Positions 1-64,000 of a stretch of 64,000 nt of DNA are shown piece after piece. Made by a program: the position numbers and the translations under genes. The stretch's first letter is position 1; each line of letters opens with the position of its first letter. Source of the stretch: Eledone cirrhosa. Its lineage: Eukaryota. The notes beneath the pieces were generated by a model. It did no database searches. It worked only from the letters and a program-made list of their open reading frames with translations, and was not told the DNA's origin. The stretch lies in NCBI GenBank assembly GCA_964016885.1, contig OZ024763.1, positions 16,492,001 through 16,556,000 on the forward strand. The letters are read 5' to 3'.

Positions 1-179
1 TGAGCATTTGTGTACGTTTGTTTGTATATATGCATGTGTCAGTGTGTGTGTGTATGTATATACACACACACACACACACAGATATATACACCCTCACACA
101 CCTATATGAGAGGGTGTATATATACATTTGAATTTACAAACAAGTGTAAGATGTCCTCAAAACAGAAGTATTAATCTAA

Positions 180-1060
180 ACACCACTACCACCACTACAA
201 CAGCAGCAACACTACCACTACAACAGCAGCAACACTGCCACTACTACAACAACACTACCACTACAACAACAACCACACTACCACTATTACCACTACAACA
301 ACAACACTACCACTATTACCACTACAACAACAACACTACCACTATTACCACAACAACAATACCACCACTACAACAACAACACTACCACTATTACCACTAC
401 AACAACAACACCATCACTACAACAACAACACTACCACTATTACCACTACAACAATACCACCACTACAACAACAACACTACCACTATTACCACTACAACAA
501 CAACACTACCACTATTACCACAACAACAATACCACCACTACAACAACAACACTACCACTATTACCACTACAACAACAACACCATCACTACAACAACCACA
601 CTACCACTATTGCCACTACACTACCACTACAACAACAACAACACTACCACTACTACCACTACAACACTACCACTACGACAACAACAACACTACCACTACT
701 ACCACTACTACCACTACAACAACAACAACACTATTACCACTACAACAACAACACTACCACTACAACAACAACACTACCACTACAACACTACCACTACTAC
801 CACTACAACAACACTACCACCACCAACAACACCACTCCCACCGCCACCAACAACAACACCACTCCCACCGCCACCAACAACAACACTAACACCAACAACA
901 ACACTACCACCAACACCAACAACAATACCACCACCACTCACTGCCACCAACACCTACAACTGTACCGCCACCAACACCTACAACACTACCACCACCTACA
1001 ACACCAACACCACCAACAACACCACTACTACCACCACTACCAACAACAACACCACTACCC
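180..1060. repeat. Compound (CAA/CAC/CTA)n trinucleotide low-complexity tract
   Basis: Mixed caa/cac/cta triplets with recurring 'ctaccactattaccactacaacaac'. The poly-T/Q/H ORFs here are artefacts. Confidence 0.95.
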
Positions 1061-1309
1061 TCCCAAATACCCACCCATGGGCCAATGTGTGTATATATAT
1101 ATACATATATTGAAAGTGTGAAGAATAACATGGCCAACAGGTACAAAAAAGTGTTTTATTTACAGTATTAACAATTGTTTCACTGATTAAGTTGTCTAAA
1201 AATTGCTGAACACTTGCAGCTGTGCCACTCAATTTTAAACACGTTGTTAGCTTAACCAGATCATCAGAGAAACTGTTAAAATATGTTCAGTTTACGAATT
1301 TGAATTCCT

Positions 1310-4300
1310 CTCCCTTCTAAATCTCCTGTTTCTACAGGGTTTCAAGTCCCTACCAAATCTCCTGCCACTGCAGAATCTTTTGTATCTTTTCTAAATCACC
1401 TGTTTCTGCAGGGTTTCCAGTTCATGTAGTGTCTCTAGTCCCTACTAAATCTCCTGTTCATGTAGGGTCTCTAGTCCCTACTAAATCTCCTGTTCATGTA
1501 GGGTCTCTAGTCCCTTCTAAATCTCCAGTTCATGTAGGGTCTCTAGTCCCTTCTAAATGTCCAGTTTCAGCAGGGTCTCTAACCCCTTCTAAATGTCCAG
1601 TCCTAACTAAACCTCCTATCCCTTCTAAACCTCCTGTCCCTTCTAAATCTTGTGTTTCTCTAGGGTCTCTTGTCAATTTTAAGTCTCCTGTTTCTGCAGG
1701 GTTTCTAGTCCTTTTTAAACTTTCACCCACTTCTAAACCTCCAGCTCCTGAAAAGTGTCCTGTTTCTGTAGGGTCGCTAGATCCTTCTAAATCTCCTCTC
1801 CCTGTAGAGTCTCTTGCTCCTTCTAAATCTCTTCTCTCCCTTCTAAATCTCCTTTCCCTAGGGTTTCTAGATCCTTCTAAATCTCCTCTCCTTACAAGGT
1901 CTCTTGTGCCCCCTAAACCTCCTCTCCCTACAAAGTCTTAGATCCTTCTAAATCTCTGCTCCCTACAGGTTCTCTAGTCCCTTCTAAATCTCCTCCCCCT
2001 ATAGGGTATCTTGTCCCTTCTAAATATCCTCTCCCTACAAAGTCTCTTGTCCCTACTAAACCTCCTCTCTCTATAGGGTCTCTTGTCCCCTTTAAATCCC
2101 TCTCCCTACTAAATCTCAGTCTCTGCAAAGTCTCCTGTTTCTGTAATTCTAGTCCCTACTAAATCTACAATCCCTACAGGGTCTCTTATCACTACTAAAC
2201 CTCCTCTCCCTACAGGGTCTCTTATCCCTACTAAACCTCCTCTCCCTACAGGGTCTCTTATCCCTACTAAACCTCCTCTCCCTACAGGGTCTCTTATCCC
2301 TACTAAACCTCCTCTCCCTACAGTCTCTTATCCCTACTAAACCTCCTCTACCTACAGGGTCTCTTATCCCTTCTAAACCCCCTCTCCCTACAGGGTCTCT
2401 TATCCCCACTAATCCTCCTCTCCTTACAGGGTCTCTTATCCCTACTAATCCTCCTCTCCTTACAGGGTCTCTTATCCCCACTAAACCTCCTCTCCCTACA
2501 GGGTCTCTTATCCCCACTAATCCTCCTCTCCTTACAGGGTCTCTTATCCCTACTAATCCTCCTCTCCTTACAGGGTCTCTTATCCCTACTAATCCTCCTC
2601 TCCTTACAGGGTCTCTTATCCCTACTAATCCTCCTCTCCCTACAGGGTCTCTTATCCCCACTAATCCTCCTCTCCCTACAGGGTCTCCTATCCCTTCTAA
2701 ACCTCCTCTCCCTACAGGGTCTCTTATCCCTTCTAAACCTCCTCTCCCTACAGGGTCTCTTATCCCCACTAATCCTCCTCTCCCTACAGGGTCTCCTATC
2801 CCTTCTAAACCTCCTCTCCCTACAGGGTCTCTTATCCCTTCTAAACCTCCTCTCCCTACAGGGTCTCTTATCCCTTCTAAACCTCTCCCTACAGAGTCTC
2901 TTATCCCTTCTAAACCTCCTCTCCCTACAGAGTCTCTTATCCCTTCTAAACCTCCTCTCCCTACAGAGTCTCTTATCCCTTCTAAACCCCCTCTCCCTAC
3001 AGAGTCTCTTATCCCTTCTAAACCCCCTCTCCCTACAGAGTCTCTTATCCCTTCTAAACCCCCTCTCCCTACAGAGTCTCTTATCCCTTCTAAACCTCCT
3101 CTCCCTACAGAGTCTCTTATCCCTTCTAAACCCCCTCTCCCTACAGAGTCTCTTATCCCTTCTAAACCTCCTCTCCCTACAGAGTCTCTTATCCCTTCTA
3201 AACCTCCTCTCCCTACAGGGTCTCTTATCCCTTCTAAACCTCCTCTCCCTACAGGGTCTCTTATCCCTTCTAAACCTCCTCTCCCTACAGGGTCTCTTAT
3301 CCCTTCTAAACCTCTCCCTACAGAGTCTCTTATCCCCACTAATCCTCCTCTCCCTACAGGGTCTCCTATCCCTTCTAAACCTCCTCTCCCTACAGGGTCT
3401 TTTATCCCTTCTAAACCTCCTCTCCCTACAGGGTCTCTTATCCCTTCTAAACCTCCTCTCCCTACAGGGTCTCTTATCCCTTCTAAACCTCTCCCTACAG
3501 AGTCTCTTATCCCCACTAATCCTCCTCTCCCTACAGGGTCTCCTATCCCTTCTAAACCTCCTCTCCCTACAGGGTCTCCTATCCCTTCTAAACCTCCTCT
3601 CCCTACAGGGTCTTTTATCCCTTCTAAACCTCCTCTCCCTACAGGGTCTCTTATCCCTTCTAAACCTCTCCCTACAGAGTCTCTTATCCCCACTAATCCT
3701 CCTCTCCCTACAGGGTCTCCTATCCCTTCTAAACCTCCTCTCCCTACAGGGTCTCTTATCCCTTCTAAACCTCCTCTCCCTACAGGGTCTCTTATCCCTT
3801 CTAAACCTCCTCTCCCTACAGGGTCTCTTATCCCTTCTAAACCTCTCCCTACAGAGTCTCTTATCCCTTCTAAACCTCCTCTCCCTACAGGGTCTCTTAT
3901 CCCAACTAAACCTCCTCTCCCTACAGGGTCTCCTATCCCTTCTAAACCTCTCCCTACAGAGTCTCTTATCCCTTCTAAACCTCCTCTCCCTACAGGGTCT
4001 CTTATCCCTACTAATCCTCCTCTCCCTACAGGGTCTCTTATCCCTTCTAAACCTCCTCTCCCTACAGGGTCTCTTATCCCAACTAAACCTCCTCTCCCTA
4101 CAGGGTCTCCTATCCCTTCTAAACCTCCTCTCCCTACAGGGTCTCTTATCCCTTCTAAACCTCCTCTCCCTACAGGGTCTCTTATCCCTACTAATCCTCC
4201 TCTCCCTACAGGGTCTCTTATCCCTTCTAAACCTCCTCTCCCTACAGGGTCTCTTATCCCTACTAAACCTCCTCTCCCTACAGGGTCTCCTATCCCTTCT

Positions 4301-6380
4301 AAACCTCCTCTCCCTACAGGGTCTCTTATCCCTACTAATCCTCCTCTCCCTACAGGGTCTCCTATCCCTTCTAAACCTCCTCTCCCTACAGGGTCTCTTA
4401 TCCCAACTAAACCTCCTCTCCCTACAGGGTCTCTTATCCCTACTAATCCTCCTCTCCCTACAGGGTCTCCTATCCCTTCTAAACCTCCTCTCCCTACAGG
4501 ATCTCTTATCCCAACTAAACCTCCTCTCCCTACAGGGTCTCTTATCCCTTCTAAACCTCCTCTCCCTACAGGGTCTCTTATCCCTACTAAACCTCCTCTC
4601 CCTACAGGGTCTCTTATCCCAACTAAACCTCCTCTCCCTACAGGGTCTCTTATCCCTACTAATCCTCCTCTCCCTACAGGGTCTCTTATCCCCACTAATC
4701 CTCCTCTCCCTACAGGGTCTCTTATCCCTACTAATCCTCCTCTCCCTACAGGGTCTCTTATCCCTACTAATCCTCCTCTCCCTACCGGGTCTCTTATCCC
4801 TACTAATCCTCCTCTCCCTACAGGGTCCCTTATCCCCACTAATCCTCCTCTCCCTACAGGGTCTCTTATCCCTACTAATCCTCCTCTCCCTACAGGGTCT
4901 CTTATCCCTACTAATCCTCCTCTCCCTACAGGGTCTCTTATCCCTACTAATCCTCCTCTCCCTACAGGGTCTCTTATCCCTACTAATCCTCCTCTCCCTA
5001 CAGGGTCTCTTATCCCTACTAATCCTCCTCTCCCTACAGGGTCTCTTATCCCTACTAATCCTCCTCTCCCTACAGGGTCTCTTATCCCCACTAATCCTCC
5101 TCTCCCTACAGGGTCTCTTATCCCTACTAATCCTCCTCTCCCTACAGGGTCCCTTATCCCCACTAATCCTCCTCTCCCTACAGGGTCTCTTATCCCTACT
5201 AAACCTCCTCTCCCTACAGGGTCTCTTATCCCTACTAATCCTCCTCTCCCTACAGGGTCCCTTATCCCTACTAATCCTCCTCTCCCTACCGGGTCTCTTA
5301 TCCCTACTAATCCTCCTCTCCCTACAGGGTCCCTTATCCCTACTAATCCTCCTCTCCCTACCGGGTCTCTTATCCCTACTAATCCTCCTCTCCCTACAGG
5401 GTCTCTTATCCCTACTAATCCTCCTCTCCCTACAGGGTCTCTTATCCCTACTAAACCTCCTCTCCCTACAGGGTCTCTTATCCCTTCTAAACCTCCTCTC
5501 CCTACAGGGTCTCTTATCCCTTCTAAACCTCCTCTCCCTACAGTCTCTTATCCCTACTAAACCTCCTCTCCCTACAGGGTCTCTTATCCCTACTAAACTT
5601 CCTCTCCCTACAGGGTTTCCTATCCCTTCTAAACCTCCTCTCCCTACAGGGTCTCCTATCCCTACTAATCCTCCTCTCCCTACAGGGTCTCTTATCTCTA
5701 CTAAACTTCCTCTCCCTACAGAGTCTCTTATCCCTTCTAAACCTCCTCTCCCTACAGGGTCTCTTATCCCTACTAATCCTCCTCTCCCTACAGGGTCTCC
5801 TATCCCTACTAATCCTCCTCTCCCTACAGTCTCTTATCCCTTCTAAACCTCCTCTCCCTAAAGTCTCTTATCCCGACTAAACCTCCTCTCCCTACAGGGT
5901 CTCTTATCCCTTCTAAACCTCCTCTCCCTACAGGGTCTCTTATCCCGACTAAACCTCCTCTCCCTACAGGGTCTCTTATCCCGACTAAACCTCCTCTCCC
6001 TACAGGGTCTCTTATCCCTTCTAAACCTCCTCTCCCTACAGGGTCTCTTATCCCGACTAAACCTCCTCTCCCTACAGGGTCTCTTATCCCTTCTAAACGT
6101 CCTCTCCCTACAGGGTCTCTAATCCCTTCTAAACTTCCTCTCCCTACAGTCTCTTATCCCGACTAAACCTCCTCTCCCTACAAGGTCTCTTATCCCTTCT
6201 AAACCTCCTCTCCCTACAGGGTCTCATCCCTTCTAAACCTCCTCTCCCTACAGGGTCTCTTATCCCTTCTAAACGTCCTCTCCCTACAGGGTCTCTAATC
6301 CCTTCTAAACTTCCTCTCCCTACAGGGTCTCTTATCCCTTCTAAATCTCCTCTACCTGCAGGGTCTCCCATCTCTGCAGA
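1310..6380. repeat. ~5 kb minisatellite, 36-bp unit (ccttctaaacctcctctccctacagggtctcttatc), with 33- and 34-bp variants
   Basis: Near-identical units ~2170-6340, a long degenerate left flank (1310-2170) and a short degenerate right edge. Strong purine/pyrimidine strand asymmetry. Confidence 0.97.
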
Positions 6381-6619
6381 GTGTTTCATTCCTATGAGGG
6401 TCCATCAAGATCTCTGGGGTTCCCTAAAACAAGCCCTAACCTCTGTTAGGGCCCAATTCTCTAAAAAAAAAAAAAAAGATCCTTGATAAAATTATAATTT
6501 TCTCTGTGGCAACACTTCTGGCAATCTGCCTAAAATAGTAATTCAGTAATTACATTGTATATCATATAAGTTCATTTCAGACTAACGAGACAACTAATTA
6601 ATTGAGGTGGCAGCAGGGG

Positions 6620-7625
6620 AAGAGGAAGGGGTGAGGGTGGCAGCTGGACAGTGGGGGTGGAGTAGGAGTGTGGTGGGTGGTGGCTGAGCCGTGTTGGTGG
6701 AGTGGGGGTGTGGGGGGTGGCTGAGTAGCGTTGGTGGAGTGTGGTGTGGTGGGGAGCTGCGTTGGTTGAGTGGGAGTGTAGGTGTGGTGGGGAGCTGTGC
6801 TGGTTGAGTGGAGGTGTGGGTGTGGTGGGGAGCTGTGCTGCTTGAGTGGGGGGCGTGGGTGTGGTGGGGAGCTGAGTAGTGTTGGAGTGTAGGTGTGGTG
6901 GGGAGCTGGGCTGTGTTGGTTGAGTGGGGGTGTGGTTGTGGTGGGGAGCTGTGTTGGTTGAGTGGGGGTGTGGTGGGGGGTGTGGTGGGGAGCTGTGTTG
7001 GTTGAGTGGGGGTGTGGTGGGGAGCTGTGTTGGTTGAGTGGGGGTGTGGTGGGGAGCTGTGTTGGTTGAGTGGGGGTGTGGTGGGGAGCTGTGTTGGTTG
7101 AGTGGGGGTGTGGTGGGGAGCTGTGTTGGTTGAGTGTGGGTGTGGTGGGGAGCTGAGCTGTGTTGGTTGAGTGGGGGTGTGGTGGGGAGCTGAGCTGTGT
7201 TGGTTGAGTGGGGGTGTGGTGGGCAGCTGTGTTGGTTGAATGGGGGTGTGGTGGGGAGCTGCGTTGGTTGAGTGTGGGTGTGGGTGTGGTGGGGAGCTGT
7301 GTTGGTTGAGTGGGTGTGTGGGTGTGGTGGGGAGCTGTGTTGGTTGAGTGGGGGTGTGGGTGTGGTGGGGAACTGTGTTGGTTGAGTGGGGGTGTGGGTG
7401 TGGTGGGGAGCTGTGTTGGTTGAGTGGGGGTGTGGGTGTGGTGGGGAACTGTGTTGGTTGAGTGGGGGTGTGGGTGTGGTGGGGAGCTGTGTTGGTTGAG
7501 TGGGGTGTGGGTGTGGTGGGGAACTGTGTTGGTTGAGTGGGGGGCGGGATGCAGGTGGTGGCTGAGCAGTGTTGGTGGAGTGGGGCTATTATTGGCGGGG
7601 GTGGGTTTGTAGAGGTGTGGGGGAG
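6620..7625. repeat. G-rich minisatellite, ~30-36-bp unit (gtgtggtggggagctgtgttggttgagtgggg)
   Basis: Tandem units with G4-G5 runs; potential G-quadruplex former (inference). Confidence 0.9.
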
Positions 7626-7779
7626 GCTGAAAATATATAATGGTTTTTTTTTTTAATGTTTTTGTTGTCTTTTTGTTGTTTTATTTTGTTTTTTGTTTTT
7701 AATAATTGTTGTTTTATTTGTTGTTGTTGTTGCTTTTTTTTGCATAATTAGTGTAGTTATATTTTGATGACTAGATCAA

Positions 7780-8440
7780 TGTGTGTGTGTGGTGATGTCT
7801 GTGTGTGTTTGTATGTCTGTGTGTGTGTGTGTGGTGATGTGTGTGTGTGTTTGTTTGTATGTGTGTGTGGGTGTGTGTGGTGATGTCTGTGTGTTTGTAT
7901 GTCTGTGTGTGTTTGTATGTGTGTGTGTATGTGTTGATGTGTGTTGATGTGTGTGTGTTGTGTGTGTGTGTGTGTTGATGTGTGTGTGTTGATGTGTGCG
8001 TTTGAATGTTGATGTGTGTGTGTGTGTCTGTTTGTGCATGTGTGTCGATGTGTTTGTGTATATATCCCAATGTGTGTGTGACTATATGTAATATGTGTGT
8101 GTTGCTGTGTATGTGTGTTGGTGTGTGTATGTCAGTGTGTATGTGTGTAGATGGATTTGTGTGTGTATGTCAATGCGTGTGTCTATATGTGGTGTGTGTG
8201 TGTAAGTAGATATATGTATGTGTATATATGTGTGTCAGTAGGTATATGTATGTGTACATGTGTGTGTAAGTAGGTATATGTATGAGTAATTATATATGTA
8301 TGAGTACATATATGTGTGAGTACATATGTGTGTGAGTACATATATGTGTGAGTACATATGTGTGTGCGAGGATGTTTATATCTGTATGTTCATAATTGTG
8401 TGTATGAATGTGTATGTGTGTGATTATTTGTCTGTATATA
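7780..8440. repeat. Degenerate (TG)n/(TA)n microsatellite
   Basis: Read directly from sequence. Confidence 0.9.
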
Positions 8441-8844
8441 TATCTTTGTCTAGACCACGAGAAGATTAAAAGGGATGTGTGTAAGCAATGCCCTGGTGTG
8501 TCTCTCGAAACGATCGGTGTCTCCATTGAATTGGTGGGCCTTGAGTGTGGAAAGAATTGCTTAAGAATTGCTTAAGAATTGCTTAAGCAGCCTCACTCAC
8601 AGCCAAAGAGAACCAGTGAACTATGATCTCCACGGTATTGTGAAGGTTCACAGGCAACCTGATGCAAGCAAGAACTGAGGCCAGGGAGGTCCATAGTTGT
8701 CGTCAGTGTGTGAAGGAGTGCAAGTCTCTAGCAGGCTTGAAAAGCCATATCCGAGTGTCACACATCTGAATCTGACAAGCGATTGCAATACTCTTAGTGT
8801 AAGTTTGCAGCAAACATGTGTGTGTGTATGTATGTATGTATGTA

Positions 8845-9000
8845 CTCAGCTGAAAGTGAGTACCAGCAATAGCTGGAGGTTTAACCCTGCGATGGACTGG
8901 CGTCCTGTCCAGGAGAGAGTCTTGTACTCTCAGTCGCTTCACGCCATGAAACCAGGATAAGCACCGGCCAAATGAGCCTTCTGGCTTAAGACAAACTTTT
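8845..9000 (+). mobile_element. SINE 3' part with V-domain-like core
   Basis: 'aaccctgcgatggactggcgtcctgtccagg' resembles the V-SINE domain (recalled). Shares 'ccttctggcttaagaca' with the SINE at 34759. Confidence 0.65.
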
Positions 9001-9029
9001 TTAATATATGTATGTATATATATATGTAT

Positions 9030-9650
9030 GTCAGGTCACCAGCTGGTGCTACTGGTAACATGTATCCCAGTACAACCTGTCCCATGGTCGGGTCGTTGGC
9101 GACTAAACTGGCAACCCCACCAAGGTTTCTTGGTGAGGGGGGTGACTTTGGACATCCTGCAGGACTAAAAACAAAATCTGTCAAAGGGAAAAGGAGCTCT
9201 TAAGAGTCAATGGCCATCCCAAATCACCGGGAGAGATGAAGCCTTAGTCTTTGTCAAGGCAGAATTCTAGAAGGAGGAAAACTCTGATATAACACCTGCA
9301 ACCCTGATGGTATCCAATGATGTTGACTTGTTCTTCTTTTTGGTAAATATCATCTTGGTTAAGAGAGTGGGACTGGCTTTGTGCAGTGCCTTTGCTCACT
9401 ATAAAAGCTCCACGGCACAGGCATTGCTTTTTATCTGGAGATCTCTCTGCACTTGTCGTCACATGGTACCATGGGCCCAGCACTATGTGTCAGTAATTGT
9501 CACAAGTGTAGTGTTTGTACCAGAGTTTTCAAGCTGCTGGCTGGACTAAAAAGTCACACTTGTTCAGGGCATCGGTAGGGGTTCTCCTACATGGATATAA
9601 AGTAGTGGCCAAACTCGAAAACGAGTTGGCAGCCACCATATATGTATGTA
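9030..9650 (+). mobile_element. Non-autonomous, internally deleted RTE-type element (5'UTR joined to 3' end)
   Basis: 'ggcagaattctagaaggaggaaaactctgatataacacc' resembles RTE 5'UTRs. HKCSVCTRVFKLLAGLKSH (~9501-9557) resembles the RTE C-terminal zinc finger. A terminal hairpin 'ccaaactcgaaaacgagttgg' precedes a tatg repeat. Confidence 0.5.
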
Positions 9651-9653
9651 TGT

Positions 9654-9950
9654 CTCTCTTTCTCTTAATTTTGAATACATTTTTGACTGGCCACCTTTCC
9701 GGTGGCAAGGTTGTAAAAGAAAAGAAATTATCATCCCTTGAATCGCAAGAATGTTTTGCAAATTTTGAAGGTGCCAGCTATCGCAGCCAATTGTAGACTA
9801 TGAATTAGGGAGCTGCGCTCTTTATCCACAAATCCAAGTTCAGTTATACTTTGGTCCAAGCGGGTTGGTATATAACCTGTAGCACCAATAATGATGGGTA
9901 TGAAGCTGAATGTGTATCTTGGATACTGGATCTGCAAACTCCTCATCAAT
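9654..9950 (-). mobile_element. 3' fragment of an RLE-type non-LTR retrotransposon (R4/Dong-like)
   Basis: ORF 9731-9949 IPIIIGATGYIP..L..LG...LQLAAIAGT.KICKTFL matches the C-terminus after the restriction-like endonuclease in R4/Dong-type elements. Confidence 0.6.
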
Positions 9951-10032
9951 GGTCCGTAGATGTCCTCCTTCTCTTGTATTTTTTTTTTACAACGTTGACA
10001 TCAAGTGGGCAGCTGCCCCCTACAACAGAGCA

Positions 10033-10071
<39 letters not shown>

Positions 10072-10407
10072 GTGTGTATGTATGTGATCATGCTTGAATG
10101 AATGTCTGTATGGTTGTATGGTTAGGAATGTGTGTGTATGCATATTACAATAAATGTATGCCTAAACATATCTGTATGCGTTTGTGTGAAAATGTGTGTG
10201 TTTTGAGTGAACATGTTTGTTTACATGTAGATATATTTGTATAAGTGTGTGTGTGTGTGTGTATGTGCATATGTGTGTGTGCGTGTGTGTATGTGTGTGC
10301 ATGAGTGTGTGTGTGTGCAAAGTTGTGTGTATGTAATTAATCCAAAGTACACTCGTTGTGGTGGGATTTAAGAATATAGAAATGTAATGAAGATCATTTT
10401 TCAAGTG

Positions 10408-10680
10408 TTGGTTCTCCAACAAAAAGCACCCAGTCTACCCTGTAAAGTGGTCATGCTGGTTCTCCAACAAAAAGCACCCAGTCTACCCTGTAAAGTGGTC
10501 ATGCTGGTTCTCCAACAAAAAGCACCCAGTCTACCCTGTAAAGTGGTCATGCTGGTTCTCCAACAAAAAGCACCCAGTCTACCCTGTAAAGTGGTCATGC
10601 TGGTTCTCCAACAAAAAGCACCCAGTCTACCCTGTAAAGTGGTCATGCTGGTTCTCCAACAAAAAGCACCCAGTCTACCT
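10408..10680. repeat. 48-bp minisatellite (~5.7 copies) related to an RTE 3'UTR motif
   Basis: Unit gttctccaacaaaaagcacccagtctaccctgtaaagtggtcatgctg. The core resembles the reverse complement of 16141-16171. Confidence 0.9.
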
Positions 10681-10729
10681 GGGTGAGTGTGTGTGAGGGG
10701 GGTTGGGGGGGGGGGGGTGTAGATGAATG

Positions 10730-11680
10730 CGGAGTGGTGGTGGCGGTGTTGTTCGTGATGGTAACTGTGCTGATGATGGTATCATGTAGTATTATTGGTG
10801 GTGGTTGTGGTGCTAATGGTAACGGTGGTGATGATGATTGTATCAGTGGAGGTGGTAGTGGTGGTGCTAGTGGTGGTGGTAGTGTTGGTGGTAGTGTTGG
10901 TGGTAGTGGTGGTGGTAGTGTTGGCGTTAGTGGTGGTGGTAGTGTTGGAGGTAGTGGTGGTGGAAGTTGTGGTGGTGGTAGTGGTGGTGGAAGTTGTGGT
11001 GGTAGTGTTGGTGGTAGTTGTGGTGGTAGTGGTGGTGTTAGTGTTGGCGGTAGTGGTGGTGGTAGTAGTGTTGGTGGTAGTGGTGGTGGTAGTTGTGGTG
11101 GTTGTGGTGGTAGTATTGGAGGTAGTGGTGGTGGTAGTGTTGGTGGTAATGGTGGTGGTAGTAGTGGTGGTAGTGTTGGTGGTAGTCTTAGTGATGTTGA
11201 GCATAAAAATATTTAACCAATCTAACCATGTCTCTCTCCCCTCCCTCTCCCCCATCCTATCTCTCTCCCTCTCTTTCACTCACTCCACTGCCCCACACTC
11301 TCTCCCTTCCCTCTTATTCTCTCTCTCTCCCTTCCCTCTTATTCTCTCTCTCTCATTCCTCTCCCTCTCTATCTGCCTCTCCATCTCTTATTCCTCTCCC
11401 TCTCTCTCCCCCTCTCCCTCCTTCCATCTTTCTTCCTCTCCACTCCTCTCCACTCCTCATCCTTCCCCCTCTCTTTCCTTTCTTCTTTCTCCCTCTCTCT
11501 TTCTCTCCCTCTCTTTCTCCCCCTCTCTTTCTCCCTCTCACACCCTCCCCTCATCCTTCTCCCCCCTCTCCCTCTTTCTCCACCTCTTTCTTTCTCACCC
11601 CTCTCCCTGCCCCCTCAGCCCCCCCCCCCCCCATTTTCCGCCACCCTCCCTCCCCTCTACTCTCCTCCCTCTCTCTCTAC
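10730..11680. repeat. (GGT/AGT)n tract followed by a (CT)n polypyrimidine tract
   Basis: ggt/agt repeats to ~11190, CT-rich from 11230 to 11680. Confidence 0.9.
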
Positions 11681-11829
11681 AAAGATGATAGAGAATTATT
11701 TTGGAACTAATTTACTTCGTTATCAGCCATAAATCTCCCCAACTAATGAAATGTCTGATAACGCTGATTACTGATAACTCTCACCAAATTGGAGAAACAA
11801 TTCCTTCCGATTCTCTTTCCTTCTTCCTT

Positions 11830-11990
11830 CATCATCATCATCATCATCGTTTAATGTCTATCTTCCATGCTAGCATGGGTTAGACGGGAGTTGTCCCACT
11901 TGAGGCAAGGTTGGTCGGGTGACCGTGTCTCGCCCGTATAGCACTATCTGGCAGGTGTTCTACGGCTGGATGCCCTTCCTAACACCAACC
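11830..11990 (-). mobile_element. RTE LINE 3' end with (GAT)n tail; hosts the 49-bp array
   Basis: (cat)n followed by 'cgtttaatgtc..ttccatgctagcatgggttagacgggagttgtcccacttgaggcaagg', nearly identical to ~17985-18130. Confidence 0.85.
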
Positions 11991-14228
11991 ACATTTACAG
12001 TGTGGACTGGGAGCCTTTTTACCGTGTTACCTACATGGCCACATTACAGTGTGGGCTGGGAGCCTTTTTACCGTGTTACCTACACGGCCACATTACAGTG
12101 TGGACTGGGAGCCTTTTTACCATGTTACCTACACGGCCACATTACAGTGTGGACTGGGAGCCTTTTTACCATGTTACCTACACGGCCACATTACAGTGTG
12201 GACTGGGAGCCTTTTTAATGTGTTACCTACATGATCACATTACAGTGTGGACTGGGAGCCTTTTTACCATGTTACCTACATGGCCACATTACAGCGTGGA
12301 CTGGGAGCCTTTTTACCGTGTTACCTACACGGCCACATTACAGTGTGGGCTGGGAGCCTTTTTACCGTGTTACCTACACGGCCACATTACAGTGTGGACT
12401 GGGAGCCTTTTTACCATGTTACCTACACGGTCACATTACAGTGTGGACTGGGAGCCTTTTTACCATGTTACCTACACGGCCACATTACAGTGTGGACTGG
12501 GAGCTTTTTAATGTGTTACCTACATGATGACATTACAGTGTGGACTGGGAGCCTTTTTACCGTGTTACCTACATGACTACTTTACAGTGTGGACTGGGAG
12601 CCTTTTTGCCGTGTTACCTTCATGACCACTTTACAGTGTGGGCTGGGAGCCTTTTTACCGTGTTACCTACACGGCCACATTACAGTGTGGACTAGGAGCC
12701 TTTTTACCGTGTTACCTACATGGCCACATTACAGTGTGGACTGGGAGCCTTTTTACCGTGTTACCTACACGGCCACATTACAGTGTGGACTGGGAGCCTT
12801 TTTACCGTGTTACCTACACGGCCACATTACAGTGTGGACTGGGAGCCTTTTTACCGTGTTACCTACACGGCCACATTACAGTGTGGACTGGGAGCCTTTT
12901 TACCGTGTTACCTACACGGCCACATTACAGTGTGGACTGGGAGCCTTTTTACCGTGTTACCTACACGGCCACATTACAGTGTGGACTGGGAGCCTTTTTA
13001 CCATGTTACCTACACGGCCACATTACAGTGTGGACTGGGAGCCTTTTTACCGTGTTACCTACATGGCCACATTACAGCGTGGACTGGGAGCCTTTTTACC
13101 GTGTTACCTACATGACTACTTTACAGTGTGGACTGGGAGCCTTTTTGCCGTGTTACCTTCATGACCACTTTACAGTGTGGACTGGGAGCCTTTTTACCGT
13201 GTTACCTACATGACCACATTACAGTGTGGACTGGGAGCCTTTTTACCGTGTCACCTACACGGCCACATTACAGTGTGGACTGGGAGCCTTTTTACCATGT
13301 TACCTACATGACCACTTTACAGTGTGGACTGGGAGCCTTTTTACCGTGTTACCTACACGGCCACATTACAGTGTGGACTGGGAGCCTTTTTACCATGTTA
13401 CCTACACGGCCACATTACAGCGTGGACTGGGAGCCTTTTTACCGTGTTACCTACACGGCCACATTACAGTGTGGACTGGGAGCCTTTTTAATGTGTTACC
13501 TACATGATCACATTACAGTGTGGACTGGGAGCCTTTTTACCGTGTTACCTACATGGCCACATTACAGTGTGGACTGGGAGCCTTTTTACCGTGTCACCTA
13601 CACGACCACTTTACAGTGTGGACTGGGAGCCTTTTTAATGTGTTACCTACACGGCCACATTACAGTGTGGACTGGGTGCCTTTTTACCGTGTTACCTACA
13701 TGGCCACATTACAGCGTGGACTGGGAGCCTTTTTACCGTGTTACCTACATGACTACTTTACAGTGTGGACTGGGAGCCTTTTTAATGTGTTCGCTACACG
13801 GCCATTTTACAATGTGGACTGGGAGCCTTTTTACCATGTTACCTACACGACCACTTTACAGTGTGGACTGGGAGCCTTTTTAATGAACTGGGAGCCTTTT
13901 TAATGTGTTACCTACACGGCCATTTTACAATGTGGACTGGGAGCCTTTTTACCATGTTACCTACATGACCACATTACAGTGTGGACTGGGAGCCTTTTTA
14001 ATATGTTCGCTACACGGCCATTTTACAATGTGGACTGGGAGCCTTTTTACCATGTTACCTACACGGCCACATTACAGTGTGGACTGGGAGCCTTTTTACC
14101 CTGTTACCTACACGGCCACATTACAGTGTGGACTGGGAGCCTTTTTACCGTGTTACCTACATGACCACATTACAGTGTGGACTGGGAGCCTTTTTACCGT
14201 GTTACCTACACTTTACAGTGTGGACTGT
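11989..14228. repeat. 49-bp minisatellite (~45 copies) expanded inside an RTE 3'UTR
   Basis: Unit ccacattacagtgtggactgggagcctttttaccgtgttacctacacgg. An unexpanded version is at ~18125-18200. Confidence 0.97.
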
Positions 14229-14259
14229 GTGTTTCTTCAATTATTATATTATTACTATC

Positions 14260-14790
14260 TCTCTCGTTTGGTACCTCATCTCAATGAAAGAATTGTTGGA
14301 GACCCAGGGTACACCATGGGTAATGAACTGGGTAATTGCTGGCCTTGTGCCTAATGTAGAAACAATTATGTATTAATCTCTTTTGTTCCTTGTCTTCATT
14401 TGGTTCCTCGTCTCAATGAAAGAATTGTTGGTGGCCCAGGGGTAGCCAGAGGTAGATTACAGGTTGACCATCAGTTGACTATCGGTCGATCATGGGTAAG
14501 ATGGCTGGATGAACCAATTCGTGTGTATTTAATCTTAGTATCTTTTGTTCCTTGTCTTCATTTGGTTCCTTGACTCAACAAAAGAATCGTTAGAGACCCA
14601 GGGTACACCATGGTAGACCACAGGTTGACGATGGGTTGACCATGGGTAAAATGGCTGGATGAACCAATTCCTTCCGATTCTCTTTCTTCTTTCTTTAATT
14701 ATTTATTATTAGTCTTTCATTTGGTTCCTCATCTCAACGAAAGAGTCGTTGGAGACCCATAGGAAGACCATAGGTTGACCATGGGTAAGA
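14260..14790. repeat. Degenerate ~130-160-bp tandem repeat (4 copies)
   Basis: 'tttggttcctc.tctcaa.gaaagaat.gttggagaccca' recurs near 14267, 14399, 14561 and 14720. 'caattccttccgattctcttt' at ~14666 also occurs at ~11798. Confidence 0.75.
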
Positions 14791-15142
14791 GGGCTTTCAG
14801 AGTACCAACACAAATTTCTAATTGTTGTTGGGCTGGCAACTGCTCTGAATGTTAATGAGTTTAAACAGCTCATAAACATAATTGGAATTCTATAAGAATC
14901 CAGCTTCTACAGCTCACTGCAAAAGCAAAGGGATATATAGCCTTGATAACCACTAAACAGCGAGAAACGATCGTTGATTATTTCCCTTTGCTTTTGTTGA
15001 AGCTAGGTATGTGAAGTTAGTCACTACCTTAAATTCATAGCGTAACCTAATATATCCCTTCCATATACTGTACTGATAGTGTTGTTATTTCTGTTTACCT
15101 TTTACATACATACATACACATATATATATATATATATATATA

Positions 15143-15563
15143 AATAAAAGGAATTCCAACTTTGTCTGATTTACTCGTTTTATTTACAATCCTTTAAAAT
15201 TTATAATGGTATTAGAATGAAATAGTATGGTAGAATATTAAATATTAAGTGTTAATTGAACAAGTACTTTCATGCTTTCGCAATCTTCAGGTTCATAATG
15301 AGTGGTGACAGTCAAGTTTACAATTTTCAATTTTCACAGTTGAAAATTGCAAACTTGACTGTCACCACACATTATGAACCTGAAGGTTGCGAAAGCATGA
15401 AAGTACTTGTTCAATTAACACTTAACATTTAATATTCTACCATACTATATCATTCTAATACCATTATAAATTTTAAAGGATTGTAAATAAAACGAGTAAA
15501 TCAGACAAAGTTGGAATTCCTTTTATTAATATAATCTTCTATACACAATCATACACACCCATG
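15143..15563 (+). mobile_element. Fold-back element (inverted Penelope-type pLTR remnant): 188-bp arms plus 3' tail
   Basis: Arms 15143-15330 and 15340-15527, 9-nt loop, few mismatches. Unpaired tail 15528-15563. Follows (TA)n. Atypical core CTGAAGA-TTGC-GAAA. Confidence 0.7.
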
Positions 15564-15564
15564 T

Positions 15565-15637
<73 letters not shown>

Positions 15638-15639
15638 CA

Positions 15640-15872
15640 TAGAAGTGGTTACACAACAGTTAGTTCACCATACTGAGAACAATTGTTTCACCTTAGCGGA
15701 TCCTCAGCTCGTAATGGACATGGTTATACGGAACCGTTACGAGCTGAGGTTCCGCTAAGGTGAAACAATTGTTCTCGGTATGGTGAACTAACTGTTGTGT
15801 TACCACTTCTACCTAACTCGTCCCATGGATTGAGTGCTCTACCACTACAGATATTACCTTCCAGTATTCTAC

Positions 15873-15875
<3 letters not shown>
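15640..15875 (+). mobile_element. Fold-back element (inverted pLTR remnant): 78-bp arms plus 3' tail
   Basis: Arms 15640-15717 and 15734-15811, tail 15812-15875, (TA)n on both sides. Confidence 0.8.
15675..15710 (-). ncRNA. Minimal type I hammerhead ribozyme
   Basis: Minus strand reads GAG|CUGAGGA-UCC GCUAA GGU-GAAA-CAAUUG-UU|CUC: complete core, stem I GAG/CUC, palindromic stem III. The mirror copy at 15740-15777 has a core substitution (CTGAGGT). Confidence 0.75.
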
Positions 15876-15938
<63 letters not shown>

Positions 15939-15940
<2 letters not shown>

Positions 15941-17775
15941 TCATCATCACCGTTTTACGTCCGTTCTTCCACGCTAGCATGGGTTAGACGGGTTGTCCTG
16001 TTGTGGGCAGTGTCTGGTCGGCTGACCATGCCTTGCTCATACAGGAACTGATCTGGCTTGATTTCTACAGCTGGATGCCCTTCCTAACACCAACCTCATT
16101 TACAGTGAGTGCTGGGTGCTTTTTCGTGGCGCCTACACGTCCACTTTACAGTGTGGGCTGGGTGCTTTTTTGCTGTGGCACCTCCACGACCACCTTGCGG
16201 TGGGGGGGGGGGGGGGGGGGGCATATTGTTTATATGCTTCAGCATGTACCCATGGGAGGTCGGGTACCCTGTATTACTGCGTGACGCCAGAAGTCACGGT
16301 CGTGTGTCATTGACTTTGAGAGGTGTAGTTGGGTAAGGTCGGCTTTTATCACCTCATCCCAAGTCATCTTGGGTCTCCCCACTCCGCGGTTTCCATCAAC
16401 TTCTAGTGCTCTGCACCTTTTTATGCAGCTGTCATCCTTCATACGCATCACATGTCCATACCAGCGTAACCGCCTCTCCTGCACGCAGCATTTGATTCCT
16501 CTTATGCTCAGTCTCTCTCTCAATTCATTTATGCTTTGTCGTTCACGTATATTACTGTTACACATCCATCGGAGCATGCAGGCTTCGTTTCTCTCTAATC
16601 TACGTAAGTCTTCCACCTTCAGCGCCCAGGTCTCACTACCATGCAACATCGCTGTTCGGATACACGCATCATACAGTCTGCCTTTCATTCTGAGGGAGAA
16701 GCCTTTTGCAGCTAGCAGTGGTAGTAGTTCCCTAAACTTCTTCCATCCCGTTCTTACCCTAGTTATTGTACTTTCTGAGCACCCACCTCCGTTGCTAATT
16801 CGGTCACCTAGGTAGCAGAAGCTGTCTACTGTTTCTACAGGGCCCTCCCAGAGATTGGTGGTACTTGTTTCCTGTGGCTGTTTGCTTGCTGTTTCAGCAC
16901 AGCTGCTGCATGTGAATCCTACATTCTTAATTAAGCTTCCTGAGATCCCGCTACATCTCTTGTGTACCCATTGTTTGCATTTGGGGCAAAGAATGGAGTT
17001 CCTACCTACACCTTTCCTACATACTGAGCAAGGCCATTTCCCTGAGGGGATCTGGGTTCTGTTTTCTCGTCTACTTATAAGGACCTTAGTCTTTGTCATG
17101 TTGACTTTGAGGCCCTTTCTCTCTAGTCCCTGCTTCCAGGTTTGGAATTTATTCTCTAGTTCTACCATAGATTCAGCTATGAGTGCGAGGTCATCAGCAT
17201 ACAGGAGTTCCCATGGGCAACCGGTCTTAAACTCCTCCGTTATTGCCTGCAGGACTATGATGAACAGGAGAGGGCTAAGAACAGAGCCCTGGTGGACCCC
17301 AACCTGTACGCTAAATTCCTCGCTATACTCATTGCCAATCCTAACTTTGCTGACTGCTCCCCTATACATGGCTTGTACCGCTTTCACAAGCCATTCATCT
17401 ACTCCTAGTTTTCTAAGAGCCCACCAGATTACTGCACGTGGAACTCTGTCAAAGGCTTTCTCAAGGTCGACAAATGCCAAGTAGAGTGGCTTACTTTTAG
17501 CTAGGTACTTTTCCTGTAATTGCCTCACAAGGAAGAGCGCATCAGTGGTGCCTTTCCCTGGTACAAACCCAAATTGCATCTCGTCTATATTCACCCGGTC
17601 CCTAATCAGCTGTGCTATAACTCTTTCTGTTACTTTCATGACCTGGTCCATCAACTTTATACCTCTATAGTTTCCTCTATCTAGTGCATCGCCTTTACCT
17701 TTGTAGCAGTTGACAATGATGCTACTGCACCAATCTTTTGGTATGGCCCCCTCTAGTATTACCTGGTTAACGATA
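15939..17775 (-). mobile_element. 5'-truncated RTE-clade LINE flanked by (TA)n
   Basis: RT motifs NYRGIKL, QFGF, FVDLEKAFD, GVHQGSVLSPLLF, LLYADD, FCYLG, plus RRLRWYGHV and GRPK.TW. 3'UTR ends in (GAT)n at ~15939. Confidence 0.95.
16239..17775 (-). CDS. RTE ORF, partial: reverse transcriptase with embedded PHD-type finger and C-terminal region
   Basis: Uninterrupted frame of ~510 codons; the endonuclease is lost by 5' truncation. The track's N-terminal residues come from flanking (TA)n. Confidence 0.85.
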
Positions 17776-17777
17776 CG

Positions 17778-17808
<31 letters not shown>

Positions 17809-17929
17809 AAAATTAAAGATGTCATGTCTGAGAATATCAGCAACATGCACTATACGACCTATAGAAGAAGCTCAAAGATTCTAAGGAATAAAACCAAGCA
17901 TTTATTAAAAATTAAATTAAAGGATGTTT

Positions 17930-17963
<34 letters not shown>

Positions 17964-17966
<3 letters not shown>

Positions 17967-18431
17967 TCATCATCATCATCTTTGTTTAACGTCCATTTTC
18001 CACGCTAGCATGGGTTAGACGGGAGTTGTCCCACTTGAGGCAAGGTTGGTTGGGTGACCGTGTCTCGCTCATGTAGGACTGTCTGGCGGGTTTTCTACGA
18101 CTGGATGCCCTTCCTAACACCAACCACATTTACAGTGTGGACTGGGAACTTTTTACCGTGTTACCTACATGGCCACATTACAGCGTGGACTGTGTGTTTT
18201 TTTGTCGTGACACCTACATGAACTTGATCTCATTTTCTCGTGCTGTTGGTGGGAGTGGGAGGATAGGGTAGGAGTAGTAGATTGGGGGGTGTATATTTGG
18301 TTAAGAGGTGCCTACTGACTGTAGGTTTCGCTTTGTACATAGGCAAGGCGGGTCTTCTGTATTACTGCGTAGCGCCAAAGATCTCGGTCCAGAGACATTG
18401 TCTTAGAGAGATGTAAGTGTGTGAGGTCGGA
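17964..18431 (-). mobile_element. RTE 3' fragment (ORF end, 3'UTR and GAT tail)
   Basis: Homologous to 15939-16345 and 22276-22613. (TA)n on both sides. Confidence 0.85.
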
Positions 18432-18459
<28 letters not shown>

Positions 18460-18463
<4 letters not shown>

Positions 18464-18747
18464 ATACTTGGGGAGGGTCATATTTGTGTAATAATATTGC
18501 CAGAATTAATAACAGAACACACTCACTGTTTGGTTGGTTTTCGCTTCTGTGACTTTTATATCGGTTAATTTAATTTATTCGGTCCTCAATGTTTACCATT
18601 GACTGACCAACGGTCAAAAATACAGATATAATATAGACACAAACACATATATATAGTCTAACAAAGTTCTTTCGTTGCACATCTGCAACATCGTCAGTGG
18701 TGCTATTATGTTTCCTCCTGTTGTATTGTATGCCTACGCCATCTTTC
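18460..18747 (-). mobile_element. pLTR-like fragment between (TA)n tracts, hammerhead core at 18664-18697
   Basis: Minus strand CUGACGA-U-GUUGCA GAUG UGCAAC-GAAA-GAAC-UU. 18486-18517 recurs inverted at ~62087-62115. Confidence 0.6.
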
Positions 18748-18829
18748 TATATATATATATATATAAAATACACTCTTTACAAATTATCCCCTCTCAATGT
18801 TTATATGTTTATTTCATATATATATATAT

Positions 18830-18955
18830 AGATAAAAAATAACAGGAGGCTGGACTGGTGTAATTCCTTAAAGGTTTATTATACTATGATCATTTCAGTG
18901 ACCGGGTTCCATATGAATCCGGTGACATCATCATACTGAACCCGGTCATTGAGGG
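18830..18955 (-). mobile_element. pLTR-like fragment with degenerate hammerhead (18885-18934) and short fold-back
   Basis: Minus strand AUGAUGA-U-GUCACCGG...CCGGUCAC-U-GAAA-UGAUCA-UA, with a palindromic stem III and C3 mutated. 18896-18909 is inverted at 18938-18951. Confidence 0.5.
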
Positions 18956-19697
18956 AGCTAAGTACAAACCATGATATTTGAAATTGGTTGAAAATATTTT
19001 TTGATTATTTTAAATTAAAACTGTAATGAGAAAAGAAATATAATTATTATTAATAAATGTGTTAATTTGCATTTAGTAATATGTTTTTTATGCAGAAGGC
19101 ACCCATGAGAAATCTCTGAAATTTATTATTTTAATTAACCTAATAATTAGATATCATGCATATTAAAATAATAATACTTTTATTTACTCTTTTAAACTAT
19201 CTGTGGATTATACTTTGCTGAAGAGGTCCAATGAGTTGAAAACATGTCCAGAGTTATCTTCGTCATGGTCTAGATTTCTCTTTGCTGCGAAGATTTAGGT
19301 CAGGTGTCTTGTTTAAGGATAATTTCCCATCCTTCTATCTACAAGACTCTAAGACCCATAGAAAATAATACCATGGGCACTGATCTTTCCTCTCATCCCA
19401 TCACACTCCCCCAACACTCCAGTAGGATCATAAGCTCAGTCCTTCCCTCTATAACCAAGCTGTAAAAAAAGAAAACAACAACAAAAATATATCTTCAGTG
19501 AAATTTTCGAGGGTTCTGTTTCCTCATTGGAGAACTAATTAAATACTAATTATGTTTTTTGTTTTTAATATTTTTTTCTCTCATTAGGGTTGTATTTAAA
19601 ATTAATTAATTAAGAATTATTTTCAACTCCTAAACTATGTTCCTTCACAGTCTATGTGGTTAACATGACCCCCCCCCCCCTCCCCTCCAAAAAAAAA

Positions 19698-19922
19698 ATA
19701 CACACAGACACACAGATACACATATGCACAAACATACACACACACACGCACTCAGACAGACACACACAAACACACAGACACAAACACACAGACACACACA
19801 CAGACACACACATACACCCCCCCCCACACACATGCACACAAACACACATGCACATACACACACACGCAAACACAGACACACACACAGACACACACACAGA
19901 CAGACACACACACACACACACA
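19698..19922. repeat. (CA)n microsatellite
   Basis: Read directly from sequence. Confidence 0.95.
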
Positions 19923-20309
19923 AATCCGAAGATGTAAAAATAGGATTTTAACCTAGAATGCTTTAGTCATAACTGGTTACACAGCACCTTAACTCTTTTG
20001 ATCCCAGCCCTGATTTCACAATACAGGACTTTATTTTAAAACTGTTTATATATATATTTCTTTAAAAACCTTCCATCATAATTTTTTCTAGGAACCTTTG
20101 TTAAGTTATGTTCCAAATTCCATAAATACAGAACCAGTTATAGACCTTTGTGGGGGTCTCCAGACCACCAATTCAAGTTTGGTTGGTGCCTCATATAACA
20201 ACACACACACACACACACACACATATAACCACATATACACTCACATAGATATATCATTATCATCATCATCATTTAACATCCATCCTTTAAACGATGATGA
20301 TGATGATGC

Positions 20310-20976
20310 TGATGGTAATTATAGCCACCGAGCTCAACAAGTTTGGAGCTGTTAAATACAAATAACGAATCAAAACATACCAAATATGTTTAGAATTTTG
20401 TGTTTCTCAATAAGCAAGCTCAATAAACATTATCTAGAGCTATAATAACCAAATAAAGAGATATATGTATATGTATATATAGAGAGAGAGGAAGAGCCAA
20501 ATATTGTACAAGAAACAAGATATATTGTATATATACCAAATACATATTCTATAGAAGAATATGTACACAGGTGGAATTGTAAGTGAAACCTTATAGCGCT
20601 ATTTCATACCTGGAGAGTGTAGCTCAAAATCAATCTATGTAATTGATCATCGAAAGGAAAAAAAAAAAATCAATCAATATATTCGACAAACTTTCGATTA
20701 TGATTAAACCACATGAGACTCAGGTACTCATCAGAGGTTTAGTCTCACCATTCTAAGGGAAATATAGAATGAAGATGGTAAATAAATCAATATACCTGGG
20801 AATATCCACAGCTAAGTCCAACTCATATGAATCATGGCTCTTTTTCTCTATCTCTATATATATACATATATCTCTTTATTTGGTTATTATAGCTCTAGAT
20901 AAAGTCTATTGAGCTTACTTATTGAGAAACACAAAATTCTAAACATATTTGATATGTTTTGATTCATTATTTGTAT
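20310..20976 (-). mobile_element. Inverted-repeat element: ~143-bp arms, ~335-bp spacer with two hammerhead-like cores, left-side tail
   Basis: Arms 20356-20499 and 20835-20976. Minus-strand CTGATGA...CGAAAG at 20683-20734 and TCGATGA...GAAA-TAGCGCTA-TA at 20592-20653. Confidence 0.65.
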
Positions 20977-20979
20977 ATA

Positions 20980-21374
20980 CGAGGGTAATCCCAAAAGTAA
21001 GGTCTCCAAAGCGATGGGGATGCAGAGGAACTGTTCGTATGGCTGTTGGCAACACTGTTGTGATTGGTGCTTCCTTCACTCCCAAACAAGCAAGCCCGTG
21101 CTTCACTGGGATGCTCAATCTTGGCTTGGCAGCCGTTGAGAATGGAGCTCCCGTTGAACTCTACCGCCAAGTGCGAATTTCGCGCAGTTATTATATTATG
21201 AGGGCAATCCCAAAAGTAAGGTCTCCTTCCGAGGAAAACATGCGTAAAGATCGGCAGATCACTGTGGATGCTCTCTGCATTTTGGTTCCTGAGGTTTCCC
21301 GAAGCACCATCCACAGGGTTTTAACGGAAAAGTTGCAATATCGGAAGGAGACCTTACTTTTGGGATTGCCCTCG
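20980..21374 (+). mobile_element. Internally deleted mariner transposon(s): two left TIRs, one right TIR
   Basis: TA+cgagggtaatcccaaaagtaaggtctcc at 20978, a second copy at 21197, inverted copy 21347-21374. Transposase remnants MELPLNSTAKCEFRAVI (ATG 21142) and DRQITVDAL...SRSTIHRVLTEKLQYRK (HTH). Confidence 0.85.
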
Positions 21375-21376
21375 TC

Positions 21377-21677
21377 ATTTATCATTTCATTTCATTTTAC
21401 ATCCGCTTTTTTCCTGCTTGCAAGGGTGGGACGGGAACTGATTCTGGCTTGATTTCTACAGCTGGATGCCCTTCCTAACACCAACCTCATTTACAGTGAG
21501 TGGTGGGTGCTTTTTTTTTTGCCGTGGGACCTCCACGACCACTTTGCAGTGGAATGATAGGGACCCCAGTCCCTATCATCTCATTTCTACAGCTGAGTAA
21601 ACTGGAGCAATGTGAAAAAAAGTGTCTTGCTCAAGGAATCAACACATCACCCGGTCTGAGAATTGAACTCACAACCT
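21377..21677 (-). mobile_element. tRNA-SINE with RTE-type tail, 5'-truncated (family of 37097)
   Basis: Reverse complement of ~37142-37440. Confidence 0.9.
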
Positions 21678-22275
21678 ATATATATATATAAAGAATTTGT
21701 ATATCTAGTAACATATATATACACAGATGCATACTTATGCTAGCAAATATATAGGTTTTGTCTTAGTAACTTTGTGGTTCAATGAATTTTCTTATTTTAC
21801 GTCTCTCATATATATATATATTTATATATATATATATAAACTCCCAAAATAGAATAAATTTTTAAAAAATTACTAAATAAATATGATTAGTTGAATAAAA
21901 TAAATTGATGGTAACATGTGTAAAGATTGCCAATTTGACAACTCTGCCATCAGCTAAATGGAGTTATAGAACTGATGGCTCTCTGTTCAAATTGGAGCTG
22001 AATTAATTATCGCTGAAGGCACAACATACCGATTTATATGTTTATATGTGTATGCGTGGGTGTTATATGTATGTATGTATATATATATATATGTATGTAT
22101 GAATGTGTGTGTGTATATATATATTTATGTGTGTGTGTGTGTGTGTGAGTGTGTATATATATATATCTATGTATGTGTGTGTGTGTGTATATATATATCT
22201 GTGTGTGTGTGTATATATACATATATATGTGTGTGTATATATATATATTATATATATATATATTTGTTTACTCGA

Positions 22276-22610
22276 GAGAAGACTACGTTGGTATGGTCAC
22301 GTGATGCGCATGAAAGACGACAGCTGTATAAAAAAGTGCAGGGCAATAAAAATAGACGGTAGCCACGGAGTAGGCAGACCCAGAAATACTTGGGATGACT
22401 TGATAAATTCCGACCTCACACACTTACACCTCTCCAAGATAATGTCACTGGACCGAGATCTTTGGCGCTACACAGTAATAGAGAAGACCCGCCTTACCTA
22501 AGTGCAAAGTGAAACCTACTACAGTCAGTAGGCACCTCTAACAAAATACACTGTCCAAACCCATGCAAGCATGGAATATGGACGTTAAACGATGATGATG
22601 ATGATGATGA

Positions 22611-22613
<3 letters not shown>
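22276..22613 (+). mobile_element. RTE 3' fragment with shortened 3'UTR and (GAT)n tail
   Basis: ERRLRWYGHVMRMKDDSCIKKC..GRPRNTW, followed by 'ggacgttaaac(gat)n'. Confidence 0.9.
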
Positions 22614-22654
<41 letters not shown>

Positions 22655-22687
22655 GATATTAACAAATGGAAACTATATTTATAAAAT

Positions 22688-24451
22688 ATGAATACAGATG
22701 CCTCTTATATAATGCATGAACTAGGCATTGAAAATAGGACACAACCCTTCATGCCAAGGAAACCTAAGATTAATATGAAGGATCATAAAAGGAACTTTGA
22801 AACTGATTTACCAGTCAGATTAATTGCACCATCAAAATCGGACCTTGGCAGACTTAGCAAAAATATTCTGGACAGAATAATACCACAAATTAAGAATTTA
22901 TCTAATTTATCTTATTTAAAATTATGGAAAGGAACTAGTGAAGTTATCGATTGGTTTAAAGAAATTAAATATAACGATAATAATAAGTTTATTCAGTTGG
23001 ATATTGCTAACTATTACTCATCTATCACTCCTAATCTACTGAATAAGGCACTAACTTACGCATTTAAACATACAGACATAACTAGCAATGAAATGCACAT
23101 TATATTATCGGCACGGAAAACATTAATAGAATTTAATAACCAACTCTGGACTAGGGCAGATAGAAATAATAATTTCGACATAACTATGGGATCTTCCGAT
23201 TCCGCTCAGGTAACGGATCTTGTGGGCCTATTTATAATTAATTCTCTACATAGAAAAATACCTGAGATAACCGGAGGTTTATATCGTGACAACATGCTTT
23301 TACTTATAGAAAATAATAACTGTGAACTAAATAGAAAAAGAAAACAAATTATACAATTTTTTAATTATCTTAATCTAAAAGTAGAAATAGAGAATAACCA
23401 TAAAATAGTCAATTTTCTAGATGTAACACTAAATCTTAACACATGTCTTCATTATCCATTTCACAAACTAAATGAGAACTTAAATTATGTCAATTTTAAC
23501 TCTAATCACCCCAGATCCGTTAAAAATACTATAGTGAACTCTGTACAAGAACGAATTTCGAGAATTTCAGTTAATAAGAATATATTTGATGAAAAAGCAC
23601 ATTATTACAACGAAGCGTTAGGTAGAGCTGGGTATAGAAATAAAATTAAATACATCGATAATAATAATAATATAACAACTAACCATAATCGTAACAATTT
23701 TAACTATGGTAACAATTTTAACAACTATAATAGGAAACCTTACATTAATTCCGAAAGCCGAAAAAGAAATAGAACTAGGAACATATTATGGTTCGCTCTT
23801 CCTTTCTCATTAAATATTAAAACCCCTATTGCTAAACTATTTTTTAAAGCTCTTGACAAATGCTTCCCTAGAGCACATAGATATTACTCAATTTTTAATA
23901 GACATACTATAAAATTAACTTATTCTTCCACCAAAAATTTAGCGCAAAATATTAATAGAATTAATAATAGAAATTTAAAACCTAACCAAAATACCAATAA
24001 TAACCCAAGCAATATTCAATCTGATAAATGTAACTGTAGAAATAAATCTAACTGTCCGTTAAATAACAATTGCTTAGCTAAAAATGTAGTATATAATTGT
24101 AATGTAAAAACTAATTTAAATTCATTTAATTATGTGGGATCTACTTCCACAGAGTTTAAATCCCGCTTCAATAATCATAAAAATTCTTTTACAGATCCAA
24201 ACAAAAAATCTTCAACTTCTCTATCTAGCCTATTATGGGACCTAAAACTAGAGAACGTTGAATATTCATTGATTTGGAATATTATTTCAAAAGCTACTTC
24301 TTTTAACTCCTCTTCAGAAAATTGCGATCTTTGTATAGAGGAAATATTCTTTATATTAAAGACCAAAAATTCCCTGAACTTAAGGAATAATTTATTCAGT
24401 TGCTGCAGACATAGAATAAACTCAACGTTTAAATATAAATTTAAAATGTAG
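22688..24451 (+). CDS. Penelope-like RT + GIY-YIG endonuclease (partial; clade possibly Naiad/Neptune type)
   Basis: PVRLI, FIQLDIANYY, DITMGS, GLYRDN (YRDD altered), VNFLDVTL, CNCR..CPL..CL..VVY...YVGST..FKSR.NNH..SF, CDLC.EE..LN.R..CCRH. Confidence 0.9.
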   Translation: MNTDASYIMHELGIENRTQPFMPRKPKINMKDHKRNFETDLPVRLIAPSKSDLGRLSKNILDRIIPQIKNLSNLSYLKLWKGTSEVIDWFKEIKYNDNNKFIQLDIANYYSSITPNLLNKALTYAFKHTDITSNEMHIILSARKTLIEFNNQLWTRADRNNNFDITMGSSDSAQVTDLVGLFIINSLHRKIPEITGGLYRDNMLLLIENNNCELNRKRKQIIQFFNYLNLKVEIENNHKIVNFLDVTLNLNTCLHYPFHKLNENLNYVNFNSNHPRSVKNTIVNSVQERISRISVNKNIFDEKAHYYNEALGRAGYRNKIKYIDNNNNITTNHNRNNFNYGNNFNNYNRKPYINSESRKRNRTRNILWFALPFSLNIKTPIAKLFFKALDKCFPRAHRYYSIFNRHTIKLTYSSTKNLAQNINRINNRNLKPNQNTNNNPSNIQSDKCNCRNKSNCPLNNNCLAKNVVYNCNVKTNLNSFNYVGSTSTEFKSRFNNHKNSFTDPNKKSSTSLSSLLWDLKLENVEYSLIWNIISKATSFNSSSENCDLCIEEIFFILKTKNSLNLRNNLFSCCRHRINSTFKYKFKM

Positions 24452-25818
24452 TATATAATTAATTAATTAATTTTATTAATATATGAAATCTGTCGATAAA
24501 TCATTAGATTCCTTCATCTTTTTTTACTGATTATACACTCAAGTAAAAATAACTTTTCTTCCTAAATATAAATAAATATAAATATAATAAACTATTCTAG
24601 AGAAATATATTGAGAGCTCTTGAAAGGAGAAAATATTTCCTATTTCTTATTTTTTATTTTTTTTATTGTTTTCTTATTGTTCTGATAGCTTCTCCTATTT
24701 TCGAAAGTTTATCCTTTCAAAATTTTGAGTTAAATATACGTAAGATAAATTTCTATACTAAATCTATTAAACATACCATTATTTTGAAATTATAACTTAA
24801 AATATTCTATAATATTTTAAAATTGTATTGCTTTTAAAGTTATATTGCTTATAATTATATTTCCAAATTGTAATATAATCCTTTTGTATTTTATGTACTC
24901 AATTATACTATGTACTGTATTTATATATACTTCTCTCTATATGTGAGTATATATGTATATGTTTGTATTGACATACATGTACATATGTTCTATGCGTTTT
25001 TATGAGTGTATGTCTGTCTGTCTGTCTATGTATGCGTGATGCGTATCTACCTATTGGCTGAGGGTACACACACGTGTATATATGTTTGTGAGAATTGAGT
25101 ATATGCATCATCATCATCATCATCATCGTTTAACGTCCGTGTTCCACGCTTGCATGGGTTTGGATGTGCGTGTATATCCATACAATTTGATTGCACTTAT
25201 GTATAGTGATTATCCCAATGATTCCTGACAGATAGACATTTAATTAACAGCCATAAATACATAACAGGTAATCTTATAAAACTTATATAAAAAATTTTGT
25301 TTAATAACATAAAGTGTGTATAACATAAAATTTCCTTTAATATCTTAACAATTATAACATTTTTAAGATTCCTATATCTTAAATTAAATTAAAGAATCCT
25401 TTATGTTTTGTGTGTATATATTATATACGTAGTTAGATATGTTATGTATTTTATAAGTGTGTATATATATTTATAAGTATTTTTGCGTGTGTATACGTGT
25501 TATATGATATGTAGTTCTCTAGCAATATATGGATTTCTTAATGTATAGATCCCAATTTTTAATATATTGATCTCAAACATCTAATCATATTTAAACAATG
25601 ATTAATTTTTCATATTATATATGTATATTCCATTCATGATTATTAACATTTCTAATTTTATTTATTCATTTCATCTCAATTGTTAAGTTAATTCAACAAG
25701 ATATGTCTTAGAGTTTTCGTTCTCTCCCCTTCTCTCTGCCTCCTCTCTCTCTATATATCTTTCTCTCTCTGTTGTTTTGGTCTCTCTCTCTCTCTTTTCT
25801 CTCTCACTCTCTCTCTCT

Positions 25819-25858
<40 letters not shown>

Positions 25859-26039
25859 CTCTCTCTCCTTCTTTTTCTTTCTCTGCAACCCAACGGCTTA
25901 TTTTAAAAATAAAAATATCCAATATTAATAATAATATAAGTAAACAACTCCACTATCCGGGAGCTTCCAACAGTAATGGTTGCATTTTTTAAGGGTATGT
26001 CAATATTTATTTATAAAACTGATCTATATTATATTTTGT

Positions 26040-26086
26040 CTGATGAAAGCACACCATAATTTAACTTGGTGTCCTTGAAATATGTA
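26040..26086 (+). ncRNA. Hammerhead ribozyme motif in Penelope pLTR
   Basis: CUGAUGA-AAG(C)ACACCA[10 nt]UGGUGU(C)CUU-GAAA-UAUG-UA. Stem I is weak as read. Confidence 0.7.
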
Positions 26087-26241
26087 TAATGAAATAAATA
26101 TGGTTTTATAAATATAGTTTCCATTTGTTAATATCGTATGTTTACTCCAAATACTTGTTGAGTGCTTTATATCAGTTATAAAAATATTTGCTTGTTGTAT
26201 CCCAACAATTTAAATAGAACTCTTACATATATATATATATA

Positions 26242-26646
26242 AACGTTAGAATATGTGTAATAAGGCCAAGACAATGCAGATATGGACATAGAAAAAAGAA
26301 TGCAATAGTGAGAGATATTGATGTGAATTCGTCTTTCACCTTGAATTTATTTAAATGTCCTTAATTTTCGAGATAATATCTCTTCTTCGGAGGGAAGTAA
26401 AGGTCTCAGACCAGCGTCTTTAAATTTGCTGGTCTGAGACCTTTACTTCCCTCCGAAGAAGAGATATTATCTCGAAAATTAAGGACATTTAAATAAATTC
26501 AAGGTGAAAGACGAATTCACATCAATATCTCTCACTATTGCATTCTTTTTTCTATGTCCATATCTGCATTGTCTTGGCCTTATTACACATATTCTAACGT
26601 TGATACCTCATTACACAATGCTTCAAGTGAACTATAACCTCCTCCC
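26242..26646 (+). mobile_element. Perfect fold-back element (inverted pLTR): 174-bp arms plus tail
   Basis: Arms 26242-26415 and 26428-26601, 12-nt loop, no mismatch seen. Tail 26602-26646. Variant core CCU|CCGAAGA-A-GAGAUA U UAUCUC-GAAA-AU-UA|AGG at 26450-26484. (TA)n flanks. Confidence 0.85.
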
Positions 26647-26769
26647 ATATATATATATATATATATTCATACATATGTAATACATACATGCATTTATATT
26701 CTGATTTGCTTCCCTGGTCTAATATTTAAAAATTAGATAATTAATAAATATATTTTCATTTCATTATTA

Positions 26770-27736
26770 TTCAAATCCCGCCGAGGTTAACTTTGCCTTT
26801 CATCCTTACGGGGTCGATAAAATAAAGTACCAGTAATGCACTGGGTTATTGCTGGCCTTGTGCCTAACATAGAAACAATTATTATTTATATATGAAGTTC
26901 ATATTCCATTCATTATATTATTAGCATAATTTATGGTCTGAGATCAAATCCCGCCGAGGTTAACTTTGCCTTTCATCCTTACGGGGTCGATAAAATAAAG
27001 TACCAGTAATACACTGGGATAATTGCTGGCCTTGTGCCAAAAAGTAGAAACAGTTATTATTATTATTAGATTGGTAGTATTGGTAGTGCATTGGACAACA
27101 TGCTTTGCAGAATATAGTTACTGCCCTTTACGTTCTGAGTTCAAATCCCGCCGAGGTCAGCTTTGCCTTTCATCCTTACGGGGTCGATAAAATAAAGTAC
27201 CAGTAATACACTGGGGTTGACATGATTTACATTCCCCCCCTCCCCCTAGATTTGTTGGCCTTGTGCCTAAATCAGAAACCATTATTAGGGCGGTGGATTG
27301 GCAGAATTGGTAGAACATTGGACACCATGCTTCATAGCATAGAGTTACGGCCCTTTACATTCTGAGTTTCAATCCCACCGAGGTTAGCTTTGCCTTTCAT
27401 CTTTATGGAGTCGATAAAATAAAGTACCAGTCATGCACTGGGGCCGATTCAATTGACTTTCCCTCTCCCCCAAAATTGATGGCCCTGTGCCTATATAAGA
27501 AACCCTTATTGTCAGTAAGGGCGGTGGATTGGCAGTATCGGTAGAGGGTCGGACGCCATGCTTTCCAGCATAGTTACGTCCCTTTACGATCTGAGTTCAA
27601 ATCCCGCCGAGGTTGACTTTGCCTTTCATCCTTACGGGGTCGATAGACTAAAGTACCAGTAATGCACTGGGTAATTGCTGACCTTGTGCCTAAAGTAGAA
27701 ACCCTTATTGTCAGTATCGGTAGAGGGTCGGACGCC
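26770..27736 (+). mobile_element. Head-to-tail cluster of ~5-6 tRNA-SINE copies with (ATT)n tails
   Basis: B-box-like gagttcaaatcc, conserved core 'tttgcctttcatccttacggggtcgataaaataaagtaccag', end 'ggccttgtgcct..agaaac..ttatt'. Confidence 0.9.
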
Positions 27737-27782
27737 TCAAAAGTTTGACTCTTTTAGACTAATGTACTTTGGTAGCATTTAC

Positions 27783-27843
27783 CTCTACTGTTAATTAGGT
27801 CATCTAGGTAACAAAAGCTATCAACTACTGCTAGGGAACCTTC
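27783..27843 (-). mobile_element. Short degenerate RTE RT fragment
   Basis: Translates EGSLAVVDSFCYLDDLINSR; compare EGPVETVDSFCYLGDRISNG in the 16-kb RTE. Confidence 0.6.
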
Positions 27844-28024
27844 CTAGTGCTCGTAACACAATAAACTGAAGCAAAACAAGTAATTGAGGTTTTCTTTGGC
27901 TGACTTTAAATAAATAAAACAGAAAATAAATAAATTTATAAATAAAATAAAATAAAATAAAATAAAACAACAAAAATTAATAAATAAATAAATATAAAAA
28001 TAATATTGAAATATTACTGAAAAT

Positions 28025-28033
28025 AGCTACAAC

Positions 28034-28067
<34 letters not shown>

Positions 28068-30212
28068 ACACCAACAATAGTAATAATGTCATCAACAGCA
28101 GCAACAATAACAACAATCTCGGCAACAACAACCATCAACAACGACAGTAACAGCTACAGTAACAAAAACAACAACAAGTCACAAGTGACAACAGTAACAA
28201 CAACAGCAACAACAGTAACAACAGCAACAACAGTCACAACAACAACAGTCACAGTCATAATAGTGACAACAGTGACAACAACAACAGTGACAACAACAAC
28301 AGTCACAACAACAGTAACAACAACAGCAACAACAACAACAGTCATAAGAGTGACAACAGTGACAACAACAGTGACAACAACAACAGTGACAACAACAGTA
28401 ACAACAACCACAACAGTAACAACAACCACAACAGTAACAACAACAACAACAGTCATAAGAGTGACAACAGTGACAACAACAGTAACAACAGTCACAACAA
28501 CAACAACAACAGTAACAACAACAACAGTCACAACAACAACAGTAACAACAACAGTAACAACAACAGTAATAACAACAGTAACAGTCACAACAGCAACACT
28601 AACAACAGCAGTGACAACAGTAACAACAACAGTCACAACAGTAACAACAACAGTCACAACAACAACAGTAACAACAACAACAGTCACAACAACAACAGTA
28701 ACAACAACAGTCACAACAGCAACACTAACAACAGCAGTGACAACAGTAACAACAACAGTCACAACAACAGTCACAACAACAACAGTCACAACAACAACAG
28801 TCACAACAACAACAGTAACAACAACAACAGTAACAACAACAACAGTCACAACAACAACAACAGTAACAACAACAGTAACAACAACCACAACATGAACAAC
28901 AACAACAGTAACAACAACCACAACAGTAACAACAGTCACAACAACAACAGTAACAACAACAGTAACAACAACCACAACAGTAACAACAGTAACAACAACA
29001 GTCACAACAACAACAGTAACAACAACAGTCACAACAACAACAACAACAACAGTCATAAGAGTGACAACAGTGACAACAACAACAGTAACAACAGTCACAA
29101 CAACAACAACAACAGTCACAACAACAACAACAACAACACCAACAACAGTCACAACAACAACAGCAGTCACAACAACAACAACAACAACAGTCACAACAAC
29201 AACAACAACAACACCAACAACAGTCACAACAACAACAACAACAACAGTCACAACAACAACAACAACAACACCAACAACAGTCACAACAACAACAGCAGTC
29301 ACAACAACAACAACAACAGTCATAAGAGTGACAACAACAACAGTAACAACAGTAACAACAGTCACAACAACAACAACAACAACAGTCACAACAACAACAA
29401 CAACACCAACAACAGTCACAACAACAACAGCAGTCACAACAACAACAACAACAACAGTCATAAGAGTGACAACAACAGTAACAACAGTAACAACAGTCAC
29501 AACAACAACAACAACAACAGTCACAACAACAACAACAACAACAACAACAGTCACAACAACAACAACAGTCACAACAACAACAACAACAAAAGTAACAACA
29601 ACAGTCACAACAACAGTCACAACAACAACAGTCACAACAACAACAGTCACAACAACAACAGTAACAACAACAACAGTAACAACAACAACAGTCACAACAA
29701 CAACAACAGTAACAACAACAGTAACAACAACCACAACATGAACAACAACAACAGTAACAACAACCACAACAGTAACAACAGTCACAACAACAACAGTAAC
29801 AACAACAGTAACAACAACCACAACAGTAACAACAGTAACAACAACAGTCACAACAACAACAGTAACAACAACAGTCACAACAACAACAACAACAACAGTC
29901 ATAAGAGTGACAACAGTGACAACAACAACAGTAACAACAGTCACAACAACAACAACAACAACAGTCACAACAACAACAACAACAACACCAACAACAGTCA
30001 CAACAACAACAGCAGTCACAACAACAACAACAACAACAGTCATAAGAGTGACAACAACAACAGTAACAACAGTAACAACAGTCACAACAACAACAACAAC
30101 AACAGTCACAACAACAACAACAACAACAACAACAGTCACAACAACAACAACAGTCACAACAACAACGACAACAAAAGTAACAACAACAGTCACAACAACA
30201 GTCACAACAACA
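28025..30212. repeat. (CAA)n-derived compound repeat with a higher-order internal duplication
   Basis: caa repeats interrupted by agt/agtc. The unique marker 'accacaacatgaac' occurs with its ATG at 28892 and 29738 (846-bp period). Confidence 0.95.
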
Positions 30213-30323
30213 ATGTCAAGAGATTAGGCTCATTTCTTTGATAGACTTCATTTAATAGATTTTTTTTGTTATTCAGAAGGAAATAATTGAGGTCTTGTAG
30301 ACAGCTTCTCAGATATCAACCTT

Positions 30324-30443
30324 TATATATATATATATATATAGACATATATATATATATAGACATATATATATATATAGACATATATATATATATAGAC
30401 ATATATATATATATAGACATATATATATATATATATATATATA

Positions 30444-30519
<76 letters not shown>

Positions 30520-30615
30520 TATATATATATATAGACATATATATATATATAGACATATATATATATATAGACATATATATATATATAGACATATATATAT
30601 ATATATATATATATA

Positions 30616-30689
<74 letters not shown>

Positions 30690-30813
30690 TATATATATAT
30701 ATAGACATATATATATATATAGACATATATATATATATAGACATATATATATATATAGACATATATATATATATATATATATATAGACATATATATATAT
30801 ATATATATATATA

Positions 30814-30851
<38 letters not shown>

Positions 30852-31004
30852 TATATATATATATAGACATATATATATATATAGACATATATATATATAT
30901 AGACATATATATATATATAGACATATATATATATATAGACATATATATATATATTATATTTATATATATGTATATATATATATATTATATATATATATTA
31001 TATA

Positions 31005-31058
<54 letters not shown>

Positions 31059-31524
31059 ATATATATATAATATATATATATACATATATATAAATATAAT
31101 ATATATATATATGTCTATATATATATATATGTCTATATATATATATTATATATATATATATATATTATATATATATATTATATATATATATTATATATGT
31201 ATATATATTATATATGTATATAAATATATTATATATGTTTATGTATATATATGTATATATTATATATATATATGTTTATATATGTATATTATATATATTA
31301 TATATATATATATTATATATGTATATATATATTATATATATATATATGTTTATATATATATATTATATATATATATATGTTTATATATATATATTATATA
31401 TATTATATATATATTATATATATATATATGTTTATATATATATAGATGTATATATATTATATATATATATGTTTATATCTATCTATCTATCTATTTATCT
31501 ATATATACATACATGTAAATATGT

Positions 31525-31579
<55 letters not shown>

Positions 31580-31580
31580 C
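30324..31580. repeat. (TA)n tract with periodic GAC interruptions (~18-bp unit)
   Basis: Read directly from sequence. Confidence 0.95.
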
Positions 31581-31689
31581 ATGTAAATATGTACATACGT
31601 GTGTATATAATTAAATCAATAGAAAAACATATTTGTTCTAACATATACAACTAAGAAAACTTAATATTACCATCTGCAATAGTAATAAC

Positions 31690-34350
31690 ATTAGTAGTAG
31701 TAGTAGTAGTAGTAGTAATGGTGGTATTAGTAGTAGTAATGGTGGTATTAGTAGTAGTAGTAGTAGTAATGGTGGTATTTGTAGTAGTAATGGTGGTATT
31801 AGTAGTAGTAGTAGTAGTAATGGTGGTATTTGTAGTAGTAATGGTGGTATTAGTAGTAGTAGTAGTAGTAATGGTGGTATTAGTAGTAGTAATGGTGGTA
31901 TTAGTAGTAGTAGTAGTAGTAATGGTGGTATTAGTAGTAGTAATGGTGGTATTAGTAGTAGTAGTAGTAGTAATGGTGGTATTTGTAGTAGTAATGGTGG
32001 TATTAGTAGTAGTAATGGTGGTATTAGTAGTAGTAATGGTGGTATTAGTAGTAGTAGTAGTAGTAATGGTGGTATTTGTAGTAGTAGTAGTGGTATTAGT
32101 AGTAGTAGTAGTAGTAATGGTGGTATTTGTAGTAGTAGTAGTGGTATTAGTAGTAGTAGTAGTAGTAATGGTGGTATTAGTAGTAGTAATGGTGGTATTA
32201 GTAGTAGTAGTAGTAGTAATGGTGGTATTTGTAGTAGTAATGGTGGTATTAGTAGTAGTAATGGTGGTATTAGTAGTAGTAGTAGTAGTAATGGTGGTAT
32301 TTGTAGTAGTAGTAGTGGTATTAGTAGTAGTAGTAGTAGTAATGGTGGTATTTGTAGTAGTAGTAGTGGTATTAGTAGTAGTAGTAGTAGTAATGGTGGT
32401 ATTAGTAGTAGTAATGGTGGTATTAGTAGTAGTAGTAGTAGTAATGGTGGTATTTGTAGTAGTAATGGTGGTATTAGTAGTAGTAATGGTGGTATTAGTA
32501 GTAGTAGTAGTAGTAATGGTGGTATTTGTAGTAGTAGTAGTAGTAATGGTGGTATTAGTAGTAGTAGTAGTAGTAATGGTGGTATTTGTAGTAGTAATGG
32601 TGGTATTAGTAGTAGTAATGGTGGTATTAGTAGTAGTAGTAGTAGTAATGGTGGTATTTGTAGTAGTAATGGTGGTATTAGTAGTAGTAGTAGTAGTAAT
32701 GGTGGTATTTGTAGTAGTAATGGTGGTATTAGTAGTAGTAGTAGTAGTAATGGTGGTATTTGTAGTAGTAATGGTGGTATTAGTAGTAGTAGTAGTAGTA
32801 ATGGTGGTATTTGTAGTAGTAATGGTGGTATTAGTAGTAGTAGTAGTAGTAATGGTGGTATTAGTAGTAGTAGTAGTAGTAATGGTGGTATTAGTAGTAG
32901 TAATGGTGGTATTAGTAGTAGTAGTAGTAGTAATGGTGGTATTTGTAGTAGTAATGGTGGTATTAGTAGTAGTAGTAGTAGTAATGGTGGTATTAGTAGT
33001 AGTAGTAGTAGTAATGGTGGTATTAGTAGTAGTAATGGTGGTATTAGTAGTAGTAGTAGTAGTAATGGTGGTATTAGTAGTAGTAGTAGTAGTAATGGTG
33101 GTATTAGTAGTAGTAGTAGTAGTAATGGTGGTATTAGTAGTAGTAATGGTGGTATTAGTAGTAGTAGTAGTAGTAATGGTGGTATTAGTAGTAGTAATGG
33201 TGGTATTAGTAGTAGTAGTAGTAGTAATGGTGGTATTTGTAGTAGTAATGGTGGTATTAGTAGTAGTAATGGTGGTATTAGTAGTAGTAATGGTGGTATT
33301 AGTAGTAGTAGTAGTAGTAATGGTGGTATTAGTAGTAGTAATGGTGGTATTAGTAGTAGTAGTAGTAGTAATGGTGGTATTTGTAGTAGTAATGGTGGTA
33401 TTAGTAGTAGTAATGGTGGTATTAGTAGTAGTAATGGTGGTATTAGTAGTAGTAGTAGTAGTAATGGTGGTATTTGTAGTAGTAGTAGTGGTATTAGTAG
33501 TAGTAGTAGTAGTAATGGTGGTATTAGTAGTAGTAATGGTGGTATTAGTAGTAGTAGTAGTAGTAATGGTGGTATTTGTAGTAGTAGTAGTGGTATTAGT
33601 AGTAGTAGTAGTAGTAATGGTGGTATTTGTAGTAGTAGTAGTGGTATTAGTAGTAGTAGTAGTAGTAATGGTGGTATTTGTAGTAGTAGTAGTGGTATTA
33701 GGAGTAGTAGTAGTGGTGGTAATAGTATTAGTAGGAGTAGTAGTAGTGGTGGTAATAGTAGTAGTAGTAGTAGTGGTAGTATTAGTAGTAGTAGTGGTGG
33801 TGGTAGTATTAGTAGTAGTAGTAGTGGTGGTAATAGTATTAGTAGTAGTAGTATTAGTAGTAGTGGTGGTGGTAGTAGTATTAGTAGTAGTGGTGGTAGT
33901 AGTATTAGTAGTAGTGGTGGTGGTGGCAGTATTAGTAGTAGTGGTGGTAGTAGTATTAGTAGTAGTGGTGGTGGTGGCAGTATTAGTAGTAGTGGTAGTG
34001 GTGGTGGTAGTAGTATTAGAAGTAGTGGTAGTGGTGGTAGTAGTATTAGAAGTAGTGGTGGTAGTAGCAGTACTTAGTGGTAGTGGTTGTCGTGACAGTG
34101 GTGATGGTAGTAGTAATAATAGTAGTAGTGGTAGTAGTTAGAGTGGTGTCAGCAGTGGTGGTGATATTAGTAGTAGTTGTGGTGGTGGTAGTAGTAGTGA
34201 TGGTGATAGTGATATTAGTAGTGGTGGTGGTGGTGGTGGTGGTGGTAGTAGTAGTAGTAGTAGTGATGGTGATAGTGATATTAGTAGTAGTGGTGGTGGT
34301 GGTGGTGGTAGTATTAGTGGTAGTATTAGTAGTAGTAGTAGTAGTGGTAA
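31690..34350. repeat. (AGT)n-derived minisatellite, 21/30-bp units (aatggtggtatt + (agt)n)
   Basis: Read directly from sequence. The poly-Val ORF is an artefact. Confidence 0.95.
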
Positions 34351-34675
34351 TGGTAAATGTGTTTTGTTGTGTCTCCAATCTAACCAATCAGTTTGTAGTG
34401 CCAGTGGTAATAGGGGACATCACTGTTGTAATACGGAGTTATTTTCCCTTGTTTATAGTAACATTTATTGAATTACCATTATATACACACACACACATAT
34501 ATTTATATATACATATATACATACATACATACATATACGAATACAAATATATACGTACATATATTGAGTCGTCAAGTATGGAATTTGTAGAAAATTGAAG
34601 GGAAAAAAAAATTTCTATAAATTTCTTACTTGACAACCCAATATATATATATATATACATGTGTGTGTATATATA

Positions 34676-34719
<44 letters not shown>

Positions 34720-34759
34720 CTTATATATAAAATATATATGTGTGTGAATATAAATATGT

Positions 34760-34965
34760 GGAGGCACGTGGCCTAGTGGTAAGGGTGTTGGACTTACAAT
34801 CATAATGTCGTGGGTTTGATTCCTGGGCTGCGTGTTGTGTTCTTGAGCAAAACACTTCATTTCACTTTGCTGCAGTAGACTCAGCTGAAAAAGAATGACA
34901 GTAATAGCTAGGGATTTAACCCTGCGATGGCTTAACCCTTCTGGCTTAAGACAGACTTTAGACTT
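34760..34965 (+). mobile_element. tRNA-SINE with V-like domain, internally deleted
   Basis: A box tggcctagtgg, B box ggtttgattcc, 'gtgttcttgagcaaaacactt', 'aaccctgcgatgg'. Confidence 0.8.
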
Positions 34966-35414
34966 TATATATATATATATATGAAAAATATGGGGAGAAG
35001 AATACTGCATGGTTGCACATGGATTACATATTATAAAATTAGTCCCTCATCAGTGATTTGCCAACGATCATTGGTATTTCATCACATTAAAAATCATATA
35101 CCTCAGGTTGGTGCGAGCAATAACTAAAATAAGCTATTGGGACAAGTGAAACGCGTAAAGCGAGTGAGACAAGTAAACAACATAGAAGGAAGAGTTAACC
35201 GAAGATGAGAAGAAAAAAACAATCAACATGGTTATTCGATCAGCGTAAGCTGGGTGAATTCATGAGCGCTTAGCGAACAGACCTTTCGCTGTGAATGGGA
35301 TGTGAGAAAGAAAGAATCTGACTCCTAGCGAACGGGAGGAAGTGAGAAGGAGAGAAACAGAGAGTGAGTGAGTGGAAGTGCGAGGAAGAGGTCATATATA
35401 TATATATATGATAA

Positions 35415-35570
35415 TCATCATCATTTAACGTCCATCTTCCACACTAGCATGGGTTAGATGGTTTTGTTCCATTTGATGCGGGAATGGTTGGGAGACCTTG
35501 TCTCACTTGTACAGAAGTGTCTCTGACAGGTTTTTTACAGCTGGATGCCCTTCCTAACACAAACCACATT
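35415..35570 (-). mobile_element. RTE-type 3' tail fragment
   Basis: (cat)n-ttaacgtccatcttccacactagcatgggttaga ... ctggatgcccttcctaacac. Confidence 0.75.
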
Positions 35571-36339
35571 TATATATATATATATATGTATGTATGTTCT
35601 TCTGGTTTTATAAATTCACAAAGTTTTACCACTAGAGAGAGAGAGTCGGTTTCTAACATAGACACAAGACTCTCTCATTGGAATTTACACAACATCAACT
35701 AGGTAGATATGTATGTATGTATGCATGCATGTGTAGATATGGATGTTATTGTATGTGTGGATGTGGATGTTTTGAGTTGTATGTGTGCATATGTATATGC
35801 TTTGTATCTGTACATGTGTATATGCAGTTATTAGATGCAAAATTTGTTTATGTATGTATGTATGTATGTATGTATGTATAATTATGAAATGAAGCTTATC
35901 AAATAGAATGGATTCAGCTTCGATCATTTTCTCACTCAATAATTTAATTAGAGTGTCCACTTATATATTAACCAGTGAGGAAAATGACATCATGTGGGTA
36001 GGAATTCGGAGTTTCCCTGACTAGTGCACCAGTTTCTATGTTTCTGATCTGCTGGCTGTGGTCTGAATGGAACCACCATGTGCAGAATTTAGGTAATTTT
36101 AATGTACATTATGTAAGCTGGCAGGAATCACGTCCTCAGCAGGAAATTGCTTCTCCAGAATGGAAAGGCCCGTTTGGTCAGCTAGCACAACACGCTAATG
36201 GACACAAGGGAGTATAGTAGTATTCCTTAACTTTCAGTGATAGGTGACGTCACATCAAAGAGGAGGTAAGCCAGGCCTGACCATTTACAGGGAACAAACA
36301 TTTATATGTGCTTACATATTTATGTGCATACCCACACAG

Positions 36340-36372
<33 letters not shown>

Positions 36373-36573
36373 CATATACACTTGCATATATATACATACA
36401 TCCATACACATATGTGCGTTTTAGTTAGCTAAAGCATCACTTTTATAGAGATAGAAGGATAAACAATGCAAAATGAACTGTAAGATGAAGGTAACGAAAA
36501 TGTAAGTTACCTGGTAATCTTTGATTTTATATATATATATATATATACACAGACATATATATGTATATGTCTG

Positions 36574-36628
<55 letters not shown>

Positions 36629-37095
36629 TTAAATGTATAGGAAAAACAAACGACTAGGCGTGAAGTATAGATTAGAAGTGAAGAATTTTAATCAAAGTTC
36701 ATTCTTTAACACATGTTTCAATACAATATCAGTCTACAAGTAGTGGTTGCATATTAATATCATTATTATGCAAAGACTATGTTGAGAAAATTACTTTGGT
36801 AAGCAATCTAATTTTTGTTTGTACACTGATCTACAAAAACAAATTTAGCCATACATATCTTCATATATATATATATATAAATATATATATATATACATAT
36901 ATATAGAAAAGATGAATATAAAATTAAAGTGCTTTCATAAAGGAATTTATTAGGTATTGACATATGTTTCTGTAACAGACGGAATACTTATATATAATTT
37001 ATACTCGTTGAGCAAACCTACACGTACGCTGTTCACCTCTAACGTGACGATATATTATCACTACATTATTGATAACTTGAAATATACTATATAAT

Positions 37096-37440
37096 GGAGG
37101 CATATGGCTTAGTGGTTAGAGCATTGGTCTTGCAATCGAAAGGTTGTGAGTTCAATTCTCAGACTGGGTGATGTGTTGTTTCCTTGAGCAAGACACTTTA
37201 TTTCACATTGCTCCAGTTTACTCAGCTGTAGAAATGAGATGATAGTGACTGGGGTCCCTATCATTCCACTGCAAAGTGGTCGTGGAGGTGCCACGGCAAA
37301 AAAAGCACCCAGCACTCACTGTAAATGAGGTTGGTGTTAGGAAGGGCATCCAGCTGTAGAAATTAAGCCAGTATCATTTCCCGTCCCACCCTTGCAAGCA
37401 GGGAAAACGCGGACGTAAAATGAAATGAAATGAATGAAAT
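37096..37440 (+). mobile_element. Full-length tRNA-derived SINE with RTE-derived 3' tail
   Basis: A box tggcttagtgg, B box gagttcaattc, CORE-like 'tccttgagcaagacactttatttcac', 'ggaagggcatccagctgtagaaa', (tgaaa)n tail. Confidence 0.9.
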
Positions 37441-37597
37441 ACATATATATATATATATCATATATATATATATATATATATATGAAGATATGTATGGATA
37501 TATATATATTTATTAAAATAACAGATTAAAGTTTAAGCAAAGAATCACTGCTTTCACCCTTAACGGGATCTTCTAAAACTATTATTTGTATAAAAGT

Positions 37598-37639
<42 letters not shown>

Positions 37640-37645
37640 CATATG

Positions 37646-38244
37646 AAGTGTTTCCGTAGGGAAAGTAAAGGAAAAGAGAGTGCTCTATGTAGGCTACAGA
37701 GCTTTTTAGTTATTTAATAAACAACATAAGATAGGAGGAGGTTATAGTTCACTTGAAGCATTGTGTAATGAGGTATAAACGTTTGTATATGTATAATAAA
37801 GTCAAAACAATACAGGTATGGACATAGAATAAAGAATGCAAATGCAAAAGATATTGTTGACAATTAGTCTTTTACCATAGATTTAATTAAATGTCCTAAA
37901 TTTTCGAGATAATATCTCTTCTTCGGAGGGAAGTAAAGCGGTTAAACCATACCTGCATTGTTTTGGCTTTATTAAACATAAGATAATTATTTAATTTACC
38001 AAAGGTTTCACAAAGACAAACAAGCCTGACACAGATGTCTAACATCGCTCGTCAGAATGAAATTTTATTTAAAATGGTATGAGATATGGATTTCAAAACA
38101 AAGTCTAGATTTTGTTTTGAAACATCCATTTCAAATAAATTTTGATTCTGACGACCGATGTCAGACGTCTGTGTTAGGCTTGCCTGTCTTCGTGAAACCT
38201 TTGGTAAATGGAATAATTATCTTATGTTGTTTATTACATAACTA
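37646..38244 (-). mobile_element. Fold-back pLTR element with hammerhead core, left arm interrupted by a second pLTR
   Basis: 37708-37733 plus 37975-~38075 is the inverse of ~38125-38244. Core CUGACGA...GAAA-CCUUUGG-UA is present in both arms. Tail 37646-37707. Confidence 0.75.
37734..37974 (-). mobile_element. Second copy of the 26242 pLTR family, with tail and short inverted piece; 11-bp TSD
   Basis: Diverged homolog of 26441-26646. 37947-37980 is the inverse of ~37788-37821. 'aacataagata' is duplicated at 37723-37733 and 37975-37985. Confidence 0.8.
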
Positions 38245-38257
38245 TATATATATATAT

Positions 38258-38400
38258 CATCATCATCATTTCATTTTACGTCCGCTTTTTCCCTGCTTGC
38301 AAGGGTGGGACGGGAACTGATTCTGACTGAGTCTGAGAATTGAACTCACAACCTTTCGATCGCAAGGCCAATACTCTAACCACTAAGCCATGTGCCTCCA
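38258..38400 (-). mobile_element. Internally deleted SINE (37097 family)
   Basis: Head and tail of the family joined at ~38330. Confidence 0.85.
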
Positions 38401-38519
38401 TATATATATACAAATTTTAACGATAAATTATGTTCTGTGCTTAATGTTCATTGAGCTCTCTTTGTTGAGAAACATAATCAATATATATTTTATATGTATA
38501 GATTTAATCTAATTATAAT

Positions 38520-38830
38520 GTGTAAATGTGGTTGATGTGAGGAAGGGCATCCAGCCATAGAAAACCTGCCAGAAACAGTTCTGTATGAGCGAGACATGCT
38601 CTCCTAACCAATCTTGCCTCAAGTGGGACCAAACCGTCCAACCTATGCTAGATGGACGTTAAACGATGATGATGATGATGATGACGACGACGACGTATTT
38701 AGTGAAAGCTTGTGTGGCTGTGTGGTTAGAGAATTGTATTCGCAATCGTGAGGTTGTGAGTTCGATTCCCGGGCCAGGCAGTGTCCTTGGGCAAGACACT
38801 TTATTTCACGTTGCTCCTTCTACCTGGAGT
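38520..38830 (+). mobile_element. RTE 3' tail (38520-38695) followed by a tRNA-SINE head (38705-38830)
   Basis: ggaagggcatccagcc...ggacgttaaac(gat)n, then tggctgtgtgg...gagttcgattcc...tccttgggcaagacacttta. Confidence 0.75.
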
Positions 38831-38925
38831 TGCGACCAATAGATAGTATTAGCAATTGGAAAGACCAACGGAAACATTGTTTCCTTGGTCCGACTTGACG
38901 AAAGTCAATCGACATTCGATATATA

Positions 38926-39240
38926 TCATCATCATCATCATCATCATTTTACATCCACTTTTCCCTGCTTGCAAGGGTGGGACGGGAACTGATTCTGGCT
39001 TGAATTCTACAGCTGGATGCCCTTCTTAACACCAACCTCATTTACAGTGAGTGCTGGGTGCTTTTTTGCCGTGGCGCCTGCACGACCACTTTGCAGTGGA
39101 ATGATAGGGACCCCAGTCCCTATCATCTCATTTCTACAGCTGAGTAAACTGGAGCAATGTGAAATAAAGTGTCTTGCTCAAGGAAACAACACATTTCAAT
39201 TGCAAGGCCAATACTCTAACCACTAAGCCATGCGCCTTCA
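38926..39240 (-). mobile_element. tRNA-SINE (37097 family), small internal deletion
   Basis: Reverse complement of 37096-37435 lacking the B-box segment. Confidence 0.9.
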
Positions 39241-39627
39241 TATATATATATATGTATCTGTGTGTGTGTCTGTATATATATATATATATATGTATGTGTG
39301 TATATGTATGTCTGTCTGTCTGTCTTATCTATTTTAAAATAATAATTATACCCCCCCCCCCCAATATAATCTACATTCTCCCATTTCTAAGTGAGGTCCT
39401 CACATATACGATAATACATGATCTTCTGGGGTACCTTCATTGGAATACTACCTTGAATTTCTTTATTATATTTAGTAATGAGGCCCACCTTAACCCTTTA
39501 ATGTACCAACCGGCCAAAACCAGACAGAATTCTCTACCTCTTTCTGTTGAAACTGGCTGTAACTGGTTGCTCAAACTGGTGTTAAAGTATTATTCTCAAA
39601 ATAAATACTTTCAAAATCTCATAGATT

Positions 39628-40549
39628 CGATATTATGTGAGATATTATGTGTAAAGCCTTTACCATGAAAATATAATGGTATATATAGAGTAATGTGAAT
39701 GTTATGTGAGATATTATATGAGGTAAAGCCTTTACCATGAAAATATAATAGTATATATAGAGTAATGTGAATGTTATGTGAGATATTATATGAGGTAAAG
39801 CCTTTACCATGAAAATACAATAGTATATATAGAGTAATGTGAATGTTATGTGAGATATTATGTGAGGTAAAGTCTTTACCATGAAAATACAATAGTATAT
39901 ATAGAGTAATGTAAATGTTATGTGAGATATTATATGAGGTAAAGCCTTTACCATGAAAATACAATAGTATATATAGAGTAATGTAAATGTTATGAGATAT
40001 TATGTGAGGTAAAGCCTTTACCATGAAAATATAATAGTATATATAGAGTAATGTGAATGTTATGTGAGATATTATGTGAGGTAAAGCCTTTACCATGAAA
40101 ATATAATAGTATATATAGAGTAATGTGAATGTTATGTGAGATATCATGTGAGGTAAAGCCTTTACCATGAAAATATAATAGTATATATAGAGTAATGTGA
40201 ATGTTATGTGAGATATTATGTGAGGTAAAGCCTTTACCATGAAAATATAATAGTATATATAGAGTAATGTAAATGTTATGAGATATTATGTGAGGTAAAG
40301 CCTTTACCATGAAAATATAATAGTATATATAGAGTAATGTGAATGTTTTGTGAGATATTATGTGAGGTAAAGCCTTTACCATGAAAATATAATAGTATAT
40401 ATAGAGTAATGTGAATGTTATGTGAGATATTATGTGAGGTAAAGCCTTTACCATGAAAATATAATAGTATATATAGAGTAATGTAAATGTTATGAGATAT
40501 TATATGAGATAAAGCCTTTACCATGAAAATACAATAGTATATATAGAGT
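39628..40549. repeat. 72-bp AT-rich minisatellite (~13 units), resuming at 46199-46273 after the Tx1 insertion
   Basis: Unit gaggtaaagcctttaccatgaaaatataatagtatatatagagtaatgtgaatgttatgtgagatattatgt, with 70-bp variants. Confidence 0.95.
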
Positions 40550-40785
40550 GGTTTCTTTATTTGCCACTAGGGCACAAAAGGTAGGGACAGATACAAGGGG
40601 GGAAGTTTACATATAATTAACGAGTACAAAAATATAACAATGAAATAACAACAACAAACGAAGTCCTCAATAGGGAGGGGGCATTAACATGGGTCGCACA
40701 CACCCCGGAAAAATGTGTAACCCTTCTCCTCAGGAGCACAAAGAGTAGGTGCTTCCCTCGTCTCCTCTTTTTCCTCTTCTTTCAC

Positions 40786-43700
40786 CTACAGGCTGATATA
40801 GAGAGAAGACCCATTCACTCTGGCCATTCTCCCTACTTTCACCCACCTTTCATAAAACTTGCTGGGGTAGAGCACCTCTCTCTCCATTCTGATCCTTCTT
40901 TTAAAATGGTATTTGAAAAAGGGGACCAGTTGTTGGCCGGAGAGAAAGGTGTCTGACCTCAGCCCTTTCAGCCTCGTCCACCATACAACTTCTTTAGCCA
41001 TGGCTACCACACAGAGAAAAACCGCCTCTCCTTCGTTTTTGAAAGGGGGAGGCGGTTTGATCGTGACAATGGACTCGGTGGTCAACCGGATTGGTCCCAC
41101 CCTCGACAGTAGTCGTTCCACATAGCCCCACAGGTCAGCAATGCCTGGGCAGTGTACGAATGCGTGCGCAACGGTTTCGTCATCATGCACGCATCTCGGA
41201 CAGATCTTATTCAAAGGATCTCTACCCAGGCTCCCATGCCTGTGGAGCTTGTCTCGAACGGGTAGAGCCCCTCGGTAGCACTGCCAAGCCAGGGACTTTT
41301 GGAAGTTGTCCATCGGTCCAGGGCCAAACGTCCTACCGAACAGACTGGCCAGTTCATCTTCCTCCATGCCTAGGGCTTCTCCGAGAGCATCGTCGCACCT
41401 GCTGCGTACCAACCCTCTATAGAATGTCGACGTGGAGTCTCCACTGATTGCCGGGTCCGCTTTCCAGAGAGCCGTGAGCGCCTGGGCACATTCAATGTGC
41501 CAGTCGCCCACTTTTCTCGGTCTTTGCTTGACCCAGGATTGCAGCTCGGTGAGCGAGACGAGTCTGGGAAAGGCTCGCCTCACAAACGGGGCCCACACCG
41601 GTTGACCGGTGAGGAATACCTGGAGGTGCCGTAGCCTTAATGCGTGTTTACGCATCTGTAGCCACGGCATCCCCAGCCCTCCTTTCGAAGGGTGTTGACA
41701 GCAGATGGATCTCCTCACCAAAGGGGTCCGCTTGTTCCAAAGAAATTGGAACAGCGCGCACTCCATTTTGGCGAGTCTTTTCACTGGGCAAGGCACGACG
41801 GTCAAGCGGTAGTAGATGACGGATGCTATATAAGTATTCGCCACCTCCGCTCGACCTTTCAGGGATAGTTTGCACTGGGCCCACTTCTGGGTGAGTGCAA
41901 ACACCCTGGCCGTTACCTCGTTCCAGTTTTTCTCCACCTGGAGGTCTGGTCCGAACCAGACCCCAAGCAGCTTCACCGGGCCCTCCGTCCAGCGTCCGAC
42001 GACGTCGTTGGAGGGCATCGGTTTGCCTCTCCATGTTCCGAGTTGCAAACCGACGGATTTGTCCCGGTTCAGCTTGGCTCCTGTAAACCTTTCATATTCC
42101 TCCAGTAAGGTGCCGATCTCACCGATTTGCGAGGTTTTCGACACCATTACTGTCACGTCATCGGCGTAGGCCGACGCCGCTTTCTGCAATCCCGGTTCCA
42201 AAGGGATGCCCTGCAACCGCTCCAACTTCCGCAGTAGTGGCTCAAGAGCCAGCACATACAGTAGGGAGGAGAGAGGGCATCCCTGTCGGATGGATCGCAT
42301 GATTTGGAACGGCTCCGAGAGGTGGCCGTTCACCTTGACCCTTGAGCAGACGTTGCTGCTGTGCATCGCAGCAATCCAACCCCTGAAAACGGGTCCGAAG
42401 CCTGCCGCCGCGAGCACCGCATCCAGGTAACGATGGTCAACCCTATCGAAAGCTTTAGATTGATCCAAGTTGATCAGGGCCCCACCAAAGCCGGGTTCAT
42501 TCCCTACCCTCTCTATGATGTATCGCATAAGGTGGAGATTGTCGTGAATGGACCTGGACGGGATTGCGCATGTCTGCGCTTCTCCCACCAGGTTTCCAAC
42601 GACAAGCGCCAACCTCTTCGCTAACACCTTGGCCAAAATCTTTAACTCTGTATTTAGCAGAGTTATGGGCCTGAAGTTACTTATGTCATCCCCCTTGTTT
42701 TCATCCTTCCTCACCAGCGTAACTACGCCCTTGGTCACAGAACTGGGAATTCTCCCGTTCTGCTGCCAGTTGCAGTAGACCGCTTCGAGGATATCGGAGA
42801 ACAAGTCCGGCATCGCTACATATAGCTCGTATGGTAGACCATCGAGACCCGGGGATTTGCGTTTGCCGCATTGGCTCAGCGCCGCCCCTATCTCAGCAGC
42901 TGAAATCGTCCTTTCGCAGGACTTCGCCTCCGCGTCCGAGAGGCGCGGCAGACCGTCGAGGTATGGATTGAAATCCATAGTCTCACCCGGCGCGCCGCCC
43001 CTCTCGAACAGTCGTGCAAAGTGCCGCTGAAAGGCCGCACACATCTGCCCAGGTTCAAGGATCACACGCCCATCCTGGTCCTTCAAAGACCGAATCGTGG
43101 ACTTGTTCCCACTTTTTGCCTCTGTCACTCGGGCCCAGCTTACAGCTTTGGCTCCCTCATTACCCAGAGCACGTATTTTACTCCTGACAACGCAGCCTTC
43201 ATGCTTCACCTCAAAGAACTGGTCTAAGGCCATTCTTGATGCCAGCACGCCGGCTACATTGCCACTCCTAATCGCCTCTTCTACTCTATCTACTAATTCC
43301 CTTTCCGTCTTGTTCCTATCCCTTGCTAATTCCTGACTAAAACCTATCGATTCTATTCTAATTGCTCTCTTAAGAGAGCTCCACCACCTGTTGTTGACAA
43401 TTGCCCCTGTCAAACTCTGCTTAACTAACGTGCTAATCCGTTTACTGTAAGCTTTGCTTCTCGGTAAGGACAAGTTCAGCTTCCAGTAACCGGGTCCCTG
43501 TCTATGGGTTCTATCAAGGTTGGCTATGCAGGTCACTAACTTGTGATCCGAATAGTCAACCATGAACATTTTTGGACAGCTAAATGTGTCCCTATCGTTC
43601 TCTCTAACTAGGACCCTATCTAGGTACGACCTAGATGTTCCACTGCGATTGGTCCACGTCCATAGTGGTACAGTCGGAAAATCTAGTCGATATCTATCGG

Positions 43701-44223
43701 CCAGGTCAAATCGGCCGATTAACCTTTTGAGGCTTTTACACCCCCCTCTATTGGCACATGCCCCTACATAGTCCCAACGTGCATCCAGGATACCATTCCA
43801 GTCCCCCACTAAAAGCAAGGAGCGGGACGTTCCCAGAAAAGTTTCCAGACGTTGGAAGTATTCCGGCCGCGCTGCCCAAAAAGGGGCGTACACAGCTATT
43901 AGTCTAAGGGCTCCACTTTCACTACTGCCGACGTCTAAAACCACCAGTCGACCCTCCGGGTCCAGGTGCACCTTCTGTATGGCGAGGCCCAGGTGTTTTC
44001 GCAGCAGAACGACAACTCCACCCCCACCCCCCGGTTGACAGAGAGATGCGAAGATCTCAAAGTCGTCGAAGAGGGGCGCTAGTTGGTGCTCGCTGCTGAT
44101 CCTGGACTCGCAAATAGCCATTACATCCATTCTATGCGACCTGAGATCGTTTAAAAGTTTGCCTTGTTTCCAAGACAGTCCCAGGCCACGTACATTCAGA
44201 CACCCAACTCTTATATCAGCCAT
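40786..44223 (-). CDS. Tx1/L1 ORF2: APE endonuclease + reverse transcriptase + C-terminal CCHC finger (1145 aa)
   Basis: LNVRG, ICESR, VYAP, GDWN, YLDR, SDH; KSPGLDG, NFRPITLLN, LDQSKAFDRV, RQGCPLS, YADD; CPRC..ET..H.F.HC. Confidence 0.97.
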   Translation of the reverse strand: MADIRVGCLNVRGLGLSWKQGKLLNDLRSHRMDVMAICESRISSEHQLAPLFDDFEIFASLCQPGGGGGVVVLLRKHLGLAIQKVHLDPEGRLVVLDVGSSESGALRLIAVYAPFWAARPEYFQRLETFLGTSRSLLLVGDWNGILDARWDYVGACANRGGCKSLKRLIGRFDLADRYRLDFPTVPLWTWTNRSGTSRSYLDRVLVRENDRDTFSCPKMFMVDYSDHKLVTCIANLDRTHRQGPGYWKLNLSLPRSKAYSKRISTLVKQSLTGAIVNNRWWSSLKRAIRIESIGFSQELARDRNKTERELVDRVEEAIRSGNVAGVLASRMALDQFFEVKHEGCVVRSKIRALGNEGAKAVSWARVTEAKSGNKSTIRSLKDQDGRVILEPGQMCAAFQRHFARLFERGGAPGETMDFNPYLDGLPRLSDAEAKSCERTISAAEIGAALSQCGKRKSPGLDGLPYELYVAMPDLFSDILEAVYCNWQQNGRIPSSVTKGVVTLVRKDENKGDDISNFRPITLLNTELKILAKVLAKRLALVVGNLVGEAQTCAIPSRSIHDNLHLMRYIIERVGNEPGFGGALINLDQSKAFDRVDHRYLDAVLAAAGFGPVFRGWIAAMHSSNVCSRVKVNGHLSEPFQIMRSIRQGCPLSSLLYVLALEPLLRKLERLQGIPLEPGLQKAASAYADDVTVMVSKTSQIGEIGTLLEEYERFTGAKLNRDKSVGLQLGTWRGKPMPSNDVVGRWTEGPVKLLGVWFGPDLQVEKNWNEVTARVFALTQKWAQCKLSLKGRAEVANTYIASVIYYRLTVVPCPVKRLAKMECALFQFLWNKRTPLVRRSICCQHPSKGGLGMPWLQMRKHALRLRHLQVFLTGQPVWAPFVRRAFPRLVSLTELQSWVKQRPRKVGDWHIECAQALTALWKADPAISGDSTSTFYRGLVRSRCDDALGEALGMEEDELASLFGRTFGPGPMDNFQKSLAWQCYRGALPVRDKLHRHGSLGRDPLNKICPRCVHDDETVAHAFVHCPGIADLWGYVERLLSRVGPIRLTTESIVTIKPPPPFKNEGEAVFLCVVAMAKEVVWWTRLKGLRSDTFLSGQQLVPFFKYHFKRRIRMEREVLYPSKFYERWVKVGRMARVNGSSLYISL

Positions 44224-44244
44224 GTTGGTTAAAAGAGGAAGGAC

Positions 44245-45987
44245 CTACCTGTTCGGCTCCTGAGGAGCAGGTTGCACAATATCCATGGGCGTATTGGAGG
44301 GGTTGTTTGGTGGGGTGTTGTTCTGTGGTGGAGTGGGGGTGTTTGGTGAGGTGTGGGTGGGGAAACGTTTCAAGAGGACGCGGTTATAGGGTCGAGTACA
44401 TGTTTTCCCCACGTCCTCAGGAAAGTTCTCTCTTAGTTTTGCATAGGTGTCCATTGGGAGTCTTATCATTTTTAAATGCGGTTTGTTGGCCGCGCTTGCA
44501 AAGAATTGTCCTTCAGTTTCCACCAAAGGGTCTTTGTGTATTGTTTTTACTAGTTCTTTGTTATTTGTGTTAATGTATGTATACTGTTTTATTTGTGTTG
44601 TGTTTGTTTGTTGTTCTTGTGTGTGCTTACGTTTTGTTGTATGTGTTATGTTTTGGGGTGGGGCGGATTTTGTTTGTTCTGTTTGTTTTGTTTTTGTTGG
44701 TGGTTGTGTGTTTGTTTCGTTTATGTTCGAGTGGTGCTTTCTTTTTTTCCTTTTTACAGGTTGGAAGGGTTCCCCCTCTTCGTCACTAGGTGCCGTTTCC
44801 GCTGGGTCCTCGTCCGTGCTGTCGGGTAGTGGTGTATTTTGGGGTTTTGTTGTATTTGTGTGTGTTTTGGGAGTTGTTTTGGGTGGGGTCGTGTCTTGTG
44901 TTATTTTTCCCTGTTGTTTTTGTTGTTGTGGTGGTGGTGGTGGTGGAGGTGGTGGTGGTGGTGGTGGTGGCGGTGGTGGTGTGTGGGGTGTAGGCAAAAG
45001 AGCCTTTTTTTTTGTCAATTGAGGACAAGCAGCCCTTAGATGACCCCTGCTTGAACAGTAGTAACATATGGGCCTCCTACCCTCGGCTGAAATATATATA
45101 AATGTTTCTCCATCGAGGGACACCCTCTGTGGTATTCTAGCGATTCGTTCTGGTCTCATTTGGACCAGAACCTCCACGCTCAAACCGCCGAAAACGTCTG
45201 TGGTGACTTCTCCTACTGAGAGGATTCCGTCCTCGTCTTCTAAAAACCCTGTTAGTACCCAGGAAATGCATGCATTTGGCCGGATTCCGGAGACCCTTAT
45301 CTTCTGCGTTCTTTTCCCTAAATATGTGGGGAAAAATGTATGTAGCTTGGAAACAATTGGTGCCACAGAGTATTTCCTGGCCGTCAATTGATCCTTCATT
45401 AGGACCGTTATATTCCCATAGAGTGGCCCTTTTTGTATGAACGATATATCACTCCACACATTTTTTAGGACCAGCTCAATCTCTTTTTGGGATAATTGAG
45501 TTGGTTTCCTTGTTATGTTGGAAATTGTTCTGAAAGATATCGTTCTTAGCGTCGTGTCTCTTTTGATTTCTTGTGGGGAGGTGATTGTGAAGTCTCCTCC
45601 TTCTTTGAAAGTTACATACTGTTTCGCTTCCTTCATCTTTTCTCTCAGAGTTGTAATGTCCAGTTGCTTGCAGGTTTGTGTTTTCCGGACCGCCTGTGCA
45701 AAGGAGGTACCAGTAGTGGGTTCGCTTTGTTTGGTGTTATCGTTATTTTTTCCTTGGTTGGTGTTGTGACTATTGCTGTTATTGTCGTTGTTGTTTTTGT
45801 CTGCGTTTATGTGACTTTCTGGGTTTTCACCCATTTTTACAAATTTTTCTTTTAATTCCGTGTTCCATGTTTCTTTTGCAGAAGTCAGGAGGGAAGACTT
45901 AGAGCCTTGTGCTTCTAGCTTCTCTGTATCACCTTTCTTAGGGGGCGTGGCTTTCACGTTAGGATGAGATGTGAAAATTCCGTCCAT
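44245..45987 (-). CDS. Tx1/L1 ORF1, gag-like with zinc knuckle (580 aa from first ATG)
   Basis: CYYCSSRGHLRAAC (CCHC), Pro/Thr/Lys-rich C-terminal half with FQPVKRKKRK. First in-frame ATG at 45987. Confidence 0.9.
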   Translation of the reverse strand: MDGIFTSHPNVKATPPKKGDTEKLEAQGSKSSLLTSAKETWNTELKEKFVKMGENPESHINADKNNNDNNSNSHNTNQGKNNDNTKQSEPTTGTSFAQAVRKTQTCKQLDITTLREKMKEAKQYVTFKEGGDFTITSPQEIKRDTTLRTISFRTISNITRKPTQLSQKEIELVLKNVWSDISFIQKGPLYGNITVLMKDQLTARKYSVAPIVSKLHTFFPTYLGKRTQKIRVSGIRPNACISWVLTGFLEDEDGILSVGEVTTDVFGGLSVEVLVQMRPERIARIPQRVSLDGETFIYISAEGRRPICYYCSSRGHLRAACPQLTKKKALLPTPHTPPPPPPPPPPPPPPPPPQQQKQQGKITQDTTPPKTTPKTHTNTTKPQNTPLPDSTDEDPAETAPSDEEGEPFQPVKRKKRKHHSNINETNTQPPTKTKQTEQTKSAPPQNITHTTKRKHTQEQQTNTTQIKQYTYINTNNKELVKTIHKDPLVETEGQFFASAANKPHLKMIRLPMDTYAKLRENFPEDVGKTCTRPYNRVLLKRFPTHTSPNTPTPPQNNTPPNNPSNTPMDIVQPAPQEPNR

Positions 45988-47227
45988 TTCTATTAGTTTG
46001 CCGTAATAAATTTTTAACTGGAAAATTCGCCCCAAAAAGGGGCGAAAATAAATAAACTCAAAGTTTGACGACCAAGGCAAGAGGTTAACGTATATTACAG
46101 TATAAAAAAATTAATCAAAACTCACTTTTTGAGTAAGTAAATCCGACTCGGTAGCCGAGCTTGTTCACACACGTCAACACACGTCTCTCGTATACGAGAT
46201 GTTATGTGAGATATTATGTGAGGTAAAGCCTTTACCATGAAAATATAATAGTATATATAGAGTAATGTGAATGGTAAAGGGTTATGTTGAACCATATAAT
46301 ATCATGTGACCCACTGCTCAATGAGAAAAAACAAACAAACAAAATGGCTGTCCATTCCTTCTTTAAATGTTTCAATCTATAACAGATGCCATTTGTTTTG
46401 CTTTGGTATGTTTAAAAAAATTTTTTTTTTCTTAGTCTGTGAGATAACATGGTCTAAAATCTGGTAATCTTTTTCAATAATGATCAGTGCTAGACATGAA
46501 ATTGTAAGGGGAGTTGGGTGGGGGTTGGGTGTGGGGGTTGGGCAGGAATACGAAATAAAAAGTAAATGAAAAAAATAAATAATAAAAGAAACAAAGAAAA
46601 ACAAGGAAGATACCATTATTTCCTGTAATTAAGGAAGAACCCCCCCCCCAAAAAAAATGAAATAAAATAAAAATAATAATAATGATACAAATAATAAAAA
46701 TAAAATGTAATAAAAATAAAATCAATAAAAATAAAAATAATAATCAAATAATAGAAATAAAATAATGATAAAATATAAAAAGAATAATAATAATTATTTC
46801 TACTTTTGGCACAAGGCCAGCAATTACCTCCCAGTGTATTACTGGTACTTTATTTTATCGACCCCGTAAGGATGAAAGACAAAGTTAACCTTGGCAGGAT
46901 TTGAAATCAGAACGTAAAGGGCCATAACTATGCTGCAAAGTATGGGTGTCTGACACTCTACCGATTCTGCCAATCCAAAATAATAATGATGATAATAATA
47001 ATAATAATAATAATTGTTTCTAATTTAGGCACAAGGCCAGCAAATACCCAGTGCATTACTGGTACTTTATTTTATCGACCTCGTAAGGATGAAAGGTAAA
47101 GTCAACCTCGGCGGGATTTGAACTCAGATCGTAAAGGGACTTAACTATGTTGGAAAGCATTGTGTCCGACCCTCTACCGATACTGCCAATCCACCACCCT
47201 TTATATAATAATAATAATAATAATAAT

Positions 47228-47579
47228 GATTTCATTTATTAGCCACAAGGGCCGACATGTAGGGGACAATACAAAGACAGGGACAGTGGGGGTTTACAAT
47301 AAGCTCGAGTAAAAGTGCACAATGGCAAGACTAATTTATTAATGAAGATATACAAATACAAAATAAACTATGCATAAATATAACAAAATAAATTCCCCTA
47401 TAGGGGGTGGACGACCCAGGGGTGACTCAGGTACCCCACCAATCCTGAACTACCCTGCGCTTCTAGGGCCTCCAGGGAGAGCACTCCTCTCCTCAAGTTA
47501 GCTAGCCTATAGGTGCATGGTCAGAGTAGGCCCATTCACACGGGCCATTCTCGCTACATTCATCCACCTTTTAGCAACA
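47228..47579 (-). mobile_element. 5'-truncated Tx1-related copy
   Basis: Encodes KRWMNVARMARVNGPTLTMHL*, similar to the ORF2 C-terminus ERWVKVGRMARVNGSSLYISL*. (AAT)n flanks. Confidence 0.8.
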
Positions 47580-47593
47580 ATGATAATAATAAT

Positions 47594-48001
47594 GCTTCTT
47601 TATTAACCACAAGGGTTGATATAAAGTATAACATTAAGGACAGCACAGGGCGGTACAGGACGGTACAAATGGGGTTTCGGCATGTAAAGAAGAAAAAAAC
47701 AATAACAAAGGAAATGAAAAAATAAGAAACAAAGGAAAATTCCCCAAGATGAGGGAGACTTCCGAGAGACACTTGGGGAGAAAGCCCATTAAAAAAAGCC
47801 ACGGTGACCCTGATCAGCAGGGCAAGTGCCCTCTCCCGGTTTTCCATCCCCAATCTACAGGCACACACTCAGAGTAGGCCCATTCACTCGGGCCAATCTT
47901 GCCTCTCTCACTCATCTTTCAACAAAATGCTGGGAAGAGAGCACTTCCCTCTCCACCCTGATGTTCCTTTTCAAATAAAATTTGAAAAAGTTAATCAGGG
48001 C
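47594..48001 (-). mobile_element. 5'-truncated Tx1-related copy
   Basis: Encodes LINFFKFYLKRNIRVERE...ARLARVNGPTLSVCL*. (AAT)n flanks. Confidence 0.8.
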
Positions 48002-49137
48002 ATAATAATAATAATTGTTTCTACTATTGGCACAAGGTCAGCAATTTACCCCAGTGCATTACTGCTACTTTATTTTATCGACCCCATAAGGATGAAAGGC
48101 AAAGTTAACCTCAGCGGGATTTGAACTCAGAATGGCAAGGGCCATAACTCTATGCTGCAAAGTATGGCGTCCGACTCTCTACCGATACTGCCAATCCACC
48201 GGGCATAATAATAATAATTGTTTCTACTTTAGGCACAAGGCCAGCAATTACCCCAGTGCATTACTGGTACTTTATTTTATCGACCCCGTAAGGGCATAAT
48301 AATAATAATGACAATAGAAATAATAATAATAATACTGATTTCATTTATCGGCCATAAGGGCTGACATCTAGGGGACAATAATAATGATAATAATTGTTTA
48401 TACTTTTGGCACAAGGCCAGCAATTACCCAGTACATTACTGGTACTTTATTTTATCGACCCCGTAAGGATGAAAGGCAAAGTTAACCTCGAACATAAAGG
48501 GCCATAACTCTTTGCTGCAAAGCATGGTGTCCGATCCTCTACCAATACTGCCAATCCAATTTTGGCACAAGGCCAGCAATTATACCAGTACATTACTGGT
48601 ACTTTATTTTATCGACCCCGTAATGATAATGAAAATAATAAAATTAATAAAAAAATAAAGATAATAAAATAAAATAATAAATATAACAATGAAAATAAAA
48701 ATAATAGAAAAAATAATATAATAAGAATAAAAATATTAAAATAAAATAATAAATATAACAATGAAAATAAAAATAATAAAAAAAATAATATAATAAGAAT
48801 AAAAATGATACAAATAAAAATATTAAAATAAAAAATGCAGAAATGATATAACACAAAATAGCAGAAAATGAATTCGAAAACCCCCCAAAAATGTTTTTAT
48901 TTAAATTTTAAACTGATCTCAATTTCTGGAGTATTTTTTAAAAGAATTTTAAAAGAATTATCTTTAAATTACCTTTGTTTATTAAATTTATTTTACATTT
49001 AAAATAATAAAATAAAATAAATAGATAGATATAGAAATAAATATAAAATAAAGACGGTTGCCACTGTGGCAGCTGTTTTGTGTCGTTAGTGACTCCGAAG
49101 TTAGCTTAATTCTGACTTTGTTTCATCAATGTCAGAA

Positions 49138-49700
49138 CATCATCATCATGATTATTATTATCATCATCATCATCTTGACCATTGTAACCCCCCCCCAATC
49201 ATCATCATCATCTCTATCACCGTTGTCATGATCACCACCAGCACTATCATCACCACCACCATCATCACCACCACCACCAATATCATCATCATCATCACCT
49301 TCACCATCATCAATATCATCACCATCATCATCAATATCATCACCATCATCATCACCATCAATATCACCATCACTATCATCATCAATAGCATCATCATTAT
49401 CATCACCACCAATATCACCATCACCTTCACCATCATCATCAATATCATCACCAATATCATCACCATCATCATCAATATCATCACCATCATCATCATCATC
49501 ACCATCAATATCATCACCATCATCATCATCATCACCATCAATATCATCACCTTCACCATCACCACCAATATCATCACCTTCACCACCACCACCAATATTA
49601 CCATCGTCATCCTGACCACCAATACCATCATCATCATTACAATCATCACCATCACCATCATCACCATCATCATCATCACCACCATCACCACCATTATAGA
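49138..49700. repeat. (CAT/CAC)n compound microsatellite
   Basis: Read directly from sequence. Confidence 0.95.
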
Positions 49701-49789
49701 AGGTGAATGAGTTGGTATTGGAATGGTTAATCATTTAATGGAAGACACTTTAACCATTTTGCACCTGTAGGAAATATGCTAATGGTTTG

Positions 49790-50021
49790 AGAAGATACTT
49801 CAGTTGTGTCACAGGCATGACAACCTCTCTTGTCTTGGTGATATATATGATAAAAGCACCTTGTACACTCTGTAAAGTGGTTGGTGATAGGAAGGGCATC
49901 CAGCTGCAGAAAGCTTGCCAACAAGGAGTCAGGGGAAGTCTTCAGTTGTGCTACAGACATGACTACTTTTCTAGTGTTGCTGATATATATATATATATAT
50001 ATATATAAAACTGAGGATGTC

Positions 50022-50052
<31 letters not shown>

Positions 50053-51540
50053 CTGTGAGTTTAAATCCCTAAAACTCGAGAAGTACCCAACCGATTTTTT
50101 TCAAACTTTACATGTGTATTACTTATGTTTCTGGGAGTGTTATGCACGCATTAGGTGAAACCCTGCATTTTTCCTGCTTCATCGAGGAAAATCTTAAAGA
50201 TTATCCAACCAATCAGAGTATTCGGTTTATTTTCTTTACATATTGTCCAGGCATGCAGTTTTTCCGCGATTAGGTCTGTTGGCGGCCCGCGTTCCAAAAT
50301 ACCTTATCCCGTGCAACGCCGGGTACCACTGCTAGTATATATATAAAATCACCTTGTACACTCTGTAAAGTGGTTCATCTTTACGGGGTCGATAGGAAAG
50401 GCATTCAGCTGTAGAAAACTTGTCAGATGAAGGGTTGGTAGGAACTCTTCAGTTGTGTAAAAGACATGACAACCTCTCTTGTCTCGGTGATATATATGAT
50501 AAAAGCACCGTGTACACTCTGTAAAGTGGTTGGTGATAGGAAGGGCATCCAGCTGTAGAAAGCTTGCCAACAAGGAGTCAGGGGAAGTCTTCAGTTGTGT
50601 CACAGGCATGACAACCGCTCTTGTCTTGGTGATATATATGATAAAAGCACCGTGTACACTCTGTAAAGTGGTTGGTGATAGGAAGGGCATCCAGCTGTAG
50701 AAAGCTTGCCAACAAGGAGTCAGGGGAAGTCTTCAGTTGTGTCACAGGCATGACAACCTCTCTTGTGTTGGTGATATATATGATAAAAGCACCTTGTACA
50801 CTCTGTAAAGTGGTTGGTGATAGGAAGGGCATCCAGCTGTAGAAAGCTTGCCAACAAGGAGTCAGGGGAAGTCTTCAGTTGTGTCACAGGCATGACAACC
50901 TCTCTTGTGTTGGTGATATATATGATAAAAGCACCTTGTACACTCTGTAAAGTGGTTGGTGATAGGAAGGGCATCCAGCTGTAGAAAGCTTGCCAACAAG
51001 GAGTCAGGGGAAGTCTTCAGTTGTGTCACAGGCATGACAACCTCTCTTGTGTTGGTGATATATATGATAAAAGCACCTTGTACACTCTGTAAAGTGGTTG
51101 GTGATAGGAAGGGCATCCAGCTGTAGAAAGCTTGCCAACAAGGAGTCAGGGGAAGTCTTCAGTTGTGTCACAGGCATGACAACCTCTCTTGTGTTGGTGA
51201 TATATATGATAAAAGCACCTTGTACACTCTGTAAAGTGGTTGGTGATAGGAAGGGCATCCAGCTGTAGAAAGCTTGCCAACAAGGAGTGAGGGGAAGTCT
51301 TCAGTTGTGTCACAGGCATGACAACCTCTCTTGTGTTGGTGATATATATGATAAAAGCACCTTGTACACTCTGTAAAGTGGTTGGTGATAGGAAGGGCAT
51401 CCAGCTGTAGAAAGCTTGCCAACAAGGAGTCAGGGGAAGTCTTCAGTTGTATCACAGACATGACAACCTCTCTTGTGTTGGTGATATATATGATAAAAGC
51501 ACCGTGTACACTCTGTAAAGTGGTTGGTGATAGGGGTATC
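49790..51540. repeat. 142-bp tandem repeat (~9-10 units) containing RTE 3'UTR sequence, interrupted by a Helitron
   Basis: Unit contains aaaagcacc..gtacactctgtaaagtggttggtgataggaagggcatccagctgtagaaa. Identical ORFs recur every 142 bp. Confidence 0.95.
49995..50335 (+). mobile_element. Non-autonomous Helitron
   Basis: 5' (ta)n-taaaa then ctgt/gt microsatellite; 'aaccgattt..tcaaactt' motif; 3' hairpin cccg-tgcaacgc-cggg followed by CTAG|T (50332-50336). The 5' end is hidden in (TA)n. Confidence 0.8.
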
Positions 51541-51944
51541 TGGTCTTAAAAATCCTGCCAAATAAAGGATCGAAAGGACTGTTAAGTTTTGTCAAAGACA
51601 TGACAACCCCCCTTGTGTTGGTGCAATGATAAAAGGCACTTGGTAAAGCAAGGGACTGGATGTAAATATGATGTGGGCCGCTGCATCCACCCAAGCTCTC
51701 GGTAGATTACAGCAGTGCATGTAATAAGTGAGATGCAGGGCCCCCGTCCCTTCTGCGAGTTTGGTAGCTCCATTTGAGTACTGACCAGCCTGTGACATGT
51801 CCAGCCCATGCTAGGATAGAAAGTGGAGATTTGATGATGATGATGATGATGTTAGACACTTTAACCATCTCATTACCATATTTCTCGTTAAATAATGCGC
51901 ACCCACACCCCACACTTCACCTGGCTACAGTTATGTCAAACACT

Positions 51945-54900
51945 AACACCACCACCTCCACCAACACCACCACACCACCTCAACCTCCATCACCACCTCC
52001 TCAACCAAGACCCCCACACCACCTCAACCTCCACCACCACCTCCTCCTCCACCACCACACCACCTCAACCTCCACCACCACCACACCACCTCAACCTCCA
52101 CCACCACACCACCTCAACCTCCACCACCACCACACCACCTCAACCTCCACCACCACCACACCATCTCAACCTCCACCACCACCACACCACCTCAACCTCC
52201 ACCACCACCACACCACCTCAACCTCCACCACCACCACACCACCTCAACCTCCACCACCACCACACCACCTCAACCTCCACCACCACCACCACACCACCTC
52301 AACCTCCACCACCACCACACCACCTCAACCTCCACCACCACCACTACCTCAACCAAGACCCCCACACCACCTCAACCTCCACCACACCACCTCATCCTCC
52401 ACCACCACCACACCACACCACCTCATCCTCCACCACCACCACCACCTCAACCTCCACCACCACACCACCTCAACCTCCACCACCACCACACCATCTCAAC
52501 CTCCACCACCACCACACCACCTCAACCTCCACCACCACACCACCTCAACCTCCACCACCACCACACCACCTCAACCTCCACCACCACCACACCACCTCAA
52601 CCTCCACCACCACCACACCACCTCAACCTCCACCACCACCACACCACCTCAACCTCCACCACCACCACTACCTCAACCAAGACCCCCACACCACCTCAAC
52701 CTCCACCACACCACCTCATCCTCCACCACCACCACACCACACCACCTCATCCTCCACCACCACCACCACCTCAACCTCCACCACCACACCACCTCATCCT
52801 CCACCACCACTACACCACCTCATCCTCCACCACCACCACACCACCTCATCCTCCACCACCACTACACCACCTCATCCTCCACCACCACCACACCACCTCA
52901 ACCTCCACCACCACTACCTCAACCAAGACCCCCACACCACCTCAACCTCCACCACACCACCTCATCCTCCACCACCACACCACCTCAACCTCCACCACCA
53001 CCACACCACCTCAACCTCCACCACCACCACACCACCTCAACCTCCACCACCACCACACCACCTCAACCTCCACCACCACCACACCACCTCAACCTCCACC
53101 ACCACCACCTCAACCTCCACCACCACCACTACCTCAACCAAGACCCCCACACCACCTCAACCTCCACCACACCACCTCATCCTCCACCACCACCACACCA
53201 CACCACCTCATCCTCCACCACCACCACCACCTCAACCTCCACCACCACACCACCTCAACCTCCACCACACCACCTCAACCTCCACCACACCACCTCATCC
53301 TCCACCACCACCTCAACCTCCACCACCACCTCAACCTCCACCACCACACCACCTCAACCTCCACCACCACTACCTCAACCAAGACCCCCACACCACCTCA
53401 ACCTCCACCACACCACCTCATCCTCCACCACCACCTCAACCTCCACCACCACCTCAACCTCCACCACCACACCACCTCAACCTCCACCACCACTACCTCA
53501 ACCAAGACCCCCACACCACCTCAACCTCCACCACACCACCTCATCCTCCACCACCACCTCAACCTCCACCACCACCTCAACCTCCACCACCACACCACCT
53601 CAACCTCCACCACCACTACCTCAACCAAGACCCCCACACCACCTCAACCTCCACCACACCACCTCATCCTCCACCACCTCAACCTCCACCACCACACCAC
53701 CTCAACCTCCACCACCTCCACACCACCTCAACCTCCACCACCACACCACCTCAACCTCCACCACCACACCACCTCAACCTCCACCACCACTACCTCAACC
53801 AAGACCCCCACACCACCTCAACCTCCACCACACCACCTCAACCTCCACCACCACCTCAACCTCCACCACCACACCACCTCAACCTCCACCACCACTACCT
53901 CAACCAAGACCCCCACACCACCTCAACCTCCACCACACCACCTCAACCTCCACCACCACCTCAACCTCCACCACCACACCACCTCAACCTCCACCACCTC
54001 CACACCACCTCAACCTCCACCACCACACCACCTCAACCTCCACCACACCACCTCATCCTCCACCACCACCTCAACCTCCACACCACCTCAACCTCCACCA
54101 CCACACCACCTCAACCTCCACCACCACACCACCTCAACCTCCACCACCACTACCTCAACCAAGACCCCCACACCACCTCAACCTCCACCACCACCTCAAC
54201 CTCCACCACCACACCACCTCAACCTCCACCACACCACCTCAACCTCCACCACACCACCTCATCCTCCACCACCACCACACCACCTCATCCTCCACCTCCA
54301 CCACCACCTCAACCTCCACCACACCACCTCATCCTCCACCACACCACCTCATCCTCCACCACCACCACACCACCACAACCTCCACCACCACACCACCTCA
54401 ACCTCCACCACCACTACCTCTACCAAGACCCCCACACCACCTCAACCTCCACCACACCACCTCATCCTCCACCACCACCACACCACCACAACCTCCACCA
54501 CCACACCACCTCAACCTCCACCACCACTACCTCTACCAAGACCACCACACCACCTCAACTTCCACCACCACCACCTCATCCTCCACCACCACCACACCAC
54601 CACAACCTCCACCACCACACCACCTCAACCTCCACCACCACTACCTCTACCAAGACCCCCACACCACCTCAACCTCCACCACACCACCTCATCCTCCACC
54701 ACCACCACACCACCACAACCTCCACCACCACACCACCTCAACCTCCACCACCACTACCTCAACCAAGACCCCCACACCACCTCAACCTCCACCACACCAC
54801 CTCATCCTCCACCACCACCACACCACCACAACCTCCACCACCACACCACCTCAACCTCCACCACCACTACCTCTACCAAGACCACCACACCACCTCAACT

Positions 54901-56435
54901 TCCACCACCACCACCAACACCACCACCTCCACCACCACCACCACAAAGACCACCGCACCATCTCAACCTCCACCACCACCACCACAACTACACCACAACA
55001 ACTACACCACCACCAACATCATTATACCACCACTATCACACCACCACCAACACCACCACCACCACCACCACCACCAACACCCACCACCACCACCACCACC
55101 AACACCCACCACCACCACCACCACCAACACCGCCAACACCACCCACCGCCAACACCACCCACCGCCAACACCACCCACCGCCAACACCACCACCACCACC
55201 ACCAACACCACCAACACCACCTCAACCTCCACCACCACCACCACCACCACCACCACCACCACCACCACCACCACCAGCAACACCACCTCAACCTCCACCA
55301 CCACCACCACCCACCACCACCAACACCACCACCACCACCAACACCAACACCAACACCAACACCACCACCACCACCACCAACACCACCAACACCACCCACC
55401 GCCAACACCACCACCACCACCACCACCACCACCACCACCACCACCACCACCACCACCAACACCACCACCACCACCAACACCACCCACCGCCAACACCACC
55501 ACCACCACCACCACACCACCACCACCACCACACCACCACCACACCACCACCACCAACACCACCACCACCACCACCACCACCACCACCACCACCTTCACTC
55601 CTACACCTTAATCTGACATTCTATATTCTGGGAATTCAAATTATTTTTCATTTTAATTATTTCAATCTTGAACTGGTGGTGGTGGTGTTGGTGGTGGTGG
55701 TGGTGGTGGTGGTGGTGTTGGTGGTGGTGTTGGTGGTGGTGGTGGTGGTGGTGGTGGTGTTGGTGGTGGTGTTGGTGGTGGTGGTGTGGTGGTGGTGTGG
55801 TGGTGGTGGTGGTGTGGTGGTGGTGGTGGTGTGGTGGTGGTGGTGGTGGTGGTGGTGGTGACAGTGGTGGTGGTGGTGGTGGTGGTGGTGACAGTGGTGG
55901 TGGTGGTGTTGGTGGTGGTGTTGATGGTGGTGGTGGTGTTGGTGGTGGTGACAGTGGTGGTGTGGTGGTGGTGGTGGTGGTGTGGTGATGGTGGTGACGG
56001 TGGTGGTGGTGGTGGTGTGGTGATGATGGTGGTGGTGGTGGTGTGGTGACAGTGGTGGTGTGGTGATGGTGGTGGTGATGGTGGTGGTGATGATGGTGGT
56101 GGTGGTGGTGGTGGTGACAGTGGTGGTGGTGGTCTCTAGAACCAGATCAGAATCTGTTACCTTCACCCGTCATCATCATCACCACTACCACCACCACCAC
56201 TACCACCACCACCACCACACCAACCATCACCATCACCACCACCAACCATCACCATCACCACCACACCACCACACCAACCATCACCATCACCACCACACCA
56301 CCACACCAACCATCACCACACCACCACACCAACCATCACCATCACCACCACACCACCACACCAACCATCACCATCACACCACCACACCAACCTTCACCAC
56401 CACCACCACTGTCACCACCACCCCCACCACCACCA
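51945..56435. repeat. (CCA)n-derived minisatellite (51945-55600), inverted (TGG)n block (55672-56132), then (CCA)n again
   Basis: Units such as ccaccacaccacctcaacct with the marker 'aaccaagacccccaca'. Confidence 0.95.
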
Positions 56436-56584
56436 GTGTTATCTTTACTGTTGTTGTAGCTGTAGTCATTGTTTTCCTCTGTATATTTCTATCTCATCTC
56501 TTCTAATTGGTATTCTCTCTCCCTCTGTCATTCTGTCACTGAAGCTGTCTGGCTGTCACATTCAGAGGAACATACCAAAATTTA

Positions 56585-58410
<1,826 letters not shown>

Positions 58411-58414
58411 AATT

Positions 58415-58590
58415 TTTCTTTTCCTTTTGTTTTCAGTTATTAGATAGAGGCCATGCTGGTGCAGAGCCTTCATGGTGTTCCCTCAATCATGTTGACCCCA
58501 GTACTTAATTTCAAAATGTCTGTAACTTATTTTATCAATCTCTATTTGCTGGTTGGACTGCTAAGTTGGGGGAACATAGACCAACAGAAA
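58415..58590 (-). mobile_element. Old SINE 3' part, probably the partner of the head at 60400-60560
   Basis: 'tgttttcagt..ggccatgctgg..gaccccagtactta..ctaagtt.ggggaac' resembles an abundant octopus repeat (recalled, not searched). Confidence 0.45.
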
Positions 58591-58599
58591 TATAGATCT

Positions 58600-60100
58600 T
58601 TGCCCACTTATTCCTGAGAGAGTCATGGGGAGGGGCAGAGCACTCAAACACTCCTTCCAGCATGTCCTGTCAGAAGTAACCCTCTCCAACTGATCTGGCT
58701 GGATCCCCAAATGTGACCAGTCAAGCTCATGGATGTTATCCAACCATCTTGTTCAGAGTGTATCCCAGGGTCTATTACCGGTTGGTTTTGCCTGTAAAAT
58801 CTGTCCAGTGATTCTTTCCTGAGACTGTCTAACCACATGTCCATAGTATTGGAGCTGTGATCTCTCAATTCAGAGAAGTAACAGCTCTACCTGGAGTGAC
58901 TCTCTGATCTCCGAGCTATAAATCTGTCCAGCGATTCTTTCCTGAGACATTCTAACATACCCATAGTATCGGAGATGTGAGCTCTCAATTCAGAGAAGTA
59001 ACAGCTCTACCTGGAGTGACTCTCTGATCTCCGAGCTACAAATCTGTCCAGCGATTCTTTCCTGAGACATTCTAACATACCCATAGTATTGGAGCTGTGA
59101 TCTCTCAATTCGGAGAAGTAGCAGCTCTACCTGGAGTGACTCTCTGATCTCCGAGCTACAAATCTGTCCAGCGATTCTTTCCTGAGACATTATAACATAC
59201 CCATAGTATCGGAGCTGTGATCTCTCAATTCTGAGAAGTAACAGCTCTACCTGGAGTGACTCTCTGATCTCCGAGCTACAAATCTGTCCAGCGATTCTTT
59301 CCCGAGACATTCTAACCACATGTCCATAGTATTGGAACTGTGAACTCTCAATTCAGAGAAGTAGCAGCTATACCTGGAGTGACTCCCTGATCTCTGAGCT
59401 ACAAATCTGTCCAGCAATTCTTTCTTGAGACATTCTAACATACCCATAGTATCGGAGCTGCGAGCTCTCAATTCTGAGAAGTAGCAGCTCTACCTGGAGT
59501 GACTCTCTGATCTCCAAGCTACAAATCTGTCCAGTGATTCTTTCTTAAGACATTCTAACCACATGTCCATAGTATCAGAGCTGTGATCTCTCAATTCGGA
59601 GAAATAGCGGCTCTACCTGGAGTGACTCTCTGATCTCTGAGCTACAAATCTGTCCAGCAATTCTATCCTGATACATTCTAACATACCCATTGTATCGGAG
59701 CTGTGATCTCTCAATTCGGAGAAGTAGCAGCTCTACCTGGAGAGACTCTCTGAGCTACAAATCTGTCCAGCGATTCTTTCTTGAGACATTCTAACAATAT
59801 ATCCATAGTATTGGAGCTGTGATCTCTCAATTCGGAGAAGTAACAGCTCTACCTGGAGTGACTCTCTGATCTCTGAGCTGCAAATCTGTCCAGCGATTCT
59901 TTCTTGAGACATTCTAACCACATGTCCGTAGTATCGGAACTGTGAGCTCTCAATTCGGAGAAGTAGCAGCCCTACCTGGAGTGACTCTCTGATCTCTGAG
60001 CTACAAATGTTTTCAGTGATTCTTTCCTGAGACATTCTAACCACATGTCCATAGTATCAGAGCTGTGATCTCTCAATTCGGAGTAGTAACAGCTCTACCT
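58600..60100 (-). mobile_element. Expander/Rex3-like RTE 3' fragment with a 120/123-bp coding segment amplified ~10-11 times
   Basis: Unit translates SSEIRESLQVELLLLRIERSQLRYYGHVVRMSQERIAGQIC. Downstream DNIHELDWSHLGIQPDQLERVTSDRTCWKECLSALP is an RTE-type C-terminus. Confidence 0.85.
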
Positions 60101-60399
60101 AGACAAACACATAAATTATATTCTTTACAATTAATTAGCTCAAAGAAAGAAGCATTTCTGAGCCGTGAAATACAAGTTAATATAAATTAATACATGATAA
60201 ACACATAAGTGTTTGTATATATATATATATAAAGAGAGAGAGAGAGAATGCTGTTTATATCTGTTTGATAATGTAACATAATCGATTGAGCCCAGCTATA
60301 ACTAGTTATGCAAATCCCTGTGTATAAACATTTGCATGGTAATACAGCTATGAGCAGGTTTGTTACAGAAACAGTCGTTATGCAATAAATGGATGTATA

Positions 60400-60560
60400 C
60401 ATGACAGGCACCATACAGTTCGCTTCTACCAAGCTTTACTCACAAGATATTGGTCAACCCGAGGCTACAGTAGAACACACTTGCCTAAGGTGCCTCACAG
60501 TAGGACAGAACCTGAAACAAAGGGGTTGACAATCAGACTCCTTCCTTACCCACATACCTG
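60400..60560 (-). mobile_element. Old tRNA/CORE-type SINE 5' part
   Basis: Minus strand ...ggttctgtcctactgtgaggcaccttaggcaagtgtgttctactgtagcctcggg. Confidence 0.55.
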
Positions 60561-60917
60561 CAGTAAAACAATGGAGGGCATAAAAAAATATTGATTTTTT
60601 TTTTTTTTGTTTTTTTTTTTTTTTTTACAGTTTTTAGTTAATATTTTCATAATTTTTTATTTTAAAATATTTTCATTTTTTTTTTTCTTTTTGGAAATTA
60701 TTGTTTTTAAAATAAATATTTCTGTTACTCATAAATTTTATCTATTAGGATATATAAAAAAAAAAAAAATATATATATATATGTTATATTATTCATATTA
60801 TATGGATGTATAATATATATATGTATGTGTGTATATATGTATATATATATGTTTATGGCCATACTTGATAACGAGGGGGAAGCTATCATATATGTATGTA
60901 TATGTATATATGTACAT

Positions 60918-62032
60918 ATCATCATCATCATTTTACGTCTGCTTTTCCCTGCTTGCAAGGGTGGGACGTGTCCTATTCTGCACAGCATCTCTCCACTTGT
61001 CACGGTCCTTCGTCATCTCCTTCGTGAGTTTCAGCGAGCTGAGGTCTGCTCTCACCACCTCCGCCCATGTTTATCGTGGTCTTCCTCTACTGCATCTTCC
61101 TTCTACTGGGATTTCTTGGCACTTCTTTACCCAGCGGTCATCCTCCATGCACATCACATGTCCATACCATCTCAGTCTTCTCTCCTGCACACTACAACTT
61201 ATCCCTCTTATACCCAGTTTCTTTCTCAACTCATCTATGCTTTGTTGTTCACGCACATTGACATTGCACATCCAACGGAGCATGCTTGCTTCATTTCTCT
61301 CCAGCTGTCGCATATCCTCTGCAGTTGCTGCCCACGTCTCACTATCATGCAGCATCACGCATCTCACACAGGCATCATATAACCGGCCTTTCATACGCAG
61401 GGAGAAACCCTTCTTTGTCAACAAAGGAAGCAGCTCCCTAAATTTCTACCAACCCGTCCTTATTCTAGATACTATGGCCTCGGAACACCCCCGTCCCATG
61501 CTAATCTGATCACCTATGTACTGGAAGCTATCAACCACTTCTATAGAACCCACCTGCATTTGAAAAATGTGTCTATCACTGTGATTACTACTGTCAACTT
61601 TCCCTGTACATCTACTGCATACGTAGTTTTCCCTACCTGTTAGTTTGCCTGCTATCCTGTTCCATCTCTTGTGTACCCAAGATCTGCATTGCATATGTTT
61701 TATAGAATTTATGCCAGTTCCTTTTCTGCATATCGAACATGGCCATTTCCCTGACGGAATCAGAGTTTTGTCCTCTTTTCTACTCATCAACACTTTTGTC
61801 TTAGCTAGATTTACTCTCAGTCCTCTTGCTTCCAACTGCTATTTCCATAGCCAGAATTTATTCTCTAGCTCCTCTACTGATTCTGCTATAAGAACCAGAT
61901 CGTCAGCATAGAGAAGTTCCCATGGACAGCCAGCCTTAAACTCCTCTGTTATGGCTTGGAGGACTATAATGAACAAGAGCGGGCTGAGGACTGAACCCTG
62001 ATATACTCCTACTTGTATCAGGAATTCTTCAC
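60918..62032 (-). pseudogene. 5'-truncated, frameshifted RTE LINE (second subfamily)
   Basis: Three ORF pieces (GVYQGSVLSPLLF, LLYADD; KWPCSIC..WVHKR; RRLRWYGHV, GRPR) homologous to the 16-kb RTE. (GAT)n tail, (TA)n flanks. Confidence 0.9.
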
Positions 62033-62242
62033 TAATTAATGATATATATGTATATATATGAATGTATATATATGTATATGTAAGTATTCTGTTATTAATT
62101 CTGGCAATATTACACATATATATATATATATAAGTATATGTATGTATATGTATATATATATGTATGTATATGTATATATATATATGTATGTATATATATA
62201 TATGTAAGTATATGTATGTAGATATTTAAGTATATATATATA

Positions 62243-62592
62243 TGTAGCGGTTGTCTCCCTTGTTTTGATTGGGATCTAGACGGGAAGTAGAACCCTTTCT
62301 GCAACTTCCGGTCAGAGCCCTATAAAACTAACAACTTTAAGCTTTCTAACTCTCTTTGCCTTTTCGGCACCAGGTCAAGAGCCTCTTATTTGGCTCTGCC
62401 ATTAATTTGGCCAACAGATGCCTGGCCTTAGCCAGGCGTCCTCTGCCAGCCGCGTTTGCCTGGCAATCAAAACGGTAACTACTAACTTTGTTTCATTCTA
62501 ACATCTATCTTTGACATGTCAACTATACTATCTACCATTGTTAATTAAATATTATACACACAAACCATGGCTCGTTTTGTTACATTCATACA
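62243..62592 (+). mobile_element. Possible solo LTR
   Basis: Starts TGTAGCGG after (TA)n, TATAAAA at 62321, ATTAAA near 62544, candidate ...ACA ends at 62584 or 62592. No TSD verified. Confidence 0.35.
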
Positions 62593-62596
62593 ACCC

Positions 62597-64000
62597 CAGT
62601 AATCTCGCTATATTGGTAACCCTGACGTGATACGAACACGCAGCCGTTCATCGCTATAAGTGGTCACCCCCCCAAAAAATAAAAAAATAGCACATCTGGT
62701 TTTGTGAGTAACATTACGAATACACAGTAAATTTATCGACAAACTATGAAAATACTCAGTAAAAGAAACACGCACACACGCACATGTGGAATTCGCACAG
62801 ACAGACTTTTTCTCTCACGCATCAACTAACTGTCGCATTTCACCAATATATATATATATATATGTTTCTCGTTTCTCACAACGAACACTTTCAAAACAAA
62901 AAAAAAAAAAAAAACATTTCACGATATATATATATGTTTCTCGTTTCTTACAACGAACTCTTTCAAAACACAAAAAAAAAAAAAAAAAAATTGATATTCT
63001 TTAAAAAACATTTCAACAGGAACATTTATTTTCGATGAACCATTGCCTTTTTGTTCATCGTTTTCTTCATCGTTCAAGTTTTTTGTTTTTTTCCAAAGTT
63101 CACACCAATAATTATGCTGAGTGAAGCCTTTCTTTTTCATCATTGTCACTTTCAACATTGCACTATCATTTTCTCGCGCGTTAGAAATATTATTTTTTTT
63201 CAACCTTGTATTGGCACGTATAGGCAGCACAAATTCTCGATTCACAGAGATGTCTCTACTCACAGACAGCCGCACGCCAGAGATAACATTTCTCACCAGG
63301 GATTCTTCAGCCTTAAGCTATATTCTTCTATTTGCCGGTTTATAAATTTACAATGTAAATTTACAGTTGATAACCGCGCATTTATTAAGAACGCTTATTT
63401 CTCTGGTCGCTGGCCTCTTGACCCTTCCAGGTCAACGCATTCTCAACATCGACCATCAACTTCGGCTGCTATTTCTAGCACTTTGCGCAACTCATTTTTT
63501 CTAAAAAAAATTTTTTTTACTGTGAATTTAAACACCGAATACACTCACTCAGCGAGACAACAGCAGCAGCAACAGCAATATAACAGCAACAGCAATACAT
63601 CAATACAGCTTCACCAAAGCCAGAGAATTCATTTTTGCAGCACTCTTCCTGTGAGAAAATCCATTCGGAGGTTGGAAATTTCACGATATACCACAGAACA
63701 GAAACCACCTGCATTCATTCTCTGGAACACACTTTCTTTCCTGCTGTCATGTGATTGCACACCTGTGAACTATATTTTGTACATTTGAACTTTGAGCTCT
63801 TCTATTACTTTTACTTTATTACATTGTATCTTTGGGTGATGGATAGATGGATGTCCAGTCGTTCTCTGGCCAAGAGCGGTTGACTACCTTGATATCTATC
63901 ATTGATTTTTCCAAACATTCTTTTGTCGTAATTTTCATGCCTGTTACAACATTCTCGCCAACTTGCTACATATTTTCATTTCGATTTTTATACACTAAAA
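62597..64000 (-). mobile_element. Possible highly decayed pogo/Tigger-like DNA transposon
   Basis: 'cagtaatctcgctatat' resembles Tigger-type termini. Weak transposase-like peptides (LMVDVENALTW; ECCKNEFSGF) with many stops. Confidence 0.25.

What the first reader, a model, noticed from the sequence alone, without database searches (positions are those of the whole stretch)
15143..38244. Multiple unrelated fold-back mini-elements with hammerhead cores and one-sided tails, next to (TA)n
Seen: five long inverted repeats with unrelated sequences (15143-15527, 15640-15811, 20356-20976, 26242-26601, 37708-38244). All share one architecture: two inverted arms, an unpaired ~35-65-nt tail on one side only, adjacent TA-repeat DNA, and a CUGANGA...GAAA-type core. 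The core is complete at 15675 and ~38148, variant or degenerate in the others. Established: Penelope-like pLTRs carry minimal hammerheads thought to cleave as dimers, and they often integrate as inverted partial repeats with a 3' extension. Inference: this is a diverse population of ORF-less, microsatellite-targeted PLE derivatives. They are either extreme truncation products or non-autonomous ribozyme retroelements, and they would give long dsRNA hairpins if transcribed.
Basis: partly seen in the sequence, partly recalled or inferred. Interest (0 to 1): 0.75.

Follow-up and report, generated by a model that had tools for sequence, protein, structure and literature searches.

The report
Penelope retroelement end-stumps with hammerheads
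The five hairpins are real and carry hammerhead self-cutting RNA motifs, but four are mirror-doubled end pieces of protein-coding Penelope-like jumping genes and the fifth is a protein-free 600-base unit that likely rides on such genes, a layout already known in animals.

Summary
The five inverted repeats are real. Four (E1, E2, E4, E5) are the ribozyme-bearing ends (pLTRs) of Penelope-like elements (PLEs), joined head to head in TA repeats. Each family was traced in this genome to a PLE reading frame: one Neptune-type, two Hydra-clade, one Nematis-like. E3 is a ~608-nt ORF-less, circularly permuted unit, likely a non-autonomous PLE passenger. Corrections: E4 and E5 are not unrelated, since an E4-family copy sits inside E5's arm. 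Each element has at least one full type I hammerhead, not just two of them (E4 with a family-wide CCGA variant; E3 with a 122-nt helix II). Inverted copy, one-sided tail, TA targeting and opposite-strand hammerhead pairs are all published, and this scan met the same layout in other windows and genomes. Extras measured here: the tail lies on exactly one arm in 15 of 15 E5 fold-backs, both arms mostly share one haplotype, and 21 of 30 E1 copies begin within 15 nt, 31 nt behind a TATA box. That suggests run-off copies of the mRNA's 5' end rather than random truncation (untested; no RNA data). New members of a known kind.

The parts
15137..15330 (-). E1 inverted arm: tail-less copy of a Neptune-type PLE pLTR
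15336..15533 (+). E1 direct arm: pLTR starting 44 nt upstream of hammerhead C3, the family's 5' hot spot; core here CUGAAGG
   Evidence: 96.6% to ORF-bearing copy L311
15534..15570 (+). E1 tail, 37 nt
   Evidence: absent from the inverted arm in 15 of 15 pLTR fold-backs of a tail-selected set
15257..15295 (-). E1 complete type I hammerhead (C3 15290; palindromic helix III AGUACU; predicted cut after 15262)
15640..15734 (-). E2 inverted arm: tail-less pLTR of a Hydra-clade PLE
15738..15811 (+). E2 direct arm; core here CUGAGGU
   Evidence: 95.7% to long copy L314
15812..15876 (+). E2 tail, about 65 nt, followed by (TA)31
15675..15710 (-). E2 complete type I hammerhead (C3 15707; palindromic helix III ACAAUUGU)
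20310..20824 (-). E3 body: most of a ~608-nt ORF-less unit plus 43 nt of the next unit
20586..20740 (-). E3 complete type I hammerhead in the spacer: 6-bp helix I, 122-nt helix II domain closed by 7 bp, palindrome AUAGCGCUAU
20834..20979 (+). E3 short inverted copy of the unit's 3' end, tail included
26238..26427 (-). E4 inverted arm: tail-less pLTR of a Nematis-like PLE; CCGAAGA hammerhead at 26390
26428..26605 (+). E4 direct arm; CCGAAGA hammerhead at 26453
   Evidence: 98.6% to full-length copy L182
26606..26648 (+). E4 tail, 43 nt; in the full-length copy it holds the first ATG of the 905-aa frame
37644..37706 (-). E5 tail, about 63 nt, beside (TA)22
37707..38100 (-). E5 tailed arm (pLTR of a second Hydra-clade PLE), split by a nested insertion; hammerhead C3 at 38055
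37731..37980 (-). Nested E4-family copy: tail plus 208-nt pLTR and a 34-nt inverted stub; 6-10 nt (ACATAAGATA) repeated at its sides
38104..38244 (+). E5 tail-less arm; complete hammerhead, C3 at 38148, 39-nt helix II

Best explanation
E1, E2, E4 and E5 are head-to-head pairs of the hammerhead-bearing ends of four protein-coding Penelope-like elements, and E3 is a ~608-nt ORF-less unit with the same two-ended layout, all likely written into TA repeats by PLE endonuclease-reverse transcriptases. Shown: family links to PLE reading frames, two fixed 3' ends per family, tail on one arm only, TA flanks, variable junctions, shared haplotype between arms. Inferred mechanism: the enzyme cuts both strands in a TA run; one nick primes at the downstream start site (tailed arm), the other at a site 37-92 nt upstream (tail-less arm), as measured in vitro for Poseidon_Ac (PMC11167929); both copy one RNA or RNAs of one source locus; the two cDNA ends are joined head to head, often at a short palindrome. 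For E1, and less clearly E4, the stump length is probably set by the RNA's 5' end: priming at the pLTR-ORF junction near the mRNA start runs off at the transcription start (about 55%). The fold-backs are then dead products: E1 lacks its TATA box, and the long hairpin would bury the ribozyme core. E3 probably arose when a pLTR was joined to its own downstream leader, and is copied in trans by an unidentified PLE.
For: E4: L182 has two direct pLTRs (429 bp, 99.3%) around a 905-aa frame with RVT_1 (E 5.6e-16) and GIY-YIG (E 5e-05). E1: frames of 411-679 aa with RT motifs (RVT_1 E 2.7e-05, below the curated cut-off), CX4CxxC linker and C-terminal GIY-YIG run into the E1 pLTR. E2: 585-aa frame with CxCX5C, CxxC, CxH; RWR and DKT in overlapping copies, the marks given for Hydra (PMC8557442 section 11). 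E5: pLTR lies 1.8-5.6 kb downstream, same strand, of a second Hydra-type ORF end in 5 of 12 extended loci, and abuts its inverted copy in 3 loci. Copies with an adjacent inverted pLTR at the tail-less boundary: E1 15 of 30, E2 14 of 30, E4 15 of 30; no inverted piece in 13, 12 and 11 of 30. With a tail-free query, 15 of 15 E5 fold-backs whose outer ends both sit at family boundaries have exactly one tail (binomial 6e-5). TA run within 30 nt of the 3' end: 26, 30, 29 of 30. Arms differ at diagnostic sites 2/265 (E4), 6/113 (E5), 5/38 (E1), 6/55 (E2) against 0.33, 0.35, 0.40, 0.28 for random pairs. E1 5' ends: 21 of 30 at -46..-32, 3 downstream, 6 upstream; TATATAA begins 31 nt before -44; no stable structure there, z -1.2; 5 of 6 E1 arms met by chance in other loci also start at -44..-39 (window copy dropped). 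E3: 29 of 30 loci run from the post-tail segment back into the unit's own 5' part, none into an ORF. Core bases paired with probability near 1 in four fold-backs.
Against: No RNA evidence for a start site or for cleavage. E2's 5' ends crowd against the limit set by the query (22 of 30 at -22..+23), so they show no separate peak; E4's peak is broad (14 of 30 at -58..-37, 10 further upstream) and has only TTTAAAG at the TATA position. All sets are the 30 best matches to the window copy, so young, similar copies are favoured. Two E1 fold-backs (L077, L079, of 18) carry different haplotypes in their arms, which one template cannot give; conversely, gene conversion between arms could mimic a single template. 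E5's link crosses simple repeats and other insertions, and 7 of 12 loci showed no E5 hammerhead arm. E3's helper was not found. Pfam gave no hit for the Hydra-type frame; clade labels rest on motifs, no tree was built. Core positions are no better conserved than the rest in E1, E2 and E4, as expected for unselected copies but no proof of activity.
Confidence: 0.85

Rival explanations
1. The stumps are ordinary random 5' truncations from the 3' pLTR, or the reverse transcriptase stalls just past the hammerhead; no role for the transcription start.
For: PLE insertions are heavily 5'-truncated (PMC8557442 passage). E2 and E3 5' ends are spread. Copies that extend hundreds of bases past the hot spot exist in E1, E2 and E4.
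Against: E1: 21 of 30 ends in 15 nt, 10 at one position, in copies with and without an inverted arm, 31 nt behind TATATAA, with no strong hairpin there.
Confidence: 0.35
2. The second arm is made by fold-back self-priming of the first cDNA (or of an antisense template), not by a second priming at the target.
For: Arms share haplotypes. Several centres sit on existing palindromes: E2 helix III (L045, L049), E4 helix II (L112). Self-priming was proposed from such palindromes in PMC3846280 (passage).
Against: It does not by itself explain why copying stops at the fixed tail-less boundary, which is also the 3' end of many single-arm copies (6 of 9 E5 solos). E1 centres are perfect palindromes with A or T in the middle. 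Two E1 copies have mixed arms. End-joining of two cDNAs also favours palindromes.
Confidence: 0.3
3. The fold-backs are non-autonomous ribozyme retroelements that move as whole hairpin units or act through circular RNA.
For: Lengths cluster within E1 and E4; hammerheads are intact in most arms (64/78, 98/116, 44/50, 56/74, 26/34). E3 is non-autonomous. An earlier unchecked note (e1-8673030) reports edited hairpin RNA copied back into DNA in this genome.
Against: Junctions differ between copies, the same E1 junction occurs on several haplotypes that also occur in ORF-bearing copies, about 40% of copies have no second arm, the hairpin buries the core, and no arm of the 62-135 per family showed A-to-G excess (BLAST selection would miss heavily edited copies).
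Confidence: 0.07
4. They are MITEs or foldback DNA transposons.
For: Long inverted arms in TA context.
Against: Asymmetric ends, single-arm copies, and continuity with RT/GIY-YIG frames.
Confidence: 0.01

Closest known systems
Insertions of endonuclease-bearing PLEs with inverted 5'-truncated copy and 30-40-bp tail (PMC8557442, passages, section 11, supplement parts 2 and 54 of 59; PMC3846280, passages)
   Same: Head-to-head inverted copy, tail on one end, tail overlapping the ORF start (E4), palindromes at junctions, (TA)n targeting; a Hydra element is listed for Octopus bimaculoides.
   Different: Here both copies are pLTR-sized; tails of 63-65 nt (Hydra families) and ~92 nt (E3) exceed the quoted 30-40 bp; a sharp 5' hot spot behind a TATA box was not seen in the passages read.
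Minimal type I hammerheads in metazoan pLTRs (PMC4209133, passages)
   Same: Extra base before helix II, short palindromic helix III; the paper already notes dual motifs 100-700 bp apart on opposite strands, ascribed to truncated PLEs.
   Different: E4 has CCGA for CUGA in 42 of 50 arms; E3 has a 122-nt and E5 a 39-nt helix II domain.
Poseidon_Ac internal initiation (PMC11167929, parts 1-2 of 4)
   Same: Two start sites whose interval is the tail; both target strands cut and extended; AT-rich targets.
   Different: Other clades here; start sites inferred from genomic ends only.
Animal non-LTR retrozymes (PMC7229834, passages; bioRxiv 10.64898/2026.07.22.740005, part 1 of 5) and non-autonomous Chlamys PLEs such as MRC1 (PMC8557442, passage)
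   Same: E3 is ORF-less, head-to-tail, AT-rich, one type I hammerhead per unit.
   Different: E3's unit (~608 nt) is longer than the 150-450 bp quoted; no locus of 30 held two hammerheads in tandem; circular RNA not tested.

Membership tests
EN+ Penelope-like elements (parents of E1, E2, E4, E5) | Single ORF with RT and GIY-YIG endonuclease joined to the pLTR | tested here: met
   E4 by Pfam; E1 by motifs and weak RVT_1; E2 by motifs only; E5 by an ORF end upstream in 5 of 12 loci
EN+ Penelope-like elements | pLTR formed by partial tandem | tested here: met
   E4: L182, 429-bp direct repeats; E2: short upstream piece in L314. Not seen for E1 or E5 in the copies fetched
EN+ Penelope-like elements | Inverted 5'-truncated copy and one-sided tail | tested here: met
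EN+ Penelope-like elements | Type I hammerhead in the pLTR | tested here: met
   (motif and helices; activity untested)
Hydra clade (E2, E5 parents) | RWK-like and DKT motifs, CxCX5C linker, CxxC and CxH, C-terminal EN, (TA)n targets | tested here: met
   E2: all seen. E5: linker, CxxC and a CP end in a frameshifted C-terminal piece only
Neptune clade (E1 parent) | CX2-5CxxC linker before a C-terminal EN | tested here: met
   CNDSRCGTC against supplement alignment; no tree
Nematis clade (E4 parent) | Reduced Cys linker and RT phylogeny | tested here: inconclusive
   Linker and RPLH motif resemble Nematis rows by eye; no tree
Non-LTR retrozyme (E3) | ORF-less head-to-tail unit with a type I hammerhead | tested here: met
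Non-LTR retrozyme (E3) | At least two consecutive hammerhead-bearing units | tested here: not met
   0 of 30 junction loci (1.5-kb flanks); longest about 1.4 units
Non-LTR retrozyme (E3) | Self-cleavage and circular RNA | not testable with these tools
   No RNA holder listed for the one search made, which used an E1 stretch
Non-LTR retrozyme (E1, E2, E4, E5) | ORF-less tandem unit | tested here: not met
   They continue into ORFs
MITE / foldback DNA transposon | Symmetric terminal inverted repeats with fixed ends | tested here: not met

The most novel reading that the evidence does not exclude
Solo and fold-back pLTRs are run-off (strong-stop-like) cDNAs: internal priming at the pLTR-ORF junction near the 5' end of an ordinary PLE mRNA copies back to the transcription start, so genomic stumps map the promoter (E1: 31 nt behind TATATAA), and each fold-back records an obligate use of both start sites, one per target strand, on one RNA. 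Joining such a run-off end to downstream leader sequence would create ORF-less units like E3.
Probability: 0.4. Interest if true: 0.5.

Novelty: new member of a known kind. Interest (0 to 1): 0.27.

Why it matters
As a class it is ordinary: it explains a large share of hairpin DNA in this genome as PLE debris and warns against calling such hairpins ribozyme switches or MITEs. The use lies in mechanism. How PLEs make inverted copies and tails is still open (PMC8557442, PMC11167929), and hundreds of young copies from several clades give counts that models must meet: one tail per fold-back, one haplotype per fold-back, a sharp 5' limit. E3's long-helix hammerhead and E4's CCGA core are ready substrates for cleavage tests.

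Tried and rejected
Rfam scan: no hammerhead family among the 150 of 158 rows shown; hits were simple-repeat artefacts. Two templates from different loci as the rule: rejected, arms mostly share haplotypes; 2 of 18 E1 pairs fit it. A-to-G hyperediting: none in the arms examined, window copies included; the sample disfavours edited copies. 5' ends set by hammerhead cleavage: no pile-up at the predicted cut in E1 or E4; in E3 two copies (L386, L389) cross the cut site by 14-18 nt. RT stalling at a hairpin upstream of the hot spots: z -1.2 to +0.7. Autonomous partner of E3: none in 90 loci from three searches (overlapping sets). Pfam found nothing for the Hydra-type frames. RNA data: no RNA holder listed; contigs of 2 of the 4 listed runs, kind unknown, only showed the tail-less ends at 15533 and 15811 followed by TA and say nothing on expression. 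Literature searches gave no paper combining PLEs with strong-stop or run-off products; only open-access text was searched, older Penelope promoter papers were not seen, and supplements other than three look-ups in PMC8557442 were not read. E3 folded whole did not favour the hammerhead fold (helix probabilities 0.05 or less).
Full report
Setting. The window lies at C24:16492001-16556000 of a 3.0-Gb genome. It is rich in simple and tandem repeats. The mix of Hydra-type PLEs and TA microsatellites fits an octopod; this is inference, helped by the Octopus entries in the supplement of PMC8557442 and by earlier scan notes. Positions such as -44 are counted from C3 of the hammerhead core.

Observation. 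The five inverted repeats are real and stand out from all other non-simple short-range inversions. Three corrections. First, E5 holds an E4-family copy (37731-37980, 87.5% identical to E4) inside its left arm. Second, a type I hammerhead descriptor finds 10 cores in the window against 0.055 in 200 shuffles, 8 of them in the five elements, so every element has at least one full motif. E4's has CCGA, fixed in its family (42 of 50 arms). E3's was missed because helix II encloses 122 nt. Third, E3's one-sided stretch is not the family tail but 43 nt of the next unit.

Families. Each element is a dispersed repeat: first-look candidates were 225-2560 per query, with 40 scored and 30 fetched each time. 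E4 extends into a full-length PLE, L182: two 429-bp direct pLTRs around a 905-aa frame with RVT_1 and GIY-YIG, whose first ATG lies in the tail; the linker looks Nematis-like by eye. E1 extends into frames with RT motifs, a CX4CxxC linker and a C-terminal endonuclease, Neptune-type. E2 extends into a Hydra-clade frame with RWR, DKT, CxCX5C, CxxC and CxH. E5 is preceded by a TG-rich UTR; the end of a second Hydra-type ORF abuts it in inverted form in three loci, and the E5 hammerhead arm lies 1.8-5.6 kb downstream of that ORF's UTR on the same strand in 5 of 12 extended loci (the 12 were chosen from 30 mostly for a continuing UTR). Window arms are 96.6%, 95.7%, 98.6% and 81.6% identical to these long copies. 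E3 has no ORF: the segment after its tail runs back into its own 5' part in 29 of 30 loci (three of them one triplicated place), giving a unit of about 608 nt; no locus held two hammerheads in tandem.

Fixed or variable loop. With queries from the 3' end only, an inverted copy ending at the tail-less boundary was adjacent in 15 of 30 E1, 14 of 30 E2 and 15 of 30 E4 loci; 13, 12 and 11 had none; the rest had other inverted pieces (window copies included). Junctions vary, so the fold-back is made per insertion. Outer ends are fixed: two 3' ends per family, 37, 65, 43, 63 and about 92 nt apart. With a tail-free E5 query, 15 of 15 fold-backs with both outer ends at family boundaries had exactly one tail; five further rows (window copy, two shortened arms, two ambiguous) were left out and one duplicate merged. 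TA runs follow the 3' end in 85 of 90 E1, E2 and E4 loci.

One template or two. At diagnostic sites the arms of one fold-back agree far more than random arms: 2/265 against 0.33 (E4), 6/113 against 0.35 (E5), 5/38 against 0.40 (E1), 6/55 against 0.28 (E2). This points to one RNA or one source locus, or to later conversion between arms. Two of 18 E1 pairs carry different haplotypes at two linked sites.

5' limit. In E1, 21 of 30 copies begin at -46..-32, ten at -44, in fold-backs and single-arm copies alike; only 3 begin downstream and 6 upstream. TATATAA starts 31 nt before -44 and the region is unstructured. Five of six E1 arms met by chance in other loci agree. E4 shows a broader peak (14 of 30 at -58..-37); E2 and E3 show none that can be told from query bias or spread. 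The simplest reading is run-off at the transcription start after internal priming near the mRNA's 5' end. This is inference; no RNA run was listed.

Function of the hairpins. Folded as RNA, E1, E2, E4 and E5 form long duplexes in which the core bases are paired with probability near 1. Each strand carries one sense hammerhead facing its own antisense copy, so neither monomer nor cis-dimer folding is likely. They are best seen as dead products that may feed dsRNA pathways if read through. No A-to-G excess was seen in 62-135 arms per family.

Known systems. Inverted 5'-truncated copies, one-sided tails and (TA)n targeting are described in PMC8557442 (passages, section 11, two supplement parts) and PMC3846280 (passages). 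Opposite-strand pairs of minimal hammerheads 100-700 bp apart are noted in PMC4209133 (passages). The tail as the interval between two start sites, and extension of both target strands, are shown in PMC11167929 (parts 1-2 of 4). E3 works like an animal retrozyme or a non-autonomous PLE (PMC7229834 passages; bioRxiv 10.64898/2026.07.22.740005 part 1 of 5) but fails the two-unit criterion in my sample, so I file it as a non-autonomous PLE passenger. Earlier notes of this scan describe the same layout in this and other genomes; none matched E3's sequence or the start-site hot spot.

Verdict. New members of a known kind; interest 0.27. The run-off reading (probability 0.4) would deserve about 0.5.

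Noticed in passing
window 25946-26226: A sixth repeat family with a complete type I hammerhead (C3 26040, +, 8-bp helix I) directly left of E4; 66 BLAST rows among window and fetched loci. Likely another PLE end.
   Followed up: partly
window 63282-63313 (-) and 18580-18750 (-): A further descriptor hit at 63310 and a repeated stretch with a CUGACGA...GAAA core at 18697; both recur in fetched loci.
   Followed up: no
window 24180-24380 (-): Stretch resembling the C-terminal coding end of another Hydra-type PLE; 75% match in L053.
   Followed up: no
window 20980-21368: Short element with ~28-bp terminal inverted repeats inserted at a TA at E3's right end; mariner-like (label recalled).
   Followed up: no
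window 37088-37165 and 38330-38408: tRNA-like repeat copies in opposite orientation around E5 (Rfam tRNA 30.8 and 23.9 bits); likely SINE heads.
   Followed up: no
L087 (G000:C4:163356913-163360064): An E1 pLTR starting at the 5' hot spot is joined directly to ~200 nt from the ORF's N-terminal region: a possible template jump of the kind that could create E3-like units.
   Followed up: partly
L181 335-4419: E4-family fold-back with 1.8-kb arms, 99.9% identical: a very young insertion with the same layout.
   Followed up: partly
L350 4790-5930: A ~1.1-kb fold-back of yet another hammerhead family inserted in the TA-rich UTR of the E5 parent; PLE stumps nest in each other's TA-rich parts.
   Followed up: no
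window 1837-6367, 11989-13882, 39633-40549, 50391-51534, 58797-60100: Large tandem arrays with 36, 49, 72, 142 and ~243-nt units.
   Followed up: no
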